A DNA stretch of 64,000 nt from assembly GCF_027923705.1 (NCBI RefSeq), contig NZ_AP026442.1, positions 132,853-196,852 of the forward strand. The letters run 5' to 3'. The DNA comes from Cellulomonas sp. NTE-D12 (GTDB lineage Bacteria; Actinomycetota; Actinomycetes; Actinomycetales; Cellulomonadaceae). Under the pieces are notes generated by a model. That model made no database searches and was not told the DNA's origin. It saw only the letters and a list, made by a program, of their open reading frames with translations. Positions 1 through 64,000 of the stretch are shown in pieces (within the stretch, counting starts at the first letter, position 1; every line of letters starts with the position of its first letter). Position numbers and translations under genes: made by a program.

Positions 1-361
1 CGTCGTCGAGCGGGGCCGGGTAGGGATGCTCGGGCGCACGGCGGAAGTCGACGGCCAGCAGCGCCCACCCGGTGGCGTCCGCGAGGTAGCGGCAGAAGGC
101 GTCGTGCGTCTCGAGGTCGTGGAACATCCACCCGCCGCCGTGCACGTACAGCGCGACCGGTGCACCGAGCCGCGGTCGGTAGAGCCGGACGGGGACACCG
201 TCGGCGTCCAGGTCCGCGACGTGCTCGATCGGCACCCGGTCGGCCTGGGCGAGGGCCGCACTGCGGGCGGCCGCGCGATCGACGTCGACCGTGGACAGGT
301 CCTGCGGACCCGAGTCGGGCAGCTGCTCGATGAGGGCGCGCGCCTGCGGGTGCAACGTCAT
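1..361 (-). CDS. alpha/beta-hydrolase esterase/lipase (HSL family), partial: N-terminus inside window, C-terminus beyond position 1
   Basis: The reverse-strand translation from the ATG at 361 reads MTLHPQARALIEQL...PVALYVHGGGWMFHDLETHDAFCRYLADATGWALLAVDFRRAPEHPYPAPLDD. The HGGG oxyanion motif and the FRRAPEHPYPA block are typical of hormone-sensitive-lipase family esterases. The listed + ORF 26..442 is its antisense shadow. Confidence 0.6.
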   Translation of the reverse strand, partial: MTLHPQARALIEQLPDSGPQDLSTVDVDRAAARSAALAQADRVPIEHVADLDADGVPVRLYRPRLGAPVALYVHGGGWMFHDLETHDAFCRYLADATGWALLAVDFRRAPEHPYPAPLDD

Positions 362-393
362 CCCGGGAGAGTACGTGGCGCCACGCCCCAGGG

Positions 394-1668
394 TCAGCGG
401 CGGCGGAGGAGCCAGATGCGGGGGTGGTGGCCCTTGGCGTAGACGCGCAGCGGGTCGCCGATCGGGGTCCACAGGTCGGCGGCGGCCGCGACGGCGCGCT
501 GCATCACCGTCACCTCGTGGGTGAGCACCGCGAGGCGGGCACCGCGCGCGGCCACCGCGTGCGCGGCGGCGAGCAGTCCTGCGTGGACGGCGGGCGCGTC
601 GGCATGGTTGCCGAGCAGGCCGCCCCACGGCGGGTCGGCCAGCACCACGTCGAACCGCTCGTCGGGGAGCAGCGACCGCAGGGCGACGGGGTCGGCGGCA
701 TCGCCCCTGGTCAGACGGGCGGCGCGGCCGAGGCCAGCCGCCTGCAGGTTCTGCTGCGCCCCGGTCAGCACGTCCGCATCCAGGTCGACGCCGACCGCCG
801 TCGCCGCCGGACCCGCCAGCAGCCGCTCGATCAGCAACGTGCCCGACCCGCACATCAGGTTGAGCACGCGGTCCTCGGCCCGGACGCCGGCCAGCCGGCT
901 CATCGCCGCGGCGATGGTGGCGTTCGCGGCACCCGGCAGGTCCACCACCCGCCACCGCCGGGCGGACAGCGGCCGCGGACCGATCCGCACCAGCACGTCC
1001 CAGCCCGGGTCCGCCTCGCCGTGCCGTCGGCCGCGGCGCACCTTCACCACCAGCTCGCCGTCGTCGGGCCGGTGCTGCAGCCCGGTCGCCTGGTGCAGCA
1101 GCTCGGCCAGCCGGCCGAACACCGCCGAGTCGGCCCCGGCGGCCTCGAAGCGGAAGGACGACGAGCCCGCCACGCGCAACGACGCGTACACCGCGTCGAC
1201 GATGCGGGACAGGTGGTCGCCGCTGGTCAGCGACCTGGGGCGCGGCACGTCGAAGTGCAGGTGGATCCACGCGGCGACCGCGGTGCGCAGCTCGAGGACG
1301 TCCCGCAGGGGACCGGTGTGCTGCACGGCCAGCGCATCGTCCCGGCCGGGCACCCCCGCCGGTGGCTGCGCGACGACCAGCACCTCGGTCGCCTCCGCGG
1401 CGAGCACGTCACCGAGACCGGGCAGGAAGGTCAGCTCGAGGGCCGTGCCGCGCGGCCCGCGTGGGGACGGCGCGGAGGTGCGAGGGGTTCGAGCGCGGTC
1501 GGCCTTCCGGTCGCCTGGGTGCCTGGGCGCACGCGCACGGTCGTCACCACGTCGCCCGCCGGGATGCTCGTCGCGACCGTGCCCGCTGGTTCGCCCGTCA
1601 CGACCGCGCCCGCCGGAACGCTCGTCCCGACCGTGCCCGCCGCCGCGGCGCGCGGGTGGCTGCGCCAC
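394..1668 (-). CDS. THUMP-domain class I SAM-dependent RNA (N6-adenine-type) methyltransferase; start uncertain (candidates 1407-1668)
   Basis: The C-terminal two-thirds of minus ORF 394..2184 reads ...LNLMCGSGTLLIERLL...VGVDLD...FDVVLADPPWG.... This gives a GxGxG SAM-binding motif and a DPPW motif IV of N6-adenine/RlmL-type methyltransferases. An N-terminal LELTFLPGLGDVLAAE THUMP-like start lies upstream of them. There is no canonical start just upstream of the THUMP domain. The nearest in-frame GTG (1668) would add an RG-rich repeat extension. Confidence 0.55.
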   Translation of the reverse strand: MAQPPARRGGGHGRDERSGGRGRDGRTSGHGRDEHPGGRRGDDRARAPRHPGDRKADRARTPRTSAPSPRGPRGTALELTFLPGLGDVLAAEATEVLVVAQPPAGVPGRDDALAVQHTGPLRDVLELRTAVAAWIHLHFDVPRPRSLTSGDHLSRIVDAVYASLRVAGSSSFRFEAAGADSAVFGRLAELLHQATGLQHRPDDGELVVKVRRGRRHGEADPGWDVLVRIGPRPLSARRWRVVDLPGAANATIAAAMSRLAGVRAEDRVLNLMCGSGTLLIERLLAGPAATAVGVDLDADVLTGAQQNLQAAGLGRAARLTRGDAADPVALRSLLPDERFDVVLADPPWGGLLGNHADAPAVHAGLLAAAHAVAARGARLAVLTHEVTVMQRAVAAAADLWTPIGDPLRVYAKGHHPRIWLLRRR

Positions 1669-1672
1669 GCCG

Positions 1673-2275
1673 TCAGGCCGAGACGGCGTCGAGCGCGCCG
1701 ACCGCCCGCAGCACGAACTGCTCGGTCTGCTGGATCGCCCGTGCCCGCGCGGCGCCCTCACCGGGCACGCCACGGCCGGACAGGCACGCGTTGACCAGGG
1801 GGACCGTCGTGGACAGGTCCTGCTCGGGGAACACCCCGGCGGCGATGCCGCGGGACAGCACGCCGCGCAGCACGCGCTCGAAGTCGGTGACGTGCTCACG
1901 CAGCCGCGCCTGGGTGGCCCGGGACAGCATCGACCGCAGCTCCGAGCCGGGCAGGTGGTGGTCGTGCTTGAGCTGCACCATCGCGCGCACGTAGCTGCGC
2001 AGCTGCTCCACGGGGTCGTCCACGTCCGCCAGCGACTCCTCGAGCGCGTCGGCGTAGGCCTCGGTCGAGTGGGCGATGTACCCGACGAGCAGCGCCTCCT
2101 TGTCGGCGAAGTGGTTGTAGACGGCCGTGCGGCCCACCCCGGCGGCGGAGGCGATGTCGGCGAGGGTGATGGTGTCGAACCCACGGTCGTTCAGCTGCTC
2201 GGCCAGGGCCGCGAACAGTCGTCGACGCGTCTCCTCGCGGTGCTCGCGGAGCGACCCGCCGATGATCTTGGGCAT
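1673..2275 (-). CDS. TetR family transcriptional regulator
   Basis: ATG at 2275 (MPKIIGGSLREHREETRRRLFAALAEQLNDRGFDTITLADIASAAGVGRTAVYNHFADKEALL...). This is the classic TetR N-terminal HTH and the protein is 200 aa. Confidence 0.8.
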   Translation of the reverse strand: MPKIIGGSLREHREETRRRLFAALAEQLNDRGFDTITLADIASAAGVGRTAVYNHFADKEALLVGYIAHSTEAYADALEESLADVDDPVEQLRSYVRAMVQLKHDHHLPGSELRSMLSRATQARLREHVTDFERVLRGVLSRGIAAGVFPEQDLSTTVPLVNACLSGRGVPGEGAARARAIQQTEQFVLRAVGALDAVSA

Positions 2276-2404
2276 GCTGACATCGTCGCACACGTCGTCA
2301 GCAAAGCCTTCCCTCAGTGCGGCGGCCGGGTGTGGCGCCGGGCACGTCTGAGGCAGACTCGAGCCGACCGCCGGGCCGTGCCGGCGCCGGAGGAGGAGGA
2401 CCGC

Positions 2405-2929
2405 GTGGCCGCCGAGATCGAGCCGGACACCAAGGACTGGACCTGGGTGCTGCAGCAGCCGTGCCCCGAGTGCGGGTTCGACGCGACGACGGTGGACCCG
2501 CGCTCGATCGGCGCGACCGTCCGTGCGCTGGTGCCCCGGTGGCAGGTCGCGCTGGCCCGCGACGACGTCCGCGACCGTCCCGAGCCGGCCACGTGGTCCA
2601 CCCTCGAGTACGGCGCCCACGTCCGGGACGTGTTCCGGGTGATGGACCAGCGGTTGGCGCTGATCCTCGAGCACGACGACCCGCAGTTCGCCAACTGGGA
2701 CCAGGACGCCACCGCGGTGGCCGAGCGGTACGACCTGCAGGACCCGGCGCTCGTCTCGCACGAGCTCGGGGGTGCGGCCGCCGTGCTCGCCGACCGCTAC
2801 GACTCCGTCCCGGACGACGCCTGGCAGCGACCGGGCCGCCGGTCCAACGGCTCGGTGTTCACCGTCGACACGCTCGGTCGCTACATGCTGCACGACGTGC
2901 TGCACCACCTGCACGACGTGCGCGGCTGA
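2405..2929 (+). CDS. DinB_2/mycothiol-maleylpyruvate-isomerase-N-terminal-like (TIGR03083-type) protein
   Basis: A GGAGGAGGA RBS lies 5 nt upstream of the GTG at 2405. The translation is VAAEIEPDTKDWTWVLQQPCPECGFDATTVDPRSIGATVRALVPRWQ...EYGAHVRDVFRVMDQRL.... It is divergent from the TetR gene at 1673-2275. Confidence 0.5.
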   Translation: MAAEIEPDTKDWTWVLQQPCPECGFDATTVDPRSIGATVRALVPRWQVALARDDVRDRPEPATWSTLEYGAHVRDVFRVMDQRLALILEHDDPQFANWDQDATAVAERYDLQDPALVSHELGGAAAVLADRYDSVPDDAWQRPGRRSNGSVFTVDTLGRYMLHDVLHHLHDVRG

Positions 2930-2939
2930 CACCTCCGCG

Positions 2940-5153
2940 CTAGGGCGCCGCGGGGTCCGGCGGCACGTCGGGCGGCACCTCCACGGGACCGGCCTCGGGC
3001 GGCCGTGGCTCGTCCTGCGGGTGCAGCCGCACGGCCACGAGGGCGACGTCGTCCTCCCGCCGCCCGGGCAGCACGCGCTTCAGGAGCTCGTCGCACAGCT
3101 CCGCGAGCCCGAGGTCCTTCGCGGCCAGCTCGGCGAGGAGGGCTTCCAGCCGCGCCATCCCGTCGCGCACGGGCATGTCCCGCCGTTCCACCAGACCGTC
3201 GGTGTACAGCAGCAGGGTGCTGTCCCGCTCGAGCACCACCTCGGTCTCGTGCCGGGGGACGTCCGGCATGATCCCCAGCAGCGGGTCCGGCTGGCCGTCG
3301 TGCAGCGGTTCGACGGTGCCGTCGGCGTGCAGCAGCATCGGCATCGGGTGGCCGGCGTTGGACCACCGCACGCGGGTCCGGTGCTGAGCCAGGTCCTCCG
3401 GCGTCTGCTCCAGGCGCGCGACGACGGCGGTGGCGATGGACTCGGTCTGCAGCGTGCGCATCGCCTTGTCGACCGTGCTGAGCACCTCCGCCGGCGCACC
3501 ACCGGTCGCCACGGCGATCCCCCGAAGGATCGAGCGGACCTGGCCCATCTCGGCCGCCGCCAGCACGTCGTGCCCCACCACGTCGCCGATCACCAGCACC
3601 GTGGCGCCGTCGGACTGGAGGAACGCGTCGTACCAGTCGCCCCCCACCCGGGCCGCCTCAGCTGCCGGCTCGTACCGCACCTCGATCTGCAGGTGGTCCG
3701 GCGACGGCGGCTTGGTCAGCAGCGACCGCTGCAGCCCCTCGGCCAGCGTCAGCTGCTCCTTGTAGAGCCGGGCGTTGTCCAGGGCGAGGCCGGCACGGCC
3801 GGCCACGTCGGCCGCCAGCTGCAGGTCCTCGTCCGTCAAGGGCGCCCGGCCGCGGTCGTGGAACAGCGACAGCACGCCGACGGTGCGCCCGCGGCCGCGC
3901 AGCGGAAGCACCACGGCGTTGCCCGGGTCGAGGTGGCGCAGCAGCTCGCTGGCCTCACCTGGCACCAGCACCTCGAGCATCGACGCGGTGGCGTCGCCGG
4001 GGACGATCACCGTCTCGCCGGTGCGCGCCGCGCGGTTGAGGAACGACTGCGGGGTCAGCGACGCCAGCCGCTGGGTGGCGTACCGCTCCACCAGCGCCCG
4101 TCGTCCCGGGTCGTGGTGCCACGAGCCGACGTCGCGGAGCCGCGGGCCGCGGCGCGGCTCGCCCGGCTCCACCAGCGTGACCACGCTCCAGTCGGCCAGC
4201 ACGGGCACCACCAGCTTGGCCAGCCGCCCGACGGCCTCCTCGGCCTGCAGCGTCTCGGACAGCTCCACCGCCACGGTCGACGCGAGCTGGGCGCGGCGGG
4301 CGGCGGCTGCCGCGAGGGCGGCGTCGCGGCGGCGGCCGGTCACGTCGAGGAAGTACACCGACAGCCCGTCGGGCGTCGGCCACGCGTGCACCTCGTACCA
4401 GGCGTCCAGCGGTGCGGGGTAGTACGCGTCGAAGTTCACCGGCTCGCCCGTGTCGACGGCCAGCCGGTAGCTCTTCTCGAACTGGGAGCCGACCGCCGCG
4501 GGGAACAGCTCCCACAGGTCCTGGCCCAGCAGCTCGTCGCGGCTGCGCTGCAGCAGGTGCTCGGCGGAGGAGTTCACGTAGGTGAACCGCCAGTGGGTGT
4601 CCACCGAGAAGAACGCCGTCGGCATCGCCTCGAGCACCCGGGCGACGCGCACCTCGTGGTCCCGCTCGGCGGTGGAGTCGAAGGCGGCGCCGAGCAGGCG
4701 GACCGCAGTCCCGTCCGGGCCGGGCAGCGCCAGGCCGCGCGCGGTGACCCAGCGGGTGACGCCGCCGGGCCGCACCACCCGGTACTCGGCGGCGTACTCA
4801 CCGGTGCTCTCGATCGCCTCCCGGATCGCCCGGTGCACCATCGGGACGTCGTCCGGGTGCACCGCGGAGTCGAAGCTCTCGATGGTGCCGCCGAAGGTCT
4901 CGCGGTCGTAGCCGAACATCTCCAGCAGCCGCTCGTCCCACGCCAGCACGCCGGTGCGCAGGTCCCAGTCGAAGATGCCGATGCCGGCGGCGGCGATGGC
5001 CGCGCGGCCCAGGGCGCGGGCGGGATCGAGGTGGTCGACGCCGCCGTCCTGGTCCGCGCCGGCCCGCTCCATGGCGACGGCCAGCGCTTCGATCTCGATC
5101 CGGTACGGGGGCGACAGCGGGAGGTTGGGCTCGTCGTCGTCCTGCGTCGTCAT
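2940..5153 (-). CDS. PAS-PAS-GAF-PP2C (SpoIIE/RsbU-type) sensor serine phosphatase
   Basis: The protein is 737 aa. It has N-terminal PAS-like repeats (...GIFDWDLRTGVLAWDERLLEMFGY..., ...FFSVDTHWRFTYVNSSAEHLL...) and a GAF-like middle. The C-terminal PP2C block reads GGDWYDAF...VLVIGDVVGHDVLAAAEMGQVR...NAGHPMPMLL...LLLYTDGLVERRD. Confidence 0.8.
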   Translation of the reverse strand: MTTQDDDEPNLPLSPPYRIEIEALAVAMERAGADQDGGVDHLDPARALGRAAIAAAGIGIFDWDLRTGVLAWDERLLEMFGYDRETFGGTIESFDSAVHPDDVPMVHRAIREAIESTGEYAAEYRVVRPGGVTRWVTARGLALPGPDGTAVRLLGAAFDSTAERDHEVRVARVLEAMPTAFFSVDTHWRFTYVNSSAEHLLQRSRDELLGQDLWELFPAAVGSQFEKSYRLAVDTGEPVNFDAYYPAPLDAWYEVHAWPTPDGLSVYFLDVTGRRRDAALAAAAARRAQLASTVAVELSETLQAEEAVGRLAKLVVPVLADWSVVTLVEPGEPRRGPRLRDVGSWHHDPGRRALVERYATQRLASLTPQSFLNRAARTGETVIVPGDATASMLEVLVPGEASELLRHLDPGNAVVLPLRGRGRTVGVLSLFHDRGRAPLTDEDLQLAADVAGRAGLALDNARLYKEQLTLAEGLQRSLLTKPPSPDHLQIEVRYEPAAEAARVGGDWYDAFLQSDGATVLVIGDVVGHDVLAAAEMGQVRSILRGIAVATGGAPAEVLSTVDKAMRTLQTESIATAVVARLEQTPEDLAQHRTRVRWSNAGHPMPMLLHADGTVEPLHDGQPDPLLGIMPDVPRHETEVVLERDSTLLLYTDGLVERRDMPVRDGMARLEALLAELAAKDLGLAELCDELLKRVLPGRREDDVALVAVRLHPQDEPRPPEAGPVEVPPDVPPDPAAP

Positions 5154-5207
5154 CCTGCCCCCAGTGCCCTGGCGACCTGATCATCGCTCGGTGCGATCAT
5201 CCCCTGC

Positions 5208-5500
5208 TCACCCCTCCGGGTCGAGGACGACCTTGATGCAGCCCTCCTCCTTGCGCTGGAACATCGCGTACGCGCCGGGAGCCTGCGCCAGCGGAAGCCG
5301 GTGGGTGCGCAGGTCGAGCACTCCCCGCGGGTCGGTCGGGTCGCTGACCAGGGGCATCAGGTCGTCCACCCACCGGCGCACGTTGGCCTGGCCGAACCGC
5401 AGCGCCAGCTGCTTGTCGAAGATGTCCATCATCGGCATCGGGCCGACGGCCCCCGGCAGCGGGCTGGCGCCCTTCGTCTCGACGCGCACGTCCTGGCGGC
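5208..5500 (-). pseudogene. remnant of a Zn-dependent alcohol/formaldehyde dehydrogenase (C-terminal about 90 aa only)
   Basis: The minus ORF 5208..5747 ends ...MDIFDKQLALRFGQANVRRWVDDLMPLVSDPTDPRGVLDLRTHRLPLAQAPGAYAMFQRKEEGCIKVVLDPEG. This matches the conserved C-terminus of MDR-superfamily Zn-ADHs such as FdhA (...HRLPL..AP.GY..F..KEDGCIKVVL.P). The upstream 80 codons of the ORF are not ADH-like. No N-terminal ADH sequence appears in any frame up to 6080. Confidence 0.5.
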
Positions 5501-5763
5501 CCGGCCGGGTCAGCGCGCGCACCGCGCACCCCTGGGCGGCGTGTCGGTGAGGTGCGTTCCGCGAGGCGGCTCGGAGGTGCGGGTCGCATCCATCGGGCCA
5601 CGGTGCCATCCGGGCTCGACCCTCGCATTCCGGACGTGGGTGCGGCCTCGGCGCGGGGCGTCGGCCAGCAGCAACGACCCGGGACCTCTTACCCATTGAC
5701 ATCCATCGATACTTGGAGCAGTGTCGCCATACATCGACAGACATCAATGAATGGAGCCCAGAG

Positions 5764-6000
5764 ATGCACCCCGAGCTGTTCCTGCTCCTCTACCAGCAGC
5801 GCGAGCGTCAGCTCGAGCAGCTGCACGCCCGTCGTGCGGCCGCTGCCGAGCGGTTCGAGCTCACCGGCGTGACCGTCACCCCGCCCGTCCTGCGGGCGCA
5901 CCGCGTCCCGGAGGCCCGGACCGGCCTGGTCGCGCGGCTGCGCACCGCCGCGTCGCCGTCGTCGGCGGCCGTCGCTCCGGCCTGCTGCCCGGCCTTCTGA
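5764..6000 (+). CDS. small hypothetical protein (78 aa) ending ...APACCPAF
   Basis: ATG at 5764 is preceded by GGAG. There is strong GC3 bias (CTG TTC CTG CTC CTC TAC CAG CAG CGC GAG...). It is followed by a perfect 14-bp-arm hairpin. Confidence 0.35.
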   Translation: MHPELFLLLYQQRERQLEQLHARRAAAAERFELTGVTVTPPVLRAHRVPEARTGLVARLRTAASPSSAAVAPACCPAF

Positions 6001-6035
6001 GCCCCGGCGCACCCGGCGGCCGCGTCGGCTCGACA

Positions 6036-6078
6036 CCAGTCGGTGAGCAGGGACCCGAGCCCCTTGCTCACCGACTGG
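6036..6078. terminator. perfect inverted repeat CCAGTCGGTGAGCA-N15-TGCTCACCGACTGG; either a factor-independent-type hairpin or a TetR operator
   Basis: Seen directly. The arms are 14 bp at 6036-6049 and 6065-6078. It ends 5 bp before the GTG of the downstream TetR gene and there is no U-tract. Confidence 0.4.
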
Positions 6079-6082
6079 TCGC

Positions 6083-6796
6083 GTGTATAGCCTGCTGGTC
6101 GTGCGTACAGCCGAGCCGTCGGACCACCGTCCGTCGTCGGACCTCACCGCCCGCGCCCGCATCCGAGACGCGGCCATCGCGTGCTTCGCGGAGGACGGGT
6201 TCACCGCCTCCTTCCGCACCATCGCGGCCCGCGCCGACGTCTCGCCCGGCCTGATCACGCACCACTTCGCCTCCAAGGTCGCGCTGCGCGCGGAGTGCGA
6301 TGCCGAGGTGCTGCGCCGCTACCAGTCGCTCAAGACGGACAGCCTCGGCGACCCGAGCGGCTTCCTCGTCGCGAACCTCTCGGAGCCCGGTCCGGCCGCC
6401 GAGCTGACGCTCTACATGCTGCGCGCCATCCACGCCGGAGGCCGTCCCGCGCAGCAGTTCCTGGAGCGGCTCGTCGACAACGCCCGCGGCGTGATGCAGG
6501 CCAGCGTCGAGGCCGGGCTGGTGCGCCCCTCGCGCGACGAGGAGGCCCGGCTGCGGCTGCTGGTCAACCAGGCGATGGGCGGACTGCTCATCCAGCTGCT
6601 GATCGCGCCCGAGGCCACCCCCGAGACCTTCGGTACGTCGGTGCTGGAGCTGCAGCGCGCGCAGATCCTGCCGCTCCTCGAGCTCTACACCGAGGGCTTC
6701 CTCGCGACGCCTCGCATGCTCGACGACTACCTCGCCTACCTCGGCGACCCGCCCCCTGCCGAGGCAGACGCCGAGAACGACGAGCGCACCGCCTGA
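6083..6796 (+). CDS. TetR family transcriptional regulator
   Basis: The HTH reads ARARIRDAAIACFAEDGFTASFRTIAARADVSPGLITHHFASKVAL. The start is GTG at 6083 or 6101, possibly leaderless. Confidence 0.75.
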   Translation: MYSLLVVRTAEPSDHRPSSDLTARARIRDAAIACFAEDGFTASFRTIAARADVSPGLITHHFASKVALRAECDAEVLRRYQSLKTDSLGDPSGFLVANLSEPGPAAELTLYMLRAIHAGGRPAQQFLERLVDNARGVMQASVEAGLVRPSRDEEARLRLLVNQAMGGLLIQLLIAPEATPETFGTSVLELQRAQILPLLELYTEGFLATPRMLDDYLAYLGDPPPAEADAENDERTA

Positions 6797-6883
6797 GGGC
6801 GTCGCCGCCACCGTCTCGCCGCCACGGCCCATCGGGCCGTACCGCGCTGTTCCATGCACGTTCCCCACCCACAAGGAAGTCCC

Positions 6884-7834
6884 ATGCCCACCAACCAGCC
6901 GGCCGTCCAGATCGAGGGCCTGACCAAGAGCTTCGGCAACGTCCACGCGCTGCGCGGCCTCGACCTCACCGTCCCGTCCGGCCAGGTGACCGGCTTCCTC
7001 GGGCCCAACGGCTCGGGCAAGACGACGACGATCCGCATCCTGCTCGGCCTGCTCCGCTCCGACGGCGGCCGGGCCACCGTGCTCGGCGGCGACCCGTGGG
7101 CCGACGCCGTCCGGCTGCACCGGTCCATCGCCTACGTCCCCGGCGACGTCACCCTGTGGCCCAACCTCACGGGCGGCGAGGCGATCGACATCCTCTGCCG
7201 GCTGTCCGGCCCGCTGGACCCGCGGCGCAAGCAGCAGATGCTCGACCGCTTCGAGCTGGACCCCACCAAGAAGGCCCGCACGTACTCGAAGGGCAACCGG
7301 CAGAAGGTCGCCCTGGTCGCGGCGCTGGCGTCCGACGCGGAGCTCCTCCTGCTCGACGAGCCCACCAGCGGCCTCGACCCGATCATGGAGACCGCGTTCA
7401 CCGAGTCGATCACCGAGGTGAAGGCGCAGGGCCGGTCCGTGCTGCTGTCCAGCCACATCTTCGCCGAGGTGGAGAAGCTGGCGGACACCGTCACGATCAT
7501 CCGCAACGGGGTCACCGTCGAGACGGGCAGCATCGCCCAGCTGCGGCAGCGGCTGCGCACGCAGGTCACTGCCGTGCTGGCCGGCGGGTCGGCGGCCCTG
7601 GCCGCGGTCGACGGGGTTCACGACCTGGTCCAGGTGGACGGGCAGACCCGGTTCACCGTGGACGAGGAGTCCCTGCCGGCCGTGCTGGCGCAGGTGGCCC
7701 GGCTGCAGCCCCGGTCGCTGGTGGCCAACCCGCCGTCGCTGGAGGAGCTGTTCCTGCGGCACTACGGCGAGGAGCTGGCGGCCGTCAACGGAGCCGACTC
7801 GAACGGTGCCGGGCGGAACGGGGCGCAGAAGTGA
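6884..7834 (+). CDS. ABC-2 type transporter ATP-binding protein
   Basis: An AAGGAAG RBS precedes the ATG at 6884. The translation begins MPTNQPAVQIEGLTKSFGNVHALRGLDLTVPSGQVTGFLGPNGSGKTTTIRIL. It has the LSGGQ-like YSKGNRQKVALV signature and Walker B LLLLDEPTSGLD. Confidence 0.85.
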   Translation: MPTNQPAVQIEGLTKSFGNVHALRGLDLTVPSGQVTGFLGPNGSGKTTTIRILLGLLRSDGGRATVLGGDPWADAVRLHRSIAYVPGDVTLWPNLTGGEAIDILCRLSGPLDPRRKQQMLDRFELDPTKKARTYSKGNRQKVALVAALASDAELLLLDEPTSGLDPIMETAFTESITEVKAQGRSVLLSSHIFAEVEKLADTVTIIRNGVTVETGSIAQLRQRLRTQVTAVLAGGSAALAAVDGVHDLVQVDGQTRFTVDEESLPAVLAQVARLQPRSLVANPPSLEELFLRHYGEELAAVNGADSNGAGRNGAQK

Positions 7835-9489
7835 CCACCGTCGCGCCCCGGACACGCGCTGCCGCGGTGGCGCTGCCGACGCGGGGGCGGCCGGCGGACA
7901 CGCTGGCGGGGCTCGGTGCGATGGTGCGCTTCGTCGTGCGCCGCAACCGCGTGCGGCTGGCGGTATGGCTCGTCGTGCTCGTCGGGATGTTCGCCTACGT
8001 CGGCGCCTACTACAAGAGCCTGTTCACCACGCAGCAGGCGCTCGACGACTTCGCCAAGGTCAGCGACACCCCCGGCATCCGGGCGCTGACCGGCCTGGCG
8101 GCGGCGCCGAACACCCTCGGCGGGGCCGTCTGGACCAAGGTCTGGATGACGTGCGCGCTGGCGCTGGCGTTCGGCGTCGTCTTCCTGGTCACCCGCAACG
8201 GGCGGGCGGACGAGGAGGTGGGCCGCACGGAGCTGCTGCGCTCGCGGGAGCTGGGGCTGCACGCGTACCCGGCGGCGTCGTGGCTGGTCTGCGCGGTGCT
8301 GTCCGTGCTGGTCGGCGCCCTGATCGCCGCCGTCTCGGCCGCCTCGGGCCTCGACCCGTACGGCACCGGCATCACCGGCTCGCTGATCGTCGGCGCCTCC
8401 GTCACCGGCGTGGGGCTGGTGGGCCTCGGGGTCGGGGCCGTGGCCGGTCAGGTCGCCTCCACGTCCCGCGGCGCCAACGCCCTGGGGTCCGCGGTGCTGG
8501 GCGTGCTGTACGTGATGCGGATGGTCGGCGACCTGGGCGACGGGCGGCTGACGTGGGCGTCGCCGGTGGGCTGGGGCCAGGAGATGCAGCCGTGGGGTGC
8601 CGACCGGTGGTGGCCGTTCGGGCTGCTCGTCGTGCTCGCCGTCGTGCTGCTGGCGCTGGCGACCGTGCTCGAGGCGCACCGCGACCACGGTGCCGGCCTG
8701 ATGCCGCAGCGTCCCGGGCCGGCCGGTGCGCCGGCGCGGTACGCGACCCCGCTGGGTCTGGGGCTGCGGCTGCAGCGCGGGCCTGTGGTCGGCTGGAGCG
8801 TCACCGTCGTGCTGTGCGGGCTGCTGTTCGGCTCGGTGGTGCACGCGATGGACAACCTGCTCAACGATGCCGGCACCCCGCTGCCCGCCATCCTGCGCGG
8901 CCGCGGCATCGACGCCCTGATGGCGGTGCTCGCCGGGATGATCGCCCTGATCGTGGCCGTGTACGCGGTGCAGTCGGCGACGACGCTGCGGGCCGACGAG
9001 GCCTCCGGCCTGGTGGAGACGCAGCTGGCCGGGGCGCTGTCGCGGTGGCGGTGGGCGCTGCAGCGGCTGCTGATCCCGGCCGTCGGCGGCGCGGTGCTGC
9101 TCGCCGCGGGCGGTGCCCTGCTCGGCGCCAGCTACGGGGCCACGGTGCACGACGGCTCGTGGACCGGCCGGATGGCCGTCGCGTCGCTCGTCTACTGGCC
9201 GGCGGTGATGGTGCTGGTCGGGGTGGCTGTGGCGCTGTTCGGCTGGCTGCCGCGGGTGGCGATCGCGCTGACGTGGGGGCTGCTGGCGGCGCTGTGGTTC
9301 GTCATGCTGATCGGCGACGCCCTGCACCTGCCCCACTGGGTGCTCGGGGTGCTGCCGTTCTCCGCGACCCCCTACATGCCGCTGGACCCGATGCGGTGGA
9401 CGCCCGTGGTGGTGATGACGGCCGTCGCCGCGCTCCTGGTGTGGGCCGGGATCGACCGGTTCGCGCGGCGGGACGTCGTCCCCGGCTGA
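7831..9489 (+). CDS. ABC-2 family transporter permease (multi-pass membrane protein)
   Basis: The GTG at 7831 overlaps the ATPase stop (GTGA), giving translational coupling. The 552 aa protein is highly hydrophobic with many predicted TM helices. The listed 1102-aa ORF 6181..9489 is a read-through artefact. Confidence 0.75.
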   Translation: MTTVAPRTRAAAVALPTRGRPADTLAGLGAMVRFVVRRNRVRLAVWLVVLVGMFAYVGAYYKSLFTTQQALDDFAKVSDTPGIRALTGLAAAPNTLGGAVWTKVWMTCALALAFGVVFLVTRNGRADEEVGRTELLRSRELGLHAYPAASWLVCAVLSVLVGALIAAVSAASGLDPYGTGITGSLIVGASVTGVGLVGLGVGAVAGQVASTSRGANALGSAVLGVLYVMRMVGDLGDGRLTWASPVGWGQEMQPWGADRWWPFGLLVVLAVVLLALATVLEAHRDHGAGLMPQRPGPAGAPARYATPLGLGLRLQRGPVVGWSVTVVLCGLLFGSVVHAMDNLLNDAGTPLPAILRGRGIDALMAVLAGMIALIVAVYAVQSATTLRADEASGLVETQLAGALSRWRWALQRLLIPAVGGAVLLAAGGALLGASYGATVHDGSWTGRMAVASLVYWPAVMVLVGVAVALFGWLPRVAIALTWGLLAALWFVMLIGDALHLPHWVLGVLPFSATPYMPLDPMRWTPVVVMTAVAALLVWAGIDRFARRDVVPG

Positions 9490-9579
9490 CCGGTCGAACG
9501 GACCCCCGCCCGGGAGGCGGTCCCGCGCTCGATCGGGATCGCCTCTCGGGCTGGACTCTGCCGCGCTCCGGGTTCATGC

Positions 9580-9605
9580 TAGTCACTGTCATTTGGCAGT
9601 GACTA
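9580..9605. promoter_or_regulatory. perfect palindrome TAGTCACTG-N8-CAGTGACTA; candidate TetR operator upstream of the MFS/TetR pair
   Basis: Seen directly 16 bp upstream of the MFS start codon. The downstream cotranscribed TetR at 11271 is the likely ligand. Confidence 0.45.
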
Positions 9606-9620
9606 TCAGCGGAGGCAGCG

Positions 9621-11210
9621 ATGAACCGGACGACGAGCGGCACGGTGGGGTCGCGCCGGTGGTGGGCGCTGGGCGGCGTCACCCTGGCGGTGCTGGCCGT
9701 GTCGATGGACGTGACGATCCTCAGCGTCGCGCTGCCGACGCTGGCCGGAGCGTTGTCGGCGACTGCCGCGGACCTGCAGTGGTTCTCCGCCGGCTACGCC
9801 CTGGTGCTGGCGGCGCTGACCCTGCCGGCCGGCTGGCTGGGTGACCGGCTCGGCCGCAAGCGGGTGCTGATGGGCTCGCTGCTGGTGTTCGCGGCAGGCT
9901 CCGCGGCCTGCGCCTACGCCGGGTCGGCGGCGTGGTTCGTCGTCGCGCGCATGCTGCTCGGCGTCGGCGGGGCCGGGGTGGTCGTGATGGCCGTCTCCGC
10001 GCTGACGGTGCTGTTCGACGACGCCGAGCGTCCCCGCGCTGTGGCGGTGTGGGGCGCCGCGAACCTCGTCGCGTTCCCCGTCGGCCCCATCCTGGGCGGC
10101 TGGCTGCTGTCCCACGTCTGGTGGGGCTGGGTGTTCCTGCTCAACGTGCCGGTCAGCCTGCTGGGCCTCGCGGCGGTCGCGGCGTGGGTCCCGGAGAGCT
10201 CCGCGGACCGGCCGCCTCGGCTCGACGGCGTGGGGCTGGTCGCCTCGAGCGCCGGGCTCGCGGCGCTGACGTGGGGGTTCATCCAGGCCGGTCAGGACGG
10301 GTGGAGCTCGGCTCGGGCGTGGGCCCTGATGGTCACCGGGCTGCTGGCGCTGGTCGGGTTCGGCGGCTGGGAGGCGCGGCTGGCACGGCGTGGGGGACAG
10401 CCGCTGGTGGACCCCGCCCTGTTCCGCTCGGCGTCGTTCAGCTGGGGCGTGACGCTGTTCGCCGTGCTGACCCTGGCGCTGATCGGCCTGATCTTCGCGC
10501 TGCCGCAGTACTTCCAGGCGGTGCTGGGCACCGACCCCCAGGGCTCGGGGCTCCGGTTGCTGCCCCTGGTCGGAGGCCTGCTGGTGGGGCTGGGGCCGTC
10601 CCGCGCCCTGGCGGTGCGGGTGGGGGTGAAGACGACGGTGGCGGCCGGCTTCGTCGTGCTGGCCGCCGGTCTCGCGATCGGTGCGACGACGACGACCGCC
10701 TCCGGCACCGGGTTCGCGGCGCTCTGGACGGCGGTCAGCGGGGTCGGCACCGGCATGGTGATGGCGACGGTCGCCGCCGCGGCCCTCGCCGAGATCCCGG
10801 CGGAGCGGGCGGGCGTCGGCTCGGCGGTGATGCAGGCCGTCAAGGGGGTCGGCGCGCCGCTCGGTGCCGCCGTGCTCGGCAGCGTGCTGGCCGCCGGCTA
10901 CCGGAACCACCTGCCTGTGGTGACCACCCCCGGTGGTGCCGGTGAGGCGATGCGCGCCAACGTGTTCGCCGGGCTGCGGGTCGCACGGCAGCTGCACGAC
11001 GCGCAGCTCGGCCGGCAGGTGCAGGCGGCGTTCGTGCACGGGGTGACCGGCACGTTGCTGGTGTCGCTCGCGGTGGCCGTGGCCGGCGCTGTGCTCGCGG
11101 TGCTGTTCCTGCCTCGTCGTGCCGCCGTCGTCCCTGCGCCTGGTGGCGACGCCGTGCAAGGCGTTGCGGCCGATCGGGTGCCCGGGGACGTGCCGGCGAG
11201 CACTCGATGA
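9621..11210 (+). CDS. MFS transporter, DHA2/EmrB-QacA-like 14-TMS drug:H+ antiporter
   Basis: GGAGG RBS. The translation is MNRTTSGTVGSRRWWALGGVTLAVLAVSMDVTILSVALPTLAGAL...GWLGDRLGRKRVLM...; it is 529 aa and hydrophobic throughout. Confidence 0.8.
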   Translation: MNRTTSGTVGSRRWWALGGVTLAVLAVSMDVTILSVALPTLAGALSATAADLQWFSAGYALVLAALTLPAGWLGDRLGRKRVLMGSLLVFAAGSAACAYAGSAAWFVVARMLLGVGGAGVVVMAVSALTVLFDDAERPRAVAVWGAANLVAFPVGPILGGWLLSHVWWGWVFLLNVPVSLLGLAAVAAWVPESSADRPPRLDGVGLVASSAGLAALTWGFIQAGQDGWSSARAWALMVTGLLALVGFGGWEARLARRGGQPLVDPALFRSASFSWGVTLFAVLTLALIGLIFALPQYFQAVLGTDPQGSGLRLLPLVGGLLVGLGPSRALAVRVGVKTTVAAGFVVLAAGLAIGATTTTASGTGFAALWTAVSGVGTGMVMATVAAAALAEIPAERAGVGSAVMQAVKGVGAPLGAAVLGSVLAAGYRNHLPVVTTPGGAGEAMRANVFAGLRVARQLHDAQLGRQVQAAFVHGVTGTLLVSLAVAVAGAVLAVLFLPRRAAVVPAPGGDAVQGVAADRVPGDVPASTR

Positions 11211-11270
11211 GGCGTTCGCGGGGTGCGGCGCGGCCGTCGCGCCCCGCGGGGCAGGCAGCACAATGGGCAC

Positions 11271-11879
11271 GTGCCCGCTGACGCCGCCCCCGCCACCGGC
11301 CTGCGGGAGCGCAAGAAGGCCCGCACCCGCACGGCCATCCAGCACCACGCCCTGCGGCTGTTCACCGAGCAGGGCTACGCGGCGACGACGGTGGAGCAGG
11401 TGGCCGAGGCCGCCGACGTGTCTCCCAGCACCGTGTTCCGCTACTTCCCCACCAAGGACGACCTGGTCCTGACGGACGAGCTGGACCCCGCGCTCATCGC
11501 CGCGATCCGCTCCCAGCCGGCCGAGCTGGCCCCGGTGTCCGCGTTCCGCGCGGCGCTGCGGCAGGTGTTCGGCGCCGTCGACGCGGGCCTGCTGGTCGAC
11601 GTCAAGACGCGCGCCACCCTGATCCTCTCGGTGCCGGAGCTGCGCGCCGCGATGCTGGACCAGCTGGCGCAGAGCATCACCTGGCTCACCGAGCTGATCG
11701 CCGAACGTGCCGGGCGCCCGGCAGACGACCCGGCGGCCCGGGCGCTGGCCGGCGCGATGGTCGGCGTCTGGATCGCCGCCGCGACCGACTGGGTGGCCCA
11801 CCCCGACGACGACCTGCTCGGCGCGCTGGACACCGCGCTCGCGTACCTGGAGAACGGCCTGACGCTCGACGTGCCGTGA
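11271..11879 (+). CDS. TetR family transcriptional regulator (downstream of MFS gene)
   Basis: RERKKARTRTAIQHHALRLFTEQGYAATTVEQVAEAADVSPSTVFRYFPTKDDLVL. The in-frame GTG is at 11271. Confidence 0.8.
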   Translation: MPADAAPATGLRERKKARTRTAIQHHALRLFTEQGYAATTVEQVAEAADVSPSTVFRYFPTKDDLVLTDELDPALIAAIRSQPAELAPVSAFRAALRQVFGAVDAGLLVDVKTRATLILSVPELRAAMLDQLAQSITWLTELIAERAGRPADDPAARALAGAMVGVWIAAATDWVAHPDDDLLGALDTALAYLENGLTLDVP

Positions 11880-11997
11880 GCCGGCGGGGGCTCGCGCCCG
11901 CGTGTCGGCGGCGACGGGCCATGGGCTAGCATGGGCCGCGCGTTGGGGGGACCGGGTCGGTCCCGCCGGGTGCACGACCAGCGAAAGTGCTGGTCAC

Positions 11998-12068
11998 GCG
12001 GGTGTAGTTCAATGGTAGAACTTCAGCTTCCCAAGCTGAGAGCGCGGGTTCGATTCCCGTCACCCGCT
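11998..12068 (+). tRNA. tRNA-Gly (anticodon CCC)
   Basis: GCGGGTG-TA-GTTC-AATGGTA-GAAC-T-TCAGC-TTCCCAA-GCTGA-GAGC-GCGGG-TTCGATT-CCCGT-CACCCGC-T folds as a cloverleaf with the anticodon loop TTCCCAA. CCA is not encoded. Confidence 0.85.
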
Positions 12069-12070
12069 CC
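12026..12070. repeat. attL core: 45-bp direct repeat (3' half of tRNA-Gly), identical to 28685-28729
   Basis: GCTTCCCAAGCTGAGAGCGCGGGTTCGATTCCCGTCACCCGCTCC is found identically at both positions by eye. Confidence 0.8.
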
Positions 12071-12138
12071 GCGTTTTCGCAGGTCAGGGCCCCACAGTGG
12101 CTCTGTCGGACCTCCTTGAGACCCTCTGCTGGTCGGCT

Positions 12139-12158
12139 CGTGCCTATACGTGCCTTAA
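12139..12158. promoter_or_regulatory. tandem 10-mers CGTGCCTATA-CGTGCCTTAA; candidate integrase arm-type sites (attL side)
   Basis: Seen directly. The same decamer family recurs as an inverted pair next to attR (28555-28582). Confidence 0.35.
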
Positions 12159-12172
12159 AGAGAGGTCCGGCC

Positions 12173-13537
12173 ATGCCTACCCGACACCATCGACGTGTAT
12201 CCGGCACCGTGCGGCGGCTCCCCAGCGGGAGATGGCAGGCCCGGTACACCGGACCGGACGGCGCGCAGCGCGCGGTCGGGGTCTATCCGACGAAGGCGGA
12301 GGCCGACCAGGCGCTCGCCTTCGAGATCTCCGAGATTGCCCGCGGCACCTGGCGGGACCCGCGGCGCGGGGACCAGCCGCTCGCGGACTTCCTGCGGACC
12401 TGGATCGCGACCCGCGCCGATCTGGCCCCGAGCACCCGTGCGCTGTATGAGCGGATGTTCACGCAGTGGATCGATGCGGACGTGCCGCTGGGCGACCTGT
12501 CCCGCAGCGTCTCGCGGCAGACGGTCCGGCTCGGCGAGCGCACCCTGGCGTCGATCGGTCCGGCCGACATCCGGGAGTGGGACGCCGCCGTTCTGGCCGA
12601 GGCGCGACGGCGGGCGGGGGCTCGGTGGACGAAGGCGAGCGTCACGCCGGAGCGGGTCAACAAGGCGATCCGGACGTGGGCTGCCGAGCAGGGCCGGCCC
12701 GTCGCGCCCACCGGCCGGATGTCGGCGTCGCTGCGTGAGGCGTGGCTGGCCGCGACCGGGGGAGAGGTGCCGCTGGACCCGCGTGCCGAGCGGCACAACC
12801 TCGGCCACACCGAGGCGGCGCAGGCCTACCGGTTCCTGCACACCGGGCTGGCCCAGGCGGTGTCCGACGGGCTCATCCTGGCGAACCCGTGCGCGGTCAA
12901 GGGCGCGAGCCAACGCGACTCCCGGCACCGGACCGAGCGGCGGGTGCTCGCCGCCGACGAGCTGTGGGCGCTGGCCGACGCGATGCCCGAGCGGTACCGC
13001 GCCGCGGTGGTCGTGGCGTTCCTGTCCGGGCTGCGCGCCGGGGAGCTCTTCGCGCTGCAGCGCCGGCACGTCGACCTGACCAAGGGGACGCTGCGGGTCG
13101 AGCAGGCGCTCGCGCTGCCGGGGAGCGGATCGGTCTTCTCGACGACGAAGTCGCGCGCCGGCGTGCGGACGGTGGTGCTGCCGTCGGTCGCGGTCGAGGT
13201 GCTGGCGGAGCACATGGCGCTGTTCACGCCGGCGGGACGAGACTCGCTGGTGTTCGGGACCTCGTCCGGGCGGCCGGTCAGCAACGGACATCGCTCGATG
13301 ATGTTCGGACGGGCTCGGAAGACCATCGGTCGCGACGACCTGACATGGCACGACCTCCGGCACTCGGCACTGACGCTCGTCGCCTCAACGGGGGCGACGC
13401 TGCCCGAGCTGATGGAGCGGGCCGGGCACTCGACGCCGCGCGCGGCGCTGCACTACCAGCACGCCGCGGACGACTCGCAGCGGCGGATCGCCGAGCGGCT
13501 CGATGTCCTAATGGCCGTTAAGCAGCCACGTGGCTAG
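12173..13537 (+). CDS. int: tyrosine-type site-specific integrase
   Basis: An AAAGAGAGG RBS precedes the ATG at 12173. The C-terminal catalytic region reads ...RAGELFALQRRHVDL...WHDLRHSALTLVASTGATLPELMERAGHSTPRAALHYQHA (R...HxxR...Y). It lies immediately 3' of tRNA-Gly. Confidence 0.85.
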   Translation: MPTRHHRRVSGTVRRLPSGRWQARYTGPDGAQRAVGVYPTKAEADQALAFEISEIARGTWRDPRRGDQPLADFLRTWIATRADLAPSTRALYERMFTQWIDADVPLGDLSRSVSRQTVRLGERTLASIGPADIREWDAAVLAEARRRAGARWTKASVTPERVNKAIRTWAAEQGRPVAPTGRMSASLREAWLAATGGEVPLDPRAERHNLGHTEAAQAYRFLHTGLAQAVSDGLILANPCAVKGASQRDSRHRTERRVLAADELWALADAMPERYRAAVVVAFLSGLRAGELFALQRRHVDLTKGTLRVEQALALPGSGSVFSTTKSRAGVRTVVLPSVAVEVLAEHMALFTPAGRDSLVFGTSSGRPVSNGHRSMMFGRARKTIGRDDLTWHDLRHSALTLVASTGATLPELMERAGHSTPRAALHYQHAADDSQRRIAERLDVLMAVKQPRG

Positions 13538-13667
13538 AGAGCCTGGGCACAGTTCCAAGCCAGATCGTTGATCCTCTGCACCAAGCCCGCGGTACGGGGC
13601 GACGCGCGGCCATTTTGGCTCATCGGCGGCCTGTCTTCTCAGGCCACGAGACCTCGGGTTACTTCTC

Positions 13668-14648
13668 TCAGGCCCGAAGTGGCACCTCTGATCGGCTCAC
13701 CGCAGCACTTGAGCCTAGTGAAGCCAGAAGCTTCCTGACGCCAGCCTCGCGCACGTCCCCGTAATTGCCGGGGCCAAGCCGAATCGACCGGATCGCGTCG
13801 ATCGCAAACGGTAGCTCGATGTATGGAACGATAGCCATTGATGTGGACCGGTATTTCACCAAGGACTCTGGAGCACCGGGACCGCCTGCGGGGCCCTCGG
13901 GTTCCAGGGCTGCCAGGAGCCGCCATTCCTCTTCCTGCCTGAACGCAGGGTCTTTCACGGTCGCGAGCAGTGCTGAGACTTCAAGCGCCTTGTAGTACGA
14001 CTTCACTCCCGGATGGTTCAAATTGAAGTCGCCAACAGCCCTGACGGCCTCAGAAGCGATATCAGCCGCGGCCTCGGAGCCATAGCGGACCTCGATGAGG
14101 CGACTCGCAGGTGTGTACATCGCGGGACTCCCGGACACCGCCGCCAACTTCGCCGCATCCAGTTCGATCGCGTACCCGTGCTCGGCCCCATAGCCACGCC
14201 ATTGGCTGAGCAGATCACCGGACTCGCAGAAGCATGCGGCATAGACACCGAAGTCTGTCGAGGCAAGCGTCTCGAAGAAGTACCGCTTGTACTCCTCGAA
14301 AGTCTCGACGGCGTAATGGCCTAGGTCATGTGCGAAGTGATCGGGCCTCAAGACCGGGTTATCCATCTGACTGATGGCGTTGAGGACGAGGTCTCGAGCG
14401 TAGAGCGCCTCGCGCGCATCATTCAGAAAGCGAACGTCCGTCGCACGAATCGTCTGCGTAGTGAGGATCCCGAGCAATCCCGAGGCTGTGGTGTAGTGAT
14501 ACAGCGACCTATTGGCAGACACGCCTCGCTCCGTTCCATACGTTGTCCTCGAGCATGGCGGGCCATCCCAGGCATCACAGGGAGGCGCGCTGACCTGCGG
14601 CGACGGGGCCGCGAGGATCGCTCTGTCGCTGCGGGTCGCGGTCGCCAC
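13668..14648 (-). CDS. DUF2971-like hypothetical protein (family enriched in defence islands)
   Basis: ...RSLYHYTTASGLLGILTTQTIRATDVRFLNDAREALY... matches the DUF2971 N-terminal signature (YxYxs...L...LwfS....NDpxE). The start is uncertain. Confidence 0.45.
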   Translation of the reverse strand: MATATRSDRAILAAPSPQVSAPPCDAWDGPPCSRTTYGTERGVSANRSLYHYTTASGLLGILTTQTIRATDVRFLNDAREALYARDLVLNAISQMDNPVLRPDHFAHDLGHYAVETFEEYKRYFFETLASTDFGVYAACFCESGDLLSQWRGYGAEHGYAIELDAAKLAAVSGSPAMYTPASRLIEVRYGSEAAADIASEAVRAVGDFNLNHPGVKSYYKALEVSALLATVKDPAFRQEEEWRLLAALEPEGPAGGPGAPESLVKYRSTSMAIVPYIELPFAIDAIRSIRLGPGNYGDVREAGVRKLLASLGSSAAVSRSEVPLRA

Positions 14649-14888
14649 GGGTACACCTCATTGGCCTCGGGTGGCGTCCCAAGTGTCTGCGGCGCCGAAG
14701 TAGTCAGAAGCGGGTCCTGCCCACGGGTGGGTCGGCGCCGGCCGAGGCTCGTGGTCGGCGGTTCTATGGACTTGACGCCGACCGCGCGCAACAGGCAACC
14801 GGCGCGAGGGCTGCTCCCATGCCCGAAGGCCGCGAATCATCCGCTTGGCGGGACCGCGGTCTCGCGAGTCCAACTACCGTCAGTCTCC

Positions 14889-15809
14889 GTGTGGGACGGT
14901 GAACTGGATGCGCGTCTGAGGCGCGAACTCATGGCCTGGCTGACGGTCCGGACCCACGACGGGGCTCAGCCGATCGGCACCAGTGAGCTGGCCGACTTCA
15001 TGTTCGACGGCGAGCAGTTCCGCGTGTTGGATCGCCAGCGGGGCATCACGAAACCGGCGGTTCTTCCGTCGGCTCTTAGCCTAAGAACGACGTATCGCTC
15101 ACCCGGTCAGCCGCTGCCATACGACGATCACATCGGGGACGATGGACTGGTCCGCTACAAGTGGCGCGGCGACGACGGTGAACACTGGGAGAACCGGGCG
15201 CTACGAGCCGCCATGCGCGCAGAAAGCCCGCTCGTGTGGTTCTTTGGCGTGGGACCCGCGTTGTGGCAGCCGGTGTATCCAGTATTCCTCGTAGGCGAGG
15301 AACCAGCAGAGCAGCAGTTCATTGTCGACCCTGATGTCGCGCGGGGTTTGATAACGCCAGGCTCGCGAGTGGAAGAACATCTGCGTCGATATGTCGTGGC
15401 GCAGACGCGCCGTCGTCTTCACCAGCCCGTCTTCCGTGCGACAGTTCTGCGAGCCTACGAGGGTCGCTGCGCCGTCTGTTCTCTCGCCCACCCGGAACTG
15501 CTTGATGCGGCGCACATCGTTCCCGACTCCAGCCCGCGAGGCATTGCATCCGTTCGCAACGGCATGGCCCTATGCAAGCTTCATCACTCAGCGTTCGATG
15601 CAAACATCCTCGGCATCGACCCGGACCTCAAAATCGCAATCAGACCGGATCTCTTGGCGGAGATCGACGGACCAACACTTCGCTACGGGCTCCAGGAGCG
15701 GCACGGCGAGCACCTGCGCGTACTGCCGCACGTGCGTGCGGAGCGTCCCGACCCCGAGCTGCTGGCCGAGCGGTTCGCAGTGTTTCTCGCGGAGCCGCAG
15801 GCAAGCTGA
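14889..15809 (+). CDS. SRA(YDG)-HNH endonuclease, Type IV modification-dependent restriction-like (ScoMcrA/TagI-like architecture)
   Basis: The N-terminal half GITKPAVLPSALSLRTTYRSPGQPLPYDDHIGDDGLVRYKWRGDDGEHWENRALRAAMRAESPLVWFFG aligns to the SRA/YDG-domain motifs (SL..GGY.DD.D.GD...YTG.GG ... NRAL.....PVRV.R). The C-terminus reads CAVCSLAHPELLDAAHIVPDS...NGMALCKLHHSAFDANILGI, an HNH (HNH_2) nuclease. An alternative start is the ATG at 14766. Confidence 0.55.
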   Translation: MWDGELDARLRRELMAWLTVRTHDGAQPIGTSELADFMFDGEQFRVLDRQRGITKPAVLPSALSLRTTYRSPGQPLPYDDHIGDDGLVRYKWRGDDGEHWENRALRAAMRAESPLVWFFGVGPALWQPVYPVFLVGEEPAEQQFIVDPDVARGLITPGSRVEEHLRRYVVAQTRRRLHQPVFRATVLRAYEGRCAVCSLAHPELLDAAHIVPDSSPRGIASVRNGMALCKLHHSAFDANILGIDPDLKIAIRPDLLAEIDGPTLRYGLQERHGEHLRVLPHVRAERPDPELLAERFAVFLAEPQAS

Positions 15810-15860
15810 CCGGACCAGTGGGGTTGGTCCGGCGCACTGGTTGCCGGGCAGAATGCGAGC

Positions 15861-18371
15861 ATGCAGGGGGCTGCGGAGTTGTTGATCGGCGGGTTCGCCG
15901 TCGTCGCAATGATCGCGATTGTGCGGATTCGCCATCGTGCCGCCGCGAGGCGACTGGAGGAGTTGCGGGTCGCGGCGGCTCCTTCGCTGGACGAGCTCCG
16001 CGGATGGCGAACCTCGGTTGAGACGCGCATCGACGATCTCGTCCACGAGGGTCGCTGGATCTCCCGCGACACATGGACCGACTGGACGAGGTCGGGGCCT
16101 CTCCCGGCGGCGGCGCTCCTCAAACTCGCTGGAGTGCCAGGCGCCGGCGAGGAGGCACGTCAGTCCCTCGCATTCCTCCGCGAAGAACTGGCCTCGCTCG
16201 TAGCGTCGGCGAACCAGCAGGTGCTCCGAAATGAACTCAGGGCCAGACGCGCCCTCTTCGACAGCATCGAGTCGCAGCCCCTGACCGACGAGCAGGCGGC
16301 CGCGGTGGTGACCTTCGACAACCGGGTGCAGGTGATCGCTGCCGCGGGCTCCGGCAAGACGTCGGTGATGGTGGCTCGGGCCGCATACTCGATCCTTCGC
16401 GGCTTCGTGCCTGCCGAGCGGATTCTGCTGCTGGCGTTCAACAAGGACGCCGCGACGGAACTGCAGGAACGGGTGACCACCCGGCTCGCTGCTGCTGGCA
16501 TCGCATCCGACGGATTGCGAGCCGCAACCTTCCACTCCTTCGGCCTCTCGGTGATCGGACAGGCGACTGGGCGGAAGCCGCGCCTGGCCGCCTGGCTGGA
16601 CGGTGGCGGTGACGTACAGATGGTTGGCCGGATCGTCGACGAGCTTCGTGACCGCTCCCCGTACTTCCGGTTCCGCTGGGACCTGTACCGCCTGCTGTTC
16701 GCTCGGATGGCGGACGAGCCGGGCGACGGTGAGCCGGACGCCTACAACTCAGCCAGCAAGGAGACGGGTTACCGCACCTACAACGGTGAGGTCGTCAAGA
16801 GCCAGGGCGAGCGGATGATCGCCGACTTCCTCTTCCTCAACGGCGTGCGCTACGAGTACGAGAAGCCCTACGTCTACGACGTCGCGGATGCGACGCACTC
16901 GCAGTACCGGCCGGACTTCTTCTACCCCGACATCGACGTCTGGCACGAGCACTGGGCGCTCGACCGTCACGGGAAGCCCCCGGAGGAGTTCGTCGGCTAT
17001 GCCGAAGGCATCGAGTGGAAGAAGTCGGTGCACCGCAGCCACGGCACGAGCCTGATCGAGACCACGTGGGCGACGATCCTTGACCAAACCGGCTTCCAGC
17101 CTCTGGCTGATGAGCTGAAGGCCCGCGGCTTGCCGCTGGACTGGAATCCCGACCGTCCTACCCGGGGCGCGGAACCTCTGAAGCACGAGGACCTGGCGCT
17201 GCTGATGCGCACCTTCCTCACTCACGTGAAGTCCAACTCGCTCACCAAGGAGCAACTCGAGGAGCGGCTCCAGGCGAACACGAAGGTCTCGCACTACCGG
17301 GCACAGCTCTTCCTCGGAGTGTTCTGGGAGATCTACGCGCAGTGGCAGGCTCGCCTGGCTGCTGACGACTCGATCGACTTCGAGGACATGCTCGTCCAGG
17401 CTGCCGATCACCTCGAGGCCCGCCGTGTCGACATGGGTTACGACCTCGTTCTCGTCGACGAGTTCCAAGACGCCAGCCGCGCGCGAGCTCGCCTGACCAG
17501 GGCCCTGGTGGACAAGCCGCACCGCTACCTGCTCGCCGTCGGCGACGACTGGCAGTCCATCAACCGCTTCGCCGGCTCCGACCTCTCCCTCATGACCGAC
17601 TTCGCGAACTGGTTCGGCGAGTCGAAGACGCTGCGGTTGCAGACGACCTTCCGCTCCCCTCAGTCGATCTGCGATACAGCCAGTGGTTTTGTCTCGAAGA
17701 ACACGCGGCAGTTCGCCAAGCAGGTCAGGTCGGTCCAGCCCGATTACGGGCCGCCGGTGTCGCTCGTTCGCGTTCCGCGTGCGGAAGCGGTCAGGGGAGC
17801 GGTCGCCGCAACTCTCGACGAGATCTCCCGGGGAGTCCGGGCCGGGAAGGTCCCACCGGGACTGTCGGGAGCGGTGAGAGTCGACATCCTCGGCCGCTAC
17901 CGGTTCGACCGCGACGTCATGCCGTTGCAGTCGTATCCCGGTCTGGCCGTCAGCTTCCGGACGGTCCACGCGTCGAAGGGCCTCGAGGCCGACTACGTGA
18001 TCCTGCCGAACGTGTCAGCGGGGACGTACGGCTTCCCGAGCGAAGTGGTGGACGACCCCGTTCTCTCGCTCGCCATGACCGACGCCGACCCGTACCCCCA
18101 TGCCGAGGAGCGTCGCCTGTTCTACGTCGCGCTCACCCGTGCTCGACGGGCGGTGACGATCATCGGCATCCAAGGCAAGGAGTCGAGCTTCATCGCCGAG
18201 CTGATCGCCGATCACCGCATCGAGCTCTCGCACTTGAGCGCGGTCGAGATGGCGGAAGCGTGCCCGGCATGCGGCAACGGCATCCTCGTCGTCCGACGGC
18301 ATCGGGCGACCGGCCGTCAGTTCCTCGGGTGCAACGCCTTCCCACGGTGTACCTACACGCGCAACCGGTGA
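15861..18371 (+). CDS. membrane-anchored UvrD/Rep-family SF1 helicase with inserted PD-(D/E)xK (DUF559/NERD-like) nuclease-like domain and C-terminal topoisomerase-type Zn ribbon
   Basis: There is an N-terminal hydrophobic helix LLIGGFAVVAMIAIVRI. Walker A is AAAGSGKTSVMVARA. An insert GERMIADFLFLNGVRYEYEKPY...YRPDFFYPDIDVWHEHWA lies between helicase subdomains. The DExx box is LVLVDEFQDAS and motif VI is LFYVALTRARRAVTII. The C-terminal ribbon reads CPACGNGILVVRRHRATGRQFLGCNAFPRCTYT. Confidence 0.7.
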   Translation: MQGAAELLIGGFAVVAMIAIVRIRHRAAARRLEELRVAAAPSLDELRGWRTSVETRIDDLVHEGRWISRDTWTDWTRSGPLPAAALLKLAGVPGAGEEARQSLAFLREELASLVASANQQVLRNELRARRALFDSIESQPLTDEQAAAVVTFDNRVQVIAAAGSGKTSVMVARAAYSILRGFVPAERILLLAFNKDAATELQERVTTRLAAAGIASDGLRAATFHSFGLSVIGQATGRKPRLAAWLDGGGDVQMVGRIVDELRDRSPYFRFRWDLYRLLFARMADEPGDGEPDAYNSASKETGYRTYNGEVVKSQGERMIADFLFLNGVRYEYEKPYVYDVADATHSQYRPDFFYPDIDVWHEHWALDRHGKPPEEFVGYAEGIEWKKSVHRSHGTSLIETTWATILDQTGFQPLADELKARGLPLDWNPDRPTRGAEPLKHEDLALLMRTFLTHVKSNSLTKEQLEERLQANTKVSHYRAQLFLGVFWEIYAQWQARLAADDSIDFEDMLVQAADHLEARRVDMGYDLVLVDEFQDASRARARLTRALVDKPHRYLLAVGDDWQSINRFAGSDLSLMTDFANWFGESKTLRLQTTFRSPQSICDTASGFVSKNTRQFAKQVRSVQPDYGPPVSLVRVPRAEAVRGAVAATLDEISRGVRAGKVPPGLSGAVRVDILGRYRFDRDVMPLQSYPGLAVSFRTVHASKGLEADYVILPNVSAGTYGFPSEVVDDPVLSLAMTDADPYPHAEERRLFYVALTRARRAVTIIGIQGKESSFIAELIADHRIELSHLSAVEMAEACPACGNGILVVRRHRATGRQFLGCNAFPRCTYTRNR

Positions 18372-18377
18372 CCCGTA

Positions 18378-18598
18378 CTCCTTCCCCTCCTCCTTCTCCT
18401 CCTCCTTCCTCCGTCGCCCCCTTCTCCTCCCTCACCCCCTTCTCCTCCCTCACCCCCTTCTCCTCCCTCATCCCCTTCTTCTCCCTCATCCCCTTCTTCT
18501 CCCTCATCCCCTTCTTCTCCCTCATCCCCTTCTTCTCCCTCACCCCTTCTTCTCCCTCACCCCTTCTTCTCCCTCACCCCTTCCCTTACCTCCCATCA
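18378..18598. repeat. polypyrimidine (C/T-rich on + strand) minisatellite, about 10 tandem copies of an 18-bp unit (CCCCTTCTTCTCCCTCAT and variants)
   Basis: Seen directly. The minus frame would read (MREKKG)n, but no credible gene context supports that. It lies between the helicase and DnaB-like genes. Confidence 0.8.
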
Positions 18599-18792
18599 CG
18601 ACTCGTCTTGCACGGTCGTGCGACGTGGGGCCCGGTGATCCCGTCGTCGATCCCTCGCCTCGTCGATCACCATGAAGGCCTCGGCTCATCCGACGGGACC
18701 TGACGTCGGCTGCTCTCGCGCCGGAGCGAGGTCGCGTTCGGCTGCAACCTCGCTTCGAGAGCTCTGTCGGGGGTCGGTGGCACGGTCGCCCC

Positions 18793-19518
18793 ATGCATTT
18801 CGACGGCCCGATGATCGCGGGGGGTCACCCCTATGAGCTGGACGCCCTGCTCAACGCGGAGGCTCCGACGATGCTCCCGACTGGCATCGTGGCGCTCGAC
18901 GAATTCACGGGCGGGATCGAGCGGGGCTCTCTGTGGGCGATCTCAGGCCTTGCCGGTATCGGCGTCAGCGGCCTCGCTTTGGCCCTCGCCGCCAACGCCG
19001 CGTCCGACGGCGACGTCATCGTCTGCAACGGCCACATTCCGTCACGTGTGCTCGCGCGTCGCCTCGCCGCGCTCGCCGGCAAAGAGCGACGACTTCGGGT
19101 CGCATCCTGGTTCAGCCTGCTACCGGAACCGCCCGACGATCTGGGTGACGGCACTCTCGAACAGGCGGACCTGGTCGTCGTGGACACCTGGGACGAGACG
19201 TGGCATGCAGCAACGTGGCCGGCGACTCGTACCGAGCTCACCCGCCGGCTTCGCTGGCTCCGACATCTCGCGCGCGACAACGGCACAGCCATCGTTCTGA
19301 CATCTCGCATGCCACAGGCCCGGAGCGACGATGTCGTGGGCTGGATGGCCGACGCGTTCGACGACGCGGCGGACGTCTGCATCGCGATCACCGCGATGGA
19401 GGACGCCCGCTTCGGAGCCCCGATCGCGGCGCGCGCGATCGTACGAAGCCGCAGCGTTGGACGGAGAGCATTTCGACTTGCAGGCGGGAGCGTGCCCCGG
19501 CTGACCCCCGAGCCGTGA
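18793..19518 (+). CDS. DnaB-C/RecA-fold protein with degenerate Walker A (pseudo-ATPase)
   Basis: LDEFTGGIERGSLWAISGLAGIGVSGLALALAANAASDGDVIVCNGHIPSRVLARRLAAL follows the DnaB C-terminal-domain pattern LDxxTGGhxxGxLhhhAuRPGMGKTxhALNhAxNxA....hhFSLEM. However GIGVSG replaces GMGKT (no P-loop lysine), and NGHI replaces SLEM. Confidence 0.5.
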   Translation: MHFDGPMIAGGHPYELDALLNAEAPTMLPTGIVALDEFTGGIERGSLWAISGLAGIGVSGLALALAANAASDGDVIVCNGHIPSRVLARRLAALAGKERRLRVASWFSLLPEPPDDLGDGTLEQADLVVVDTWDETWHAATWPATRTELTRRLRWLRHLARDNGTAIVLTSRMPQARSDDVVGWMADAFDDAADVCIAITAMEDARFGAPIAARAIVRSRSVGRRAFRLAGGSVPRLTPEP

Positions 19519-19535
19519 CGGTGCCCCGCAATTCG

Positions 19536-20222
19536 TCAGGACCGCGCCTTGAGGGCCTTCCGAGGCTTGACCTGCAGGTCGAGGGACCGGCGAACGTCGC
19601 GCGCGTTGTCGGACTCCGAGAAACGCATCCATGTCGCCACGTCGAGCAGCCGGAGCGTGGTCGGCGCCGGGCCGTCCATCGCGGGCGCCATGCCATCGAT
19701 CGCGGACCGAATCTGCGCGTCTTCGAGTGCGGTCTGAAGCGCGGACCAGGAGCCGGTGCTCCCCAACCCGAGTGCACCGCTGACGACCGAGTCGATGATC
19801 GGCAGCAGGTGGGGGCGCTTCCGGGCCAGCAGCTTGCTGGCTCGGGTACGCCCGATGCCGGGAATTGCCCGCACCCGCAGCCACAGCAGCCCTGCGGCTG
19901 AGTGCTCGCCGAGGACCGCGTCGTAGTTCGCCTTCCACAGCGGCAGGTCTGTCGGCACGCCCGACAGGAGATCGTCGGCGACGCCTCCCGTCACGAGTGC
20001 GCGGACAGCCTCCGGCTTGAAGCGGACGTCAAGCAGGGAGGCTGCCAACAGGTCGTCAGTCGTGAAGTGATCCGGCGGGTTATCCCCGAGGTCGTCGAAC
20101 AGGGATCCAGCAAACGGCTTGTCGCGGTAGTAGTGGTTGACCAGTTCCGCGCCGCGTTGCTCGACGACGTCGAGAATCGCGCTGCGGATGACGTCCGTCG
20201 ACGCTGATGGCTGACCAGGCAT
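19536..20222 (-). CDS. hypothetical protein with helix-hairpin-helix-like motif (IPGIGRTRASKLLARKRPHLLPIID)
   Basis: ATG at 20222 (MPGQPSASTDVIRSAILDVVEQRGAELVNHYYRDKPFAGSLFDD...), 228 aa. It is divergent from the relaxase gene across the iteron region. Confidence 0.5.
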   Translation of the reverse strand: MPGQPSASTDVIRSAILDVVEQRGAELVNHYYRDKPFAGSLFDDLGDNPPDHFTTDDLLAASLLDVRFKPEAVRALVTGGVADDLLSGVPTDLPLWKANYDAVLGEHSAAGLLWLRVRAIPGIGRTRASKLLARKRPHLLPIIDSVVSGALGLGSTGSWSALQTALEDAQIRSAIDGMAPAMDGPAPTTLRLLDVATWMRFSESDNARDVRRSLDLQVKPRKALKARS

Positions 20223-20301
20223 GGGATCTCCAGATCTGCTCGGGCTTGGGCCGACCGTAGCGCTCCCGACCTGCGGCGATGCGGGAGCAACGCGGTGTGG
20301 A

Positions 20302-20612
20302 GGACTCGCCTCGTCGCATGTTGTAGCCGCGCTGCACACGTCCTCACGTGGGGACCTCACGCGCCTGTCACCGGCTGACCGATAGACGACCCGATAGACG
20401 GCCATGTCACCGAGATGTCACCGGCCGGATGTCACCGGTTTGTCTATCGGTCTGTCTATCGCTGCTGAGGATCGTCGCGCGCGTGCCACGACCTCCGCTG
20501 CCTTCGTCGTCCGCGACGCCCTCCGGTCATCCGCTCGCCGTCGCGTGTTGCTCGTCGTCCCGCACTCCCGCTTCTAGGGGGGCCACACCGTGGCGCCCCT
20601 CGAGAGGGGGTG
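20302..20612. repeat. about 310-bp relaxase leader region with iterons (2x CGATAGAC direct, 2x GTCTATCG inverted, 3-4x ATGTCACCG); candidate oriT/regulatory region; copy A
   Basis: It is about 90% identical to 34557-34858 (copy B). Internal short repeats were seen directly. Confidence 0.6.
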
Positions 20613-20619
20613 CGTCGCG

Positions 20620-23532
20620 ATGCTGGCGATCGCCAAGCTGACGGTCGGCGACGGGTACGAGTACCTCTCGCGCCAGGTTGCGACCGGTGACATCGAGATG
20701 TCCCGCAGCCAGGCGCTGGCCGCCTACTACGCCGCGTCGGGCACGGAACAGGGCGTGTGGCTCGGCCGCGGCCTGGAGGGTCTGGCCGACGTGCGTCGCG
20801 GCGACCCGGTCACCCGAGAGGCGATGACCCGCCTGTTCCGCGACGGTCGCGACCCGTCGACCGGGGACGCGCTCGGCATCCCGTTCGACGCGCTGCACGT
20901 GGGCCGGGGCAAGCCCGTCGCCGGCTTCGACCTCGTCTTCACCGTGCCCAAGTCCGCCTCCGTGCTGTGGGCGCTCGGAGACGCGGCCACCCGCGAGGCT
21001 GTCGTCGGAGCGCACCGCAGCGCGCGGGCCCAGGCGCTGACGTTCCTCGAGGACAAGGCGATCCGGACCCGCGTCGGGGCCGGCGGGTCGCGCCAGGTGC
21101 GGACCCTCGGGGTGGTGGCGGCGGGGTTCGAGCACGTCGACTCGCGGCTGAACGACCCGAACCTGCACACGCACCTGGTGATCGCCAACAAGGTGCAGAC
21201 CCCGGATGGGACGTGGCGGGCGCTGGACGGGCGGACGCTGCTGCAGGCCACGGTCTCCGCCAGCGAGCTGTACGACGGGTTCCTTGCCGACGAGCTGAGC
21301 CGGCGGCTGGGGGTGAGGTGGGAGCTGCGCGACCGCGGTCCGCGGCGAAACCCGACGTTGGCGCTGCAGGGCCTGTCCGACGAGGTGCTCGACCTGTTCT
21401 CCCGCCGCGGCGCGCAGGTGGACGCCGCCCAGCAGGCGTGGGAGACGACGTTCGTCCTGAAGCATGGCCGCACGCCGGACCCGGTCGAGGTCACCAAGGC
21501 CCGCGGGCTGCTGACCCGCTCGACCCGCCCGGCGAAGGTGCTGCGGCCGCTCGGAGAGCTGTTCGAGGAGTGGGCCAACCGCGCTCGGGCGCTGACCGGG
21601 CTGGAGCCGCGGGACCTGGCCGCGCGGGCACTGGTCGGGGACTACGGGCGGAGCCTGCACGTGCACGACGTGGCCGGGCCGATGCGCGCCGCTCTGGTGG
21701 ACCAGGTGCTTGCGGACGTGCAGGGTCGTGCCGCCGTCTTCAGCACCTGGACGCTGACCGCGGCCGCGGCGCGCGCCACGCGGGTGCTGCCGATGGCCTC
21801 GCCCGACGAGCGGATCGCGCTGGTCGGAACCCTGGTCACCGCGGCGGCGGGGTGCTGCGTGCGGCTGGACGACGGGCAGGTCCGCCGGATAGGGGAGGAG
21901 AAGTTCACCACCCCGGCGATCCTCGCGGCCGAGCAGGAGCTGTTGAACCGGGCTATGGCGCCGACGGGCCTCGGAGTTCCGCATCCGGTCCAGATCGCGC
22001 GGCAGCTGGCCCGCTACCCCGGCTTGAGCGAGGACCAGCGCCGGGCGGCGGCCGCGGTGCTCGGGTCCGGGCAGGTGATCGACACCGTGGTCGGCCCGGC
22101 CGGGTCGGGCAAGACGACCACGCTGCGGGCGGTGATCGGCGCCTGGCAGTCGGTCTACGGGTCGTCGGTGATCGCCCTGGCGCCGTCGGCGACGGCAGCG
22201 CACGTGCTCGGCGAGGCGCTCGGGATCCGCGCCGAGACCACGGCCAAGTGGCTGTTCGAGCAGCCCCGGAACGACGAACGAGCGGCCGAGGCGCGCGAGC
22301 TGGCGGCCCGGTTGCCGCTGACGCCGACTGAGGCGAGCGACCAGCTCGAGGCGCGGATCGTCGACCTGATGTCGCAGGTGCAGGCATGGCGGCTGTCCCG
22401 CGGGCAGCTCGTCGTGCTCGACGAGGCGTCCCTGGCCGACACGCCCACGCTGGCCACACTCGCCGGCCAGGCGCAGGACGCCGGCGCCAAGATCGTGCTG
22501 GTCGGCGACCCGGAGCAACGGCCCGCCGTCGGCCCCGGCGGCGGGTTCGGCATGCTCGTGCACCGGCACGCCACCGCGCAGCTGACCGCGCTGCACCGGT
22601 TCACCCAGCCGTGGGAGGCCGCTGCCGTCCTGCAGATCCGCGCCGGCGACGCCCGCGCCATCGCGGTCTACCGGTCGCAGGGCCGGATCACCGTGGGGGC
22701 GCCCGACGAGGTCCTGGACACCGCCGTGCTCGCCGCCGGGCAGGACGCGGTCGCGGGGAAGGTGGTGCTGCTGCAGGCCGCCGACACCCGCACCGTCCAC
22801 GAGCTCAACGCCCGCGCCCACGCCGCGGCGGTCCTGGACGGCCGCGCCCGCCGCGACGGCGGTGTCCCACTGGCCGACCAGACCGTGGCCACCGTGGGGG
22901 ACCGGGTGGTGACCCGGCACAACGACCGCCGGCTGCGCACCACCGACGGGTTCGTCCGCAACGGCGCGCTGTGGGACGTGACCGCCACCGCGCCCGACGG
23001 GTCGCTGACCGTCCGACCCGCCGACCATCGGGACCAGCCAGGTGCCGACGTCCGGCTGCCGGCCGGCTACGTCCGCGAGCACGTCGAGCTCGGCTACGCC
23101 ACCACCACCGCCCGCTCCCAGGGGCGCACCGTCGACACCACCCACACCGTCGTCAGCGCCGCGATGGCCCGCGAAGACCTCTACGTGGCGGTCACCCGCG
23201 GCCGCGACCACAACCAGCTCTACGTCCCAACCGGTCCGTTCGACGCCGACTGCCCACCCGGCCCGTCCCGACGTCAGGAGGCCGACGAGACGCTGCGCAC
23301 CGTCCTGGCCACCAACCGCATCCCGGCCACCGCGACCGAGACGTGGGCCGCGAACCACCCGGGGGAACCGGTCCCGGTGCCATCGCGGGTGCCGACATGG
23401 CGACCCGAGCCCGTCGTCGTCGGCGGTGCCGAGCGTCGCCCGGTCCAGCCGCGGCGCGCGGCACCGCCCGCCGCCCTGCCACCGCCGCCGGTCCGGCCTG
23501 CCCACGCCCTCGACCGCTCACTCGGCCGCTGA
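20620..23532 (+). CDS. traA: MobF/TrwC-family conjugative relaxase-helicase (TraA-like)
   Basis: A GAGAGGGGG RBS precedes the ATG at 20620. The N-terminal relaxase domain reads MLAIAKLTVGDGYEYLSRQVATGD...AAYYAASGTEQGVWLG...HTHLVIANK. The C-terminal RecD-like helicase carries Walker A VVGPAGSGKTTTLRAV. The protein is about 970 aa. Confidence 0.85.
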   Translation: MLAIAKLTVGDGYEYLSRQVATGDIEMSRSQALAAYYAASGTEQGVWLGRGLEGLADVRRGDPVTREAMTRLFRDGRDPSTGDALGIPFDALHVGRGKPVAGFDLVFTVPKSASVLWALGDAATREAVVGAHRSARAQALTFLEDKAIRTRVGAGGSRQVRTLGVVAAGFEHVDSRLNDPNLHTHLVIANKVQTPDGTWRALDGRTLLQATVSASELYDGFLADELSRRLGVRWELRDRGPRRNPTLALQGLSDEVLDLFSRRGAQVDAAQQAWETTFVLKHGRTPDPVEVTKARGLLTRSTRPAKVLRPLGELFEEWANRARALTGLEPRDLAARALVGDYGRSLHVHDVAGPMRAALVDQVLADVQGRAAVFSTWTLTAAAARATRVLPMASPDERIALVGTLVTAAAGCCVRLDDGQVRRIGEEKFTTPAILAAEQELLNRAMAPTGLGVPHPVQIARQLARYPGLSEDQRRAAAAVLGSGQVIDTVVGPAGSGKTTTLRAVIGAWQSVYGSSVIALAPSATAAHVLGEALGIRAETTAKWLFEQPRNDERAAEARELAARLPLTPTEASDQLEARIVDLMSQVQAWRLSRGQLVVLDEASLADTPTLATLAGQAQDAGAKIVLVGDPEQRPAVGPGGGFGMLVHRHATAQLTALHRFTQPWEAAAVLQIRAGDARAIAVYRSQGRITVGAPDEVLDTAVLAAGQDAVAGKVVLLQAADTRTVHELNARAHAAAVLDGRARRDGGVPLADQTVATVGDRVVTRHNDRRLRTTDGFVRNGALWDVTATAPDGSLTVRPADHRDQPGADVRLPAGYVREHVELGYATTTARSQGRTVDTTHTVVSAAMAREDLYVAVTRGRDHNQLYVPTGPFDADCPPGPSRRQEADETLRTVLATNRIPATATETWAANHPGEPVPVPSRVPTWRPEPVVVGGAERRPVQPRRAAPPAALPPPPVRPAHALDRSLGR

Positions 23533-23593
23533 CCGCCCCGCCACTACTCCGACCGATCGCTACCGGAAGCACCATCACCGAAGGAGACCCGCG

Positions 23594-23812
23594 ATGACCC
23601 TCACTACCACCAACCCGTCCCGCGCCCCGTACCTGACGGTCGCCCAGGCTGCCGACGAGCTCGCCGTCACCGACCGCTTCATCCGCAAGCTCATCGCCGA
23701 GGGCCAGCTCCGCGCCGTCAAGGTCGGCGACCGGGTCCTCCGCATCCGCCGCACGGACCTAGAGGACTTCCTGCGACCGGCGCGCGTCGTCCCGCACCTC
23801 GGGCGGCGGTGA
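23594..23812 (+). CDS. xis: excisionase/MerR-type HTH DNA-binding protein
   Basis: An AAGGAG RBS precedes the ATG at 23594. The 72 aa protein reads ...YLTVAQAADELAVTDRFIRKLIAEGQLRAVKVGDRVLRIRRTDLEDFL, matching the excisionase-family helix-turn-helix. Confidence 0.65.
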   Translation: MTLTTTNPSRAPYLTVAQAADELAVTDRFIRKLIAEGQLRAVKVGDRVLRIRRTDLEDFLRPARVVPHLGRR

Positions 23813-23832
23813 GGCTGGAGCCAGACTGGGCG

Positions 23833-24504
23833 TCAGCCGCCGCTCTCAGTAGCCAGGTAGATCGGATGCGACGTTGGGTAACGCCGACGGGTCGCCGCAG
23901 GGTCGAAGTTCGCCGCCGACACGACATTCGCCGCCGGCCTCGGACCGTTCCGGACGAGGGCCGCGCGATCCACGGCCTCTATCTCTGCCATGAGCCGGCT
24001 CCGGACCGGCTCGATCGCCTTGTCGAGCAGCTCTTGAACTGTGGTGACGAGCTCGAAGAAGTCCCGCACCCGCTCGGAGGGCATCGTGCTCAAGACCGTT
24101 GGCGCGGTGACGTCGCGGACTTCAAGCGTCTCGGCGTCGAGCACGGCGACCGCATAGGTGACCGACAACTCCGACTGGGAGTGCGCGATAGTGCGGTTCC
24201 TGAACATCCTGACGAGCTGATGGGTGTCGCGGAGCGCTTCAGGAATCTTGACGAAGTCGGTCACCAGACGACGCCGCTCGGAGTGGAAGAAAGCGCGGCA
24301 ATAGGCCATGGCGGCCGTGGCTATAAGGGCTTCCGTGGCGCGGTCGAGCGTCGAACTGACGTCATCCTTGCTTCGTACTGCCAACTCCAGCGCTTCCCGC
24401 GCCTGCACCAGATCGGCCGCGTGGCTGGACATCTCGACGAAGTCACGCGCGTCCTTCGAATCGGGGACCATCACGAACTCGAACCGCGGCGCGTCGGCGC
24501 TCAT
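23833..24504 (-). CDS. hypothetical alpha-helical protein with Rx5H (HEPN-like) motif
   Basis: The 223 aa protein contains ...QLVRMFRNRTIAHSQSEL..., which fits the HEPN Rx4-6H catalytic motif. No other recognisable family was found. Confidence 0.35.
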   Translation of the reverse strand: MSADAPRFEFVMVPDSKDARDFVEMSSHAADLVQAREALELAVRSKDDVSSTLDRATEALIATAAMAYCRAFFHSERRRLVTDFVKIPEALRDTHQLVRMFRNRTIAHSQSELSVTYAVAVLDAETLEVRDVTAPTVLSTMPSERVRDFFELVTTVQELLDKAIEPVRSRLMAEIEAVDRAALVRNGPRPAANVVSAANFDPAATRRRYPTSHPIYLATESGG

Positions 24505-24536
24505 CGCATGAGTATGTCCGGCGCCGCCTGCGTCTG

Positions 24537-24713
24537 TTGCAGGAAGCGCACTTAGTCGGCGTCGGCTACGAGCGGCGCCTCACACGCTGTGCGGAGGCGG
24601 TCCGCCGATCGTGGCCCGGACTGGCTGTACCGCTGCGCAATCACCTCGGCGCGGTCGATAGCGTCGATCGCCGTGAGGATGTCACCGAGCCGGTACCGGT
24701 CCGAGCGGCTCAC
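24537..24713 (-). pseudogene. truncated HepT/DUF86-type HEPN toxin (N-terminal 57 codons only, lacks Rx4-6H motif)
   Basis: The minus-strand translation from the GTG at 24713 is VSRSDRYRLGDILTAIDAIDRAEVIAQRYSQSGPRSADRLRTACEAPLVADAD*. The first 28 aa match the DUF86/HepT N-terminus (rdr..L.dIleaid.I). The GTG overlaps the MNT stop (GTGA on the minus strand). Confidence 0.45.
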
Positions 24714-25219
24714 AGTGGCACCGCCTCGGCCAGCGCCGTTTCGGCGACGTGCGGCGCCAGCGCGTCGGCCGGCGCGACGTCGACACGCTCTCCGAGAAGC
24801 ACCGAGAGGTCGTCGGCGATCGCGGCGAGCGGGAGCAGGCCGCGGGTGCGGACGTCGAGGTCGACGAGGATGTCGACGTCGGAGTCCGGGCCGTCCTCGC
24901 CGCGAGCGACCGACCCGAAGACCCGCACGTTGGAGGCGCCGTGCCGGTGAGCGACGCGGCGGACGCGCTCGCGGTTCGCGCGCAGCTTCGCCATCCGCGG
25001 TGTGCGTACGTCCAGGTGGCGTGGGGCGGCCGCGACGCTCAGCTCCAGGCGCGCTCCCATCGCCGCGAGGAGCCGGTCGAGCGTCTCGACCGATGGCGAG
25101 CTGGCACCGGCCTCATACCGCGAGACTGCCGGCTGCGAGGTGCCGGCTCGTGCCGCCAAGGCGCCCTGACTGAGGCCCGCGGCCTCGCGGCTCGTGCGGA
25201 TCAGCGTGGCGGCTTCCAC
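24710..25219 (-). CDS. XRE-HTH fused to minimal nucleotidyltransferase (MntA-like antitoxin)
   Basis: The N-terminus LSQGALAARAGTSQPAVSRYEAG is an HTH_XRE. The C-terminus VRVFGSVARGEDGPDSDVDILVDL is the pol-beta-superfamily GSxxRGxxxxxSDxDhhV motif of MNT antitoxins. Confidence 0.7.
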   Translation of the reverse strand: MEAATLIRTSREAAGLSQGALAARAGTSQPAVSRYEAGASSPSVETLDRLLAAMGARLELSVAAAPRHLDVRTPRMAKLRANRERVRRVAHRHGASNVRVFGSVARGEDGPDSDVDILVDLDVRTRGLLPLAAIADDLSVLLGERVDVAPADALAPHVAETALAEAVPL

Positions 25220-25395
25220 GCGAACAGCATACTGCTAGAGGTATAAGGCGTCGTCTATTGATGCCAGCGATGGAGTCTGGGGACCTGACGATGTGTAGCG
25301 CAGATCGCCTCGTTGTGGTCGGCACCTGTTCACCGATCGGCCTCGGCGCAAGGTGTCGGCGGCATTGACTACCGTCAGGCTCGGAGGTGGTCCCT

Positions 25396-25923
25396 GTGCC
25401 TATCCGCAACAATCCGTTCGGCGTCGGCTTCTCTGGCGAGGAGAAATGGGTCGAGGGCGAGCTGCGCTGCCAGTGCTGCGCGCTGCCGTTTGCCGCCAGG
25501 TACAACAGTGCCGACCCCGTGCCACCCACCTGGTGCCCGCAATGTGTCGACCACCATCCCGCCCCGCATGAACCCTTGCCGCAGCGGCTGGCGCGTGCGG
25601 AGGCACATTCCGCGGTCTACAAGCAGCGCATGGTCACGATGGCCCGGGCGCTTTCGGCTACGAGACGCGAGCTCCGGCACGTCGCCGCGGAGATCGACCA
25701 CGCACGCCGCGACGGGCGGCAACAGGCGGCCGCCGCCTACGAATCACGCGACGAACTCCAGGAGGTCCTCGTCGCCGTCGCACGCGAGCACGTCCCGGCG
25801 CGCGGGGCATGCTCATGCGGGAAGCGGGTCTGCCCCACTGCGGCAGCGATCGACGGCAGCGGTCGAGCTGGGCGCCGCGTGCGCACTGCGGCCGAAGACC
25901 TCGAGATGCGCGAGTACGACTGA
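25396..25923 (+). CDS. hypothetical Cys-rich (zinc-ribbon-like) protein
   Basis: A GGAGGTGG RBS precedes the GTG at 25396. The N-terminal motif is CQCCALPF...CPQCVDHH and the C-terminal motif is CSCGKRVCPT. The region between them is helical and charged. Confidence 0.4.
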   Translation: MPIRNNPFGVGFSGEEKWVEGELRCQCCALPFAARYNSADPVPPTWCPQCVDHHPAPHEPLPQRLARAEAHSAVYKQRMVTMARALSATRRELRHVAAEIDHARRDGRQQAAAAYESRDELQEVLVAVAREHVPARGACSCGKRVCPTAAAIDGSGRAGRRVRTAAEDLEMREYD

Positions 25924-26085
25924 CGAACCGACCTCGACCAGAAGCACTCGCCAGCCGCCGTCGTGGACCGTCGTTCGACTCCTACCGGATGGAATCGCGC
26001 AAGGCGTGGCCGCGGTGGTCGAGCACACGAACCAAGGCGCTAGTGTGGTGCTCAAGGTCAACTATTATCGGCATCTGAGGGGAAG

Positions 26086-27327
26086 ATGGCTACCTACCTC
26101 CCGAGGCTGGTGGACGACCAGCTCGCCCGAGGCCTTCGCTCCGCGGGTGCCGTCGTGCTCGAAGGTCCGAAGGCGTGCGGCAAGACGACCACGGCGCGGC
26201 AGCAGGCCGCCAGCCTCGTGCGCCTCGATGCGTCTCCGCAGCTTCGTGCAGCCGGCCAGGTCGACCCCGGCCTGCTGCTCGCGGGGGAGACGCCCCGGCT
26301 GATCGACGAGTGGCAGCTGGTTCCTGAGGTGTGGAACGCCGTGCGTCACTCGGTCGACGACCGACAAGCCAGCGGACAGTTCATCCTCACGGGGTCCGCC
26401 ACCCCTACGGACGACGTCACGCGGCACACCGGCACGGGCCGGTTCTCCCGGGTGCGGATGTTGCCGATGTCGCTGTACGAGCAGCAACGGTCGAATGGCC
26501 AGGTGTCGCTGCGGGCGCTTCTCGACGGCGAGCCCGCCACCAGTGCGGGCAGCGACGTCGACCTGCTTGGCGTGGCGCAGCTGCTGTGCCGAGGCGGTTG
26601 GCCGGGGAACCTCGACCGGGACCTGGGGGATGCGCTCAACGCCAATCGCGACTACCTGGCCACGATCGCCGGCGCCGACATCGTCACGCTCGACGGCGTC
26701 CGCCGGGACCCCCGCAAGGTCACCGCGCTGATCTTCGCGCTGGCGCGCAACGCCGGAACCTACGTGACCAACCGGACGCTGCAGGCGGACATCACCGGCG
26801 ACGGGCAGACCCTTGCGCCCCGGACCTTGGACAACTACCTGGACGCCCTGGCGCGACTGTGGCTGTACGTCGAGCAGCCCGCCTGGGGGCAGCACATGCG
26901 GTCGTCCGCGCAGGTGCGGCGAGCGCCCAAGCGCCACCTCGTCGACCCCTCCCTCGCCGCGGCGGCGATGGGCGCCACACCTGAGGCATTGGTGGCCGAC
27001 CCCGAGACGTTCGGGCAGCTGTTCGAGAGCCTTGTGTTCCGAGACCTGTCGGTCTACGCCCAGGCCGTCGACGCTCACGTCTTCGCCTACCAGGACACCA
27101 CCGCCGAGTTCGATGCGGTCGTCGTCCGCGACGATCGCTGGATAGGGGTCGAGGTCAAGCTCTCCGGCCGCCCGGAGATCATCGACGGGGCTGCATCGAG
27201 CATGCTTCGGCTCGCCGAGCGGATGCGAACTCCGCCATCCGCGCTCGCCGTCGTGACGGCCACCGGGCCTTCCTACCGCCGAGCGGATGGCGTCGTCGTC
27301 ACCTCGATCCTCAACCTTGGTCCCTGA
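26086..27327 (+). CDS. AAA+ ATPase (AAA_14) with DUF4143 C-terminal domain
   Basis: VVLEGPKACGKTTTARQ is a Walker A and LIDEWQLVPEVWNAVR is a Walker B-like motif. It is paralogous to the minus-strand protein at 35033-36304. Confidence 0.75.
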   Translation: MATYLPRLVDDQLARGLRSAGAVVLEGPKACGKTTTARQQAASLVRLDASPQLRAAGQVDPGLLLAGETPRLIDEWQLVPEVWNAVRHSVDDRQASGQFILTGSATPTDDVTRHTGTGRFSRVRMLPMSLYEQQRSNGQVSLRALLDGEPATSAGSDVDLLGVAQLLCRGGWPGNLDRDLGDALNANRDYLATIAGADIVTLDGVRRDPRKVTALIFALARNAGTYVTNRTLQADITGDGQTLAPRTLDNYLDALARLWLYVEQPAWGQHMRSSAQVRRAPKRHLVDPSLAAAAMGATPEALVADPETFGQLFESLVFRDLSVYAQAVDAHVFAYQDTTAEFDAVVVRDDRWIGVEVKLSGRPEIIDGAASSMLRLAERMRTPPSALAVVTATGPSYRRADGVVVTSILNLGP

Positions 27328-27509
27328 GGCCAGTCCTTGTGTGGCGCACTGCTGGCGGCCGTCACGGCTGCGGTCGGAAGGCTGCAGCCTGGCTTGGGGC
27401 GCGTTATTTGACCACTGTGGTTCATAAGGTGCTTTCAGCTAATTAGGACGACACCAACCACGGCGTCACCACGCGGCAGGGCTGCGAGACAGCCGCTAGC
27501 GTCACCCTC

Positions 27510-27866
27510 ATGTCGGCGACGGTGTCGTTGTGGTCGAGCCGCGCCGCGCTTCGCTGGGTGACGCGGCTGGGCCTCGCCGGCGCGGGCCTCGCGGTCCTGA
27601 TCGCGTGGTGGGTGGCGCTCGGCTACGCGTCCGGCCTCCTTGCCGCCGCCTCCGCAGTGGCCACGGTGGGGTTCGTGGGCGCGGTGACCGGGTACCGCCG
27701 ACGATGGACGAGCCTGATCGTCATCGGTCTGGTGGTCGCCGCGCTGGCGGCTCCGACCGGGTTCGCGTACCTCGGCAATCTGATCGCGCTTGTCTCCGTC
27801 GTCGCGACAGCGGCGCAGCTCGCTCGAGGAACCGCGCGCCACCGTCCCGCGGAACGTCAGGGGTGA
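27510..27866 (+). CDS. small membrane protein (3-4 TM)
   Basis: The 118 aa protein is hydrophobic (LGLAGAGLAVLIAWWVALGYASGLLAAASAVATVGFVGAV...). Confidence 0.45.
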   Translation: MSATVSLWSSRAALRWVTRLGLAGAGLAVLIAWWVALGYASGLLAAASAVATVGFVGAVTGYRRRWTSLIVIGLVVAALAAPTGFAYLGNLIALVSVVATAAQLARGTARHRPAERQG

Positions 27867-27868
27867 CC

Positions 27869-28135
27869 ATGTATCCGGACACCCGAGGTGCACAACACCA
27901 CCTGGTGAGGAGCGTCGTTCGCAGCCCGTGGCTCTGGGGCGGCTTCCTCGCCAGTCTCGTCACGTCGCCTGCGCTGTTCCTCAGCTCACTCGTCGCGGGC
28001 GGGGTCGGCGTCGCCCTTGGAGCCTGGCTCTGGTCGGCGCGGCGTCGGATCGTCACGCTCGCGCTGGGCGCCGGGCTGGTTCTGGGGGCGCTCCCATACA
28101 GCCTCGCGGCGCTCAGGGCGATGCTGGTCGGCTGA
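27869..28135 (+). CDS. small membrane protein
   Basis: The ATG at 27869 is 2 nt after the previous stop. The 88 aa protein has two hydrophobic segments. Confidence 0.4.
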   Translation: MYPDTRGAQHHLVRSVVRSPWLWGGFLASLVTSPALFLSSLVAGGVGVALGAWLWSARRRIVTLALGAGLVLGALPYSLAALRAMLVG

Positions 28136-28554
28136 CATTGGCTGCCGATCGCCCGGCCGCCCCGGACCCTGAGCCAATCAGCCGCAGGCCGGTGCAGGGA
28201 CCGTGACGGTGCCAGCTGCGGGGAGTTCGTGGTCCTCATCGACCTCGACGGGGCGCTGTAGACAATCTACTCACAGGTAGAATACTTGTGCCGCAATGAG
28301 GTGGTCGCGCCTAAAGTGCGGTGCGGAGAAGCACTCGCACTACTCAATTGGCAGCCGTCGGGAACGGTTGATCGCCGGAGCATCCTCGTGCGATTTGCAG
28401 TCGCTAGCGAGCACCACCGGCCCGGGTGAGGCGACTCCCAGGACGTCCTCCGTGCCTGACCGAGCACCGCAGCTCGTCGCCTCGAGCGCACGAGCGTCAT
28501 CGAACGAGCAGGTCGGCGGCTTGCAGCGGCCCCGAAACACCATGATGTCAGCCC

Positions 28555-28582
28555 CTTAAGGCATGCCTTTACGTGCCTTAAC
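28555..28582. promoter_or_regulatory. inverted pair CTTAAGGCATG / CGTGCCTTAAC; candidate integrase arm-type sites (attR side)
   Basis: It uses the same decamer family as 12139-12158. It lies about 100 bp from the attR core. Confidence 0.35.
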
Positions 28583-28684
28583 GGGGTTCCCAGAGGGCCC
28601 TACGGGTGCCGCTCGGTGTAGAGTCGCACTCGTCTGACCAGCAGTTTTACCCGGTCTTGAACGTCCGAAACCCCTACTGTGTGG

Positions 28685-28729
28685 GCTTCCCAAGCTGAGA
28701 GCGCGGGTTCGATTCCCGTCACCCGCTCC
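28685..28729. repeat. attR core: 45-bp direct repeat of tRNA-Gly 3' half
   Basis: It is identical to 12026-12070. Confidence 0.8.
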
Positions 28730-28989
28730 AGCATCTCCCCAGGTCAGAGCCAACCGGGTATCGAACTGACGGGTGGTACCTCAGCCACGAGGGATCGGGC
28801 GACGACGTCCACACGGTGATCATGTCGAAACGACCCTCGAGGATCGTGCCGTCTTGGCTCGACACGCCCAGACCGAGCGCCCTCACGACATCCTGCCCCG
28901 GGCATGTACTCGTAGCTGGTCCGGCACATCACCGCAGATCACTCCCAGCCCTGCGTTGCTCAGCGGCTCAAAGCGGTCGCAGCGCACCG

Positions 28990-29676
28990 CTAAGCCGGGG
29001 ACCGAGTCGTGATGCGCTCGATGAGATCGCCGTGACCGCGGCGCTGGAGGTGCTCTCTCAGGTAGCTTGCGTGATTTGGCAGGACCGGCGATGCGACGTA
29101 CTCCTCGAGGGCTCTCCGCTCCCGCCTCACGTCGCCCACGGCGCGGAGCACGTCCGCGATGTCGAGCGGACCCGCTGGGCTCATCCCGATGGCTGTGGCG
29201 CCGTGACTCTCGAAGGCCGCGAGCAGAGAGGCGCGGTCCTCGAACTGGGAGAGCCAGGGGAGTCCGTGACGTTCCAGTGCGACACCGGCCGCAGCGGCGG
29301 CCGATGGATCGTCCAGCATCCACCAGAAGTCCGAAGCACCGTCGCCTGTCACGAGTTGGCCGATCGTCCGTCGGAGATGACAGTCGTAGTCGTTGATCCA
29401 CGGACCACGCGGCTGGTGGCTGCGGGTCATCTCCGGCACATAGACACCGAAGTCGAGACGGAAGGACCCGTAGCGCCTCTCGCGCAGTCCCGGGACCGGC
29501 GTCCAGGCCAGCGGCTCCTTGGGTGCCATCCAGAAGTAGACGACGTGCACCATCCCGTCGCCCACCGTGCGGTTGAAGCAGTGCCCGCGCTTCCGGAAGC
29601 CCAATTCCTTGAGCGTCGGCGCGTGCCGGGTCACGATGTCCCGCATCCGCTCGGACTCCGCGGTCGGCGCTGCCAC
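28990..29676 (-). CDS. hypothetical protein (DUF4304-like)
   Basis: ...MRDIVTRHAPTLKELGFRKRGHCFNRTVGDGMVHVVYFWMAP.... The likely start is the ATG at 29646. The overlapping + ORF 28816..29715 is R/H-rich and not protein-like. Confidence 0.45.
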   Translation of the reverse strand: MAAPTAESERMRDIVTRHAPTLKELGFRKRGHCFNRTVGDGMVHVVYFWMAPKEPLAWTPVPGLRERRYGSFRLDFGVYVPEMTRSHQPRGPWINDYDCHLRRTIGQLVTGDGASDFWWMLDDPSAAAAAGVALERHGLPWLSQFEDRASLLAAFESHGATAIGMSPAGPLDIADVLRAVGDVRRERRALEEYVASPVLPNHASYLREHLQRRGHGDLIERITTRSPA

Positions 29677-29754
29677 GAGAGCGATTGTTCCGGATCGGAG
29701 CGCTTCACGTCTTGATCACTCTCGGCTCGACGTTCAGGCGCCAGAATCGGTTGC

Positions 29755-30663
29755 GTGGCAGACAAGCTCGTGCGGCGGCAACACACCGTCTCGCGGTTCT
29801 ACCTTGCCGGCTTCGCCGCGGAAGGGCGGACGTTGGTCCGCGTTCCACTGGCCGATCCCTCAAGCGCTCACTCGGTGGGGGTCAGCGATGCCACGGTAGT
29901 GAAGGACTTCTACTCACTGGACTGGGGTGACGGGGAGCTCGACGACTTCTTCGAGCACGCGTTCGGCGAGGTGGAGGGCCTGGCGGCGCCTGCCCTCCGG
30001 CGCGCGTTGGATCCGGCCTCGCGGTGGCCACTCGACAAGGACGACAAAGCCGTCCTCGCGCTGTGGGTCGCGCTCCAGCACCTTCGTTCGGAGAGCATCC
30101 GGACGACTCGGACGAACGTCAACGCCCTCATGATCCGGCTCGTCGTCGGGACATCCGGCAAGGCTGCGCTCCGACGCCACATCGAGAAGTCCGAAGGCGA
30201 AGCGATTAGTGATGACCGGCTCGACGCTGAGTGGCACGACCTCACCCAGACGGGCGGCACCGAGATGTCGGACGACGTTGCGGGCCACCTGACTTCCATC
30301 TCGGAGACGTTGTCGCCCACCGCGCACATGCTCTACGACCAGCAATGGTCACTCGACTACTTCGAGCGGAAGGCCTTGGTGACGTCGGACCACCCCGTCG
30401 TCATGCTGCCGCGCCCCGGCGCGGCCGAGTGGGAGGGCATCGGGCTGGCGACCGCTGGTGGCTTCGCGGTACCTCTCGATCGCAGGAGTGCCCTGGTTAT
30501 CGGTGCTTCGCCAGACCTCCCTGACATGCGTGTCCCGGGGAACGCGGCCCTCGCTAACAGGGTCAACGCTGGCGTCGCAGCCAATGCCCGCCGTGCCGTC
30601 TACCACCACCCAGACGACCGAGAGGTCCTTCGCGGTCTGAAGCTCCCGCCCGTACGGAGATAG
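29755..30663 (+). CDS. DUF4238 family protein
   Basis: The N-terminus VADKLVRRQHTVSRFYLAGFAAEG matches the DUF4238 signature (HhVPqFYLrgF). Confidence 0.55.
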   Translation: MADKLVRRQHTVSRFYLAGFAAEGRTLVRVPLADPSSAHSVGVSDATVVKDFYSLDWGDGELDDFFEHAFGEVEGLAAPALRRALDPASRWPLDKDDKAVLALWVALQHLRSESIRTTRTNVNALMIRLVVGTSGKAALRRHIEKSEGEAISDDRLDAEWHDLTQTGGTEMSDDVAGHLTSISETLSPTAHMLYDQQWSLDYFERKALVTSDHPVVMLPRPGAAEWEGIGLATAGGFAVPLDRRSALVIGASPDLPDMRVPGNAALANRVNAGVAANARRAVYHHPDDREVLRGLKLPPVRR

Positions 30664-30980
30664 GAGCTCAACCCACGCACAGGTGAGGACATGGTCAAGG
30701 AGGCCGGACTTTTCGCTGGCCTCAGCGCCGAGCAACTACGAGCGTTTCAAGGGCCCGAGAGGCACGACCGTGACGGCCTCAGCCTTTCGGACCTCGTGTG
30801 GCCGATTCCGGGGCGCCGCTTCCGGTGGCAGGCGCACGGCGGTCCTCCCGCTGGACACAAGTAGAGGACGCGACGGTCGAGGCGGTCTTCGAGGCGGCCC
30901 GACGGTCCACCACCTGGCGGCCTCAGGGCTGAGCGGCTTCCGCGTCGACGGCCCGGCGTCCGTCGACGCCGGGCCGGGCC

Positions 30981-33020
30981 CTACTCCGCGCTCTCGCCGG
31001 CACCCGCCACCGGAGCCGGATCGTCTGCCTCGACGTTCGCGACAGGCTCCGCAGCCACATCTGCCGGCGACAGGATCGACGGCCCACCCCAGTTCCGCAG
31101 GGTGCCTGTCAGGGTTGCCGCCAGCCCGGTGATCGCTCCGCTGGCGTCGCCACCTCCGACGAGGACCTCCGGCACGATCTTGATCTGACCGTCGGCGACC
31201 GCCCCGGCGACCGCGACGGCCGCAGTCGCGGACTGGCCAAGGGCCTGGACCTGGGCCTCGTAGCCGGCGGCCTTCGCGAGCCCGAGCGCCTCGATCGCCT
31301 TCGCCTCGGCCAGGCCGATGGCGCGACGCTTGTCGGCCTCCGCCTGTCCGGTGAGCCGGACGAACGAGGCCTCGCCCTCGGCGGCTGCGCTCCTGGCGGC
31401 TGCGCCGGCTTTCTGGATGTCGACGTTGACGTTCGCCTGGGCGAGCTCCTTCTGCATGTCGGCAGTCCCGCGCACCCGCTCGAGGTCGACGCGGACCGCC
31501 TGGGCGCGCTGCTGCTCCTCGAACGTCACGCGTTCCTGGTTCGCGATCTCGCGTTCGGTCAGGACGGCCACGAGCTCGGGCGGGAAGATGACGTCCTGGA
31601 TGTAGACCCCACGTGTCTCGACCTCGTACTTCGTCAGGTAGCCCGTGATGTACTCCTGCGCCTTCTGCTGGACGACATCGCGCGTCTCGATGAACTGCAC
31701 GGCCGGCAGCTCCTGGAGCGCATTGCGGAAGTAGTTGCCCACTGCCGACTGCAGCACCTCGTTCACCAGGTTCTGCATGGTGCCGACCATGGAGATCACC
31801 TTCGGCGCATGCGAGTCGGGCACGTGGATCTGCACCTGGAGGTCGATCCCGAAGACGAATCCTTCGCGGGACTTTCCGTCGATGGGGCTCAGCGCCGCAT
31901 CCAGGTTGTGAGCGGCCGAGGTCTCGTTGGCCCAGTTGAGCGTGAGGATGGAGGTCGGCACGATCTCCGCGGCATACAGGCGCGGGTTGATCGCGTACTT
32001 GCCCGTCCGGAGCGGCTCGTTCCAGATGCCGCGGTGGCCGGGCCGCACGATCGAGCCGAACTTGAAGTCCTCGCCCGACGTGTCCACGGTGGGCAGCCCG
32101 ACGTACGCCTTGATCACGGCGACCTCGCCCTGGCGCACGACGAGCATCGGCACCAGCTCCACGCTGACCAGGAACGGGTTCAGCAGGTAGGACCCGTACA
32201 GCAGCGGGTCGTGCTGCAGGCCGATGCGTCCGCCGTGGTCGAGGAACGCCTGGTAGTCCTGGTAGTTGTTGTGCTGCCCGTTCTTGCTCGCCAGGATCGC
32301 CTCGATCTTCTCGGCATCGGGCGCATCCGCCGCCTCGAGGTCCGTGATGTCCTGGAAGCCGCCGAGCCGGCTGGCGATGTCGCCACCCTCCGGTGCGAGG
32401 CCCTCGAGGGTCGTCACCACGGCGACCACGTCCTGGTCGGCCTGCGGCTGGACGAACGTGACCCGCAGCTGTTCCGGCATGAGGCCGAAGCTCTCGGCAG
32501 CCGGCGCAGCCCGCCGCGCGCCGCCGGACATCGGGACTCCGTACACCCTGCTGGCGGTGAGCACGAGGAAGGCGAGGGGGTGCAGCGGCAGCAGCGAACC
32601 CGGCGGGAGCACGGGTCGCTGGACACCCTTCTGGCCGCCCTCGGTCAAGAACGTGTCGAGGTCGGTGAAGTTGGCGAAGACGTCTTTGTACTGTGCGCTC
32701 TTGGCACCGATCGGCAGGGGCGCGCCGAGCTGGGAGATGACGACGCCGATCTCTCCGGGCGACACGCGGACCCAGGGGTGCTTGGTCACGGAGAAGACGG
32801 GCCACAGCTTGAACCGCAGACCCGGCATCAGCAGCTTGCCCTGATAGCCGGCCTCACCATGGAACGCAATGGCTTGATCGGCGGTCAACCGGCGTCCGAA
32901 CCTCTTGTTGACCAGTCCGACCTCGGCCGCCCCGATGAATCGGAACGACCGGATGAGAACGACCACCAGAACGACGATGACAATGAGCGCCGCAGCGCCC
33001 CCTGGCGACGAGAAAGGCAC
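30981..33020 (-). CDS. flotillin/SPFH (band-7) domain membrane protein
   Basis: The GTG at 33020 has an AGGAGG RBS 5 nt upstream. An N-terminal TM helix (AAALIVIVVLVVVLI) is followed by an SPFH domain (FRFIGAAEVGLVNKRFGRRL...) and a long coiled C-terminus rich in A/E/Q. The protein is 679 aa. Confidence 0.75.
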   Translation of the reverse strand: MPFSSPGGAAALIVIVVLVVVLIRSFRFIGAAEVGLVNKRFGRRLTADQAIAFHGEAGYQGKLLMPGLRFKLWPVFSVTKHPWVRVSPGEIGVVISQLGAPLPIGAKSAQYKDVFANFTDLDTFLTEGGQKGVQRPVLPPGSLLPLHPLAFLVLTASRVYGVPMSGGARRAAPAAESFGLMPEQLRVTFVQPQADQDVVAVVTTLEGLAPEGGDIASRLGGFQDITDLEAADAPDAEKIEAILASKNGQHNNYQDYQAFLDHGGRIGLQHDPLLYGSYLLNPFLVSVELVPMLVVRQGEVAVIKAYVGLPTVDTSGEDFKFGSIVRPGHRGIWNEPLRTGKYAINPRLYAAEIVPTSILTLNWANETSAAHNLDAALSPIDGKSREGFVFGIDLQVQIHVPDSHAPKVISMVGTMQNLVNEVLQSAVGNYFRNALQELPAVQFIETRDVVQQKAQEYITGYLTKYEVETRGVYIQDVIFPPELVAVLTEREIANQERVTFEEQQRAQAVRVDLERVRGTADMQKELAQANVNVDIQKAGAAARSAAAEGEASFVRLTGQAEADKRRAIGLAEAKAIEALGLAKAAGYEAQVQALGQSATAAVAVAGAVADGQIKIVPEVLVGGGDASGAITGLAATLTGTLRNWGGPSILSPADVAAEPVANVEADDPAPVAGAGESAE

Positions 33021-33421
33021 GTGTTCCTCCTGCAGCGGGGGCGCCCCCTGGCGCCGGCTGAAGTATCCACCTGGCCGCGGTCGCGCGAGGGGGATTCGCC
33101 GGCCCGAACCATGCGTGCGCGTCGACACTGCGCAGGGCCAACGACAGCGCATCGCTCCGGCCGGCCGTCGCTTCCGTCGCCGGCCCGAAGACCCCTTCAC
33201 CTATGGCGGACTCGCACTCGGGGTGAGACTCGTCGGAGGCACTGGCGTCCACGAGCTCAGACGGGCCATCGCCGTGCAGCGGGGCCGACCAGGGTGGTCG
33301 CAGTCCCACCGACCGCGAGCGCTGGCCCGCCGAAGGGGCCCGCGCTCGCGGCGCGACGGGTCACCTCCGCGGCCCGTCGAAAGCCACACCTGACGCATCG
33401 GCGGCGTCTACGTTCGGCGTC

Positions 33422-34489
33422 GTGGCGCCGCGCACGGAAGCTGGACCGCAACCTGGTGAAGAGCCGGCGCTGCCTGTCGTCTGGCGCGTCGGCCGCCCCG
33501 CGCTGCTCGTCGCCCGGGTCGGCACCGGCCTCAGTCTCGCCGCGATTGCGGCGGTGACCGCCTGGGTGCTCTGGTGGCCGGACGCGGACCGGACAGCAGC
33601 CGCGCTCGCCGCGGCCGTCGCCCTGGTCTTCGTCGTGCTCCTCTGGCGAATGGGACTGCACCCCTCGCTCGAGGCGACCGCTGCCGGACTCACCGTCCGC
33701 AATCCACTTCAGACCGTCGAGATCCCGTGGGCGGAGGTCCGCGAGACCATCCCCGGGTACGACGGCATCAGGATCACGCGCTACGGCCGTCCCTCCGTCA
33801 CCGTCTGGGCTGTGCAGAAGGCGAACATCAGCACGTGGTCGCGAGCGCGAACGCGGGCCGATGTGGTGGCGGCGACGATTGACCACCTGGCGCGGGTCCA
33901 TGGCGCCCACGACCACGCGCACGCGTCGACGATGCGATCCATTTCGAACGAGCCCGAGCCACGCGACGCCGCCGCGCTGCCTCTGCCCTTCCCGTGGACG
34001 ATGTCTCGCGTCGAAGCGTTCGTCGTCGGCGAGCTGCGGCACTCGTCGTCACCGCTGCTGAGCGGCGCGGTGGCTCTCCTGTTCGCTGCACTCGCGCTGG
34101 GGGTCCTCGGATTCCTCGGCGACGACCTGTGGAACAACTACGTGCTGCAGCAGCGCGGAATCGTCGTCCATGCCACGGTGCTGGCCGTCCCCGGCCAGGT
34201 GAAGGTCACCTGGCCGGCTATCGCACCGCGCGCCGTCTTCGTCGACCCCGGCCACCCCTCTGGCACCTATGCCGTCGGCGACGTCGTCGAGGTGCAGTCG
34301 GATCCGCGAGAGCCGACCCTTGCCCGGCTGGTCGGCGTGAAGCCAGATGCCGGGGACCGGATCAGGTCTGGAGCGGTCGGCGTCGTGGGGTTGTTCCTGG
34401 CGGGCGCTTACGCCAAATGGTCACGCTGGTTGCTGTTCGCCCAGCGGCACGCTGCCACCACCGGCTCGGGGCGGCACCGCAAGCCCTGA
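33422..34489 (+). CDS. membrane protein: bacterial PH (bPH_2) domain fused to DUF3592-like domain
   Basis: 2 TM + ...GLTVRNPLQTVEIPWAEVRETIPGYDGIRITRYGRPSVTVWAV. A second TM pair then flanks ...VFVDPGHPSGTYAVGDVVEVQSDPREP.... Confidence 0.5.
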   Translation: MAPRTEAGPQPGEEPALPVVWRVGRPALLVARVGTGLSLAAIAAVTAWVLWWPDADRTAAALAAAVALVFVVLLWRMGLHPSLEATAAGLTVRNPLQTVEIPWAEVRETIPGYDGIRITRYGRPSVTVWAVQKANISTWSRARTRADVVAATIDHLARVHGAHDHAHASTMRSISNEPEPRDAAALPLPFPWTMSRVEAFVVGELRHSSSPLLSGAVALLFAALALGVLGFLGDDLWNNYVLQQRGIVVHATVLAVPGQVKVTWPAIAPRAVFVDPGHPSGTYAVGDVVEVQSDPREPTLARLVGVKPDAGDRIRSGAVGVVGLFLAGAYAKWSRWLLFAQRHAATTGSGRHRKP

Positions 34490-34556
34490 GCGGGTCACGG
34501 TGGCGACCGGGAGCGCACCGCTGAGCTGCGCGCCGGGGACATCGGCACAGCGATCG

Positions 34557-34858
34557 ACCGATCCGTCGCATGTTGCAGCCTCGGTGCACACGTCTCCGCG
34601 TGGGGACCTCACGCGCATGTCACCGGCTGACCGATAGCCAACCCGAGAGACGGCCATGTCACCGGCCGGATGTCACCGGTTTGTCTATCGGTCTGTCTAT
34701 CGCTGCTGAGGATCGTCGCGCGCGTGGCACGACCTTGGCTGCCTTCGTCCTCCGCGACGACCTTCGGTCATCCGCTCGCCGTCGCGTGTTGCTCGTCGTC
34801 CCGCGCTCCCGCTTGTAGGGGGACCACACCGTGGCGCCCCTCGGGAGGGGGGGTTCTT
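34557..34858. repeat. orphan degenerate copy (B) of the relaxase leader/iteron region, including the first about 30 bp of a relaxase ORF
   Basis: It is about 90% identical to 20302-20612. The iterons are partly mutated (CGATAGCC, CGAGAGAC), and homology ends right after GTGGCGCCCCTCGGGAGGGGG. Confidence 0.6.
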
Positions 34859-35032
34859 CGCCAGCTACACCGCCATCCACCTAGGCAACGCCTCAGACCG
34901 GTCAGCCGGCTCGCTCGTTCTCGCGCTCCTCACGCTGGTCCTCGTGGTGGCCGGTCTGTCGAGCCTGATGGCCGCCGTCGCGACGGCGCGCGCGGCCTCC
35001 GCTCGGTTCACCTCGGGCTGACCGGGGACGTC

Positions 35033-36304
35033 TCACGCCGCGATGAGTCCCAAGGGGACCACGCCGATCCCGTCGGGTCGGCGGTAGGCGCTCGGTCCGG
35101 TGTTGACGATGATCGCGTCGAGCAGCGCGTCGCCCAGATGGCCGGCGAGCCAGTGCAGGTGAGTGGTGTCGCGGTCGTCGACCGTGGTGGCGAGCTTCAC
35201 CTCGATGGCGAGGACCTTGCCGTCGTCGCGGACGACGACGAGGTCGATCTCGTGGTCGCCGTTTCGGGTTCGCAGATGGCCGACGTTCGCTTCCGCGGCC
35301 TGAGCCGGGACTCGGATGCAGAGAGCGGCGAGCGACTGGAACAGGTGCCCGAGCATCGTGCCCGCCTGCGGGCCGATCGGTGTCCCCTCGCCATCGAGGA
35401 GAGCGTCGCTGGTGAGGCCGAGGAGCCGAGCGGCCAGAGCCGGGTCTGCGAGGTGGTGCTGCGGTGCTTGACCAAGACGCGCCAGGGGATTGCCGAGCGG
35501 CGCCCATGCAGGTACCGGATCGAGCAGCCACAGCTGAGTGAGCACGTCGCGATACGCGATGCTCGTGCTGCGAGCGGGCTTGTCGTCCTGTCCGGGGGTC
35601 GCGGCGTCCAGCAGGCTCGAGTAGCTGGCGGTCGACGACGTGGCCGCGGCGTAGGCGCGGAGCCAGGCCAGCATGGAGTCCGGCTTGCGCACTGCCAAGC
35701 CCTGCTCGGGGACGTCACGATCGACCGCGTTGCGCAGGTAGGAGTCGAGCTGGAACTTCAAGGCGCGTGGGGTCAGGCCCCGCAGACCGGGAAAGCCGGA
35801 CGCGAGGATCTCCTCCGTGTAGTCGGCCAGGCGCAGTGGGCACGAGCCGTCCAGTGGGCCCCGCGCTCCCGACAGCAGGCCACGCAGGCTCACCGTCGGT
35901 TCGCTGACGCCTCGCTCGGAGAGCGTCATCGGCCGCATCCTCAGGCGGCCGATGCGGCCGGCGCCGGAGTGAGCGGTGGCGCCGGGTGCCGGTGCCGCGC
36001 TTCCGACCAGCAGGTACTGGCCCCCGCTGCGGTCCTCGTCGACGGCCCTGCGTACGACGTCCCACACCTCGGGGACCTTCTGCCATTCGTCGATCAGCAG
36101 CGGGCGCGCTCTGGTCAGGACCAGCTCGGGGTCGGCTTGGATCGATTCCCGGTTAGCACGCGAGTCCAGTCGGAGCAGCCCGTGGGCCCGCTGCTCCGCC
36201 GTGGTCGTCTTGCCGACCGCCTTCGGGCCGTCGATGGCGATGGCGGGGACCTGCGGGAACAGCTCGTCCAGCTCATCATCGACGATCCGCCGGACGTAGG
36301 GCAT
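35033..36304 (-). CDS. AAA+ ATPase (AAA_14) with DUF4143 domain
   Basis: IAIDGPKAVGKTTTAEQ...LLIDEWQKVPEVWDVVR. It is a paralogue of 26086-27327. Confidence 0.75.
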   Translation of the reverse strand: MPYVRRIVDDELDELFPQVPAIAIDGPKAVGKTTTAEQRAHGLLRLDSRANRESIQADPELVLTRARPLLIDEWQKVPEVWDVVRRAVDEDRSGGQYLLVGSAAPAPGATAHSGAGRIGRLRMRPMTLSERGVSEPTVSLRGLLSGARGPLDGSCPLRLADYTEEILASGFPGLRGLTPRALKFQLDSYLRNAVDRDVPEQGLAVRKPDSMLAWLRAYAAATSSTASYSSLLDAATPGQDDKPARSTSIAYRDVLTQLWLLDPVPAWAPLGNPLARLGQAPQHHLADPALAARLLGLTSDALLDGEGTPIGPQAGTMLGHLFQSLAALCIRVPAQAAEANVGHLRTRNGDHEIDLVVVRDDGKVLAIEVKLATTVDDRDTTHLHWLAGHLGDALLDAIIVNTGPSAYRRPDGIGVVPLGLIAA

Positions 36305-36613
36305 GCGGCTATCCTACAGGTGGCACGCGGTGAATCAGTCAGTTAGCAGTGGTCGAATCAGACAGTTCGCACGTCGCGAGCACGACAGCTAGCAGCGTGG
36401 CCGGCACGACACGGGCGGATACTCGCCGCCCCCACGCGTCGTGGGAAGACCGGGCCCTGGCGAGTCGTCGAGCTCATCTGAGTCCCGGGCCAAGAGGCCG
36501 CTCGACCGTCGTTGCGAACGGCGACGATCACCCTCTCGGCTCTCGGGAAATTCACAGGCTGCGGCGCCACGATTTCGCAGGTCATTTCCGGCGTGGGCGA
36601 GAGAGGTCGGCCT

Positions 36614-37393
36614 GTGGCTGACGCGGCAGGAGCTCCGATCCTCGAGGTCGACGGTCTCGTCGTGCGGTACGGGTCGTACACCGCGGTCGACGGTCTGAGC
36701 CTCAGCGTCGGGCGTGGTGAGATCTTCGGTCTGCTCGGGCCGAACGGCGCCGGGAAGACGAGCACGCTCTCGGCGATCGAGGGGCTGCTGAACCCCGCGG
36801 CCGGGGCGGTGAAGGTCGTGGGACACGTCGCGACGAGCGAGCCGCTCGCCGTGCGCGCGCTCATCGGCGTCCAGCTGCAGGCGTCCAGCTTCCAGGCGGA
36901 GCTGACGCTCACCGAGATCCTGCGCCTGTACTCGGGGCTCTACGGGCTCACGCTGTCCGGCGACGAGCTGAACCAGCGGCTCCGCCGTGCCGGCCTGGCG
37001 GACGAGGCGGGCAAGCGCTACAAGCAGACGTCCGGCGGACAGCAGCAGCGCTTCTCGCTGCTCGTCGCGATGCTGCACGACCCGCCACTGCTCCTCCTCG
37101 ACGAGCCCACCTCAGGCCTGGATCCGCAGGCCCGGCGCCAGCTGTGGTCGCAGATCGAGCGGGCGCGAGGCGAGGGCGGCTCGATCCTGCTGACCACCCA
37201 CTCGATGGAGGAGGCCTCGGCCGTGTGCGACCGGGTCGCGATCATCGACCACGGTCGGCTCGTCGCGCTGGGCACGCCCGCCGAGCTGGTCGACCAGCAC
37301 CGCACCGACCCGCGGGTGCTGCGCGCGGCGCACGGCGACGTCACGCTCGAGGACGTGTTCATCGGCCTGACGGGGGACGAGATCCGTGACTGA
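36614..37393 (+). CDS. ABC transporter ATP-binding protein (ABC-2 type)
   Basis: A GAGAGG RBS precedes the GTG at 36614. The translation is ...ILEVDGLVVRYGSYTAVDGLSLSVGRGEIFGLLGPNGAGKTSTLS...SGGQQQRFSLL...LLLLDEPTSGLD. Confidence 0.8.
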   Translation: MADAAGAPILEVDGLVVRYGSYTAVDGLSLSVGRGEIFGLLGPNGAGKTSTLSAIEGLLNPAAGAVKVVGHVATSEPLAVRALIGVQLQASSFQAELTLTEILRLYSGLYGLTLSGDELNQRLRRAGLADEAGKRYKQTSGGQQQRFSLLVAMLHDPPLLLLDEPTSGLDPQARRQLWSQIERARGEGGSILLTTHSMEEASAVCDRVAIIDHGRLVALGTPAELVDQHRTDPRVLRAAHGDVTLEDVFIGLTGDEIRD

Positions 37394-38156
37394 GACGACC
37401 CTCCTGAAGCCGCCGCCGGTCGGCCTGGCGATGCGCACGCTGCTGCGCGCCGACGCCACCGTGCTGCTGCGCAACCGGCAGGCGCTGCTGCTGTCGATCG
37501 TGCTGCCGGTCGCGATGCTGTTCATCACCGGTGCGGGCAGCGGGCGACGACAGGTTCTCGATCCGGGGTACCTGATCGGCCTGGCGATCACGTACGGGCT
37601 GATGGCGTCGGGCCTGTTCGGGTACCCGATGGCCGTGGCGCGTGACCGCGAGTCCGGCGTGTTCCAGCGGATGCGCGTGACGCCCGTGCCGATGTGGACG
37701 GTCTCGGTGAGCCGGATCGTCGTGCAGCTGGTGCTCTCGCTGGTCATGTCGCTGGTGGTCCTCGGCCTCGGCGGCGTGCGCCACCACCTCACGTTCGGCT
37801 TCTCGAACTGGCTCCTGGTCCTGGCGATCTCGCTGCTGGGCGCGCTCGTGTTCCTGGCGATCGGGCAGGCGATCGTCGGCCTCACCACGACCTCGGGCCA
37901 GGTGAACGCGTTCAGCCGGGTGCTGTTCGCGCTGCTGCTCGTCGTCGGCCTCGTCGGCTCCTCCGGCCTGCTGGGGACCACGTTCAAGACGATCGCCGGC
38001 TGGACGCCCGTCGGCGGCCTGTCCAACCTCTTCAGCGCCGCCACCGGCAGCGTCGCCTGGGGTTCCGACCAGGTGATCGGGCTGGTCGCGTCGGTCGGGT
38101 ACGCCGTGGTGTTCGGGTTCATCGGCGTCCGGTGGTTCCGCTGGACGGTCCGCTGA
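37386..38156 (+). CDS. ABC-2 family permease
   Basis: The GTG at 37386 overlaps the upstream stop. The 256 aa protein has about 6 TM. Confidence 0.7.
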   Translation: MTETTLLKPPPVGLAMRTLLRADATVLLRNRQALLLSIVLPVAMLFITGAGSGRRQVLDPGYLIGLAITYGLMASGLFGYPMAVARDRESGVFQRMRVTPVPMWTVSVSRIVVQLVLSLVMSLVVLGLGGVRHHLTFGFSNWLLVLAISLLGALVFLAIGQAIVGLTTTSGQVNAFSRVLFALLLVVGLVGSSGLLGTTFKTIAGWTPVGGLSNLFSAATGSVAWGSDQVIGLVASVGYAVVFGFIGVRWFRWTVR

Positions 38157-38419
38157 GTCCCGACGAGGCACGCTCGGATGTGGTCCGCCGCGTCGCCGAG
38201 GGGCTGCCGTTCCTCGCCACGCACCTCGCGCGGGTAGCCGCCGGCAGGGCCGCCACGGATGCACCCGTGTTCTCAAGAGGTGCGGACCGCGGCGGCGGGC
38301 CATGATCGATCGATGGCTCGTGTGCGGGGGGACACGCCGGGGGACGGGCGCACCCGTGCACGGACGTCGGTGGGGAGCCGTGCCGGTGTCCCGACCGCCT
38401 GCAGACGGGGAGACGGGTC

Positions 38420-38800
38420 GTGGACTCTCTGAGCTTCACGGCCGCCCTCGACGGCATCCCCACAAGCCGCCGGTGGGTGGTGGCGTGGGCTCGTCGTGCC
38501 GGCTGCCCGGAGGCCTGCGTCAGCACCATCGCCCTGCTGACCACCGAGGCCGTCACCAACGCGGTCCGGCACGGGCCGGACCGCGGGACGGTGACCGTCG
38601 CGGTGTCGCAGGTGCGCGGGCAGTGGCGGGTGGCGGTGACGGACCAGAGCCGTGGTCGGCCCGTGGTCCGGGACGTGGAGCCGTGGGCGCTCGGCGGCCG
38701 CGGCGTCATGCTGATCGACCGCCTGGCGGCCGCGTGGGGCGTCGACAGCGGGCGCGGCGGGGCCAAGACGGTGTGGTTCCACGTCGCGTGCGCCGATTGA
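38420..38800 (+). CDS. anti-sigma regulatory factor-like HATPase_c (RsbW-type Ser/Thr kinase) protein
   Basis: ...STIALLTTEAVTNAVRHGPDRGTVTVAVSQVRGQWRVAVTDQSRGRPV...GGRGVMLIDRLAAAWGV... (N, G1, G2 boxes). Confidence 0.55.
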   Translation: MDSLSFTAALDGIPTSRRWVVAWARRAGCPEACVSTIALLTTEAVTNAVRHGPDRGTVTVAVSQVRGQWRVAVTDQSRGRPVVRDVEPWALGGRGVMLIDRLAAAWGVDSGRGGAKTVWFHVACAD

Positions 38801-38894
38801 TCCGGAGGCCGCGCGACCCGCTCGATCATCGACGTGCCGGCCGCCGAGAGGTCCGGGCGGCCCGGAACCGGTTGGCCCCGGGCCGCCCGCGGAC

Positions 38895-39872
38895 CTAGAC
38901 CCAGAACGTGCGCAGCCGGTCCGCGAGGCGTCGTCCCTGGTCGTGGCCTCCTCGCGCGGCCTGCAGGCGCGTCGACGGGTCGAGGGCGTTCGCGTCGAAC
39001 ACGTCACCGGCGCCTGCGTCGGGAAACACCGTCTCCACCTCGCTGCCACCGGCGCGCAGCTCCTCGACCTGCGAGGCGAGGTCCATCCGCCACGCGGCCG
39101 GCATGCGGGACCGGCCGCCGAAGGGTGAGAGGACCAGCACCCGCCCGTACCCCGCGGCGAGGTCGGCGTTCTCGCTGCGCCGGTAGCCGCCGTTGAGGTA
39201 GCGACGCTCGCCGATCGGGTAGGGCACCATCGCCGACGTGCTGGCGGCGACGGCGTCCACCAGGTCCACGCCGCTGTCCCGGTCGAGCCCGACGGGTTCG
39301 CCGGTGCGGGCGTCCACGGCGACCAGCACCACTCGCTGCTGCGGCCAGTCGGTGCCGGGCAGCCGGCCGGCGACGACGTCGCGCCAGCGTGCGCCCGCCG
39401 CTCCGTCTGACGCGTCCCGCTCGAGCGCCGCGGCGCCCATCCGGCGGCGCATGTCCGCGGCGTCCGCCGCGGACGCGATCACCTCGTCGGACCAGGCGAG
39501 GTAGCCGGCGCCGGAGACACCCCGGGCAGGGCCGTGACCTGCGCTGTTCCGGGGACCGTTCCCGGCGCCCGCGCCGTTACCGGGAACGGTCCCGGTGCGG
39601 GCGTGCGCGTCCGGGAGCGGCGGCTCCTCGACGATGGCGGAGTAGAGCTCCGCAGGTCGGGGACCGCCGGTGATCTGCGCCGCGACGGTGGCGCCGGACG
39701 ACGTCCCGACGATCAGGTCGGCCACCGTGACGTCGACGCCGGCGTCGGCCAGCCCGGCGATGACACCGATCGCCCAGGCGTTGCCCGCGGCGCCGCCGCC
39801 GGCGACGACGAGCGCCCGCCCGGCAGCCGACGGACGGGGGGACGAGGACGAGGACGAGGAAGGTGCGTTCAT
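38895..39872 (-). CDS. patatin-like phospholipase
   Basis: ALVVAGGGAAGNAWAIGV (the GGGxxG oxyanion motif) and GTSSGA (GxSxG). The Asp dyad region is present. Confidence 0.7.
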   Translation of the reverse strand: MNAPSSSSSSSPRPSAAGRALVVAGGGAAGNAWAIGVIAGLADAGVDVTVADLIVGTSSGATVAAQITGGPRPAELYSAIVEEPPLPDAHARTGTVPGNGAGAGNGPRNSAGHGPARGVSGAGYLAWSDEVIASAADAADMRRRMGAAALERDASDGAAGARWRDVVAGRLPGTDWPQQRVVLVAVDARTGEPVGLDRDSGVDLVDAVAASTSAMVPYPIGERRYLNGGYRRSENADLAAGYGRVLVLSPFGGRSRMPAAWRMDLASQVEELRAGGSEVETVFPDAGAGDVFDANALDPSTRLQAARGGHDQGRRLADRLRTFWV

Positions 39873-40192
39873 GTCAGTTGCCTCTCGGGAGATGCCTGGT
39901 GGGCGCTCCCGGAACGACTAACGCAGCTGCGCGGTCGCCGACCTCGAGGGAGCACCCGATGCGGGTACTGCCGACATGGGTCTCACCTCCTGTCGATCGG
40001 TCCTGGCCGTCCGGACGTCCACGCGTCGACGACACGGTCTCCGGACTGCCCGCCCACTATCGCGGCCCGCGGGTGCTCCCGTCCATCGAATTCGGGTTCA
40101 CCGCGTGGACGTCCCACCGAGGGTGCGCATGGTCCGAGCCTGCACCGGCCGGCGGCATCCTGGGGACGGATCGGCCCGGTCGAGGGCCGTCC

Positions 40193-41272
40193 CTATGCGG
40201 TGACCAGGGAGTCCAGCTGGGCGGCGTTGGTCGCGACCACGCCGGCCGACTCGCGCAGCAGGGCGCTGACGTGTGCCGAGCTGGTGGCGCCGTCGGCCAC
40301 CGCGGCCACGCCGGAGCTCATCTCGCTGGCGACGGCCGTCTGCTCCTCCACGGCACTCGCGAGCGCCGCCTGCTGCAGCTCGATCTCGTTGATCAGCTTC
40401 AGGATGTCCGTGATCGCCTTCTCGGCATCGGTGCTGTCCGCCTGGATGGCGCCGATCATCTCGGTGATCTCCGCCGCGGCGGTCCGGGTGCGGCCGGTCA
40501 GGTCCTTGACCTCGTTGGCCACCACGGCGAACCCCTTGCCGGCCTCGCCGGCGCGGGCGGCCTCGATCGTCGCGTTCAGTGCGAGCAGGTTGGTCTGGTC
40601 GGCGATCGCGGAGATCAGCTTGGTCACGGCGCCGATCCGGTCGCTCGACTCGCCCAGCTTGGCCAGCCGCTCGTTGGCCACCCCGGCGATCCGGACGGCG
40701 TTGGCCGTGCCCTTCGAGGCGGCGGCCGCGCCGACGGCGATCTCCCGGATGCTGGCGGACATCTGCTGCGAACCGGCCGCGACGGCGTCCGCGCGGTTGG
40801 ACACGTCCGCGGACACGGCGGCGATCTGGTCGCTCAGCTCGGTCAGCGAGCCGGAGGAGCTGAACAGCTCTCCGGCCACCGACTTGGTGACGCGGAGGTT
40901 CTCGGTCGCCTCGGTGTCGTCGGCCCACACGACGACGAACCCGTCGGCCAGGCGGTCCACCGTGGTGCGCGCCGACGCGCGGCGCCCCGCCTCCTCGACG
41001 GTGACCACCCGGGTCACAGGGAAGGACCTCTCGTGGGCGATGATCGCGCCGAGCTCCTTGCGCAGCGCCGGCATCACCGCCTCGCCGCGCTCCGCAGCCA
41101 CGCGAGCGGCCAGGGCGTCGGCCGCCCGGTTGCGGGCGACGATCTTGCCTTCCGCATCCGTCACCAGGATGGCGGCCGGCGCAGCGAGGAACACGTCGAA
41201 CGCGCCCGCGCGGATGAACTGGGCATCGAACCCGTTCGACGACGACGTGGTGCGGGACCGGCGGCGGAACAT
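40193..41272 (-). CDS. soluble PAS-containing methyl-accepting chemotaxis-type signalling protein
   Basis: The C-terminal MCP signalling domain reads ...[34 protein letters not shown].... An N-terminal PAS-like region is present. There are no TM segments. Confidence 0.7.
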
Positions 41273-41334
41273 GGCGACCCTTCGTTAGGCGTGACCTCTG
41301 CTACGCCTATCGGCAGCACGCGGTGGGTGCTGAG

Positions 41335-41370
41335 AAGTTGCAGAGTGTGTAAAGTTGCACAGCCTGCAAC
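41335..41370. promoter_or_regulatory. AAGTTGCA direct repeat plus GTTGCA-N5-TGCAAC inverted repeat; candidate operator in the MCP/MFS divergent promoter
   Basis: Seen directly. Confidence 0.3.
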
Positions 41371-41474
41371 GCGGTGATCCCGCGGTGAGCGGGCTCCCAG
41401 CCCACGAGAGAGTCGGTCCCGTCGTGCCCCACGCAGCTCCCGCACGGCCCGCAGGTACGTCTGCGGCCCCCGTC

Positions 41475-43541
41475 ATGACCCAGCGCCAGATCATGCTGGT
41501 GATCTACGCGCTCATGGCGGGCATGTTCCTGTCGTCGCTCGACCAGACGGTGGTCGGCACGGCGATCCGCACCATCGGCGACGACCTGCACGGCCTGAAC
41601 CAGCAGGCGTGGGTGACGACGGCGTACCTGATCACGTCGACGATCGCGACGCCGATCTACGGCAAGCTCTCCGACATCTTCGGCCGGCGGCCGCTGTACA
41701 TCTTCGGCCTGACCGTCTTCATCCTCGGGTCGTTCCTGTCGTCGTTCTCGACCTCGATGATCATGCTGGCCGCGTTCCGCGCCTTCCAGGGCATCGGCGC
41801 GGGCGCGCTGATGTCCGTGCCGCTGGCGATCATGGGCGACATGCTGGCGCCGCGGGAGCGCGCCAAGTACCAGGGCTTCTTCCTCGCCGTGTTCGGCGTC
41901 TCCGCCGTCGTCGGCCCGCTGATCGGCGGCGTGTTCGCGGACGCGTCGCAGATCCTGTGGATCGCCGGCTGGCGCTGGGTGTTCCTGATCAACGTCCCGG
42001 TCGGCGTCGGCGCGATGTTCATGGTGCTCGCGTTCCTGCACCTGCCGAAGTTCCACAAGACCACCGCGCCGCGCATCGACTGGTGGGGCGCGTCCGCCGT
42101 CGTCGTCACCCTGGTCCCGCTGCTGCTGGTGGCCGAGCAGGGCCGTGAGTGGGGCTGGACCTCGGCCTCCGCGATCACCTGCTACGTGATCGGCGTGGTG
42201 GGGCTCATCGCCTTCTTCGTCGCCGAGACGATCATGAAGGCAGACGCGATCATCCCGCTGCGCCTGTTCCGGTCGTCGACGTTCTCCATGTCGACGGTCC
42301 TCGGCTTCCTGGTCGGCTTCGGCATGTTCGGCGCGATGCTCACCCTGCCGCTGTACCTGCAGCTGGTCACCGGCCTGACGCCCACCGAGTCGGGCTTCGC
42401 GACGCTGCCGATGGTCGGCGGCCTGATGATCGCCTCGGTCGGCTCCGGCCAGGCGATCGCGCGCACCGGCAAGTACCGGATCTTCCCGATCACCGGGACG
42501 CTCGTGACCGCCGGCGGCTACCTGGTGCTGACGTTCATGACCGTCGACCGGCCGCTGTGGTTCCTGATGATGGCGATGTTCTTCATCGGCCTCGGCTTCG
42601 GCCAGCTGATGCAGTCCCTCACGCTGGCGACCCAGAACGCGGTAGAGGTGACGGACATGGGCGTCGCCACGAGCTCGGCGACGTTCTTCCGCCAGATCGG
42701 CGGCACGCTCGGCACCGCCGTGCTGCTGTCGGTGCTGTTCGCGCTGATGCCCACCAAGGTCAGCGGTGCGATGCAGAACAAGGCCGACCTGACCAGCGCG
42801 CTGGACGCCGCACTGACCCCGTCGGTCGCCTCCGCACCGGCCAACCAGGGCGTGATGAACCAGATCTGGAACCCGATCGTCACCCCGGTGAAGGCGCAGG
42901 TGCAGACGGGGCTCGACCAGGGCACCGCCGCCGCGACGCAGGCCGCGGACGCGGCCGTGACGCAGCAGGTGACCGCCGCCGTCCAGGCCCAGGTCGCCGC
43001 CGGTGCTCTGCCGGCCGCGCGGGCGCAGGCCGTGATCGACAGCCAGGTCGCAGCGGCCAAGCCGGCGGCCGAGCAGAAGGCGCTCGCGGCGGCGGCCCAG
43101 CAGGCCGGCGTCACGGTGGCCGACGGCAAGCTCGCCGTCGACTACACCGACGCGACGCAGCGGGGTGCGGTGGTGGACAAGGTGGTGCCGACGATGATCG
43201 ACCAGCTGAAGAGCGCGTCCGCCCCGTCGACCTCGTCGTCGAGCACCGCGGACACGTCCTTCCTCAAGGGTGCCGACAAGCGGCTGACCAGGCCGTTCCT
43301 CGCCGGGTTCAACGACTCGGCGGTGGCCGTCTACTGGGTGGGCCTGAGCGTGATGCTGCTGGCCTTCGTCCTCACCTGGTTCTTCAAGACGCCGCCGCTG
43401 CGTCAGCGCTCCGCACTGCAGGAGCGAGCCGACGCCCTGCACACCGCCGACGACCTCGAGGTCGACGCGATCGACGCCGCGGTCGGTGCCGGGGCCCCGA
43501 CGGGACCCGGTGGCGGAACCGTGCACACGCACGGGGCATGA
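41475..43541 (+). CDS. MFS DHA2-family transporter with about 200-aa Ala/Gln-rich loop inserted before the last TM
   Basis: ATG at 41475 (MTQRQIMLVIYALMAGMFLSSLDQTVVGTAIRTIGDDLHG...). It has 13 TM, then a low-complexity segment (about aa 450-650), then a final TM (AVYWVGLSVMLLAFVLTWFF). Confidence 0.75.
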   Translation: MTQRQIMLVIYALMAGMFLSSLDQTVVGTAIRTIGDDLHGLNQQAWVTTAYLITSTIATPIYGKLSDIFGRRPLYIFGLTVFILGSFLSSFSTSMIMLAAFRAFQGIGAGALMSVPLAIMGDMLAPRERAKYQGFFLAVFGVSAVVGPLIGGVFADASQILWIAGWRWVFLINVPVGVGAMFMVLAFLHLPKFHKTTAPRIDWWGASAVVVTLVPLLLVAEQGREWGWTSASAITCYVIGVVGLIAFFVAETIMKADAIIPLRLFRSSTFSMSTVLGFLVGFGMFGAMLTLPLYLQLVTGLTPTESGFATLPMVGGLMIASVGSGQAIARTGKYRIFPITGTLVTAGGYLVLTFMTVDRPLWFLMMAMFFIGLGFGQLMQSLTLATQNAVEVTDMGVATSSATFFRQIGGTLGTAVLLSVLFALMPTKVSGAMQNKADLTSALDAALTPSVASAPANQGVMNQIWNPIVTPVKAQVQTGLDQGTAAATQAADAAVTQQVTAAVQAQVAAGALPAARAQAVIDSQVAAAKPAAEQKALAAAAQQAGVTVADGKLAVDYTDATQRGAVVDKVVPTMIDQLKSASAPSTSSSSTADTSFLKGADKRLTRPFLAGFNDSAVAVYWVGLSVMLLAFVLTWFFKTPPLRQRSALQERADALHTADDLEVDAIDAAVGAGAPTGPGGGTVHTHGA

Positions 43542-43606
43542 TCAGCGTGACGGGGACCCCGGCAGCCGGGGTCCCCGCCGGCTCGGCCCGACGAGGAGGA
43601 GGCGCC

Positions 43607-44266
43607 GTGAACCATCCAGCAACGGTCGTCCCGGCCGCACCGGGACTGGACCGGCCCTGCTCGCTGCGGGAGCAGAAGAAGCAGCAGACGCGCCATGCGA
43701 TCCACGACGCGGCCTGCCGGCTGGTGATGGAGCGCGGCCTGCCGCACGTCACCGTGGCGGACATCTGCGCCGAGGCGACCGTGTCCGAGCGGACCTTCTT
43801 CAACTACTACCCGTCGAAGGCGGCCGCCGCGCTGGGCCTGCCGGACACCGCCCTCGCGGCGCACGACGAGGAGCGCTTCCTCGCGGCGCACGGGCCCCTG
43901 GTGGACGACGTGTGCCTGCTGGTCGCCGACACCGCCGAGCTGCACGACCACGACCTGCCGCGGCTGCGCGAGCTGATCCGCCTCGAGCCGGACCTGCTGA
44001 CCGCGGTGAAGCAGTGGACCGTCAGCCTCCGCAAGCGGATCGTCGAGCTCGCCGAGCAGCGCACGTCACCGGAACGCGCCCGGCTCGCCGTCGCGCTGGT
44101 GTTCGCGGCGCTGCTGCTGCACGCCGACGGCGGGTACACGTCGCACCCGCCGACCGCGCGGGAGCTGCGGGAGACCGTGGCGCGCCTGGTCGCGGTCGGG
44201 GCGGAGTCGGAGGACTCCTTCGCCGCCGACCTGGCGCCGGTGCTGGTGCCGGGCGTCGCTCGCTGA
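43607..44266 (+). CDS. TetR family transcriptional regulator
   Basis: A GAGGAGGAGG RBS precedes the GTG at 43607. The HTH reads LREQKKQQTRHAIHDAACRLVMERGLPHVTVADICAEATVSERTFFNYYPSK. Confidence 0.75.
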   Translation: MNHPATVVPAAPGLDRPCSLREQKKQQTRHAIHDAACRLVMERGLPHVTVADICAEATVSERTFFNYYPSKAAAALGLPDTALAAHDEERFLAAHGPLVDDVCLLVADTAELHDHDLPRLRELIRLEPDLLTAVKQWTVSLRKRIVELAEQRTSPERARLAVALVFAALLLHADGGYTSHPPTARELRETVARLVAVGAESEDSFAADLAPVLVPGVAR

Positions 44267-44295
44267 GCACCGGCGCGGTGGCAGCGGAGGGTCGA

Positions 44296-44475
44296 TGTTC
44301 TGGGTGGTGATGACGGTGGTCGCCTCGACCGTCACGGTGACCTACGCGGTCATCGGCCGGTACGGGCAGCGTTGGGGCATCTCGGTGGAGCGCACGCGGC
44401 GCTTCCGCACCTCGAGCTGGCTCGCCGCCGGGTGGACCGCCGTCTGCGTCGGTCACTTCCTCGTCGGCCGCTGAG
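44296..44475 (+). CDS. small hydrophobic protein (59 aa)
   Basis: The ATG at 44296 is followed by MFWVVMTVVASTVTVTYAVIG.... It has GC3 bias and ends 4 nt before the convergent MFS stop. Confidence 0.3.
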
Positions 44476-44478
44476 CGG

Positions 44479-45747
44479 CTACCGGCCGCCGCCGGGGGTG
44501 GTCGGCACGGCGGCCTTGCGCGGCCACAGCGCGGTGGCGGCTCCCGTCGCGGCGGCGGCGACCACCGCGAGCACCAGTGCCGCACCGCGTAGTCCCGCGG
44601 CGCCGAGCCAGCCGGCCAGCGGGTAGGTGACCAGCCAGCAGGCGTGCGACAGGGAGAACTGCGCGGCGAACACCGAGTGCCGTTCGCCGGCGGGCACGTG
44701 CCGCACGATCAGCCGGGCGATGGGCACCTCCGCGGCCGCCCAGCCGGCGCCGACGGCGAGCCACACCAGGCCGACGGTCACCAGCCCCGCCGTCGGCGCC
44801 TGGATGCCGAGCGCGAGCGGCACCGCGAACGTCGCCACCGTGAGCAGCACGGCTCCGCCGAGCATCACGCCGCGCTCCGACCGTCGGCGCAGCACGGCCG
44901 GTAGCGCCAGCGCCGTCGTCATCGACCCCAGGCCGTTGACCGCCAGGAGCAGGGCGACCACGTCGTTGCTCTGCCCGAAGGTGTCGCGCGCGATCACCAC
45001 CGTCTGCACCAGCACGAACGCGCCCGCCGCCGCCACGGCCAGGTTCAGCGCGAGCGCCGGACGCAGGCCGGGGGTGCGGGCCATCAGCAGGGCGCCGTGG
45101 CGGACGCGGGCGCCGAGCGGCAGCTCCTCGAACGGCGTGCCCTCGTCCGCAGCGGCCGGGGTGGCCGCACGCGGGACGACGACGGACATGATCAGCACCG
45201 CCGAGGCCGCGAACCCGAGCCCGGTCCCGACGAACAGCGCGTGCGTCGACACCACCAGCAGCAGGGCCGCGGCCAGCATCGGGGACAGCACCATCTCCAG
45301 GTCGTCGGCCAGCCGGGAGAACGACAGCGCCTGGGTGTACTCGTGCTCGTCGGTCACCACGTCGGGCAGCGCGGACTGGAAGGTCGGGGTGTGCACGGCG
45401 GACGCCGCCTGCAGCACGAACACCAGCACGTAGATCTGCCACACCTGCCCGGCGAACGGCAACGCCAGGGCGACGACGGCCCGCAGCACGTCCGCGGTGA
45501 CCATCACCGACCGCCGGGGCAGCCGGGCCACCAGGGCGGTCGCCACCGGTGCGAGCACCACGTAGGCGACCATCTTGATGCCGAACACGGTGCCGAGCAC
45601 CGCACCGGCCCGGCGGCCCGCGAGGTCGTGCGCCAGGAGCCCGAGCGCGACGGTGGCCAGGCCGGTGCCGAGCAGGGACACCACCTGCGCCGTCAGCAGC
45701 CGTCGGTAGGCGGCGTTGCGGAGCACGGGTCCGATCGGCGAGGGCAC
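44479..45747 (-). CDS. MFS transporter (12 TM)
   Basis: The 422 aa protein is hydrophobic throughout (...VSLLGTGLATVALGLLAHDLAG...). The start is a GTG. Confidence 0.7.
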   Translation of the reverse strand: MPSPIGPVLRNAAYRRLLTAQVVSLLGTGLATVALGLLAHDLAGRRAGAVLGTVFGIKMVAYVVLAPVATALVARLPRRSVMVTADVLRAVVALALPFAGQVWQIYVLVFVLQAASAVHTPTFQSALPDVVTDEHEYTQALSFSRLADDLEMVLSPMLAAALLLVVSTHALFVGTGLGFAASAVLIMSVVVPRAATPAAADEGTPFEELPLGARVRHGALLMARTPGLRPALALNLAVAAAGAFVLVQTVVIARDTFGQSNDVVALLLAVNGLGSMTTALALPAVLRRRSERGVMLGGAVLLTVATFAVPLALGIQAPTAGLVTVGLVWLAVGAGWAAAEVPIARLIVRHVPAGERHSVFAAQFSLSHACWLVTYPLAGWLGAAGLRGAALVLAVVAAAATGAATALWPRKAAVPTTPGGGR

Positions 45748-45832
45748 CGGGCGATGCTACGGACCGCGGCCGCCCGCACCGCGCCGGTCGGGCTCACCGG
45801 GCGGGACCGTGGGCCGCCCTAGCATCGGCGCC

Positions 45833-46507
45833 GTGAAGGTGCTGCTGCTCGAGGACGACCCCGAGCTGGCCCCGGAGCTGGCCGCGGGCCTGCGCCGGCA
45901 CGGCTTCGTCGTCGACCGGGTGGGCACGTGCGCGGACGCGGACCTGCAGGTCGCCGTCAGCCCGTACGACTGCCTGGTGCTGGACCGCCGGGTGCCGGAC
46001 GGCGACGGCCTGGCGCTGATCGAGCAGTGGCGCGCCCGCGGCATCTTCACCCCGGCGCTGGTGCTGACCGCACGCGCGGAGGTGGCGGACCGCGTCGACG
46101 GCTTCGAGCGTGGGGCCGACGACTACCTGGTCAAGCCCTTCGCGCTCGCCGAGCTCGTCGTCCGGGTACGCACCCTGGGTCTGCGCGTCCGGGAGTCGAG
46201 GCCGCGCGTGCTGCGCGCAGCGGGGCTCGAGCTGGACGTCGCCCGGCACCGGGTCACGCTCGACGGGGTGCTGCTGACGCTGAGCGCCAAGGAGTTCGCG
46301 GTGCTGGAGGTGCTGCTCGAGCACGCGGGAGATGTGGTGCGCCGCGGGGAGCTGGTCGCACGGTGCTGGGACGAGCTGAGCGAGCCGGGGTCCAACGTGG
46401 TGGACGTGCTGGTCGGCCAGCTGCGGCGCAAGCTCGGCTCGGCGGAGCTGGTGGAGACGGTACGGGGCGTCGGCTACCGGCTGGCCGCCGAGCCGCCCGT
46501 CGGGTGA
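45833..46507 (+). CDS. OmpR-family response regulator
   Basis: VKVLLLEDDPELAPELAAGLRRHGFVVD...LVLDRRVPDGDG... is the receiver domain. ...VRGVGYRLA is the winged-helix end. Confidence 0.8.
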   Translation: MKVLLLEDDPELAPELAAGLRRHGFVVDRVGTCADADLQVAVSPYDCLVLDRRVPDGDGLALIEQWRARGIFTPALVLTARAEVADRVDGFERGADDYLVKPFALAELVVRVRTLGLRVRESRPRVLRAAGLELDVARHRVTLDGVLLTLSAKEFAVLEVLLEHAGDVVRRGELVARCWDELSEPGSNVVDVLVGQLRRKLGSAELVETVRGVGYRLAAEPPVG

Positions 46508-47760
46508 GGACCGTCAGCCCGGCCGTGCGCCGGATCCGCACGATCCGCTGGACCACCACGGCGGTGTTCGCGGCGACGACGGCCCTGTGCCTGGCGGTGC
46601 TGGTGGTCATCGCCCTCCGGATCGACACCACGTCGCGTGTGCGTGCGCTCGACGCGGGGCTGCGCTCGCAGGCGAGCAGCCTCGCCGAGGTGATCGGCTA
46701 CGCGGACGGCGCCTTCGACCTGTCGTGGCTCGACACCACCCGGGACGTGCGGACCGCACCGGTGGTCGGCGTGGTCACCCCCGAGGAGATCGCCTACGCC
46801 GCACCCGACCAGGCGGCGCTGCCGGCCGATGCCGAGCTGCGGCGGGTGCTCGCGGACCTGGGCTCGCACCCCGGGGTGACGGTCTTCGAGGCCCCCGGCG
46901 TGAACGGCACGGAGGTGCACTGGGCGGCGGCCTCCCTGCTCGCGGCGTCGGCGCACGGCGTCACCACCGGCGCGATCGTCGTGGTGGGCGGACCGCTGGA
47001 CGGCGGCGCCGAGCACAGCCGGCTGGCGCTGGGGCTGGTGGTCACGGCCGCCGCGCTGGTGGTGGCGGCGGCGCTGCTGGGGCACCTGGTGTCGGGCTTC
47101 GCGATGCGGCCGGCGGTGCGGGGGCTGGCCGAGCAGGAACGGTTCCTGCTCGAGGCGTCCCACGAGCTGCGCACGCCGCTGACCGTCCTCGGGGTGATCC
47201 TGGACGACGCGGCGCACCCGGGTGGAGCCCCGGACGCGCTGGTGCGCGCCCGACGGCAGGTCGACCGGCTGGCCACCGTCACCTCCGCGCTGCTGCTGCG
47301 TGCGCGGGCGAGCAGCGGCGCGGCGCCGGTGACCCTCGAGCCGCTGCACCTCGACCAGCTCGTCGAGGTGGCCGTCGCGGAGACCGGCGCGGACGTCCGG
47401 CTGCACACCGAACCGACGGTGGTCAGCGGCAACCCCGAGCTGATCGCGCAGGCCGTCCGCAACCTGGTGGACAACGCCGTGCGGCACGCGGCGCCGCCGA
47501 TCGCGGTCACGGTCCGGGACGGGGCGGTCGAGGTGACGGACGGCGGTCCCGGCATCCCGCCGCGGCTGCGTCGGCGGATCCGTCGACCGGGCGTGAGCCG
47601 CGGGGACGGCACGGGGACGGGGCTGGCGATCGTCGAGTGGGTGGCGCACACCCACGGCGGAACGCTGACGCTGGACGACGCACCCGCCGGAGGGCTGCGT
47701 GCCCGGCTGACGTTCGACGACGGCCCTCATCGTCCGCTCATGGGACGCCGCCCACACTGA
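46504..47760 (+). CDS. sensor histidine kinase
   Basis: The GTG at 46504 overlaps the RR stop. It has 2 TM. The H-box is SHELRTPLTVL and the C-terminus is a HATPase (NLVDNAVRHA...GGPGIP...GTGLGLAIV). Confidence 0.8.
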   Translation: MRTVSPAVRRIRTIRWTTTAVFAATTALCLAVLVVIALRIDTTSRVRALDAGLRSQASSLAEVIGYADGAFDLSWLDTTRDVRTAPVVGVVTPEEIAYAAPDQAALPADAELRRVLADLGSHPGVTVFEAPGVNGTEVHWAAASLLAASAHGVTTGAIVVVGGPLDGGAEHSRLALGLVVTAAALVVAAALLGHLVSGFAMRPAVRGLAEQERFLLEASHELRTPLTVLGVILDDAAHPGGAPDALVRARRQVDRLATVTSALLLRARASSGAAPVTLEPLHLDQLVEVAVAETGADVRLHTEPTVVSGNPELIAQAVRNLVDNAVRHAAPPIAVTVRDGAVEVTDGGPGIPPRLRRRIRRPGVSRGDGTGTGLAIVEWVAHTHGGTLTLDDAPAGGLRARLTFDDGPHRPLMGRRPH

Positions 47761-47764
47761 GTCC

Positions 47765-48418
47765 ATGACCTCGGTACGCGTTCTGGCGGCGGCGATGATC
47801 GTCGCCGCTGCTGCGGCTCTCACCGGGTGCAGCGCCGGCACCGGCGGCTCCTCCGCCGGCCCGTCGGCCGTACCCACCACCCCGGTGGCGACCGCTGCGT
47901 CGGCATCGCCCTCCGCGAGCCCGACCGCGCCCACGGGCTCCGCCTCGTCGGCCGCACCGACGCCGTCCGGCTCGTCGGACGCCCTCCGCTCGGACCGCTG
48001 CACCGCCTCGGCGCTCACCGCCTCGTTGGCGCAGGGTGGCGCCGCCGCGGGCAGCATCATGCCGTCGCTGGTGCTGACCAACACCGGTCCGCAGCGCTGC
48101 ACGCTGCAGGGCTTCCCGGGCGTCTCGTTCGTCGGCGACGGCAACGGCACCCAGATCGGCGCCGCCGGCACCTTCGAGACGTCGAGCCCGCACGGCACCG
48201 TGACCCTGGACCCCGGCAGGACGGCCCACGCGCCGCTGCGGATCGCCCGGGCCGAGAACTACCCCGCGGAGACGTGTCAGCCGGTCCCCGCCGACGGGCT
48301 GCGCGTGTACCCGCCGGGGTCCACCCAGGCGCTGTTCGTGGCGACGTCGGGGCTGACGGCGTGCCGCAACACCCAGGTGCAGCTGATCTTCGTCCAGGCG
48401 CTGCTGCCGGGCAGCTGA
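47765..48418 (+). CDS. DUF4232 lipoprotein
   Basis: The signal peptide carries the lipobox LTGCSAG. The body reads ...LTNTGPQRCTLQGFPGVSFVGDGNGTQIG...DPGRTAHAPLRIA....... Confidence 0.6.
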   Translation: MTSVRVLAAAMIVAAAAALTGCSAGTGGSSAGPSAVPTTPVATAASASPSASPTAPTGSASSAAPTPSGSSDALRSDRCTASALTASLAQGGAAAGSIMPSLVLTNTGPQRCTLQGFPGVSFVGDGNGTQIGAAGTFETSSPHGTVTLDPGRTAHAPLRIARAENYPAETCQPVPADGLRVYPPGSTQALFVATSGLTACRNTQVQLIFVQALLPGS

Positions 48419-48434
48419 GGCGTCACCCGTCGGT

Positions 48435-49268
48435 GTGAGCCACCGGCGTGAGCCGGTCGGCGCGAGCACTGCGGCGCGGGGTGCCCGACGGCCGGCCACT
48501 AGGCTGGCCGCCGTGGTCGACGCGTCAGGCACGGTGGCGTCGTCCCGAGCCGCACGTCGTGGAACTGGCGCTCGCGGACGAGGCCGTCCGCGCGACCCGG
48601 GCCTCGAGGAGCGGACCCGCCTCGTCGCGCTGGAGCTGTTCGGCAAGCGGGGCTTCTCCGGCCTGACGATCGACGAGGTGGCGGCGACCGCCAAGATCGG
48701 CAAGTCGTCCATCTACCTGCGCTGGCCCGACAAGCAGACGCTGCTGGCCGACGCGCTCCGCGGCATCCAGGGCGCCGACCCCGCGCAGGCGGCCACGGGC
48801 ACGGACGACGACGCCGACGAGGGACCCGAGGGCCGCAGCACCCCCGAGCCGCAGACGCTGCGCGACTACCTGCTGGCGCACGTGCACCGCCGGGCGGACC
48901 TCTACCTCGGCCCCTACGGCCTGGCGATGCTGCGCCTCTACGTGGAGGCCCGCGCCTACCCGGACCTGTTCGGCGCGATCCGCGAGCAGGCGATCTCCCG
49001 GCTGGTGCTCGACGAGCGCGAGCGGGTGGCCCAGGCCGTGCGCGCCGGCGTGCTGCCGCCGGACGCGGCCCCGGTGCGCATCCTGGACGCCGTGGAGGGC
49101 GCCATCTTCATGCACCTCCTGGTCACGCCGCCGGAGCTGCTGGACCGCGTCCGCGCCGGTCTGGACGACTACGTGGAGCGGATGGTCGACGACCAGCTGC
49201 GCGCGGCGGGGTACGACGCGCAGGCGGACGCCGAACGCGTCCGACGGCTCAGCCCTCCCGGAAGCTGA
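48435..49268 (+). CDS. TetR family transcriptional regulator (start uncertain; in-frame GTGs at 48513/48534)
   Basis: RTRLVALELFGKRGFSGLTIDEVAATAKIGKSSIYLRWPDKQTLL. Confidence 0.7.
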   Translation: MSHRREPVGASTAARGARRPATRLAAVVDASGTVASSRAARRGTGARGRGRPRDPGLEERTRLVALELFGKRGFSGLTIDEVAATAKIGKSSIYLRWPDKQTLLADALRGIQGADPAQAATGTDDDADEGPEGRSTPEPQTLRDYLLAHVHRRADLYLGPYGLAMLRLYVEARAYPDLFGAIREQAISRLVLDERERVAQAVRAGVLPPDAAPVRILDAVEGAIFMHLLVTPPELLDRVRAGLDDYVERMVDDQLRAAGYDAQADAERVRRLSPPGS

Positions 49269-49524
49269 CCCCGAACCCACCGCGCGGGTAGTGCCACCGC
49301 AGCGCTCCGGGGGCGGCGACGGCGAGGCACGTGCCGCACTCCAGGCAGGCGGCGTGGTCGGCCACGATGCGGCCGTCCTGCTCGCTGTACACGCCGGCCG
49401 GGCACACCGCGATGATCCGGGCGCCCGTGCCGGTGGTCCGGCACAGCTCCTGGTCGATCTCGATGTGCGACTCCTCCTCGTCGAGCACCACCCGGTTCTT
49501 CGCCAGGCGCTCGGGGACCGACAT
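49249..49524 (-). CDS. fixX: ferredoxin-like protein FixX/YdiT
   Basis: MSVPERLAKNRVVLDEEESHIEIDQELCRTTGTGARIIAVCPAGVYSEQDGRIVADHAACLECGTCLAVA; 91 aa. Confidence 0.8.
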   Translation of the reverse strand: MSVPERLAKNRVVLDEEESHIEIDQELCRTTGTGARIIAVCPAGVYSEQDGRIVADHAACLECGTCLAVAAPGALRWHYPRGGFGVSFREG

Positions 49525-49529
49525 CGCCC

Positions 49530-50846
49530 TCACAGTGCACGCACCCCCGCCCATCCGTCGCTGACCAGGTCGCGCACGGACACCGCGGACCTCCTGACGC
49601 TGTCCCGCGCCACCGCCGCCAGGTGCTTGCGCGGCGTGCCGTCGAGGCTGAACACGTCGCGGAACAGGCCGGCGGCGAGCTCGCCGTAGGCGCCGTACAT
49701 CCGCGGGCGCTCGAGGAACTTCGGCGCGCGCGCGTAGGTGCGCAGGTCCTTGACCACGAAGCTGTCGTCGAGGTGGCGGCGGTAGGCCGCCAGGCCGGTC
49801 GCGGTGACGTCCTGCGCCGCGATCGCCTCGCCGATCCCCTTGGCCGCAGCGACGGCGGAGCCGATCGCCAGGTCCATGCCGCGCACGGTCAACCCGGAGT
49901 TGATCGTCAGGCCCGCGGCCTCGCCGACCACCACCAGGCCGCCGGTGACGATCTGCCCGAGCATCTCCAGGCCGCCCTCGGCCACCAGGTGGGACCCGTA
50001 CTCGACGATCTCGCCGCCGCGCAGGTACGGCTCCAGGACGGGGTGGCTCAGGTAGTGCTCGAACACCTCGGGCGCCGTCCGCCCGTGCTTGACCAGGTCG
50101 TCGAGGCGCAGGACGACGCCGACGGACAGCGACTCCGTGTTGGTGTACAGGAAGCCGCCGCCACCGATGCCGAGCGTGCAGTCGCCGACGATCGCGTGCG
50201 CCGCACCCTGGTCGCCGCTGACCGCGAAGCGGTCCTCGATGACGGTGCGCGGCAGGGACACCACCGCCTTGACCCCCACCGCGAGGTGGTGGGTTGGTGG
50301 CTGGGGACGCAGCCCGATGCTGCGGGCCAGGAACGAGTTGACCCCGTCGGCCGCCACCACCACGCGCGCGCGCAGCTCGTCGTCGCCCGCGCGGACGCCG
50401 ACCACCTGCGGTCCGGCCGGCGTGTCCTCGCGTAGCAGGGAGTCCACGCGGACGCCCGGCATCAGGAAGACGCCGGCCTCCTCGGCGCGCTCCGCGAGCC
50501 ACGGGTCGAACCGGGCCCGGAGCACCGTGACGGCGTTCACCGGGTCGGCCAGCGGGCCGCCGGCGTAGTCCAGGGACACCGAGGAGTCGCCGGTGAGGAA
50601 CGTGGTCACGTGCCGCGTGATGCGGCGCTCCACCGGTGCGGAGTCGGCGAAGCCGGGGAACACCTCGTCGAGCACGCGTCCGTAGAGCACGCCGCCGGAC
50701 AGGTTCTTGGCGCCCGGCGCCTCGCCACGCTCGATCAGCACCACCGACAGGCCCTGCTGCGCGAGCAGGTAGGCGGTGACCGATCCGGCCGGCCCGGCGC
50801 CGACGACGATGACGTCGAAGTCCGGCTCCGCGGCGGCGCTGCTCAT
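49530..50846 (-). CDS. fixC: ETF-quinone oxidoreductase-like flavoprotein FixC/YdiS
   Basis: MSSAAAEPDFDVIVVGAGPAGSVTAYLLAQQGLSVVLIERGE... (FAD GxGxxG); 438 aa. Confidence 0.8.
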   Translation of the reverse strand: MSSAAAEPDFDVIVVGAGPAGSVTAYLLAQQGLSVVLIERGEAPGAKNLSGGVLYGRVLDEVFPGFADSAPVERRITRHVTTFLTGDSSVSLDYAGGPLADPVNAVTVLRARFDPWLAERAEEAGVFLMPGVRVDSLLREDTPAGPQVVGVRAGDDELRARVVVAADGVNSFLARSIGLRPQPPTHHLAVGVKAVVSLPRTVIEDRFAVSGDQGAAHAIVGDCTLGIGGGGFLYTNTESLSVGVVLRLDDLVKHGRTAPEVFEHYLSHPVLEPYLRGGEIVEYGSHLVAEGGLEMLGQIVTGGLVVVGEAAGLTINSGLTVRGMDLAIGSAVAAAKGIGEAIAAQDVTATGLAAYRRHLDDSFVVKDLRTYARAPKFLERPRMYGAYGELAAGLFRDVFSLDGTPRKHLAAVARDSVRRSAVSVRDLVSDGWAGVRAL

Positions 50847-51778
50847 GCCGTCCCGCCCAGGGCGGCCGTCAGCGCCGGTACCACCTGGTACAGGTCGCCC
50901 ACGATCCCGTAGTCGCACTGGGCGAACACCGGCGCGGCCTTGTCGCTGTTCACCGCGACGATCACCTTCGCCTCGCGGACGCCCACCATGTGCTGCAGCT
51001 GCCCGGAGATGCCCACGGCGACGTACAGCTCGGGGGAGACCCGCTGGCCGGAGATGCCGATGTAGCGGTCCTTCGGCAGCCAGTCGACACCCTCCGCGAG
51101 CGGCCGCGAGCAGGCCACCTCACCGCCGAGCGCGCCGGCCAGTCCGCTGATCAGGGCCACGTCCTCACGGGCCTTCAGCCCACGACCGACCCCGACCACC
51201 ACGCGCGCGGCGCCCAGGTCGACACCGGCGACCGTGGTGGGCCGCACCTCGACCACCTGTGCGGGCAGCGGGGTCGCGGCGACCTCCTCGACCGGGGCCG
51301 GCGCGGAGTCGGAGGGGGTGACGACGGCACCGGCGTCGACCGCCAGGACGGCCGGTCCGCCGGCCACCGCGGTGCGGTGCTGGCTGATCCCGCCGAGCAC
51401 CGACCGGGTCACCACGACGTCGTCGCCGGACAGCTCGACGCCGTCGATCCCGGCGAGCACCGGGCTGCGCAGGGCCGCGCCGACCGCGCCGAGCAGCGCC
51501 CGGCCGCCGGGCGTCGTCGCTCCGACCACCGCGCGCGGTGCAGCCTCGGCGACCAGCCGGGCGACGTCCGGCGCGAAGGCCTCGACAGGTGCGGTGCCGG
51601 GCTCACCGAGCCAGAGCACGCGGTCGACGACGCCGGCCACGGCCTCGGCCACCGCCCGGCGGCCCGCCACCACGGCGACCACCTCGGTGCCCAGGGTCCG
51701 GGCCACCTCGACCAGACCCGTGGCTGCGGCGTCGTCGGCGACGACGATCCACGACTGTGCTGTCCGTGCTGCGTTCAC
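50843..51778 (-). CDS. etfA: electron-transfer flavoprotein alpha subunit (FixB/YdiR)
   Basis: A GAGGAGG RBS precedes the GTG at 51778. The translation is ...VACSRPLAEGVDWLPKDRYIGISGQRVSPELYVAVGISGQLQHMVGV.... Its stop overlaps the fixC start (ATGA). Confidence 0.8.
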   Translation of the reverse strand: MNAARTAQSWIVVADDAAATGLVEVARTLGTEVVAVVAGRRAVAEAVAGVVDRVLWLGEPGTAPVEAFAPDVARLVAEAAPRAVVGATTPGGRALLGAVGAALRSPVLAGIDGVELSGDDVVVTRSVLGGISQHRTAVAGGPAVLAVDAGAVVTPSDSAPAPVEEVAATPLPAQVVEVRPTTVAGVDLGAARVVVGVGRGLKAREDVALISGLAGALGGEVACSRPLAEGVDWLPKDRYIGISGQRVSPELYVAVGISGQLQHMVGVREAKVIVAVNSDKAAPVFAQCDYGIVGDLYQVVPALTAALGGTA

Positions 51779-51797
51779 GTTCGTCCTCCTCAGGGCT

Positions 51798-52583
51798 CTA
51801 CAGGGCGCCGGACTGACGCAGCGCGCCCACCAGCTCGGTGGCGGCGGCCGCGGCGTCGGACCCGTCGAAGATCCGCGCGGTGCGCTCGGCACCACCGGGC
51901 TTGGCGGTGGCCAGCGTGGTGAGCACGGCGCCGGGCTCGGCGACGGCCAGCTCCGCGAGGCTCAGCACCTCGACCGGCTTCTTGGCCGCCGCGAGGATGT
52001 CCTTCATCCCGGCGACGCGCGGCACCACGGCATCGGCCGTCGCGGCCAGCACCACCGGCGTGGGCACCGAGACGACGGCGGTGCCGGCGGGGAGCTCGCG
52101 CTCGACGACCAGCCCGGCCGTCCCGGCGTCGGCCACCCGCACGGCGCTGACCGCCGCCAGGCCCAGCCACCCGAGCGTGCCCGCGAGGGTGAGCGCCACC
52201 TGGCCCGCCGCCACGTCGACCGACGAGTCGCCGGCCAGCACCACGTCCACGTCGCCGATGCTGCGGACGGCCGCGGCGAGCACCGCCGCGATGCGCGTGC
52301 CGTCGGCACCGTCCAGCGCGTCGTCGGCCACCAGCACCAGGCGGTCCAGGCCGCGGGACAGTGCCGCCTTGCGGGCCAGCGGGGTGTCGATGCCGGCGGC
52401 GCCGACGGTCAGGCCGATCACCTCGCCACCGGTCGCGTCCGCCAGCTGACGGGCCAGCTCGAGCGCCACCGGGTCGTACTCGCTGACGGCCCACTTGGCG
52501 CGGCCGAGGTCGACGGACCCGTCGGCCGCGACGTCCGCGTCCTGGGGGTTGGGCGCCCACTTGTAGGCGACGACGATCTTCAT
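51798..52583 (-). CDS. etfB: electron-transfer flavoprotein beta subunit (FixA/YdiQ)
   Basis: A GAAGGAG RBS precedes the start. MKIVVAYKWAPNPQDADVAADGSVDLGRAKWAVSEYDPVALELA...; 261 aa. Confidence 0.8.
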   Translation of the reverse strand: MKIVVAYKWAPNPQDADVAADGSVDLGRAKWAVSEYDPVALELARQLADATGGEVIGLTVGAAGIDTPLARKAALSRGLDRLVLVADDALDGADGTRIAAVLAAAVRSIGDVDVVLAGDSSVDVAAGQVALTLAGTLGWLGLAAVSAVRVADAGTAGLVVERELPAGTAVVSVPTPVVLAATADAVVPRVAGMKDILAAAKKPVEVLSLAELAVAEPGAVLTTLATAKPGGAERTARIFDGSDAAAAATELVGALRQSGAL

Positions 52584-52616
52584 CGCAGCTCCTTCACGTA
52601 GCAGCCGAGCGCGGGC

Positions 52617-53759
52617 TCAGCTGTGGTCCTTGACGATCTGGCGGCCGGCGATGTGCACCATGATCTCGTCGGTCCCGCCGCCGAACCGGTGGCCGCGGAT
52701 GTCCCGCCACAGGCGCGAGACCCGGGTGCCGACGGTCACGCCGACCCCGCCGAAGATCTGCATCGCCTCGTCGGCGACCTCGAACGCCGCCATCGCGCAG
52801 TACCGCTTGCACAGCGCGCCCTGGCTCTTCAGCGGCACCTGCTGGTCGAGCATCCAGGCCGTGCGGAACACGAAGTTGCGCATGTTCTCGACCTTGATGG
52901 CCATGTCCGTCAGCTTCTGCTGGATCAGCTGGAACTCACCGATCGGCCGGCCGAACTGCACGCGCTGGGCGGCGTAGCTCGCCGCGTCCTCGAACGCGCA
53001 CTCGGCCAGGCCCAGGCACTGCGAGGCGATGACCAGGCGCTCCATCTCGAAGTTGCGCATCAGCTGCTTGAAGCCGTTGCCCTTGACGCCCACCAGGCAG
53101 GACTCGGGCAGCGTGACGTCGTCGAGGAAGATCTCGCACGAGTCCGAGATGTGCCAGACGATCTTGTCCAGCCGGTTCGTCGTCACCCCGGGCGCGTCCA
53201 TCGGCACCAGGTACATCGAGATCGCCTTGCGCGGGTCCTCGACCGCCGGGTCCTTCGCCATCAGCAGCAGGTACTTGGACTGCAGCGCGTTGGTGATCAG
53301 CGTCTTCGTGCCGTTGAACGTCACCAGGCCGTCGTGGTGCACCGCGCTGGTGGTCATCGCGGAGTTGTCCGACCCGGCGCCCGGCTCGGTGAAGCCGAGC
53401 GCGAACGGCACGTCGCCGCTGCTGAGCAGGCCCAGCACCTCCGCCTTCTGCTCCTCGGAGCCGAACTCGATGATGTCCATCGCCTGCAGCAGCTCGAGGC
53501 CGTAGCCGTTGTTCAGCCCCTGCCGGGCGGTGCGGGCGGCCAGCAGCACCAGCGTGATCGCGTCGACCGGCGTGCCGCCGTACTCCTCGGGGAAGCCGAG
53601 GGACATGAAGCCCGCCTCGTGCATCGCCTTGCGGAACGACGTCGGCGGCTGGTGGTGCAGGTCGAGGTCCGCGATGTACGACTCGGGGCACTCTCGCTCG
53701 AGCAGCTCGTCGAGGCTCTCGAGGAGCAGCTGCTGCTCGTCGGTCAGTCCGAAGTCCAT
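52617..53759 (-). CDS. acyl-CoA dehydrogenase (YdiO/CaiA-like)
   Basis: ATG at 53759 (MDFGLTDEQQLLLESLDELLERECPESYIADLD...). The C-terminus reads ...QIFGGVGVTVGTRVSRLWRDIRGHRFGGGTDEIMVHIAGRQIV. The protein is 380 aa. Confidence 0.8.
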   Translation of the reverse strand: MDFGLTDEQQLLLESLDELLERECPESYIADLDLHHQPPTSFRKAMHEAGFMSLGFPEEYGGTPVDAITLVLLAARTARQGLNNGYGLELLQAMDIIEFGSEEQKAEVLGLLSSGDVPFALGFTEPGAGSDNSAMTTSAVHHDGLVTFNGTKTLITNALQSKYLLLMAKDPAVEDPRKAISMYLVPMDAPGVTTNRLDKIVWHISDSCEIFLDDVTLPESCLVGVKGNGFKQLMRNFEMERLVIASQCLGLAECAFEDAASYAAQRVQFGRPIGEFQLIQQKLTDMAIKVENMRNFVFRTAWMLDQQVPLKSQGALCKRYCAMAAFEVADEAMQIFGGVGVTVGTRVSRLWRDIRGHRFGGGTDEIMVHIAGRQIVKDHS

Positions 53760-54007
53760 GGTCTGCCTTCCGCCGTCGGCGCGTCTGGGGGTGGTCGGGC
53801 GACCCTCACCGGGTGCCGCACGGCGATCGTCGGCCCGGCCCACGGGCGCGCACCAAGGACGATGGTCCCCGTTACGGACGACACGGGTCCGAATTTAGGG
53901 CCGGTGTGGCACGCGGAAGGACGATGGTCCTTTTTGCCGACGATCCGCGTCCGGAATCGTGATCCGCGTCCGGCGGGACCGTCCGCGGGTTGACGAAGGA
54001 GTGCGAC

Positions 54008-55585
54008 GTGGCACAGGTGATCACGGCAGCCCAGGCGGCCGCGCTGCTGAAGGACGGCGACACCGTCGCACTGAGCGGGTTCGGCCTGGCCTGCGTCAAC
54101 GAGGAGACGATGTCCGCCGTCGAGGCCCGGTTCCTCGCCGAGGCGCACCCCCGCGACCTGACCGTGATCCACGCGAGCGCCGTCGGCAACCGTCGCGACA
54201 AGGGCATGAGCCACTGGGCGCACCAGGGTCTGATCAAGCGCTGGATGGGCGGCATCGCCATCGCCTCGCCCGCGCTGGCGAACCTGATCGGCGCCGACGG
54301 CTGCGAGGCCTACAACCTCCCGCAGGGCGTGATCTGCCAGCTGTACCGCGAGGTCGCGGCGAAGCGTCCCGGCGTGATCACCAAGGTGGGTCTCGGCACG
54401 TTCGTCGACCCGCGCGTCGAGGGTGCCCGGATGTCCCCGTCCTCCACGGACGACTACGTCCAGCTGCTCGAGCTGGGCGGCGAGGAGTGGCTGTTCTACC
54501 CGTCGTTCCCCATCACGGTCGGGCTGATCCGCGGCACGGTGGCCGACGAGCGCGGCAACCTGACCCTCGAGCACGAGGGCCTGAAGATGGAGGTGCTCCC
54601 CATCGCGCAGGCCGTGCGCAACAGCGGCGGCATCGTGATCGCCCAGGTGGAGTCGATCGCGCAGGCGGGCAGCCTCGACCCGAACCTGGTCAAGGTGCCG
54701 GGCATCCTCGTCGACTACCTCGTCGTCTCCGAGCCGGAGAACCACTTCCAGACGGAGAACACCCACTACAACCCCTCGTTCTCCGGTCAGCTGCGCGTGC
54801 CGCTGTCCGGCGTCGAGTCCATCCCCCTCAGCGAGCGCAAGGTGATCGCCCGACGCTGCGCGATGGAGCTGCGTCCCGGTGCGGTGCTGAACCTCGGCGT
54901 CGGCATCCCGTGCGACGTCGGCACGGTGGTGGCCGAGGAGGGCCTGAGCGACCAGATCATGCTGACCACCGAGGCCGGCGCGATCGGCGGTGTGCCGGCC
55001 GGCCTGAAGGACTTCGGCCACGCGTACAACCCCGAGGCCCTGGTCGACATGCACGCGCAGTTCGACTTCTACGACGGCGGCGGCCTGGACTGCGCGGTGC
55101 TGGGCCTGGCGCAGACCGACCAGCACGGGAACGTCAACGTCTCCAAGTTCGGCGTGCGGGTGGCCGGCTGCGGCGGGTTCATCAACATCTGCCAGTCCGC
55201 CAAGACGCTGATCTTCGCGGGGACGTTCACCGCCGGCGGGCTCGACGTCGTCGTCGCCGACGGCCGGCTGGAGGTCCGCACCGAGGGCAAGGCGCGCAAG
55301 TTCCTCGCCGACGTCGAGCAGATCACCTTCTCCGGCCCGTACTCCCGCGAGCGCGACCAGCGGGTGCTGTACGTCACCGAGCGGGCGGTGTTCGAGCTGC
55401 TCGACGGCGTGATGACGCTCATCGAGATCGCACCCGGCGTCGACCTGCAGCGGGACGTCCTCGACCTCATGGACTTCACCCCGGCGGTGTCCCCGGACCT
55501 GGCCGAGATGCCTGCCGGGCTGTTCGCCGAGGTGTGGGGCGGTCTGGGCGCCACCGCGGGCGTCCCCGAGCCCGCCCTCGGCTGA
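54008..55585 (+). CDS. family I acyl-CoA:acetate/3-ketoacid CoA-transferase, fused alpha/beta (YdiF/Pct-like)
   Basis: A GAAGGAG RBS precedes the GTG at 54008. It has the SENTHYNPSFSG and ...TEAGAIGGVPAG... motifs. The protein is 525 aa (the 531-aa ORF includes an upstream Met). Confidence 0.75.
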   Translation: MAQVITAAQAAALLKDGDTVALSGFGLACVNEETMSAVEARFLAEAHPRDLTVIHASAVGNRRDKGMSHWAHQGLIKRWMGGIAIASPALANLIGADGCEAYNLPQGVICQLYREVAAKRPGVITKVGLGTFVDPRVEGARMSPSSTDDYVQLLELGGEEWLFYPSFPITVGLIRGTVADERGNLTLEHEGLKMEVLPIAQAVRNSGGIVIAQVESIAQAGSLDPNLVKVPGILVDYLVVSEPENHFQTENTHYNPSFSGQLRVPLSGVESIPLSERKVIARRCAMELRPGAVLNLGVGIPCDVGTVVAEEGLSDQIMLTTEAGAIGGVPAGLKDFGHAYNPEALVDMHAQFDFYDGGGLDCAVLGLAQTDQHGNVNVSKFGVRVAGCGGFINICQSAKTLIFAGTFTAGGLDVVVADGRLEVRTEGKARKFLADVEQITFSGPYSRERDQRVLYVTERAVFELLDGVMTLIEIAPGVDLQRDVLDLMDFTPAVSPDLAEMPAGLFAEVWGGLGATAGVPEPALG

Positions 55586-55653
55586 GCCCCCACAGCTTCG
55601 AACCGACCCCATCGTGCGGGCGCCGTCGCCCGCACCTCTCGAAAGGGCACGTG

Positions 55654-56934
55654 ATGTCCAACCAACCGGCGCCCACCCTGAACAGGTGGACCGTCCTGAC
55701 CGGCTCGGTGCTGGTCCTGCTGTGCACAGGCGCCATCTATGCGTTCTCCGTGTTCGCCGGCCCCCTGACCGCCGGCCACGGCTGGACGATGTCCCAGGTG
55801 ATGCTGGCGTTCACCATCAACGGCGCCGTCGCCCCGATCCCCATGATCCTGGGCGGCTACATCATCGACCGCGGAGGCGCCCGGTGGGCGATCCTCTTCG
55901 GCGCGATCCTGTTCGCGCTCGGGTTCGTGCTCACCGGCACGGCCACCACGCTGACGCAGCTGTACCTGTACTACGGCCTGGTCGCCGGGCTGGGCCAGGG
56001 CTTCGCGTACTCCGGCTGCCTGAACAACACGATCAAGCTGTTCCCGGACCGCCGCGGCTTCGCGGCCGGCGTCATCACGGCGGGCATGGGTGCCGGCTCG
56101 GTGATCGCGGCACCGGTGGCGCAGTCGATCGTCAAGAGCAACGGTCCCGGCGCCGCCTTCGTGCGGATGGGCCTGGTCTACGCGGTCGTCGTGGTGATCG
56201 GTGCGCTGCTGGTCCGGCCGGCCCCCGTCGGCTACAAGCCGGCGGGGTGGACGCCGCCCGCCGGCGCTCCCGCGGTGGAGAACCGGACGTGGCGGGACAT
56301 GCTCGGCAAGCCGACGTTCTACCTGATCTTCGTGATGCTCGGTGCCGGCGCGTTCTCCGGCCTGATGATCGCCTCGCAGCTGTCGCCGATCGCGCAGACC
56401 AGCATGTTCGGCATCACGGCCGGCACCGCGGCGGTGCTCGTCTCGGTCTACTCGATCTGCAACGCCCTGGGCCGCTTCGGCTGGGGCGCCGTGTCCGACC
56501 GACTTGGGTACACCACGGCGGTGGCGTTCATCTACGGGCTGGTCGCCGTGTCCTTCCTGGTGATGCTGACCGTGCACTCGACCGTCGGGTTCGTCATCGG
56601 CATCGTCGGCCTCGGCCTGTGCTTCGGCGGCGTGATGGGCGTGTTCCCCGCGCTGACGATGAAGACCTACGGCCCGCGGTTCCAGGGGGTCAACTACGGG
56701 ATCATGTTCACCGCGTACTCGATCGCCGCGTACTTCGGGCCGAAGATCGGCGCGAGCCTCGGCAAGTGGAACCCCAAGCACCCCGGCAGCGGTGACTACA
56801 CGCAGCCGTTCGTCATCGCGATCGTCGTGACGCTGGTGGGTCTCGGCCTGACCCTGGCGCTCGCGCGGATGACGGCGTCGAAGACCGCGGCCGTGGCTGC
56901 CGCGGAGCCGAACCGCGTCGGCGCGGGCTCCTGA
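55654..56934 (+). CDS. MFS transporter, oxalate/formate antiporter (OFA)-like
   Basis: ATG at 55654 (MSNQPAPTLNRWTVLTGSVLVLLCTGAIYAFSVFAGPL...). The protein is 426 aa with 12 TM. Confidence 0.7.
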   Translation: MSNQPAPTLNRWTVLTGSVLVLLCTGAIYAFSVFAGPLTAGHGWTMSQVMLAFTINGAVAPIPMILGGYIIDRGGARWAILFGAILFALGFVLTGTATTLTQLYLYYGLVAGLGQGFAYSGCLNNTIKLFPDRRGFAAGVITAGMGAGSVIAAPVAQSIVKSNGPGAAFVRMGLVYAVVVVIGALLVRPAPVGYKPAGWTPPAGAPAVENRTWRDMLGKPTFYLIFVMLGAGAFSGLMIASQLSPIAQTSMFGITAGTAAVLVSVYSICNALGRFGWGAVSDRLGYTTAVAFIYGLVAVSFLVMLTVHSTVGFVIGIVGLGLCFGGVMGVFPALTMKTYGPRFQGVNYGIMFTAYSIAAYFGPKIGASLGKWNPKHPGSGDYTQPFVIAIVVTLVGLGLTLALARMTASKTAAVAAAEPNRVGAGS

Positions 56935-56992
56935 GCCGGCACGCGCCGAACGAAGCCGTCGGGGTGCGCGGAGTCTCCCCCCGCGCACCCCG

Positions 56993-58510
56993 ATGACCGA
57001 CGGAGGACAGATGGGCCCGGACCTGAGCCTTGCGGCGGCGGTGGCCGCCCGGGCGCTCGACGGTCCGCACCGCGTCGCCACGGTGGACGACCAGGACGCG
57101 ACGCTCACGTTCGCCGAGCTGGACCGTGCCGCGGCCGGCCTCGCCGCCACCCTCGCCGATGCCGGGGTGGCGGCGGGCGACCGCGTCGCCTGGGCGGGCC
57201 GCAACCATCCCGGTCTGCTGATCACGTTGCTGGCGGCCCAGCGCCTCGGTGCCGTGCTCGTCCCGCTCAGCTTCCGCGCAGCACCCGGCGAGACCGCCGA
57301 GATGGTGCAGTGGTGCGGCGCTCGCGTCGTCGTCGGGCTCGAGGCCGCGGCGGAGCAGCTGGCGGACCTCCCGTCGTCCGTCACCACCCTGCGCTGGGGC
57401 GCGGAGCTGGTGAACCGGCCGGGACCCGCGCGACCGCGGGCCGCCGCACCGGACGACCTCGCGGTGCTGCTGCACTCGTCCGGCACGTCCGGCAGGCCCA
57501 AGGCGGTGATGCTGAGCCACGCCAACCTCTGGTGGAGCGCCCGCAACCTCGAGGCGGTCCTCGACCTGCACCGGGCCGACGTGACGCTGGCCGTCGCCCC
57601 GCTGTTCCACGTCGGCGGCCTGAACTGCTTCACCCTGGCGACGCTCGCGCGGGGCGGCACGGTGCTGCTGCGCGCCGGCTTCGGCCCGGCGCGCACGCTG
57701 GCCGACCTCGCGTCGCGCGTGACCACCGTGTTCGGCGTCCCCGCGATGTACGAGGCGGTCGCGCGGCAACCCGGCTTCGCCACTGCGGACCTCTCCGGCG
57801 TCCGGGCGGCGATCGTCGGCGGCGCCGCCGTCCGCCCACAGCTCCTCGAGGCCTACCGGGCCCGCGGCCTCGCGCTGTTGCCGTCCTGGGGCATGACCGA
57901 GGCGGCGCCCTGCGGGACGGTGCTGCCGGCGGCGTGGGTGGCCGCCAAGCCGACCTCCGTGGGACTGCCGCTGCCCTACCTCCGCGTCGAGCTGCACCAC
58001 CCGGAGACCGAGCAGCCGGTGACGGGCGTCGGCTGCCCGGGGGAGATCTGGCTGAGCGGCCCGCAGGTGACCGCCGGCTACTGGGCCGATCCCGAGGCGA
58101 CGGCCCGTGCCGTCCGCGGCGGCTGGTTCCGCACCGGCGACCTCGCCGCGTGGGACGACGACGGGTGCCTGCGGCTGGTGGGACGGCTCTCCGAGGTGGT
58201 GAACTCCGGCGGCGAGAAGATCTGCCCCGGCGAGGTCGAGGCCGCGCTGATGCCGCTGGCCGAGGCCCGCGACTGCGAGCTCGTGGTGCTCGGCGTCCCG
58301 GACGCGACGTGGGGCGAGGTGGTGGTCGTCGTCGCGGAGTGCCGCTCGCAGCCGGCCCCCACGCTCGACGACGTGCGCGCGGCGGCCGGTGCCTCGGTCG
58401 CCCGGTTCAAGCTGCCGAAGCACCTGCTGGTGGTCGACGCGCTGCCGCGCACGCCGACCGGCAAGGTGGACCGCCGCGCGCTGACCGAGCTGGCGCAGCG
58501 CCGGCTCTGA
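56993..58510 (+). CDS. AMP-dependent acyl-CoA synthetase/ligase (FadK-like short/medium-chain)
   Basis: The AMP-binding motif is LLHSSGTSGRPKAVMLSH. Other motifs are ...YGMTEA..., ...GWFRTGD... and ...PRTPTGKVDRRAL. Confidence 0.8.
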   Translation: MTDGGQMGPDLSLAAAVAARALDGPHRVATVDDQDATLTFAELDRAAAGLAATLADAGVAAGDRVAWAGRNHPGLLITLLAAQRLGAVLVPLSFRAAPGETAEMVQWCGARVVVGLEAAAEQLADLPSSVTTLRWGAELVNRPGPARPRAAAPDDLAVLLHSSGTSGRPKAVMLSHANLWWSARNLEAVLDLHRADVTLAVAPLFHVGGLNCFTLATLARGGTVLLRAGFGPARTLADLASRVTTVFGVPAMYEAVARQPGFATADLSGVRAAIVGGAAVRPQLLEAYRARGLALLPSWGMTEAAPCGTVLPAAWVAAKPTSVGLPLPYLRVELHHPETEQPVTGVGCPGEIWLSGPQVTAGYWADPEATARAVRGGWFRTGDLAAWDDDGCLRLVGRLSEVVNSGGEKICPGEVEAALMPLAEARDCELVVLGVPDATWGEVVVVVAECRSQPAPTLDDVRAAAGASVARFKLPKHLLVVDALPRTPTGKVDRRALTELAQRRL

Positions 58511-58560
58511 GCCGGCCGGGTGGGGGTCTCGCATCGCACGGGACCGACCACCGGGGTCAC

Positions 58561-59061
58561 TCACACCTCCCGCAGCACCTCGCGGGCGAACCGCAGCGAC
58601 CGCTCCCGCAGACCCTCGATGCGCCGCCGCACCACCCCGGCGGGGTCCTGGCCGGCCTCGATGATCGTCGGGCGCCGCCGCACGTTGCGCGAGCACTCGA
58701 ACCGGGTGCAGATCAGCGTGCCGATGGTGTCGCCCCTGCGGCCGGCGGCCCCGGCCCGGCGGGCGACGTACAGCGACACGTCGTCGGTGGCCGTCACGTC
58801 CTCGCACCACGCGCAGACGGCGCGGCGCCGGGAGCCGGGGTCGTCGGGCGCCCGCAGCGCGACGCCGACCAGCGCGTCGTCGACGGTGAGCACGACGTAG
58901 GCGCGCAGCGGTGCCTTGCGGTCCACCCAGCCCAGGTAGTCGAGGCGGTCCCAGGCCTCGGGAGTCAGGCCGGACAGGTCGGGGAGGGTTACCTGCGACG
59001 CCTCGCGGCGCGAGCAGTTGACGAAGGACGAGCGGATCTGGGACTCGGTCAGGGGGTTCAC
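58561..59061 (-). CDS. FBP C-terminal treble-clef zinc-finger domain protein
   Basis: The GTG at 59061 begins VNPLTESQIRSSFVNCSRREA...CAWCEDVTATDDVSLYVARRAG...IGTLICTRFECSRNVRR. Confidence 0.45.
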   Translation of the reverse strand: MNPLTESQIRSSFVNCSRREASQVTLPDLSGLTPEAWDRLDYLGWVDRKAPLRAYVVLTVDDALVGVALRAPDDPGSRRRAVCAWCEDVTATDDVSLYVARRAGAAGRRGDTIGTLICTRFECSRNVRRRPTIIEAGQDPAGVVRRRIEGLRERSLRFAREVLREV

Positions 59062-59389
59062 GGCTCTCGGCTCTCGTGCGACGGGGAGCCGTCGACACCG
59101 GCTGCCGCACGACGAGGTGGTCGCCAGGCGGGCGGGTCGACGGCGAAGGACGAGGGCCCGCCGAGGGTGCGCCGAGCGCGCCGGACCGTGCGGTCCGACG
59201 GGGTTGCTGCCGTGAGGCGTCAGGCGTTCCGGGCGGGCGTCCGGCCCAGGCCCGAGCAGGCCGCGACGGCCGCCCCGCTTCCCCGCTGCATCGTGATGCG
59301 CTCCGTGCTCACCGGCCGCCGGCTGCTCCCGCGGCACATCCGCCCGCCATGGTGCGACGCCGCCGGGCGCCGGGGCAAGCCGATTCGTC

Positions 59390-60994
59390 CTATGCCTGGC
59401 CGGTGCCCGGCTCGTGCCGGAACAGGTCGCGCACCCGCTGCCGGGCGCGGACGTCCTCGCCGCTCGGGTCCAGCTGCACCACCAGGTGCACGTAGTCGCC
59501 GGGCAGCAGGATCGACCGCGACGTCGGCGCGTAGTCGTGCATCGAGCGGCGCAGGCGCACCACCCGGGTGCCCGCCGGCAGGTCGAGCTCGGCGATGCGG
59601 TGCCCGGCCGCCGCGCTGCCGAGCTCGACGGCCAGCTCGATCGTCGCGTCCTCGTCGTACGGCTGGCCGGGGGTGCCCGCCGCCAGGCCGGCGGCGGGCC
59701 CGGCCGACGGACCGGCTGCGAGGAACCGGTGCAGCAGCACGTCGTAGATCGGCTTGCCGCGCAGCAGGTCGGCGGTCAGCAGCGCCAGCAGCACGCAGCC
59801 GGCGACGGGCAGCGTGTGCACCACGCGACCGGACATCTCGGCGACCAGCAGGATGCTGGTGATCGGCGCCTGCACGCTGGCCGCGAGCACACCCGCCATC
59901 GCGCACAGCGCCAGCGTCGGCACGTAGGCGTGCGGCAGCCCGGCGTGCCCGGCGGCCAGGGCGAACGCACTTCCGGTCAGCGCCCCGACGGCGAGGATCG
60001 GCATGAAGATGCCGCCGGGCGTCCCGCTGCCGAAGCTGGTCGACGTGAACAGCAGCTTGACGACCAGCAGCACCAGCACCAGGCCCAGCCCGCCGCTGAC
60101 CGTCTCGGCGAACCGGATCAGGTCCTCGCCGCCACCCAGCACCTGCGGCAGCGCGAGGCCGACGGGCAGCGCCAGCACCATGGCGAGCACCGGCCGCCAC
60201 CGAGCCGGCACCCGCCGGTAGGCCGTCTGCGAGCCGAGCAGCGCCCGGTTGGTCACCACCCCGACGGCGCCGGCGACCGGACCCAGCAGCACCACCCAGA
60301 GGTACAGGTGCACCGGCAGCACGGGCACGGCGCCGAAGTCGAGCACCGGCTGCAGCCCGAACACCACGGACGACACCACGTCGGACGTCAGCGCCGCGGA
60401 GGCGGCCGTCAGCAGGACCGCCGGCGAGAAGCTCCGGTGCAGCTCCTCCAGCGCGAACACGGTCCCGGACAGCGGCGCGCTGAAGGCTGCCGACAGGCCC
60501 GCCGCAGCGCCGGCCGTCACCAGGTGGTCACGCTCCAGCCGGGTCGCGCCCACGGCAGCAGTCACCGCCTGGGCCGCCCCGGCACCGATCTGGATCGACG
60601 GCCCCTCGCGGCCGAGCGACAGACCGGCCAGCGACCCGAGCGCCCCGCCGACGAACCGCACCACCAGCACACCGGCGGCCCGCACCCGCAGCCCGTACAG
60701 CACCATGCCCTTGACCTGCGGGATCCCGCTGCCCGTCGCCGCCGGCACCCGCCGCAGCGCGGCGGCGATCACCAGGGCCGCGGCCACGGCGGCGGCCAGC
60801 CACAGCGGCACCAGCACCGGCTGCTGCGCGAGCCGCAGGTACACCCGGCGCGCGACGCCGACGCCGGCACCGAGCAGCGCCCGGTAGGCCACCACCAGCA
60901 GGCCCGCGACCAGGCCGGTCAGCACGGCACGCCACACCAGCCGCCACGTGGCGACGTCGCGGGGGGACAGCTGCAGCCGCACGGCGCAGGTCAC
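59390..60994 (-). CDS. ClC family chloride channel/H+-Cl- antiporter with C-terminal TrkA-C-like domain
   Basis: GSGIPQVKG, GREGPSIQIGAGAA and GTVFALEEL are ClC selectivity motifs. The C-terminal soluble domain reads ...LPAGTRVVRLRRS...VHLVVQ.... Confidence 0.8.
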   Translation of the reverse strand: MTCAVRLQLSPRDVATWRLVWRAVLTGLVAGLLVVAYRALLGAGVGVARRVYLRLAQQPVLVPLWLAAAVAAALVIAAALRRVPAATGSGIPQVKGMVLYGLRVRAAGVLVVRFVGGALGSLAGLSLGREGPSIQIGAGAAQAVTAAVGATRLERDHLVTAGAAAGLSAAFSAPLSGTVFALEELHRSFSPAVLLTAASAALTSDVVSSVVFGLQPVLDFGAVPVLPVHLYLWVVLLGPVAGAVGVVTNRALLGSQTAYRRVPARWRPVLAMVLALPVGLALPQVLGGGEDLIRFAETVSGGLGLVLVLLVVKLLFTSTSFGSGTPGGIFMPILAVGALTGSAFALAAGHAGLPHAYVPTLALCAMAGVLAASVQAPITSILLVAEMSGRVVHTLPVAGCVLLALLTADLLRGKPIYDVLLHRFLAAGPSAGPAAGLAAGTPGQPYDEDATIELAVELGSAAAGHRIAELDLPAGTRVVRLRRSMHDYAPTSRSILLPGDYVHLVVQLDPSGEDVRARQRVRDLFRHEPGTGQA

Positions 60995-61468
60995 CTCCCA
61001 GGGGGCCGACGGCGGGTGCGGGTGTCGGCGGTGCGAATCATCCCACCTCCACCCGTTCGCCTCACGTCGGGTGGCGCGTGAAGCCCTCTCCGGCGACTAG
61101 CCTTGACTCGGGCCGCCGTGCGGCGTGCCCTCGGACCCCGACCGGGGAGGTGAGCCCTCGTGGACCCAGGCAGTACTCGACGGGCTCGCCTCGCAGCGGT
61201 CGCGCTCCGCACCTCCCGGATCTGATCCCGGACGGCCGGGCGCCGTCGCACGTGGCGGGCTCACGCGCTCGTCGACGTCGTCGAGCGGGTCGGAGCGCCG
61301 GCAGCATCGCCGCGCCCCGTCGTCGTGCCCTCCCGCGGCTCCCGTGACACGCGTCCCGTCACCTGTCAGCACAGCCCCGCCCTGCGTGAACGCGGCCTGC
61401 GTGCCTGCCCGCGCCTCGCACGCGCACCCACGCCTCTCGGCCGGGCTGCCGAACGTTCGGAGTGCCCC

Positions 61469-62824
61469 ATGTCCGTCTCTGCCATGCACCCGGCGCCGCC
61501 AGGCCGCACCGGCCTGCGGTCCCGTGCCGCCCGCAGCACCCAGTCCCTCGCCCTGCGCCGTGAGGTCGCCGGCGCGCTCGTGTCCGTCGCCGGTCTGCAC
61601 AACCGTCCGGTGCGCGACGCCGACGGCAACGAGGTCGGCCGCGTCGACGACGTCGTCGTCCACTGGGACAGCGGCTACTCGCCGCTGACCGGCCTCATCG
61701 TCCGCGTCGGCGCCCGTCGCACCTGGGTGCACGCCCAGGACGTGATCACGATCGAGCAGCAACAGGTCCTGCTCCGCTCCACCCGCTTCGACCTTCGGGA
61801 CGTGGTGCGGCGCGAGCGGGAGCTGCAGCTGCTCGGGGACGTGATCGACCACCAGCTGGTGGACGTCGCCGGGATCCGGGTGGTCCGCGCCTCCGACCTG
61901 TACCTCACGCAGGTGTACGGCGTGTGGCGGCTGGTGGGGGTGGACGTCTCCCTTGCCTCGCTGCTGCGTCGCGTGCTGCCCGGCGGGTGGGGCCGGCGGC
62001 CGAGCCCCAGCCAGGTGCTCGACTGGTCGAGCATCCAGCCCTTCGGCGTGCCGGGGGAGTCGGTACGGCTGCGTCGCGGGCACACCGAGCTCCACCGGAT
62101 GCGGGCGGCGGACCTCGCCGACCTGCTGGAGAGCCTGGGACGTGCCGAGCGGCGCGAGCTGCTCGAGGGTCTGGAGCCGGAGACGGCGGCCGACGCCCTC
62201 GAGGAGATGAACCCGCGCGACCTGAACGACCTGCTGCGGGACGCGCCCGTCCAGCAGGCCGCGGACCTGGTCGCGGCCATGGAGTCCGACGAGGCGGTCG
62301 AGGCGCTGCGCGAGATGCCGGAGGAGGAGCGCAGCGAGCTGCTCGACGCGATGTCCGAGGTGCGCGGTGCCGAGCTCGGTGCCCTGCTCGAGTACGACGA
62401 GGAGACGGCTGGCGGCTACATGACGTCGCGGCTGGTGCGGCTGCACTCCGAGCGGACGGTGGCGGACGCGATCGCCGCGGTCCGGGCGGACGCCGCCCGG
62501 GGCGAGACGCCGGCCGGCGTGGTGGTGGTCGACGACGACGGCGCGCTGGTGGACGACGTGTCCCTGGTCGAGCTGCTCGGCGTCGACCCGTCCACGCCGC
62601 TCGGTCGCGTGGTCGGCGCACCGTGGCCGGTCACCGTGCCGCTGGGCGCGGGGCTGGAGGACGTCGTCGAGCGGATGACGGACAACCGCGGCTCGTCGGT
62701 GCTGGTGGTCGACGACCGCAACCGGCCGGTGGGCCGGATCCTGGCCGACGACGTGGTGGACGCCCTGGTGCACCAGGACGACCGGCGGTGGCCGTGGCAG
62801 CGCCGTGCGGGGAGCGCGTCGTGA
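61469..62824 (+). CDS. cytosolic PRC-barrel + MgtE_N + CBS-pair protein (no membrane domain)
   Basis: The MgtE_N helical domain reads ...LLEGLEPETAADALEEMNPRDLNDLLRDAPVQQAADLVAAMESDEAVEALREMPEEERSELL.... Two CBS motifs follow (GGYMTSRLVRLHSERTVADAI..., ...VTVPLGAGLEDVVERMTDNRGSSVLVVDD...). Confidence 0.65.
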   Translation: MSVSAMHPAPPGRTGLRSRAARSTQSLALRREVAGALVSVAGLHNRPVRDADGNEVGRVDDVVVHWDSGYSPLTGLIVRVGARRTWVHAQDVITIEQQQVLLRSTRFDLRDVVRRERELQLLGDVIDHQLVDVAGIRVVRASDLYLTQVYGVWRLVGVDVSLASLLRRVLPGGWGRRPSPSQVLDWSSIQPFGVPGESVRLRRGHTELHRMRAADLADLLESLGRAERRELLEGLEPETAADALEEMNPRDLNDLLRDAPVQQAADLVAAMESDEAVEALREMPEEERSELLDAMSEVRGAELGALLEYDEETAGGYMTSRLVRLHSERTVADAIAAVRADAARGETPAGVVVVDDDGALVDDVSLVELLGVDPSTPLGRVVGAPWPVTVPLGAGLEDVVERMTDNRGSSVLVVDDRNRPVGRILADDVVDALVHQDDRRWPWQRRAGSAS

Positions 62825-64000
62825 GCGCCCGGACGCAGGGCGCCCCGACGCAGGGTGTCCAGACGACGAGCGAGGCCGACGCCCTCGACCAGCGGGTGCC
62901 GCGCCGGATGCGGATGAAGGTCGCGCTCGCGGCGCTCGGGGCGGTGGTCGGCCCGGGCCTGATCGCCGGCCTGTCCGACGACGACCCCGCCGGCATCACC
63001 ACGTACTCGGTGCTCGGCACCAACTACGGCTACCGCCTGCTGTGGGTGCTCACGGTGTCGACCGTGGCCCTGATCCTGTTCCAGGACCTGGGTGCCCGCA
63101 TCGGCGTCGTCACCGGTCAGGGCCTCGCCGGCCTGATCCGGCAGCGGTACGGCGCGCGCGCCGGTGTGCTGTCGATGGCGGCGCTGCTGCTGGCGAACAT
63201 CGGCACCACCACGGCGGAGTTCGCGGGCATCGCCGCGGGGTTCCAGATCTTCGGGGTGAGCCGGTACATCTCCGTGCCGATCGCCGCGGTGATCGTGTCC
63301 ACGCTGGTGCTCCGGGGCGGGTTCCGCGGCGTGGAGCGGGTGCTGCTCGCGCTGTCGGCGGTCTTCGTCGCCTACATCGCGGCCGGGATCCTCGCCAAGC
63401 CGGACTGGGGTGCGGCGCTGACCGGCTCGGTGGTGCCGTCGATGCCGACCGGACGGGACGCGATCCTGATCGCCACCGCCACGCTCGGCACCACGCTCGC
63501 GCCGTGGGGGCTGGCGTTCATCCAGTCCTACGCGGTGGACAAGCGGCTCACCCCCCGCGAGCTGGGGCTGCTGCGGTGGGACGTGATCACCGGTGCGGTG
63601 CTCACGGGCGTGATCGGCTTCTTCGTCGTCATCGCGACCGCCGCCACGCTGCACAAGCGCGGCCTGACCATCCAGGACGCCTCGGACGCCGCCGTGGCCC
63701 TGGAACCGCTCGCCGGCCGCCTGGCCTCCCAGCTGTTCGCGGCCGGGCTGATCGGTGCCGCCCTGCTCGCGGCGTCGATCCTGCCGCTGTCCACCGCCTA
63801 CTCGGTGGCGGACATCGCGGGGCGCCCCGCGGCGCTGGACGACTCGATCGCGGAGGCGCCGCTGTTCTACGGCACGTTCGCGTTCGTCACCGTCACCGGT
63901 GTGGTGCTGGTGCTGCTGCCGGGCGTCTCCCTGGTGCCGGTGCTGGTGGGCACGCAGGTGATCAACGCGGTGCTGCTGCTGCCGCTGCTCGGCTACATGT
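62821..64000 (+). CDS. mntH: NRAMP-family divalent metal (Mn2+/Fe2+) transporter MntH-like, 3' partial
   Basis: The GTG at 62821 overlaps the upstream stop (GTGA). The translation is ...VVGPGLIAGLSDDDPAGITTYSVLGTNYGYRLLWVL...ANIGTTTAEFAGIAAG...; the DPGN-like and MPH-region motifs are present. Confidence 0.75.
   Translation, partial: MSARTQGAPTQGVQTTSEADALDQRVPRRMRMKVALAALGAVVGPGLIAGLSDDDPAGITTYSVLGTNYGYRLLWVLTVSTVALILFQDLGARIGVVTGQGLAGLIRQRYGARAGVLSMAALLLANIGTTTAEFAGIAAGFQIFGVSRYISVPIAAVIVSTLVLRGGFRGVERVLLALSAVFVAYIAAGILAKPDWGAALTGSVVPSMPTGRDAILIATATLGTTLAPWGLAFIQSYAVDKRLTPRELGLLRWDVITGAVLTGVIGFFVVIATAATLHKRGLTIQDASDAAVALEPLAGRLASQLFAAGLIGAALLAASILPLSTAYSVADIAGRPAALDDSIAEAPLFYGTFAFVTVTGVVLVLLPGVSLVPVLVGTQVINAVLLLPLLGYM

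What the first reader, a model, noticed from the sequence alone, without database searches (positions are those of the whole stretch)
11998..28729. 16.7-kb integrative mobilizable element at tRNA-Gly(CCC) with perfect 45-bp att repeats
An intact tRNA-Gly is followed 100 bp later by a tyrosine integrase. Exactly 45 bp of the tRNA 3' half (GCTTCCCAAGCTGAGAGCGCGGGTTCGATTCCCGTCACCCGCTCC) recur at 28685-28729. The bounded region encodes Int, Xis, a MobF/TrwC relaxase with a candidate oriT and no type IV secretion or coupling protein, which is the gene content of an integrative mobilizable element. It also holds defence-like and toxin-antitoxin cargo. The perfect repeats suggest recent integration and possible excision competence.
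Basis: seen in the sequence. Interest (0 to 1): 0.6.

Follow-up and report, generated by a model that had tools for sequence, protein, structure and literature searches.

The report
Mobilizable island inserted at tRNA-Gly
A 16.7-kb mobile island carrying its own integrase, excisionase and DNA-nicking relaxase has inserted at a glycine tRNA gene of a Cellulomonas-like bacterium, next to the wreck of an older copy; it is a well-delimited but fairly ordinary member of a widespread, little-described actinobacterial family that carries swappable defence-type genes.

Summary
tRNA-Gly(CCC) lies at 11998-12070. Its last 45 nt recur perfectly at 28685-28729, and this is not a second tRNA. An integrase starts 102 nt after the tRNA.

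The interpretation as an integrative mobilizable element (IME) is supported:
- Int, an excisionase-family Xis (23594-23812) and a MobF relaxase-helicase (20620-23532) look intact.
- A conserved 300-bp repeat-rich region upstream of the relaxase is a candidate oriT.
- No T4SS, coupling protein or FtsK-like gene was detected.

Two relatives with the same flanks lack the backbone. In Cellulomonas sp. SG140 the tRNA-to-ABC-transporter interval is 3.8 kb, against 24.5 kb here. Related elements in Cellulomonas and Actinotalea share the int/relaxase/xis backbone at tRNA-Gly(CCC) but carry different cargo. One has a near-identical right arm whose homology stops at the tRNA-fragment end.

Corrections:
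- The island is larger than reported. A 7.8-kb relic (28730-36529) follows attR and holds an orphan oriT copy (34564-34851).
- The "TA" pair has no detectable HEPN partner.
- The UvrD+HNH pair is not Gabija.

Excision and transfer remain untested. It is a new member of a known kind, of moderate interest.

The parts
11998..12070 (+). tRNA-Gly(CCC), the integration target. It is intact and its 3' 45 nt form the attL core.
   Evidence: ARAGORN. Its 73 nt are identical to the tRNA of sister strain L029 and of Cellulomonas sp. SG140.
12026..12070 (+). attL core, a 45-bp identity segment.
   Evidence: Exact repeat, 0 expected by chance.
12071..12172 (+). Left arm between the core and int, holding candidate arm-type Int sites (TCGTGCCTATACGTGCCTTAA at 12138-12158).
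   Evidence: The arm is conserved with the left arm of the Actinotalea sp. K2 element. The exact 11-mer ACGTGCCTTAA occurs only at 12148 and 28571 in the 64 kb.
12173..13537 (+). Tyrosine integrase (454 aa) with an embedded Lsr2-like DNA-binding segment (aa 163-194).
   Evidence: Pfam PF00589 at 62.9 bits and PF23359 at 31.2 bits. HxxR and the C-terminal Tyr are present. All homologues with readable upstream DNA sit about 100 nt from tRNA-Gly(CCC).
13504..18596 (.). Variable cargo slot, replaced by other genes in related elements. Here it holds DUF2971 (13668-14648, -), an HNH_2 nuclease (14889-15809, +), a UvrD/GajB-like helicase with a Top1 Zn-ribbon (15861-18371, +), and a polypyrimidine 18-nt tandem repeat (18390-18580).
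   Evidence: Homology to L038 and L039 breaks at 13503. Homology to L038 resumes at 18597. L038 carries Dcm-Vsr-HATPase_c_3-Z1-DUF4420 in this slot instead. Gene families from Pfam and PADLOC. Tandem repeat from TRF. GC is 0.648 against 0.74 in the flanks.
18793..19518 (+). Backbone gene: a small RecA-fold (DnaB_C/RadB-like) ATPase of unknown role.
   Evidence: Weak Pfam, NCBIfam and PHROG hits. It is 92% aa identical in L038.
19536..20405 (-). Backbone gene of family DUF6308, divergent from the relaxase. Its start codon is uncertain.
   Evidence: Pfam PF19827 at 125 bits. Also present in L038.
20312..20612 (+). Candidate oriT and regulatory region. It contains TGTCACCGG three times as exact copies (plus a truncated TGTCACCG), TGTCTATCG twice facing CGATAGAC twice, and a second hairpin just before the relaxase RBS.
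   Evidence: About 86% conserved with L002 and about 90% with the orphan copy at 34564-34851. The motifs are strongly enriched at the two copies of this region: 6 of the 7 TGTCACCGG matches and all 4 TGTCTATCG matches lie there; the seventh TGTCACCGG match is inside the relaxase gene on the opposite strand. Fold z-scores are -3.2 and -3.6. The nic site is not identified.
20620..23532 (+). MobF (TrwC/TraI-type) relaxase fused to an SF1B helicase (970 aa).
   Evidence: Pfam TrwC at 270.7 bits and AAA_30 at 180 bits. NCBIfam MobF NF041492 at 224.8 bits, cut-off 100. PDB matches to pCU1 TraI, TrwC and F TraI with the His triad aligned.
23594..23812 (+). Excisionase-family protein, Xis / recombination directionality factor (72 aa).
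   Evidence: HTH_17 at 45.7 bits. TIGR01764 at 54 bits. It always follows the relaxase in L001, L002, L039 and L041.
23833..25923 (.). Second cargo region: an unknown 223-aa gene (23833-24504, -), a 53-aa ORF (24552-24713, -) overlapping an HTH + nucleotidyltransferase gene (24710-25219, -), and an unknown 178-aa gene (25387-25923, +).
   Evidence: Pfam HTH_3 and NTP_transf_2; PADLOC PDC-S09. The 53-aa + MNT pair recurs in SG140 at 90% nt and in the K2 element. The 53-aa ORF matches no family.
26086..27327 (+). AAA_14/DUF4143 ATPase, which matches the PADLOC candidate defence family PDC-S01.
   Evidence: Pfam. PADLOC PDLC04790 at 203 bits. It is 92% aa identical in L002.
27510..28135 (+). Two small predicted membrane ORFs (27510-27866 and 27869-28135) with no family.
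   Evidence: GC3 frame analysis and translation. No Pfam or PHROG hit.
28545..28684 (+). Right arm, holding candidate arm-type sites (TTAAGGCATGCCTTTACGTGCCTTAA at 28556-28581).
   Evidence: Nearly identical over about 185 bp to the right end of the Cellulomonas sp. T2.31MG-18 element (L002). Homology stops one base after the core. Motif positions.
28685..28729 (+). attR core, a displaced tRNA 3' end that is followed by the A of CCA.
28730..36529 (.). Not part of the intact element. This is a relic region filling the rest of the hotspot. It begins with a left-arm-like start (CAGGTCAGAGCC at +10). It then holds DUF4304 (28990-29676, -), DUF4238 (29755-30663, +), a NERD-gene 3' fragment (30864-30937), an SPFH/Band_7 gene (30981-33200, -), a bPH_6 gene (33422-34489, +), an orphan oriT copy (34564-34851) and an AAA_14/DUF4143 paralogue (35033-36304, -).
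   Evidence: Self-blast. Alignments. Pfam. The right chromosomal flank resumes at 36530, from comparison with SG140. GC is 0.69.

Best explanation
The 16.7-kb segment from 12071 to 28729 is an integrative mobilizable element of the canonical type: it has its own integrase, excisionase, relaxase and oriT, but no mating-pore or coupling genes.

Shown directly:
- It is bounded by a perfect 45-bp duplication of the tRNA-Gly(CCC) 3' end.
- It is absent from two relatives that share the flanks.
- It belongs to a family with a conserved backbone (int ... DnaB-like ATPase, DUF6308, oriT-like region, MobF relaxase, Xis ... right arm) and variable cargo.
- Every integrase homologue whose upstream DNA could be read sits next to tRNA-Gly(CCC).

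Inferred mechanism:
- Int recombines an attP site that carries a copy of the tRNA 3' half with the chromosomal tRNA gene. This rebuilds the tRNA at attL and leaves the displaced 3' end at attR.
- Int plus Xis excise a circle. Repeated CGTGCCTTAA-like motifs in both arms are the probable arm-type Int sites.
- The MobF relaxase nicks the conserved repeat-rich region upstream of its gene.
- The relaxase-DNA complex is exported through the T4SS and coupling protein of a co-resident conjugative element, which has not been identified.

The slot directly after int (13504-18596) and the region after xis carry exchangeable, mostly defence-type genes. The element landed beside the decayed remains of an earlier related element (28730-36529), so this locus is a tandem-accretion hotspot.
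For: - att repeat and tRNA.
- Module identification: Int; Xis; MobF relaxase above the curated cut-off and aligned to solved TraI/TrwC relaxase domains.
- No T4SS, T4CP or FtsK domain in any element ORF.
- Insertion polymorphism, sister strain L029-L031: the left flank is 95-96% identical and leads to an intact tRNA-Gly with a native-type ...CCA-TC flank. There is no int, relaxase or xis, and no second att copy within 10 kb.
- Insertion polymorphism, Cellulomonas sp. SG140: both flanks are conserved and the interval is 3.8 kb instead of 24.5 kb.
- Family evidence, L002 (Cellulomonas sp. T2.31MG-18): oriT, relaxase and xis are 86% nt identical. The right arm is almost identical, and homology ends at the tRNA-fragment boundary.
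- Family evidence, L038: int is 94% aa identical and the backbone 94% nt, but the cargo differs.
- Family evidence, Actinotalea sp. K2 and Cellulomonas sp. WB94: both show tRNA-Gly(CCC), int, cargo, TrwC, HTH_17 in that order.
- In at least 11 more distant actinobacterial loci a tRNA gene, an integrase homologue and the relaxase lie within a few kb of each other.
- oriT candidate: conservation, motifs strongly enriched at the two copies, and hairpins.
- GC is 0.69 in the element against 0.74 in the flanks.
Against: - No excised circle (attP) or exactly matching empty site with this right flank was found. Both metagenome scans returned nothing.
- The nic site is not identified and oriT is only a candidate.
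- No helper conjugative system is visible in the window, and its existence in this host is unknown.
- Several backbone genes have no known function: DUF6308, the RecA-fold ATPase, and the 223-aa and 178-aa proteins. A divergent transfer protein could hide among them.
- The HNH-UvrD cassette inside the element also occurs, at 81% nt identity, next to an unoccupied tRNA-Gly in the sister strain. Part of the content therefore exchanges with the chromosome rather than travelling only with the element.
Confidence: 0.78

Rival explanations
1. The element is a stranded, no-longer-mobile island. It integrated by Int but now has no compatible helper, or carries a regulatory or oriT defect, and it persists only as a vertically inherited defence island.
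For: The same hotspot holds decayed relics in this genome, at 28730-36529, and in SG140, which shows that such elements do decay here. No helper genes are in the window. No attP or attB junction was found in metagenome contigs.
Against: Int, Xis and relaxase are full-length with their catalytic motifs. The att copies are 45/45 identical. Both arms and the oriT-like region are conserved with elements in other species. Close variants with swapped cargo exist in other samples.
Confidence: 0.14
2. The element is self-transmissible or uses a non-T4SS route. The relaxase-helicase might drive rolling-circle replication and maintenance of the excised circle, or transfer might use an unrecognised actinobacterial apparatus encoded by the unknown backbone genes or by the host.
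For: Four to six ORFs have no assigned function, including a RecA-fold ATPase and two small membrane proteins. The compact tRNA-int-relaxase architecture recurs widely without visible T4SS genes between int and the relaxase.
Against: The element has no FtsK/SpoIIIE, VirB4, VirD4 or Rep (RepSA/RepAM/prim-pol) domain. The 241-aa ATPase is far smaller than known coupling proteins or translocases. MobF relaxases are known as conjugative relaxases that work with T4CP and T4SS (established knowledge; review PMC5704250).
Confidence: 0.06
3. The region is not an insertion. It is ancestral, and the 45-bp repeat is a local duplication or pseudo-tRNA unrelated to site-specific recombination.
For: HNH-UvrD homologues lie at the same tRNA in the sister strain, without an integrase or repeats.
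Against: Both relatives lack the int, relaxase and xis backbone. The HNH-UvrD copies are only 81% identical, against 95-96% for the flanks. An element in another species has the same right arm, and homology ends exactly at the tRNA fragment. Four integrase homologues all abut tRNA-Gly(CCC). ARAGORN finds no second tRNA.
Confidence: 0.02

Closest known systems
Canonical IMEs (own integrase and relaxase, no coupling protein or mating pore), e.g. the Bacteroides NBU1/NBU2/Tn4555 group and ATE-1 of Actinobacteria, as reviewed by Guedon et al. 2017 (PMC5704250)
   Same: It has the same module set: a tyrosine integrase, a directionality factor, one relaxase with an adjacent oriT, and no T4SS or T4CP. 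It integrates site-specifically with flanking direct repeats, and it carries addiction- or defence-type cargo.
   Different: The relaxase is MobF (TrwC/TraI-like, fused to a helicase). That review states that no known canonical IME encoded MobF or MobH, and that only one IME (ATE-1, MobV) was known in Actinobacteria. Later genome-wide surveys may include such elements; I did not find a description of this family. Mobilization here is untested.
Actinomycete integrative and conjugative elements (AICEs) such as pSAM2 and SLP1 (from my own knowledge and PMC5704250)
   Same: It has an actinobacterial host, a tyrosine Int plus Xis, and integration into the 3' end of a tRNA gene with an identity segment of tens of bp that rebuilds the tRNA. 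The size is 10-25 kb.
   Different: AICEs transfer double-stranded DNA with an FtsK-like TraB and replicate with RepSA, RepAM or prim-pol. None of these is present here. This element instead has a relaxase, which points to single-strand, T4SS-dependent transfer.
MobF relaxases TrwC (R388), TraI (pCU1/pKM101, F), and the roughly 1000-aa MOBF 'G2' relaxases of mycobacterial mobilizable plasmids (PMC8190616)
   Same: It has an N-terminal HUH relaxase domain with the conserved His triad and paired N-terminal tyrosines, followed by an SF1B helicase. The length is about 970 aa, matching the G2 class.
   Different: It is encoded on an integrated element next to an excisionase, not on a plasmid with T4CP and T4SS. 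Sequence identity to the solved relaxase domains is low. The nic site is unknown. TGTCTATCG resembles the R388 nic context GTCT/ATAG only from my memory of that sequence, which I did not test.
Tandem accretion and decay of integrative elements (ICESt1/ICESt3 with CIMEs, Pavlovic et al. 2004, cited in the bioRxiv preprint 10.64898/2026.01.13.699239) and oriT-only islands ('iOriT')
   Same: An intact element sits next to a relic at the same att site. The relic keeps an oriT-like sequence but has no integrase or relaxase.
   Different: The relic's outer att site is no longer recognisable. It therefore could not be excised by Int as a CIME would be. Any use of the orphan oriT is speculative.
Gabija (GajA+GajB) and HEPN-MNT toxin-antitoxin
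   Same: The UvrD-type helicase scores on many GajB profiles, and the HTH-nucleotidyltransferase scores on PDC-S09/MNT-like profiles.
   Different: There is no GajA (OLD/TOPRIM ATPase); the neighbouring gene is an HNH_2 nuclease. No HEPN domain is detectable in the 53-aa partner ORF. Neither is a member of those systems.

Membership tests
Integrative mobilizable element (canonical IME) | Encodes a site-specific recombinase for integration and excision | tested here: met
   Tyrosine integrase, PF00589 at 62.9 bits, with HxxR and a C-terminal Tyr. Excisionase-family Xis.
Integrative mobilizable element (canonical IME) | Bounded by att direct repeats at a specific target, and present or absent between related genomes | tested here: met
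   Perfect 45-bp repeat of the tRNA-Gly 3' end. The backbone is absent from the sister strain and from SG140, which have conserved flanks. The homologous right arm in L002 ends at the same boundary.
Integrative mobilizable element (canonical IME) | Encodes its own relaxase | tested here: met
   NCBIfam MobF at 224.8 bits against a cut-off of 100; Pfam TrwC at 270.7 bits; PDB TraI/TrwC matches.
Integrative mobilizable element (canonical IME) | Carries a cognate oriT | tested here: inconclusive
   A conserved 300-bp repeat- and hairpin-rich region lies upstream of the relaxase. No nic site was identified and there is no functional test.
Integrative mobilizable element (canonical IME) | Lacks mating-pore (T4SS) and coupling-protein genes | tested here: met
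   No VirB4, VirD4/TraG/TrwB, TcpA or FtsK-like domain in any credible ORF. Caveat: four to six ORFs have no known family.
Integrative mobilizable element (canonical IME) | Excises and is mobilized in trans by a helper conjugative element | not testable with these tools
   This needs PCR, long reads and mating assays. Scans for junctions in metagenome contigs found nothing.
MOBF relaxase family | N-terminal HUH relaxase domain with the His triad and catalytic tyrosines, above the curated model threshold | tested here: met
   NF041492 is above its cut-off. FEHVDSR...HTH aligns with FRHETSR...HTH of pCU1 TraI. Tyr pairs at GYEY and AYY near the N-terminus (read from the sequence).
AICE (actinomycete ICE) | FtsK/SpoIIIE-like TraB translocase and a Rep protein | tested here: not met
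   No such domains in the element.
T4SS-type ICE | VirB4 ATPase, coupling protein and other mating-pore genes within the att-bounded element | tested here: not met
   None detected.
Gabija defence system | GajA (OLD-family ATPase/TOPRIM nuclease) adjacent to GajB (UvrD-like) | tested here: not met
   Only the helicase hits GajB profiles. The neighbour is an HNH_2 nuclease and there is no GajA hit.
HEPN-MNT type II/VII toxin-antitoxin | HEPN-domain toxin next to an MNT nucleotidyltransferase | tested here: not met
   MNT-like HTH+NTP_transf_2 is present. The overlapping 53-aa ORF has no HEPN or other family hit. The same short partner is conserved in SG140 and K2.
Prophage or phage satellite (PICI-like) | Phage structural or packaging genes, or a satellite primase-replicase and packaging-redirection genes | tested here: not met
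   PHROG hits only to excisionase-type HTH proteins, a weak DnaB-like segment, and one unknown-function family.

The most novel reading that the evidence does not exclude
This element may exemplify an essentially undescribed, phylum-wide class of compact tRNA-targeting MobF IMEs in Actinomycetota. Their integrases carry an Lsr2-type DNA-binding insert. A fixed slot at the integrase 3' end acts as an exchange point for defence cassettes. Their decayed copies leave orphan oriT sites that the resident relaxase could act on in trans, mobilizing adjacent chromosomal DNA from a tRNA hotspot.
Probability: 0.25. Interest if true: 0.55.

Novelty: new member of a known kind. Interest (0 to 1): 0.35.

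Why it matters
Relaxase-dependent (single-strand) conjugation and IMEs are poorly charted in Actinomycetota, where attention has gone to FtsK-type AICEs. A 2017 review listed one actinobacterial IME and no canonical IME with a MobF relaxase.

This locus is a cleanly delimited example. Both arms, a candidate oriT and both cargo-slot breakpoints are mapped. Natural variants with swapped cargo and a genome with both flanks and a short interval are available for comparison. Together these give concrete primers and constructs for testing excision, nicking and helper dependence in Cellulomonas and Actinotalea.

It also shows how defence-type cassettes (HNH+UvrD-like, the PDC-S01 ATPase, the MNT module) move between an IME and the chromosomal tRNA hotspot. 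Beyond that it is an ordinary mobile element, and no new mechanism is demonstrated.

Tried and rejected
- The exact-sequence look-up of the window integrase found nothing. The window TetR exists only on a 901-bp contig, so the source genome and its strain-level relatives could not be retrieved.
One targeted the attB/attR junction with the window's right flank; the other targeted the conserved right arm, which would have caught attR or attP.
- A search for a third, degenerate att copy that would bound the relic found nothing credible. The same search in L029 and SG140 also found nothing.
- The TetR homologue contig L033 ends just after the gene, and L034-L036 are not syntenic, so none of them was informative.
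- attR of the K2, WB94 and L042 elements is also beyond the fetched flanks.
- I first read the 53-aa ORF as a truncated HEPN gene. I dropped that reading because the same short ORF is called in SG140 and a 62-aa one in K2, and no HEPN signal exists.
- I first took the similarity just right of both att cores as possibly the native tRNA flank. Comparing six flanks shows that the CAGGTCAGRGC motif at +9/+10 is shared with IME left arms (window, K2), not with the native-type flanks (L029, L002 attR). As a free 12-mer it is not enriched in the window, so only its position carries weight.
- The HNH protein has no PDB relative.
- No paper links Lsr2 domains to tyrosine integrases.
- I did not use structure prediction, the representative-protein search or RNA tools, because no open question depended on them.

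Full report
**1. Observation**

ARAGORN finds a single tRNA in the window, tRNA-Gly(CCC) at 11998-12070 on the + strand. No dinucleotide shuffle gave a match. A third copy is absent even at relaxed stringency.

The second copy is not part of a tRNA. Nothing is called there, and the DNA to its left is unrelated to a tRNA 5' half. The integrase has an RBS-preceded ATG at 12173, 102 nt after the tRNA.

One useful detail concerns the base after the core. attL reads ...CACCCGCTCC-G. attR reads ...CTCC-A, as does the uninterrupted tRNA of the sister strain. This is what is expected if attR keeps a chromosomal-type 3' end and attL carries the copy brought by the element.

**2. Gene content**

The host DNA is about 74% G+C and the element 69%. 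The stretch just after int is 65%. I called genes by third-position GC. In order they are:

- Tyrosine integrase, 12173-13537 (Pfam Phage_integrase, plus a short Lsr2_DNA-bd match at aa 163-194).
- DUF2971, 13668-14648, minus strand.
- HNH_2 nuclease. Its real start is 14889, from comparison with the sister strain.
- UvrD-type helicase with a Top1 zinc ribbon, 15861-18371.
- An 18-nt-period polypyrimidine tandem repeat, 18390-18580.
- A small RecA-fold ATPase, 18793-19518.
- DUF6308, 19536-20405, minus strand.
- Relaxase-helicase, 20620-23532. Scores: Pfam TrwC 270.7 bits and AAA_30; NCBIfam MobF 224.8 bits against a cut-off of 100. The best PDB matches are the pCU1 TraI, F TraI and TrwC relaxase domains, with the His triad aligned.
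- Excisionase-family protein, 72 aa, 23594-23812 (HTH_17; TIGR01764 at 54 bits).
- An unknown 223-aa gene.
- A 53-aa ORF overlapping an HTH+nucleotidyltransferase gene.
- An unknown 178-aa gene.
- AAA_14/DUF4143 ATPase, 26086-27327.
- Two small membrane ORFs.

No VirB4, coupling-protein, FtsK/TraB or Rep domain appears in Pfam, NCBIfam or PHROGs.

PADLOC assigns the ATPase to candidate family PDC-S01 and the nucleotidyltransferase to PDC-S09. It assigns the helicase to GajB-like profiles, but there is no GajA, and the neighbour is an HNH nuclease. "Defence-like cargo" is therefore fair. "Toxin-antitoxin" is not established, because the 53-aa partner has no HEPN or other family signal.

**3. 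Is it an insertion?**

The TetR gene next to the tRNA led to a sister lineage in JGI metagenomes (L029-L031). Its left flank is 95-96% identical and collinear up to the last base of the tRNA. That lineage has no integrase, relaxase or xis, and no second att copy within 10 kb. The bases after its tRNA resemble the native-type flank seen beyond attR in another species.

The ABC-transporter gene on the right led to Cellulomonas sp. SG140 (L040). There both flanks are conserved: the left at 86%, the right at 92-95% and collinear for 10 kb. The tRNA-to-transporter interval is 3.8 kb in SG140 and 24.5 kb in the window.

So the int/relaxase/xis backbone is present here and absent from both relatives.

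**4. Related elements**

A scan of species-representative genomes with the relaxase gave 28 loci.

- Cellulomonas sp. T2.31MG-18 (L002) is the closest. It shares the 300-bp upstream region, relaxase and xis at about 86% nt, and the ATPase at 92% aa. About 185 bp of the right arm are almost identical. Homology stops one base after the tRNA-fragment copy, and unrelated DNA follows.
- A Logan contig (L038) has an integrase 94% identical and the DnaB-like/DUF6308 backbone at 94% nt. Between window positions 13503 and 18597 it carries Dcm, Vsr, HATPase_c_3, Z1 and DUF4420 instead of DUF2971, HNH and UvrD.
- Actinotalea sp. K2 (L039) and Cellulomonas sp. WB94 (L041) show the order tRNA-Gly(CCC), int, cargo, TrwC, HTH_17.
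- All four integrase homologues with readable upstream DNA start about 100-113 nt after tRNA-Gly(CCC).
- Homology of both L038 and L039 to the window ends at the same position, 13503, inside the int 3' end. This marks a fixed cargo-exchange point.
- In at least eleven more distant loci (Acidimicrobiia and other Actinomycetota) a tRNA gene, an integrase homologue and the relaxase lie within a few kb of each other. The targets include tRNA-Leu, Pro, Glu, Met and Ser.

The compact integrase-plus-MobF-relaxase design is therefore the norm for this group, not a decayed ICE.

**5. att arms and oriT candidate**

The left arm is conserved between the window and the K2 element, including two CGTGCC-type motifs. 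The exact 11-mer ACGTGCCTTAA occurs only twice in 64 kb, at 12148 in the left arm and 28571 in the right arm. A related inverted copy lies at 28556. These are plausible arm-type Int sites, but that is an inference.

Upstream of the relaxase, the region 20312-20612 is conserved with L002. It contains TGTCACCGG three times as exact copies (plus a truncated TGTCACCG), and TGTCTATCG twice facing CGATAGAC twice. These motifs are strongly enriched at the two copies of this region: 6 of the 7 TGTCACCGG matches and all 4 TGTCTATCG matches in the window lie there; the seventh TGTCACCGG match is inside the relaxase gene on the opposite strand. The region also holds two hairpins that are more stable than shuffled controls, with z-scores of -3.2 and -3.6. 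The more distant K2 element keeps only the relaxase-proximal block. This is a reasonable oriT candidate, but the nic site is unknown.

**6. What lies beyond attR**

A self-comparison showed that the 300-bp oriT-like region recurs at 34564-34851 with about 90% identity. That is 6 kb outside the element, and no relaxase follows it.

The stretch from 28730 to 36529 keeps the low G+C of the element and contains further debris:

- The 3' end of a NERD-type gene at 30864-30937. It matches the end of the NERD gene in SG140 and of a gene upstream of oriT in L002.
- An inverted AAA_14/DUF4143 paralogue that is 53% identical to the second such gene in L002.

The first bases after attR carry CAGGTCAGAGCC at offset +10. 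The left arms of the window and K2 elements carry CAGGTCAGGGC at +9/+10. The native-type flanks do not carry it. As a free 12-mer the motif is not enriched in the window, so this point rests only on position.

SG140 also bears signs of a past element. Its tRNA is followed by the element-type ...CTCC-GCGTTTTT flank. It holds the 53-aa/nucleotidyltransferase pair at 90% nt identity to the copy inside the window's element.

The simplest reading is repeated integration at this tRNA followed by decay. The intact element then integrated into the rebuilt tRNA of an older relative. The outer att of the relic is no longer detectable.

**7. The HNH-UvrD cassette**

In the sister strain the same two genes lie about 90 nt after the tRNA. 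They are 81% nt and 84-85% aa identical to the window's copies, and part of the polypyrimidine repeat follows them. Flank identity is 95-96%, so these copies are not simple orthologues. The cassette has moved between the chromosomal hotspot and the element's cargo slot. The direction is unknown.

**8. Mechanism**

The following are shown:
- the boundaries;
- the insertion polymorphism;
- the module identities;
- the family conservation;
- the target specificity of the integrase lineage.

The following are inferred from what is established for tyrosine integrases, excisionases and MobF relaxases:
- Int-mediated attP x attB recombination within the 45-bp identity;
- Int+Xis excision;
- relaxase nicking in the upstream region;
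- export through a helper's T4CP and T4SS.

The helper is unidentified and nothing here tests activity. The rivals, in order of weight, are:
- a stranded island (0.14);
- an unrecognised self-transfer or replication role (0.06);
- "not an insertion" (0.02), which the comparisons effectively exclude.

**9. Relation to known systems and novelty**

The element works like a canonical IME and meets every sequence-testable criterion; oriT is only a candidate. It is not an AICE, because it has no TraB or Rep. It is not a T4SS ICE, a prophage or a phage satellite.

The 2017 IME review states that known canonical IMEs used MobP, MobQ, MobV or MobC relaxases but never MobF or MobH, and that only one IME was known in Actinobacteria. 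MobF relaxases of about 1000 aa are common on mycobacterial mobilizable plasmids. I found no description of this Cellulomonas/Actinotalea family. Large automated surveys may already contain such elements, however.

I rate it a new member of a known kind. It is a well-resolved example of moderate interest (0.35) that demonstrates no new mechanism.

Noticed in passing
window 12659-12754 (integrase aa 163-194): The tyrosine integrase contains a segment matching the Lsr2 C-terminal DNA-binding domain (IRTWAAEQGRPVAPTGRMSASLREAW; PF23359 at 31 bits). The same architecture is precomputed for most of the 120 listed homologues across Micrococcales, and NCBI names some of them 'Lsr2'. A full-text search found no paper linking Lsr2 domains to tyrosine integrases.
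   Followed up: partly
window 34564-34851: An orphan copy, about 90% identical, of the 300-bp oriT-like region lies 6 kb outside the element with no relaxase after it. It might be a substrate in trans for the element's relaxase.
   Followed up: partly
window 18390-18580: A polypyrimidine tandem repeat with an 18-nt period and 10.7 copies, about 90% C+T on the + strand, sits at the right edge of the HNH-UvrD cassette. Part of it is kept after the cassette in the sister strain (L029 14447-14535), where it forms the C-terminal tail of an epimerase ORF.
   Followed up: partly
L029 10849-14535 (sister strain) versus window 14874-18457: The HNH_2 + UvrD-like gene pair occurs at 81% nt identity directly beside an apparently unoccupied tRNA-Gly, whereas the flanks are 95-96% identical. 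The cassette moves between the chromosome and the IME cargo slot. It behaves as a two-gene unit of unknown, possibly defensive, function.
   Followed up: partly
window 30864-30937: A 74-nt fragment ending in a stop codon matches the 3' end of a NERD-domain gene in SG140 (81%) and of a gene upstream of oriT in the L002 element (92%). It is a pseudogene scrap inside the relic.
   Followed up: yes
window 12070/12071 and 28729/28730: The rebuilt tRNA at attL lacks the encoded terminal A of CCA (...CTCCG). attR and the sister-strain tRNA have ...CTCCA. SG140, which has no element, also reads ...CTCCG followed by element-type bases, which looks like an attL scar.
   Followed up: yes
L003 1-13090 and L014 1-13090: The Bifidobacterium subtile LMG 11597 and Propionibacterium cyclohexanicum DSM 16859 assemblies share 13,090 bp at 99.985% identity around a MobF relaxase gene. 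This is either a very recent transfer between orders or assembly contamination.
   Followed up: no
window 24552-25219; L040 7744-8411; L039 16595-17403: The HTH+nucleotidyltransferase gene is always preceded by an overlapping short ORF of 53-62 aa with no family match. This is a conserved two-gene module that is not a standard HEPN-MNT pair.
   Followed up: partly
window 30981-33200: A 739-aa SPFH/Band_7 protein gene inside the relic region is shared with the sister strain at 94% nt (97.6% aa) but is absent from the SG140 interval.
   Followed up: no
window 52000-57000: Another stretch of lower G+C (0.69-0.71) has genes of unusual codon-position composition (52617-53843 on the minus strand, 53990-55585 on the plus strand). 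I did not examine it.
   Followed up: no

Follow-up and report, generated by a model that had tools for sequence, protein, structure and literature searches.

Do three adjacent genes on a genomic island form one defence system, or are they independent neighbours? Positions 13668–18371 of the window (the whole stretch of 64,000 nucleotides of Cellulomonas sp. NTE-D12 that was analysed) raise this question. For this region, an earlier note had proposed a three-gene defence module consisting of a DUF2971 protein, an SRA-HNH nuclease and a membrane-anchored helicase-nuclease. The region indeed contains three long open reading frames (ORFs), each with hundreds to thousands of homologues. In our analysis, the attractive call of a new three-gene system resolves into three separable units, and we place a probability of about 0.6 on the reading that three functionally independent genes lie side by side on the island, as is usual in defence islands.

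The integrative element and gene 1

The three genes had been assigned to a tRNA-Gly island with an integrase, and the features of the locus, listed below, bear this out.

11998–12070, plus strand: tRNA-Gly(CCC), the integration target (ARAGORN)
12026–12070, plus strand: attL, the 3′ 45 nt of tRNA-Gly(CCC) (direct repeat; pattern search)
12116–13537, plus strand: tyrosine integrase containing a DNA-binding insert of the Lsr2 type (Pfam Phage_integrase E 4.8e-17, Lsr2_DNA-bd E 1.5e-7)
13668–14522, minus strand: gene 1, DUF2971 protein of about 284 aa (Pfam DUF2971 E 2.3e-7)
14523–14888, no strand: divergent intergenic region between genes 1 and 2, 366 bp (sequence)
14889–15809, plus strand: gene 2, SRA-HNH Type IV-like endonuclease, 306 aa (HNH_2 profile; SRA by structure)
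14889–15368, plus strand: SRA fold of gene 2, about aa 1–160 (structure)
15456–15638, plus strand: HNH/ββα-Me domain of gene 2, about aa 190–250 (HNH_2)
15810–15860, plus strand: spacer between genes 2 and 3, 51 bp (sequence)
15861–18371, plus strand: gene 3, helicase IV-like SF1A helicase, 836 aa, that carries a membrane anchor, a nuclease-like insert and, at the C terminus, a Zn ribbon
15867–15923, plus strand: N-terminal hydrophobic helix of gene 3, aa 3–21, putative membrane anchor (Kyte-Doolittle 19-mer mean 2.25)
16713–17180, plus strand: PD-(D/E)xK-like (T7 endonuclease I-like) insert of gene 3, aa ~285–440, at the helicase 1B position
18255–18365, plus strand: topoisomerase-type Cys4 zinc ribbon of gene 3, aa 799–835 (Pfam Zn_ribbon_Top1 E 2e-9)
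18390–18580, plus strand: 18-nt C/T-rich tandem repeat, 10.7 copies, directly 3′ of the gene 3 stop (TRF score 268, 93% matches)
28685–28729, plus strand: attR, a perfect 45-bp copy of the tRNA-Gly 3′ end that closes the element

attL and attR form a perfect direct repeat (two matches in the pattern search versus zero expected) that bounds a 16.7-kb integrative element. An integrase beside a tRNA gene, tRNA 3′-end repeats at both ends and a TrwC relaxase (20590–23532) with its own helicase domain are all present, as expected of an integrative mobilisable element, and the G+C content is 0.64–0.69 inside the island compared with about 0.75 outside. Collectively, positions 13668–18371 are the cargo end of an integrative element in tRNA-Gly(CCC), and this element is probably mobilisable. 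Beyond attR, a second island follows in tandem, with a DUF4238 gene at 29755–30663, and positions 20312–20610 of the first island resemble positions 34564–34851 of the second.

Gene 1 matches Pfam DUF2971 with 32.5 bits against a cut-off of 22, in agreement with its earlier assignment, and no PADLOC or NCBIfam model matches it. Its start is probably the GTG at 14522, the ORF itself reaching 14648; its homologues are 275–295 aa long and cover 85–87% of the ORF. Gene 1 had also been described as convergent on genes 2 and 3, but it is actually divergent from gene 2, the two 5′ ends facing each other across the intergenic region, and is convergent with the integrase only.

Adjacency on one island and a divergent promoter region common to genes 1 and 2 are what would speak for a single defence system built from all three genes. 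However, no gene 1 homologue occurs near gene 2 at 54 gene-2 loci, 33 of which include at least 1 kb of upstream DNA, or at any of 55 gene-3 loci, and the context of gene 1 homologues contains neither HNH nor helicase genes. Moreover, the counterpart of this island in a close relative (L068), to which homology starts at 14874 (blastn), carries genes 2 and 3 without gene 1. The proposed module did not survive this comparison of co-occurrence across genomes, and a three-gene system is highly improbable. Judged by sequence, gene 1 is a DUF2971 protein unlinked to genes 2 and 3.

Gene 2, a stand-alone SRA-HNH protein

Gene 2 starts at the GTG at 14889, inside the 493-aa ORF and not at its first codon, which gives a protein of family-typical length. 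The HNH_2 profile matches gene 2 (E 1e-12) and 105 of 105 family members, and the C-terminal HNH domain carries conserved His, Asn and His residues as well as Cys/His zinc ligands. The N-terminal part of the predicted structure (AF2, pLDDT 94) is a β-barrel of the SRA type (PUA superfamily). Pfam SAD_SRA (PF02182) matches neither gene 2 nor any of the 105 members even at E 0.1, and the SRA call rests on the fold because no sequence HMM detects this domain. Of the SRA-HNH architecture recognised earlier, the HNH domain is thus established by profile and the SRA domain by fold, whereas the anticipated SAD_SRA match was not obtained. Similarly, phmmer found the single sequence too diverged to match TagI or ScoA3IV in the PDB; with the family profile, TagI was the only PDB match.

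In the family alignment, Tyr90 is invariant, and Tyr78 and Asp80 are near-invariant. Tyr78 and Tyr90 are separated by 12 residues, like the pocket tyrosines Tyr55 and Tyr67 of TagI (PMC6212794), and may be their counterparts. If gene 2 works like TagI and ScoA3IV, its SRA barrel would flip a 5-modified cytosine into a pocket with Tyr78 and Tyr90 as walls and Asp80 as the carboxylate, and the HNH domains would dimerise and cut nearby. Gene 2 would be a restriction endonuclease of Type IV that depends on modification but not on NTPs and works alone, without a partner. SRA-HNH enzymes function on their own, both in vitro and in vivo (PMC6212794, PMC6765204), and members of the gene 2 family (371 clusters at 50% identity, E<1e-30) stand alone in varied contexts, mostly without a helicase. 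The earlier suggestion that the SRA-HNH protein alone may suffice is the best reading, and there is good support for a defence role of gene 2 as a Type IV SRA-HNH enzyme acting by itself. In a wider sense, structure assigns to the SRA-HNH architecture a large actinobacterial family whose annotation reads only "HNH endonuclease"; on this structural basis, the family is probably a widespread unrecognised source of 5mC/5hmC-dependent enzymes, which screens with Pfam/InterPro SRA models would likely miss.

Gene 3 and its neighbours

The helicase motifs GSGKT, DEFQD, GDDWQS and VALTRAR of gene 3 are intact and invariant, and its predicted fold agrees with an SF1A helicase core. A hydrophobic 19-mer with a Kyte-Doolittle mean of at least 1.6 precedes the conserved Trp49 in 29 of 61 homologues, nearly always inside the first ten residues, so the anchor is conserved as a property. 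The 745-aa NCBI annotation omits this anchor, and the conserved Trp49, Trp66 and Pro80 lie upstream of the NCBI start. The insert matches PADLOC models that contain PD-(D/E)xK domains (PDC-S69, E 9e-10; HEAT_CxxC_PD-DEXK, E 6e-9) and, weakly, T7 endonuclease I (Pfam Phage_endo_I, 0.0099; profile versus PDB, E 1.1). E317, D352 and E363 of the insert are conserved and K387 is invariant; E317 and D352 align directly with the catalytic residues E20 and D55 of T7 endonuclease I, and E363 corresponds to the catalytic E65 by its spacing from D352. In the zinc ribbon, C804, C824 and C830 are invariant and C801 is near-invariant. All four elements noted earlier (membrane helix, SF1 helicase, PD-(D/E)xK-like module and Cys4 ribbon) are thus present, but the canonical PD-(D/E)xK lysine is missing, with Trp365 at that position. 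A nuclease motif without this lysine counts against reading gene 3 as a helicase-nuclease.

Genes 2 and 3 are co-oriented across the 51-bp gap, as previously noted. A GC hairpin in this spacer falls short of significance (z −1.38) and has no conserved counterpart in L068, and the spacer contains no T-tract terminator; co-transcription of the two genes is possible. The lack of an evident terminator counts against the reading of independent genes.

Among 17 gene-2 loci with enough downstream DNA, gene 3 follows gene 2 in one, L068, where the two genes stand directly after tRNA-Gly without an integrase and share 81% nucleotide identity with the window across the gene 2–gene 3 block. Because the pair recurs only in this closely related island, its recurrence is a single evolutionary event; conversely, none of the 55 gene-3 loci has a close gene 2 homologue. 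In L063, at the equivalent tRNA-Gly site, a SauUSI-like gene replaces gene 2 directly upstream of the gene 3 homologue, and in L066, a NERD gene takes the place of gene 3 behind gene 2. Furthermore, gene 3 homologues have Mod and ResIII/YagJ genes upstream in L115, L120 and L121, a SLFN-type helicase with HNH_2 upstream in L059 and L045, and GmrSD adjoining in L008. The closer relatives of gene 3 (66–83% identity) often follow a restriction-type gene at a distance of 40–85 bp and in the same orientation. This association spans two lineages and three enzyme classes: the preceding gene is SRA-HNH in the window and L068 and SauUSI-like in L063, whereas L115, L120 and L121 have Mod with ResIII/YagJ. 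Many homologues of 42–57% identity are instead located beside MFS transporters, glutamine synthetase, PPDK and histidine phosphatase. This context sample comprises tens of loci and is lineage-redundant. Of the proposed link between genes 2 and 3, a looser association of gene 3 with restriction genes holds, and the specific pair does not extend beyond the close relative.

Mere adjacency would not predict so regular a position of gene 3 downstream of restriction genes; this regularity suits an accessory role and counts against independent genes. Gene 3 could be a generic restriction accessory, tethered to the membrane, which loads on ends or nicks left by the upstream enzyme and degrades the cut DNA processively, so that genes 2 and 3 form a two-gene unit here and gene 1 is excluded. 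The tight, co-oriented placement behind three unrelated restriction classes, the swapping of the upstream gene at one tRNA-Gly hotspot while the helicase is kept, the arrangements in L008, L059 and L045, and the gap without a clear terminator all agree with this. However, 16 of the 17 gene-2 loci lack such a helicase, SRA-HNH enzymes function alone, many distant gene 3 homologues adjoin housekeeping genes, the supporting cases shrink to about two or three independent lineages, and unrelated systems normally pack tightly in defence islands. On balance, we regard the accessory role as unlikely.

Somewhat less probable still is a role outside defence, in which gene 3 would process DNA for the element or the host, for example in element replication or transfer, helicase IV/HelD-like repair or RNA polymerase recycling. 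TrwC/TraI-type relaxases lie near gene 3 in the window, L115 and L121, a Prim-Pol gene adjoins it in L121, its homologues are frequent on plasmids, and some are located among housekeeping genes. In contrast, gene 3 scores 341.5 bits against the 543-bit cut-off of the helicase IV equivalog (HelD, NF008276), with the best stretch confined to profile positions 348–676, and the anchor, nuclease insert and Zn ribbon are not known as features of HelD or helicase IV. Restriction, NERD or toxin-antitoxin genes are its repeated neighbours, the island relaxase has a helicase domain of its own, and gene 3 is kept at two loci, L063 and L068, that yielded no integrase homologue.

We therefore retain the reading of three functionally independent genes, with the region being an ordinary defence islet that includes one uncharacterised helicase-nuclease family. 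Gene 3 homologues are widespread in actinomycetes and also occur on proteobacterial plasmids; they were found on 115 plasmids in varied contexts, and their immediate upstream neighbours are heterogeneous (41 genomes). This family is an uncharacterised, separately mobile single-gene helicase-nuclease. In it, an ATPase-competent SF1A motor would be joined to an N-terminal membrane anchor, a T7-endonuclease-I-like insert and a Zn ribbon that binds ssDNA. The family resides in mobile elements and defence islands, and its most likely substrate would be foreign or broken DNA at the membrane. Gene 3 may be a resident of defence islands, or it may assist restriction systems in general as an accessory. 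More tentatively, the family could be an undescribed defence component, either a single-gene system that acts on incoming DNA at the membrane or a plug-in degrader enhancing the effect of the upstream restriction enzyme; the latter would explain why gene 3 is retained while the upstream gene is swapped (SRA-HNH, SauUSI-like, Mod-Res). Gene 3 thus draws attention to a helicase-nuclease family that repeatedly occupies the 3′-terminal place in arrays of restriction genes, and a defence or restriction-accessory role of this family is directly testable.

Comparison with known systems

For gene 1, the nearest likeness is Aristaios, a lactococcal single-gene abortive-infection system in which DUF2971 is the sole recognised domain (PMC11381338). 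Compared by description, DUF2971 is the only recognised domain in both proteins (284 aa versus 316 aa) and extends over most of a roughly 300-aa protein in gene 1, as in Aristaios.

Gene 3 resembles Gabija in its UvrD-like motor (PADLOC GajB models, E up to 3e-39) and in its defence-island setting, but has no GajA (OLD/TOPRIM) beside it. Its neighbours are SRA-HNH, a RecA/DnaB_C-like ATPase and DUF6308, with no TOPRIM/OLD gene, which does not fit Gabija, as had been stated. A nuclease and an SF1 helicase on one polypeptide recall Nhi; in gene 3, however, the nuclease is inserted inside the helicase and is not N-terminal. The 25 of 52 PADLOC matches listed include no Nhi model and no whole-protein defence model other than generic UvrD-helicase (GajB, RTasHel). 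The helicase core and motifs are shared with E. coli DNA helicase IV (HelD) and with UvrD/Rep/PcrA of SF1A, to which gene 3 adds the N-terminal anchor, the PD-(D/E)xK-like insert at 1B and the Topo-I-type Zn ribbon.

SauUSI, a Type IV enzyme of PLD-helicase-DUF3427 architecture, is absent from the window, and its relative in L063 reflects an exchange of cassettes at the hotspot rather than being homologous to gene 2. The SBD-containing, phosphorothioate-sensing ScoMcrA/SprMcrA enzymes match only the HNH part of gene 2 (profile positions 156–260 of 284; 61 bits versus a cut-off of 180), and gene 2 has no sulfur-binding domain. Gene 2 differs from TagI and ScoA3IV (Sco5333) in belonging to its own large, Pfam SAD_SRA-negative family and in the position of its putative pocket carboxylate, Asp80, at +2 from the first tyrosine rather than +3. 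In contrast, it resembles them in two putative pocket tyrosines 12 residues apart with a nearby carboxylate, in standing alone without a cognate methyltransferase, and in its high-G+C actinomycete host.

The integrative element and its tRNA-Gly site

High-G+C actinomycete DNA makes up the whole window, and within it the last 45 nt of tRNA-Gly(CCC) recur as a perfect second copy at 28685-28729 (two matches; none in 100 shuffles). The features at, between and beyond these 45-bp repeats are as follows.

11998-12070, tRNA-Gly(CCC)
12116-13537, tyrosine integrase, inside the repeats
13668-14522, minus strand, gene 1, DUF2971 gene
14889-15809, plus strand, gene 2, predicted SRA-HNH gene
15861-18371, plus strand, gene 3, putative 836-aa helicase-nuclease gene
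18793-19518, RecA/DnaB_C-like ATPase gene, inside the repeats
19536-20405, minus strand, DUF6308 gene, inside the repeats
20590-23532, TrwC/AAA_30 relaxase, inside the repeats
29755-30663, DUF4238 gene, in a second island

An AAA_14/DUF4143 ATPase is also encoded between the repeats, and the G+C content is 0.64-0.69 within the island versus approximately 0.75 outside. This 16.7-kb segment is an integrative element and is probably mobilisable. Genes 1-3 follow the integrase and were correctly described in the earlier note as its first cargo block. Within the integrase, aa 182-213 match the Lsr2 DNA-binding domain (Pfam PF23359, E 1.5e-7); we know of no such domain in tyrosine integrases. Additionally, an 18-nt C/T-rich tandem repeat (18390-18580; consensus CTCCCTCACCCCCTTCTT, 10.7 copies, 93% matches), whose opposite strand is G-rich, starts immediately past the stop codon of gene 3 and precedes the RecA/DnaB_C-like gene. 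The element could use it as iterons or as another protein-binding array. A second island lies in tandem beyond the right repeat (28730-37000). The two islands share a segment of approximately 300 bp at 90-95% identity (20312-20610 and 34564-34851), the first copy being upstream of the first island's relaxase and the second preceding an ORF at 34670-36346. The tandem arrangement and this shared segment suggest accretion of related elements at one tRNA.

Loci in related genomes reveal how the cargo of this site varies. The chromosomal flank of L068 is 94.6% identical to window 11000-12070, and approximately 110 bp past its tRNA-Gly lie homologues of gene 2 (85% aa) and gene 3 (83% aa; locus 7819-11490), with neither integrase nor gene 1. 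The common block has 81% DNA identity, and the homology stops within the 18-nt array (window 18457). Judged from the flank, content and identity of L068, the gene 2-gene 3 pairing is inherited inside one island lineage, and neither gene 1 nor the integrase is tied to the pair. At the equivalent site, L063 (2304-7970) carries a 1020-aa PLD-helicase-DUF3427 (SauUSI-like) gene followed by a gene 3 homologue (81% aa), together with AAA_14/DUF4143. Similarly, L066 (3760-9985) carries another HNH_2 gene, then a gene 2 homologue and a NERD gene; its cargo thus includes two different HNH_2 genes and NERD as well as AAA_14/DUF4143. Cargo at the equivalent position differs among L063, L066 and L068, which makes the tRNA-Gly site a defence hotspot where cassettes are exchanged.

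Linkage of the three genes

Genes 1, 2 and 3 are each real, and each has a large homologue family. Gene 1 matches Pfam DUF2971 above the Pfam threshold and has no match in PADLOC or NCBIfam. Its homologues are 275-295 aa long and cover 85-87% of the ORF, which makes the GTG at 14522 the likely start. With gene 1 on the minus strand and gene 2 to its right, the pair is divergent, not convergent as had been described.

A three-gene defence module had been proposed for 13668-18371, and the contexts of the homologues leave it unsupported. Among gene 2 homologues of 61-79% identity, the surroundings are unrelated and include neither a helicase nor DUF2971. In all, 54 gene 2 loci were sampled; a gene 3 homologue lay downstream in 1 of the 17 with at least 2.6 kb of downstream sequence (L068 only), DUF2971 lay upstream in 0 of the 33 with at least 1 kb of upstream sequence, and a gene 1 homologue or close gene 2 homologue lay near gene 3 homologues in 0 of 55 species-representative genomes. 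The gene 1 homologue context examined contained no HNH or helicase genes. Moreover, the genes directly upstream of gene 3 homologues vary widely, among them MFS transporters, NERD, Schlafen-type helicases and glutamine synthetase; neighbour counts of this kind come from crude ORF picking (GC3-weighted, stop-to-stop) and are indicative only. The spacer between genes 2 and 3 contains a hairpin, but it was rejected as a terminator, being neither significant (z -1.38) nor conserved in L068.

Fold of gene 2 and architecture of gene 3

Members of the gene 2 family are 302-306 aa long and begin with MWD, which corresponds to the GTG at 14889; the ORF reported earlier is real, and its start is corrected accordingly. 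HNH_2 is the sole Pfam match, and Pfam SAD_SRA is absent from gene 2 and from all 105 diverse relatives searched. The NCBIfam phosphorothioate-restriction model and the PADLOC HNH models match the HNH half only, the N-terminal domain has no match in either collection, and phmmer against the PDB gave nothing relevant. An SBD-type PT-dependent enzyme was rejected on membership tests, with the match confined to the HNH half. A family profile searched against the PDB found one sequence only, TagI, and the AlphaFold2 model built on the 105 relatives is very confident (pLDDT 94.1, pTM 0.88). Tyr78 and Tyr90, invariant or nearly so in the family, have the 12-residue spacing of the TagI pocket walls Tyr55/Tyr67, and the nearly invariant Asp80 is near the position of TagI Asp58 (PMC6212794). 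Based on the model, the TagI profile match and the Tyr78/Tyr90/Asp80 pattern, gene 2 is predicted to adopt the SRA-HNH fold, and it belongs to a known class from which its sequence has diverged. The SRA-HNH assignment in the earlier note thus holds by fold, whereas the HMM check proposed with it would have missed the SRA domain. The family (371 clusters at E<1e-30) is labelled merely "HNH endonuclease".

The gene 3 family shows no variation in helicase motifs I, II, III and VI. Residues 3-21 of gene 3 are strongly hydrophobic, and a segment of this kind (Kyte-Doolittle at least 1.6) occurs at or near the N-terminus in 29 of the 61 homologues (essentially the closer relatives, of 809-882 aa); the remainder have a longer soluble N-terminus. 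The sequence of the segment is not conserved among the 29, and conserved hydrophobicity without sequence conservation suggests a real membrane anchor. PADLOC and NCBIfam gave nothing for the N-terminus. Gene 3 is 100% identical to a Cellulomonas sp. NTE-D12 protein over that protein's annotated 745 aa; this public annotation begins 91 codons after the ATG taken here as the start (window 15861-16133) and leaves out the hydrophobic segment and the family-conserved Trp49, Trp66 and Pro80.

Between motifs Ia and II lies an insert that matches the nuclease-containing PADLOC models PDC-S69 (9e-10) and HEAT_CxxC_PD-DEXK (6e-9) and, weakly, T7 endonuclease I. Direct alignment pairs Glu317 with T7 Glu20 and Asp352 with T7 Asp55, and Glu363, by its spacing from Asp352, presumably corresponds to T7 Glu65; we take these T7 residues to be catalytic. 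The hydrophobic N-terminus, SF1 motifs and nuclease-like insert of the earlier description stand, but the canonical Lys of PD-(D/E)xK is replaced by Trp365; the invariant Lys387 may substitute for it. Among the PADLOC matches listed, there is no named system, only generic helicase models. A helicase IV/HelD equivalog was rejected on a membership test, and a literature search for helicase IV-type defence proteins gave nothing useful.

Genomic setting of gene 3 and comparison with known systems

The closer relatives of gene 3 are repeatedly found beside restriction genes. They are co-oriented and 40-85 bp downstream of SRA-HNH (window, L068), a SauUSI-like gene (L063) or a methyltransferase with ResIII/YagJ (L115, L120, L121). 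The last three loci, on Nocardioides-type mobile elements (L115 1242-8508; L120 1254-8508; L121 1231-8508), are co-oriented arrays of an N6_N4 methyltransferase (approximately 705 aa), ResIII/YagJ (864 aa) and the gene 3 homologue (835 aa), with junctions that overlap or span 40-45 bp. Additionally, GmrSD adjoins the homologue in L008, and a methyltransferase, an AAA_5 ATPase and a PDDEXK_13 protein lie near it in L114. Gene 3 may be a generic accessory of restriction enzymes; the independent lineages involved number only two or three. Other homologues lie amid toxin-antitoxin, IS and integrase genes, more distant relatives amid housekeeping genes, and homologues on 115 plasmids have varied neighbours. 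The phage search gave no bona fide phage genome with a homologue, only short, unannotated faecal contigs. This pattern fits gene 3 as a defence-island resident.

In Ornithinimicrobium and Serinicoccus (L059 9500-12275; L045 8232-11904), the gene 3 homologues are apparently split over two or three reading frames, which could reflect pseudogenes or errors in the assemblies. Upstream of them are an SLFN-group-3 helicase gene and an HNH_2 gene, the latter rejected as a gene 2 orthologue with only the HNH half in common (hhalign columns 164-300). A DUF6308 gene lies 1-2.5 kb from gene 3 or its homologue in the window and in eight Arthrobacter-group loci, L034 (8027-8728) and seven other Arthrobacter/Pseudarthrobacter loci, which contain NERD, DUF6994, DUF6308, helicase and large serine recombinase genes. 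DUF6308, absent from the searchable literature, may be a recurrent neighbour or a chance one within defence cargo.

Taken as a whole, the integrative element carries an ordinary defence islet, and the gene 3 family is the item of remaining interest. The domains and coordinates in the earlier note were right, apart from the gene 1 orientation, gene 2 start and nuclease motif; a defence role is plausible, the three-gene unit being the part left unsupported. The analysis establishes the domain architecture, the folds, the conserved residues of catalytic type, the structure of the island and the lack of conserved linkage. Gene 3 would work as a membrane-held, ATP-driven 3'-5' motor whose insert acts as a structure-specific or end-processing nuclease module and whose Cys4 ribbon binds ssDNA; its target would be entering or broken foreign DNA. 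As the earlier note held, Gabija does not fit, since there is no GajA. Gene 1 may act like Aristaios, an abortive-infection protein with DUF2971 (PMC11381338). Gene 2 would work like TagI and ScoA3IV; these enzymes act as dimers, need no NTP, take up a flipped 5mC or 5hmC in the SRA pocket and cleave the DNA a short way off (PMC6212794, PMC6765204).

What the first reader, a model, noticed from the sequence alone, without database searches (positions are those of the whole stretch)
15861..18371. Unusual helicase architecture: TM anchor + UvrD core split by a PD-(D/E)xK-like insert + C-terminal Topo Zn ribbon
Walker A (AAAGSGKTS) and the DExx box (LVLVDEFQDAS) are separated by about 300 aa. That stretch contains GERMIADFLFLNGVRYEYEKPY...YRPDFFYPDIDVWHEHWA, which resembles the Vsr/DUF559/NERD restriction-endonuclease fold. 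The lysine of the (D/E)xK triad may be replaced (HEHW), so the insert could be a catalytically altered DNA-binding module. The single N-terminal hydrophobic helix suggests membrane tethering, which is unusual for SF1 helicases. The C-terminal CPACG...C..FP.C ribbon is the TopA-type zinc finger.
Basis: partly seen in the sequence, partly recalled or inferred. Interest (0 to 1): 0.6.

Follow-up and report, generated by a model that had tools for sequence, protein, structure and literature searches.

The report
Helicase IV relative with built-in nuclease
This gene encodes a DNA helicase of the helicase IV type with a nuclease-fold domain built into its middle, a zinc finger at its end and a membrane anchor at its start; the design is common in bacteria but I found no study of it, and it sits on a small mobile element among candidate anti-phage genes.

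Summary
ORF 15861-18371 (+) encodes an 836-aa SF1A helicase with all motifs intact. Its closest named relative is E. coli helicase IV (36-37% identity; NCBIfam 341 bits, below the 543 cut-off).

- **Active site:** E317, D352 and E363 are 97-99% conserved. The canonical lysine position is always W, F, L or Y.
- **Other parts:** the C-terminal Topo-type zinc ribbon passes Pfam's threshold. The N-terminal membrane helix is conserved in the short-N subclade, which lacks the Helicase_IV_N domain seen (sub-threshold) in a long-N relative.
- **Distribution:** the design is not rare. The insert matches 2,106 cluster representatives, 87 plasmids, several phyla and one haloarchaeal plasmid. I found no description of it.
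- **Context:** the gene has no conserved partner. Here it lies in a 16.7-kb tRNA-Gly integrative mobilizable element beside candidate defence genes. Relatives often sit near restriction systems.

Most likely it is an autonomous, ATP-driven helicase-nuclease that acts on foreign or branched DNA. Both nuclease activity and the defence role are inferred, not shown.

The parts
15861..18371 (+). Whole gene: 836-aa helicase IV-like SF1A helicase with a nested nuclease-fold domain, a zinc ribbon and a membrane anchor
   Evidence: ORF. It is 100% identical to the Cellulomonas sp. NTE-D12 protein. Pfam and NCBIfam hits. Full-length AlphaFold2 model has pLDDT 88.9 and pTM 0.82.
15873..15926 (+). N-terminal hydrophobic helix (aa ~5-22), a predicted N-out/C-in membrane anchor, followed by the basic stretch RIRHRAAARR
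   Evidence: Kyte-Doolittle maximum 2.25. Hessa-type energy +1.2 against at least +8.3 elsewhere in the protein. In the short-N class, 38 of 45 and 31 of 40 homologues have such a helix. K+R count is 0.5 before the helix and 3.6 in the 12 aa after it.
15930..16265 (+). Helical linker (aa ~24-135); its C-terminal part aligns with E. coli helicase IV residues 140-195
   Evidence: Helices 2-63, 69-77, 84-90, 97-128 and 130-135 in the model. BLASTP block query 80-240 against HelD 140-291. W49, R65, W66 and P80 are conserved.
16281..16568 (+). Domain 1A, N-terminal half, with Walker A GSGKT (aa 163-167)
   Evidence: PF00580 stretch 141-235. Aligns with PcrA 12-100. G163 to S168 are invariant.
16608..16700 (+). 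First pair of 1B helices (aa 250-280), before the insert
   Evidence: Helices 250-265 and 267-280. A low-confidence loop at 283-289 separates them from the insert.
16728..17156 (+). Nested PD-(D/E)xK-fold domain (aa ~290-432). Putative metal ligands are E317, D352 and E363. W365 sits at the canonical lysine position. H364, K387 and H391 are conserved.
17184..17363 (+). Second set of 1B helices (aa 442-501), after the insert
   Evidence: Helices 442-458, 463-472 and 478-501. Similarity to PcrA resumes at query 484 = PcrA 169.
17379..17735 (+). Domain 1A, C-terminal half, with motif II DEFQD (aa 533-537) and motif III GDDWQSI (aa 561-567)
   Evidence: D533, E534, Q536, D537 and G561 to Q565 are invariant.
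17748..18215 (+). Domain 2A without a 2B domain; motifs V (KGLE, aa 706-709) and VI (VALTRAR, aa 756-762)
   Evidence: UvrD_C and UvrD_C_2 hits. Query 660-690 stands where PcrA has residues 348-552. The region aligns contiguously with E. coli HelD 399-670.
18255..18365 (+). C-terminal C4 zinc ribbon of the topoisomerase I type (C801, C804, C824, C830)
   Evidence: PF01396, 37.5 bits against cut-off 32. Cysteines invariant or nearly so. 118 of the 120 best homologues carry PF01396.
12026..12070 (+). attL: 45-nt direct repeat formed by the 3' end of tRNA-Gly(CCC) (gene at 11998-12070)
   Evidence: tRNA. Perfect 45-nt repeat with 28685-28729 (family D4).
28685..28729 (+). attR: second copy of the 45-nt repeat. 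The two copies bound a 16.7-kb integrative mobilizable element that carries the helicase gene.
   Evidence: Third-codon-position GC is lower across about 12-38 kb than in the flanks.
12116..13537 (+). Tyrosine integrase of the element
   Evidence: PF00589, E 4.8e-17.
20590..23532 (+). TrwC-type relaxase with its own helicase domain. No type IV secretion genes were seen, so the element is mobilizable rather than conjugative.
   Evidence: PF08751 E 2.3e-80 and AAA_30 E 5.1e-53.

Best explanation
**What it is (well supported).** A single-polypeptide helicase-nuclease built on a helicase IV-type SF1A motor. The 1A and 2A domains are intact and there is no 2B domain.
- A complete PD-(D/E)xK-fold domain is nested between the helices of the 1B domain. 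It is related in sequence to T7 endonuclease I and closest in shape to the Vsr/DUF559/I-Bth0305I group.
- A topoisomerase-I-type C4 zinc ribbon sits at the C-terminus.
- In this actinobacterial subclade, one N-out/C-in membrane helix stands where long-N relatives have an extra N-terminal domain. That domain gives a sub-threshold Helicase_IV_N match in one relative.

**How it most likely works (inferred).**
- The motor loads on single-stranded or branched DNA and translocates 3'-5' using ATP, as E. coli helicase IV does. The zinc ribbon helps it hold DNA.
- The nested nuclease then cuts the DNA the motor handles. It would use a metal site formed by E317, D352 and E363, and a non-canonical partner (H364, K387 or H391) in place of the usual lysine.
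- Because the nuclease sits inside 1B, it should lie next to the DNA passing over 1A.

**Likely role (inferred, least certain).** An autonomous accessory gene, carried by mobile elements and defence islands, that attacks foreign DNA from phages, plasmids or their replication intermediates. The membrane anchor would place it where DNA enters the cell.
For: **Motor.**
- PF00580 E 4e-40, UvrD_C E 9e-16, best NCBIfam match helicase IV at E 1e-101.
- 36-37% identity to E. coli HelD in two blocks that flank the insert.
- All helicase motifs are invariant in 66 homologues.
- The 2B domain is absent.

**Nuclease fold.**
- Models with pLDDT 88.9 (full length) and 93.8 (insert).
- Sequence link to T7 endonuclease I: 30 of 43 members match PF05367; PDB profile E 0.009; hhalign 77% against the single sequence and 86% against the family alignment over 100 columns. 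The alignment pairs E317 with E20, D352 with D55 and E363 with E65.
- Purifying selection over 273 instances: E317 97%, D352 98%, E363 99%, H364 97%, K387 95%, H391 97%.

**Zinc ribbon and membrane helix.** for the ribbon; for the helix.

**Autonomy and context.**
- No neighbour family is shared by more than 6 of about 65 loci.
- The gene lies in a 16.7-kb att-bounded element with an integrase and a relaxase, beside PADLOC hits to HNH, PDC-S09 and PDC-S01.
- Relatives sit next to GmrSD, type I and type III restriction systems, Mrr and PLD-DEAD-DUF3427 proteins.
- Among 150 neighbouring proteins the commonest Pfam families are ResIII/DEAD, NERD, PLDc_2, Alpha-amylase and DUF3427, and PADLOC hits include type IV and type I restriction enzymes, DpdF, DrmD and JetC.
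- The insert occurs on 87 plasmids and in essentially no complete phage genomes.
Against: - No biochemical or genetic data exist for any member that I could find.
- The lysine that is part of the T7 endonuclease I active site (my knowledge of that enzyme) is replaced by an aromatic residue in every member. Catalysis is therefore not assured.
- I could not read model coordinates. The geometry of the putative active site and its position relative to the DNA path are untested.
- No PADLOC model is specific for this protein; only generic UvrD/GajB-type models hit it.
- Some relatives lie between housekeeping genes, for example cobalamin synthesis genes and sensor kinases. Many of the 150 neighbours are metabolic genes. 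The defence-island signal is therefore only moderate, and no control set was run.
- This protein's own membrane helix is only marginally hydrophobic (+1.2 kcal/mol by a simple additive scale whose values I took from memory). No dedicated transmembrane predictor was available.
Confidence: 0.55

Rival explanations
1. The nested domain is catalytically dead. It serves as a structure-specific DNA-binding module that recognises junctions, forks or mismatches and steers a pure helicase or translocase. On this reading the protein remodels or unwinds branched DNA but does not cut it.
Against: Three acidic residues at the metal-ligand positions are 97-99% conserved across relatives clustered at 50% identity. 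A pure binding module would not be expected to keep them. Vsr-type enzymes also lack the lysine and use a histidine as general base (paper PMC3239194). Here H364, K387 and H391 are 95-97% conserved and could play that part.
Confidence: 0.22
2. It is a recombination or repair helicase-nuclease, a helicase IV variant that processes stalled forks, D-loops or Holliday junctions for the cell or for the replication of the element that carries it. It is not an immunity protein.
For: E. coli helicase IV is its closest named relative. T7 endonuclease I is a junction resolvase (record annotation). Some relatives lie among housekeeping genes. In the window the gene is followed by an 18-bp repeat array and a DnaB_C-like ORF, and it lies near a relaxase.
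Against: The distribution is patchy and the gene is often plasmid-borne. It has no conserved neighbours. Restriction and other defence genes recur next to it. The relaxase of this element has its own helicase domain.
Confidence: 0.2
3. It is the helicase half of a two-gene system with the HNH_2 endonuclease encoded 52 nt upstream (about 14871-15809), in the way GajB works with GajA.
For: The two genes are on the same strand with a 52-nt gap. The HNH protein matches a PADLOC HNH model at E 4.8e-20. PADLOC GajB models hit the helicase at E 3e-39.
Against: No HNH_2 or any other gene family recurs next to the helicase in about 65 related loci. HNH is not among the 25 commonest Pfam families of the 150 neighbours. 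The GajB similarity is the generic UvrD core. No OLD/TOPRIM GajA-like gene is present.
Confidence: 0.05

Closest known systems
E. coli DNA helicase IV (HelD, b0962; NCBIfam NF008276)
   Same: Best named match: E 1e-101. 36-37% identity over domains 1A and 2A and the helical linker. SF1A motor with a small 1B domain and no 2B domain (paper PMC8655204). An Acinetobacter plasmid relative of the window protein also gives a sub-threshold Helicase_IV_N match (E 2e-4, 21.8 bits against 24.5).
   Different: Scores 341 bits against the 543-bit cut-off. Has about 255 aa where HelD has about 108, because of the nested nuclease-fold domain. Adds a C-terminal zinc ribbon. This protein has a membrane helix rather than the Helicase_IV_N domain.
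Phage T7 endonuclease I (Pfam PF05367), a Holliday-junction resolvase
   Same: The only family detectable by sequence: shared S-x-x-E, (Y/F)EYE and PDF motifs and a beta-3 glutamate. hhalign 86% over 100 columns. E20, D55 and E65 align with E317, D352 and E363.
   Different: Scores 17 bits against the 29.1-bit Pfam cut-off. K67 is replaced by W, F, L or Y. The domain is nested in a helicase and is modelled as a compact single-chain domain, whereas T7 endonuclease I is a domain-swapped dimer (paper PMC3424549). It has a 13-residue insertion after beta-3.
Vsr / DUF559 / I-Bth0305I ('EDxHD') branch of the PD-(D/E)xK superfamily
   Different: No sequence similarity to E. coli Vsr (hhalign 0.3%). 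The insert contains no cysteine, so it has no Vsr-type zinc site. The position of Vsr H64 (I-Bth0305I N208) appears to correspond to W365 here; this mapping is mine and I did not check it by superposition.
RecB / AddA / AdnB helicase-nucleases
   Same: A UvrD-like SF1A motor and a PD-(D/E)xK nuclease in one polypeptide. They are structural neighbours of the full-length model and NCBIfam hits.
   Different: In those enzymes the nuclease is a C-terminal RecB-family domain with a canonical lysine, and they work in multi-subunit complexes. Here the nuclease belongs to a different branch, is nested in 1B, and no partner gene is conserved.
RNA polymerase-recycling HelD (B. subtilis, M. smegmatis)
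   Same: SF1 motor without a 2B domain whose 1A domain is interrupted, at the 1B position, by a foreign inserted domain (paper PMC8655204). A structural neighbour (ranks 26, 39 and 47).
   Different: The HelD insert is a clamp arm, not a nuclease. NF041464 scores only 40 bits against a 419-bit cut-off. There is no secondary-channel arm.
Single-protein helicase-nuclease defence proteins (Nhi, Hhe) and Gabija GajB
   Same: The concept is the same: an SF1 helicase combined with a restriction-fold nuclease, encoded in defence islands. What I say of Nhi and Hhe rests on my own knowledge. GajB models hit the UvrD core.
   Different: To my knowledge Nhi and Hhe use Upf1/Dna2-like SF1B motors with terminal nuclease domains. 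None of the 25 best PADLOC hits is Nhi or Hhe. GajB needs GajA, which is absent here.

Membership tests
SF1A UvrD/Rep/PcrA-type helicases | Pfam UvrD-helicase and UvrD_C above their gathering scores; Walker A, motifs II, III, V and VI intact | tested here: met
   PF00580 scores 138.5 bits against 23. PF13361 scores 58.6 against 25.6. GSGKT, DEFQD, GDDWQ, KGLE and T759/A761 are invariant in 66 homologues. Foldseek best matches are UvrD, PcrA and Rep.
SF1A UvrD/Rep/PcrA-type helicases | Four-subdomain layout with a 2B domain inserted in 2A | tested here: not met
   About 30 residues (query 660-690) stand where PcrA has residues 348-552. E. coli helicase IV shares this feature.
DNA helicase IV (NCBIfam NF008276, equivalog) | Whole-protein score at or above the curated cut-off of 543 bits | tested here: not met
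   341.5 bits, E 1e-101. It is the best family hit but below the cut-off.
DNA helicase IV (NCBIfam NF008276, equivalog) | N-terminal Helicase_IV_N domain (PF12462) | tested here: not met
   No PF12462 hit in the window protein. E. coli HelD has it at E 5.6e-63. An Acinetobacter plasmid relative has a sub-threshold match, 21.8 bits against 24.5.
PD-(D/E)xK (restriction-endonuclease-like) fold | Alpha-beta-beta-beta-alpha-beta core fold | tested here: met
PD-(D/E)xK (restriction-endonuclease-like) fold | Acidic metal ligands: D at the end of beta-2 and D/E in beta-3 (plus E in alpha-1 in many families) | tested here: met
   D352 98%, E363 99% and E317 97% conserved over 273 instances. Placement follows the alignment to T7 endonuclease I. 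The 3-D geometry was not checked.
PD-(D/E)xK (restriction-endonuclease-like) fold | Lysine two residues after the beta-3 acidic residue | tested here: not met
   Position 365 is W in 70% of instances, F in 25% and L or Y in 5%; it is never K.
T7 endonuclease I family (Pfam PF05367) | Score at or above the gathering cut-off of 29.1 bits | tested here: not met
   13.5 to 17.1 bits. 30 of 43 relatives match weakly, best E 1.9e-4. hhalign probability 86%.
T7 endonuclease I family (Pfam PF05367) | Catalytic residues E20, D55, E65 and K67 (my knowledge of the enzyme; all four invariant in alignment A6) | tested here: not met
   Three of the four are kept; K67 aligns with W365.
T7 endonuclease I family (Pfam PF05367) | Domain-swapped homodimer | not testable with these tools
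   Only monomer models could be made, and coordinates cannot be read. The monomer model folds as a compact domain with pLDDT 93.8.
Vsr / DUF559 / EDxHD endonucleases | Detectable sequence similarity to the Vsr catalytic domain | tested here: not met
   hhalign of the insert profile against E. coli Vsr gives 0.3% probability. No Pfam Vsr or DUF559 hit at E up to 10.
Vsr / DUF559 / EDxHD endonucleases | Structural similarity of the catalytic domain | tested here: met
   No NERD hit in the protein or the insert at E up to 10. NERD occurs only in four neighbouring genes of related loci.
Topoisomerase-I-type C4 zinc ribbon (PF01396) | Score above the gathering cut-off and four cysteine ligands | tested here: met
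   37.5 bits against 32. C801, C804, C824 and C830 are conserved.
Single-pass membrane-anchored protein | A hydrophobic helix of about 19 residues with flanking charge asymmetry (positive inside) | tested here: inconclusive
   Kyte-Doolittle 2.25. Additive Hessa-type energy +1.2 kcal/mol for this protein, median -1.53 for its subclade, with 31 of 40 below zero. K+R count 0.5 before and 3.6 after the helix. No TMHMM or DeepTMHMM was available, and insertion itself was not tested.
Gabija (GajA + GajB) | Adjacent GajA (OLD-family ATPase-TOPRIM nuclease) | tested here: not met
   The neighbours are an HNH_2 protein and a DnaB_C-like protein. No partner is conserved in about 65 loci.

The most novel reading that the evidence does not exclude
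The membrane-anchored subclade is a single-gene immunity protein stationed at the inner face of the membrane. It would capture DNA as it enters the cell, by phage injection or as conjugative single strands. It would reel that DNA in with the helicase IV motor and cut it with a lysine-less nuclease nested in the 1B domain. This would be a new class of entry-point helicase-nuclease defence, and the soluble, long-N-terminal relatives would do the same in the cytoplasm.
Probability: 0.15. Interest if true: 0.7.

Novelty: new variant of a known kind. Interest (0 to 1): 0.5.

Why it matters
Helicase-nuclease fusions such as RecBCD, AddAB, Cas3, Nhi and Hachiman are central to DNA repair and to immunity against phages and plasmids. 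This protein belongs to a large family that is annotated only as 'UvrD-helicase domain-containing protein' or 'DNA helicase IV'.

- **Scale.** The insert alone matches 2,106 cluster representatives. It occurs on 87 plasmids, including Acinetobacter, Rhizobium/Agrobacterium and Vibrio plasmids and one haloarchaeal plasmid.
- **What is new.** The nuclease is not appended. It is nested inside the motor's 1B domain, next to where DNA passes, and its active site lacks the canonical lysine.
- **What could be learned.** If it is active, it is a compact one-protein machine for coupled unwinding and cutting, and a candidate single-gene defence system. The membrane-anchored branch would give a direct way to ask whether bacteria attack foreign DNA at the point of entry.
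- **If it turns out otherwise.** Should it be a repair enzyme, it would give the poorly understood helicase IV family a concrete biochemical activity to test.

Tried and rejected
**Family searches that gave nothing specific.**
- NERD, Vsr and DUF559 by sequence: no Pfam hit at E up to 10. hhalign of the insert profile against E. coli Vsr gave 0.3%.
- PADLOC on the whole protein: only generic UvrD/GajB/DRT-helicase models.
- Foldseek of the full-length model against the PDB was dominated by UvrD, PcrA and Rep and said nothing about the insert. That cost one of the three fold searches.

**Searches that failed or could not run.**
It worked with 10 sequences.
- The look-up of encoding contigs found no record for P0003.
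- blastn of the Acinetobacter homologue against complete E. coli genomes found no match, so there is no link to E. coli defence screens.

**Hypotheses tested and rejected.**
- A conserved partner gene, including the upstream HNH_2 gene: rejected by clustering all ORFs of about 65 loci.

**Literature.** Six searches and five papers read found no description of a nuclease nested in the 1B domain of a helicase IV/UvrD-like protein. The 'END nucleases' preprint concerns endonuclease III, not endonuclease I.

**Not possible.** I could not measure active-site geometry or the position of the nuclease relative to the DNA path, because model coordinates are not exposed.


Full report
**1. The observation**

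It is 100% identical to a protein of Cellulomonas sp. NTE-D12. RefSeq lists the 836-aa form (WP_337974185.1). The GenBank submitter's annotation (BDO40643.1, 745 aa) starts 91 codons later.

The longer form is the right one. The region upstream of the GenBank start is conserved in homologues: W49, R65, W66 and P80 are invariant or nearly so.

The quoted features check out as follows.
- Walker A lies at aa 160-168 and DEFQD at aa 533-537. They are about 370 residues apart, more than the 'about 300' reported. By my estimate from the alignments, the gap is about 190 in PcrA and about 215 in E. coli helicase IV.
- The quoted motif is at aa 316-366.
- The zinc ribbon passes Pfam's own threshold: PF01396, 37.5 bits against 32.

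**2. The helicase core**

Pfam finds UvrD-helicase, UvrD_C and UvrD_C_2. The best NCBIfam model is DNA helicase IV (E 1e-101). Its score of 341 bits is below the 543-bit cut-off, so the protein is a relative and not an equivalog.

BLASTP against E. coli HelD gives two blocks of 36-37% identity: query 80-240 with HelD 140-291, and query 495-778 with HelD 399-670. Between the blocks the query has about 255 residues where HelD has about 108.

Comparison with PcrA places this extra material in the 1B domain (PcrA 100-169). It also shows that the 2B domain is missing: about 30 residues stand where PcrA has about 204. E. coli helicase IV lacks 2B as well (paper PMC8655204).

All helicase motifs are invariant in 66 homologues. 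An active ATPase motor is therefore expected.

**3. The insert**

The full-length AlphaFold2 model is confident (pLDDT 88.9, pTM 0.82). Two 1B helices (aa 250-280) are followed by a low-confidence loop (283-289). Next comes a compact domain (aa ~290-432), and then three more 1B helices (442-501).

Modelled alone, the insert reaches pLDDT 93.8 and shows the alpha-beta-beta-beta-alpha-beta order typical of restriction-endonuclease-like proteins.

Structural comparison:
- These are followed by RAP domains, Bax1, TnsA, VRR-NUC, Hjc and many type II restriction enzymes.
- Foldseek ranks NGO0050 and I-Bth0305I first, with probabilities 0.98-0.99.

The insert is not a normal 1B or 2B subdomain. It is a PD-(D/E)xK fold.

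By sequence the picture is different.
- No Vsr, DUF559 or NERD model matches at E up to 10. A profile of 43 diverse inserts has no similarity to E. coli Vsr (hhalign 0.3%).
- The one recurring match is T7 endonuclease I. PF05367 is hit weakly by 30 of 43 members, best E 1.9e-4. T7 endonuclease I chains are the only PDB sequences found by the profile, E 0.009-0.025.
- hhalign gives 77% against the single T7 sequence and 86% (E 4.8e-6, 100 aligned columns) against a T7 endonuclease I alignment.

The alignment pairs E317 with E20, D352 with D55, E363 with E65, and W365 with K67.

**4. The active site**

Conservation over 273 domain instances from clusters at 50% identity:

| Residue | Conserved |
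|---|---|
| S314 | 97% |
| E317 | 97% |
| E334 | 97% |
| D352 | 98% |
| E363 | 99% |
| H364 | 97% |
| K387 | 95% (plus 3% R) |
| H391 | 97% |
| E400 | 95% |

Position 365, where the canonical lysine should be, is W (70%), F (25%), L or Y. It is never K.

But the strict conservation of the three acidic residues argues for a working metal site. Vsr-type enzymes also lack the lysine and use a histidine as general base (paper PMC3239194). H364, K387 or H391 could play that part here.

I put an active nuclease at about two in three and a binding-only module at about one in four or five.

**5. The N-terminus**

Residues 3-21 give the highest hydrophobicity in the protein: Kyte-Doolittle 2.25. The additive Hessa-type energy is +1.2 kcal/mol, against at least +8.3 anywhere else. 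The scale values for that calculation came from my memory.

The helix is followed by RIRHRAAARR.

The feature marks a subclade.
- Among homologues with Walker A at position 140-185, 38 of 45 and 31 of 40 have such a helix.
- These average 0.5 K+R before the helix and 3.6 in the 12 residues after it. That fits an N-out/C-in anchor with the enzyme in the cytoplasm.
- The larger class, with Walker A at 200-260, has no such helix (0 of 67). It has an extra N-terminal domain of about 90 aa instead.
- In an Acinetobacter plasmid member that domain matches Helicase_IV_N weakly (E 2e-4, 21.8 bits against 24.5).

On this evidence the membrane helix stands where long-N relatives carry a probably Helicase_IV_N-like domain. 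No dedicated transmembrane predictor was available, so I rate this as likely but not proven.

**6. How common the architecture is**

- The insert alone finds 2,106 representatives at E up to 1e-3, and 1,187 at E up to 1e-10, among 1.84 billion cluster representatives. Most of the listed full-length hits are proteins of about 850-1,000 aa with the insert at about position 330-500.
- 118 of the 120 best full-length homologues carry the zinc ribbon.
- The insert occurs on 87 plasmids. Hosts include Acinetobacter, Rhizobium, Agrobacterium, Vibrio, Pseudomonas, Hymenobacter, Phocaeicola and one Halalkaliarchaeum. Where a gene is annotated under the match it is nearly always a 'UvrD-helicase domain-containing protein'.
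- Among phage records it occurs only on four small unannotated metagenomic contigs.
- A pattern scan of one genome per species found 399 confirmed loci. They are mostly Actinomycetota, with some Proteobacteria, Acidobacteria and Myxococcota.

The design is therefore widespread. Six literature searches and the papers I read gave no description of it. That library is incomplete, so this is absence of evidence only.

**7. Genomic context**

In the window, a perfect 45-nt direct repeat links the 3' end of tRNA-Gly(CCC) (12026-12070) with 28685-28729. The two copies bound a 16.7-kb element. Third-codon-position GC is lower from about 12 to 38 kb than in the flanks.

The element contains, in order:
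- a tyrosine integrase;
- a DUF2971 gene;
- an HNH_2 endonuclease gene;
- the helicase;
- a DnaB_C-like ORF;
- a DUF6308 gene;
- a TrwC relaxase with its own helicase domain;
- an HTH-nucleotidyltransferase gene;
- an AAA_14/DUF4143 ATPase gene.

No type IV secretion genes were seen, so this is an integrative mobilizable element. Three of its genes match PADLOC models: HNH (E 4.8e-20), PDC-S09 and PDC-S01.

Relatives of the helicase lie in varied places.
- Next to GmrSD and a DEAD/MZB helicase.
- Next to a type III restriction-modification pair.
- In a region rich in PLD-DEAD-DUF3427, SNF2 and UvrD-like genes.
- Next to Mrr, PLD-DEAD-DUF3427 and a type I R subunit.
- But also between cobalamin synthesis genes and sensor kinases.

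Clustering all ORFs of about 65 loci found no neighbour family present in more than 6 loci. The gene therefore has no obligate partner, and that includes the upstream HNH_2 gene.

Among 150 proteins encoded within two genes of the helicase in about 38 loci:
- The commonest Pfam families are ResIII/DEAD/Helicase_C (6), NERD (4), PLDc_2 (4), Alpha-amylase (3) and DUF3427 (3); GmrSD_N has 2.
- PADLOC hits include type IV restriction enzymes (4), PbeA (6), type I restriction enzymes (3), DpdF (2), DrmD, JetC and PsyrT.
- Many neighbours are metabolic genes.

I read this as a moderate association with defence islands. I did not run a control set.

**8. Mechanism**

*Shown.* An intact helicase IV-type motor. 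A confidently modelled, strongly conserved PD-(D/E)xK-fold domain nested in 1B. A zinc ribbon. A subclade-specific hydrophobic N-terminal helix. An autonomous, mobile, patchily distributed gene.

*Inferred.*
- The motor translocates 3'-5' on single-stranded DNA, as helicase IV does.
- The nested domain cuts the DNA the motor is handling. In UvrD and PcrA the 1B domain lines the single-strand path next to 1A (my knowledge of those structures). A nuclease placed there would meet the translocated strand or the junction. That makes this a one-chain analogue of RecB or AddA.
- The zinc ribbon adds a DNA grip. In topoisomerase I such ribbons bind single-stranded DNA (my knowledge).
- The membrane helix localises the enzyme.

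*Biological role.* My estimates are defence against incoming or replicating foreign DNA about 0.45, recombination/repair or element maintenance about 0.2, and a non-cutting, junction-recognising helicase about 0.2.

**9. Verdict**

- The core is helicase IV-like.
- The sequence kinship is with T7 endonuclease I, while the shape is Vsr-like.
- NERD is not supported.
- The architecture is common rather than rare.

It is a new variant of a known kind, the helicase-nuclease fusions. Interest is moderate: a large uncharacterised family with an unusual nested layout, a lysine-less active site and a membrane-anchored branch. There is no functional evidence yet.

Noticed in passing
window 18378-18590: A tract of about 210 bp containing almost only C and T on the + strand starts 7 nt after the helicase stop codon. 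It holds 10.7 tandem copies of the 18-bp unit CTCCCTCACCCCCTTCTT at 93% match. It lies between the helicase gene and the DnaB_C-like ORF (18793-19518). It could be iterons of a replication origin or a triplex-prone polypurine/polypyrimidine tract.
   Followed up: partly
window 12026-12070 and 28685-28729: A perfect 45-nt direct repeat of the tRNA-Gly(CCC) 3' end bounds a 16.7-kb integrative mobilizable element. The element has an integrase and a TrwC relaxase but no secretion genes were seen.
   Followed up: yes
window 20312-20610 and 34564-34851: About 300 bp just upstream of, and running into, the start of the relaxase gene are repeated 14.2 kb downstream at 90-95% identity. The region is a probable oriT/promoter and includes the 12-bp unit CGGTCTGTCTAT x2.2. 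The second copy lies outside the att-bounded element, with no relaxase gene identified next to it. It may be an orphan oriT or the remnant of a second element integrated in tandem.
   Followed up: partly
window 28730-36304: The DNA just past attR also looks accessory. It encodes a DUF4304 protein, a DUF4238 protein (to my knowledge a known defence-associated family), a 739-aa SPFH/Band_7 protein, a bPH_6 protein and a second AAA_14/DUF4143 ATPase. Third-codon-position GC is lower there than in the core genome.
   Followed up: partly
window 12116-13537 (+): The tyrosine integrase carries a hit to the Lsr2 DNA-binding domain (PF23359, E 1.5e-7, aa 182-213) ahead of its catalytic domain. That is an unusual combination.
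   Followed up: no
window ~14871-15809 (+): An HNH_2 endonuclease gene ends 52 nt upstream of the helicase gene (Pfam E 1e-12; PADLOC HNH E 4.8e-20). About 175 aa of its N-terminal region are unassigned and its true start is uncertain. It is not a conserved neighbour of the helicase family.
   Followed up: partly
window 24710-25219 (-) and 26086-27327 (+): Two more cargo genes of the element match candidate defence families in PADLOC. The HTH plus nucleotidyltransferase protein matches PDC-S09 at E 4e-29. The AAA_14/DUF4143 ATPase matches PDC-S01 at E 1.4e-60.
   Followed up: no
window 18793-19518 (+): A 241-aa ORF has a weak DnaB_C/KaiC-like match (E 7e-6, below the cut-off). The P-loop position reads GLAGIGVSG, with no lysine or serine/threonine pair, so it may be a degenerate RecA-fold ATPase.
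   Followed up: no
window 15861-16133: The GenBank annotation of this genome (BDO40643.1, 745 aa) starts the helicase at an internal GTG. That omits the conserved membrane helix and long helix that RefSeq (836 aa) includes.
   Followed up: yes
L007:971-4363 (Acinetobacter seifertii plasmid pAS47-2): Near the plasmid copy of this helicase family lie a second, 1,130-aa UvrD-domain protein, a multiubiquitin-domain protein and a sigma-70 factor. This may be another conflict system.
   Followed up: no
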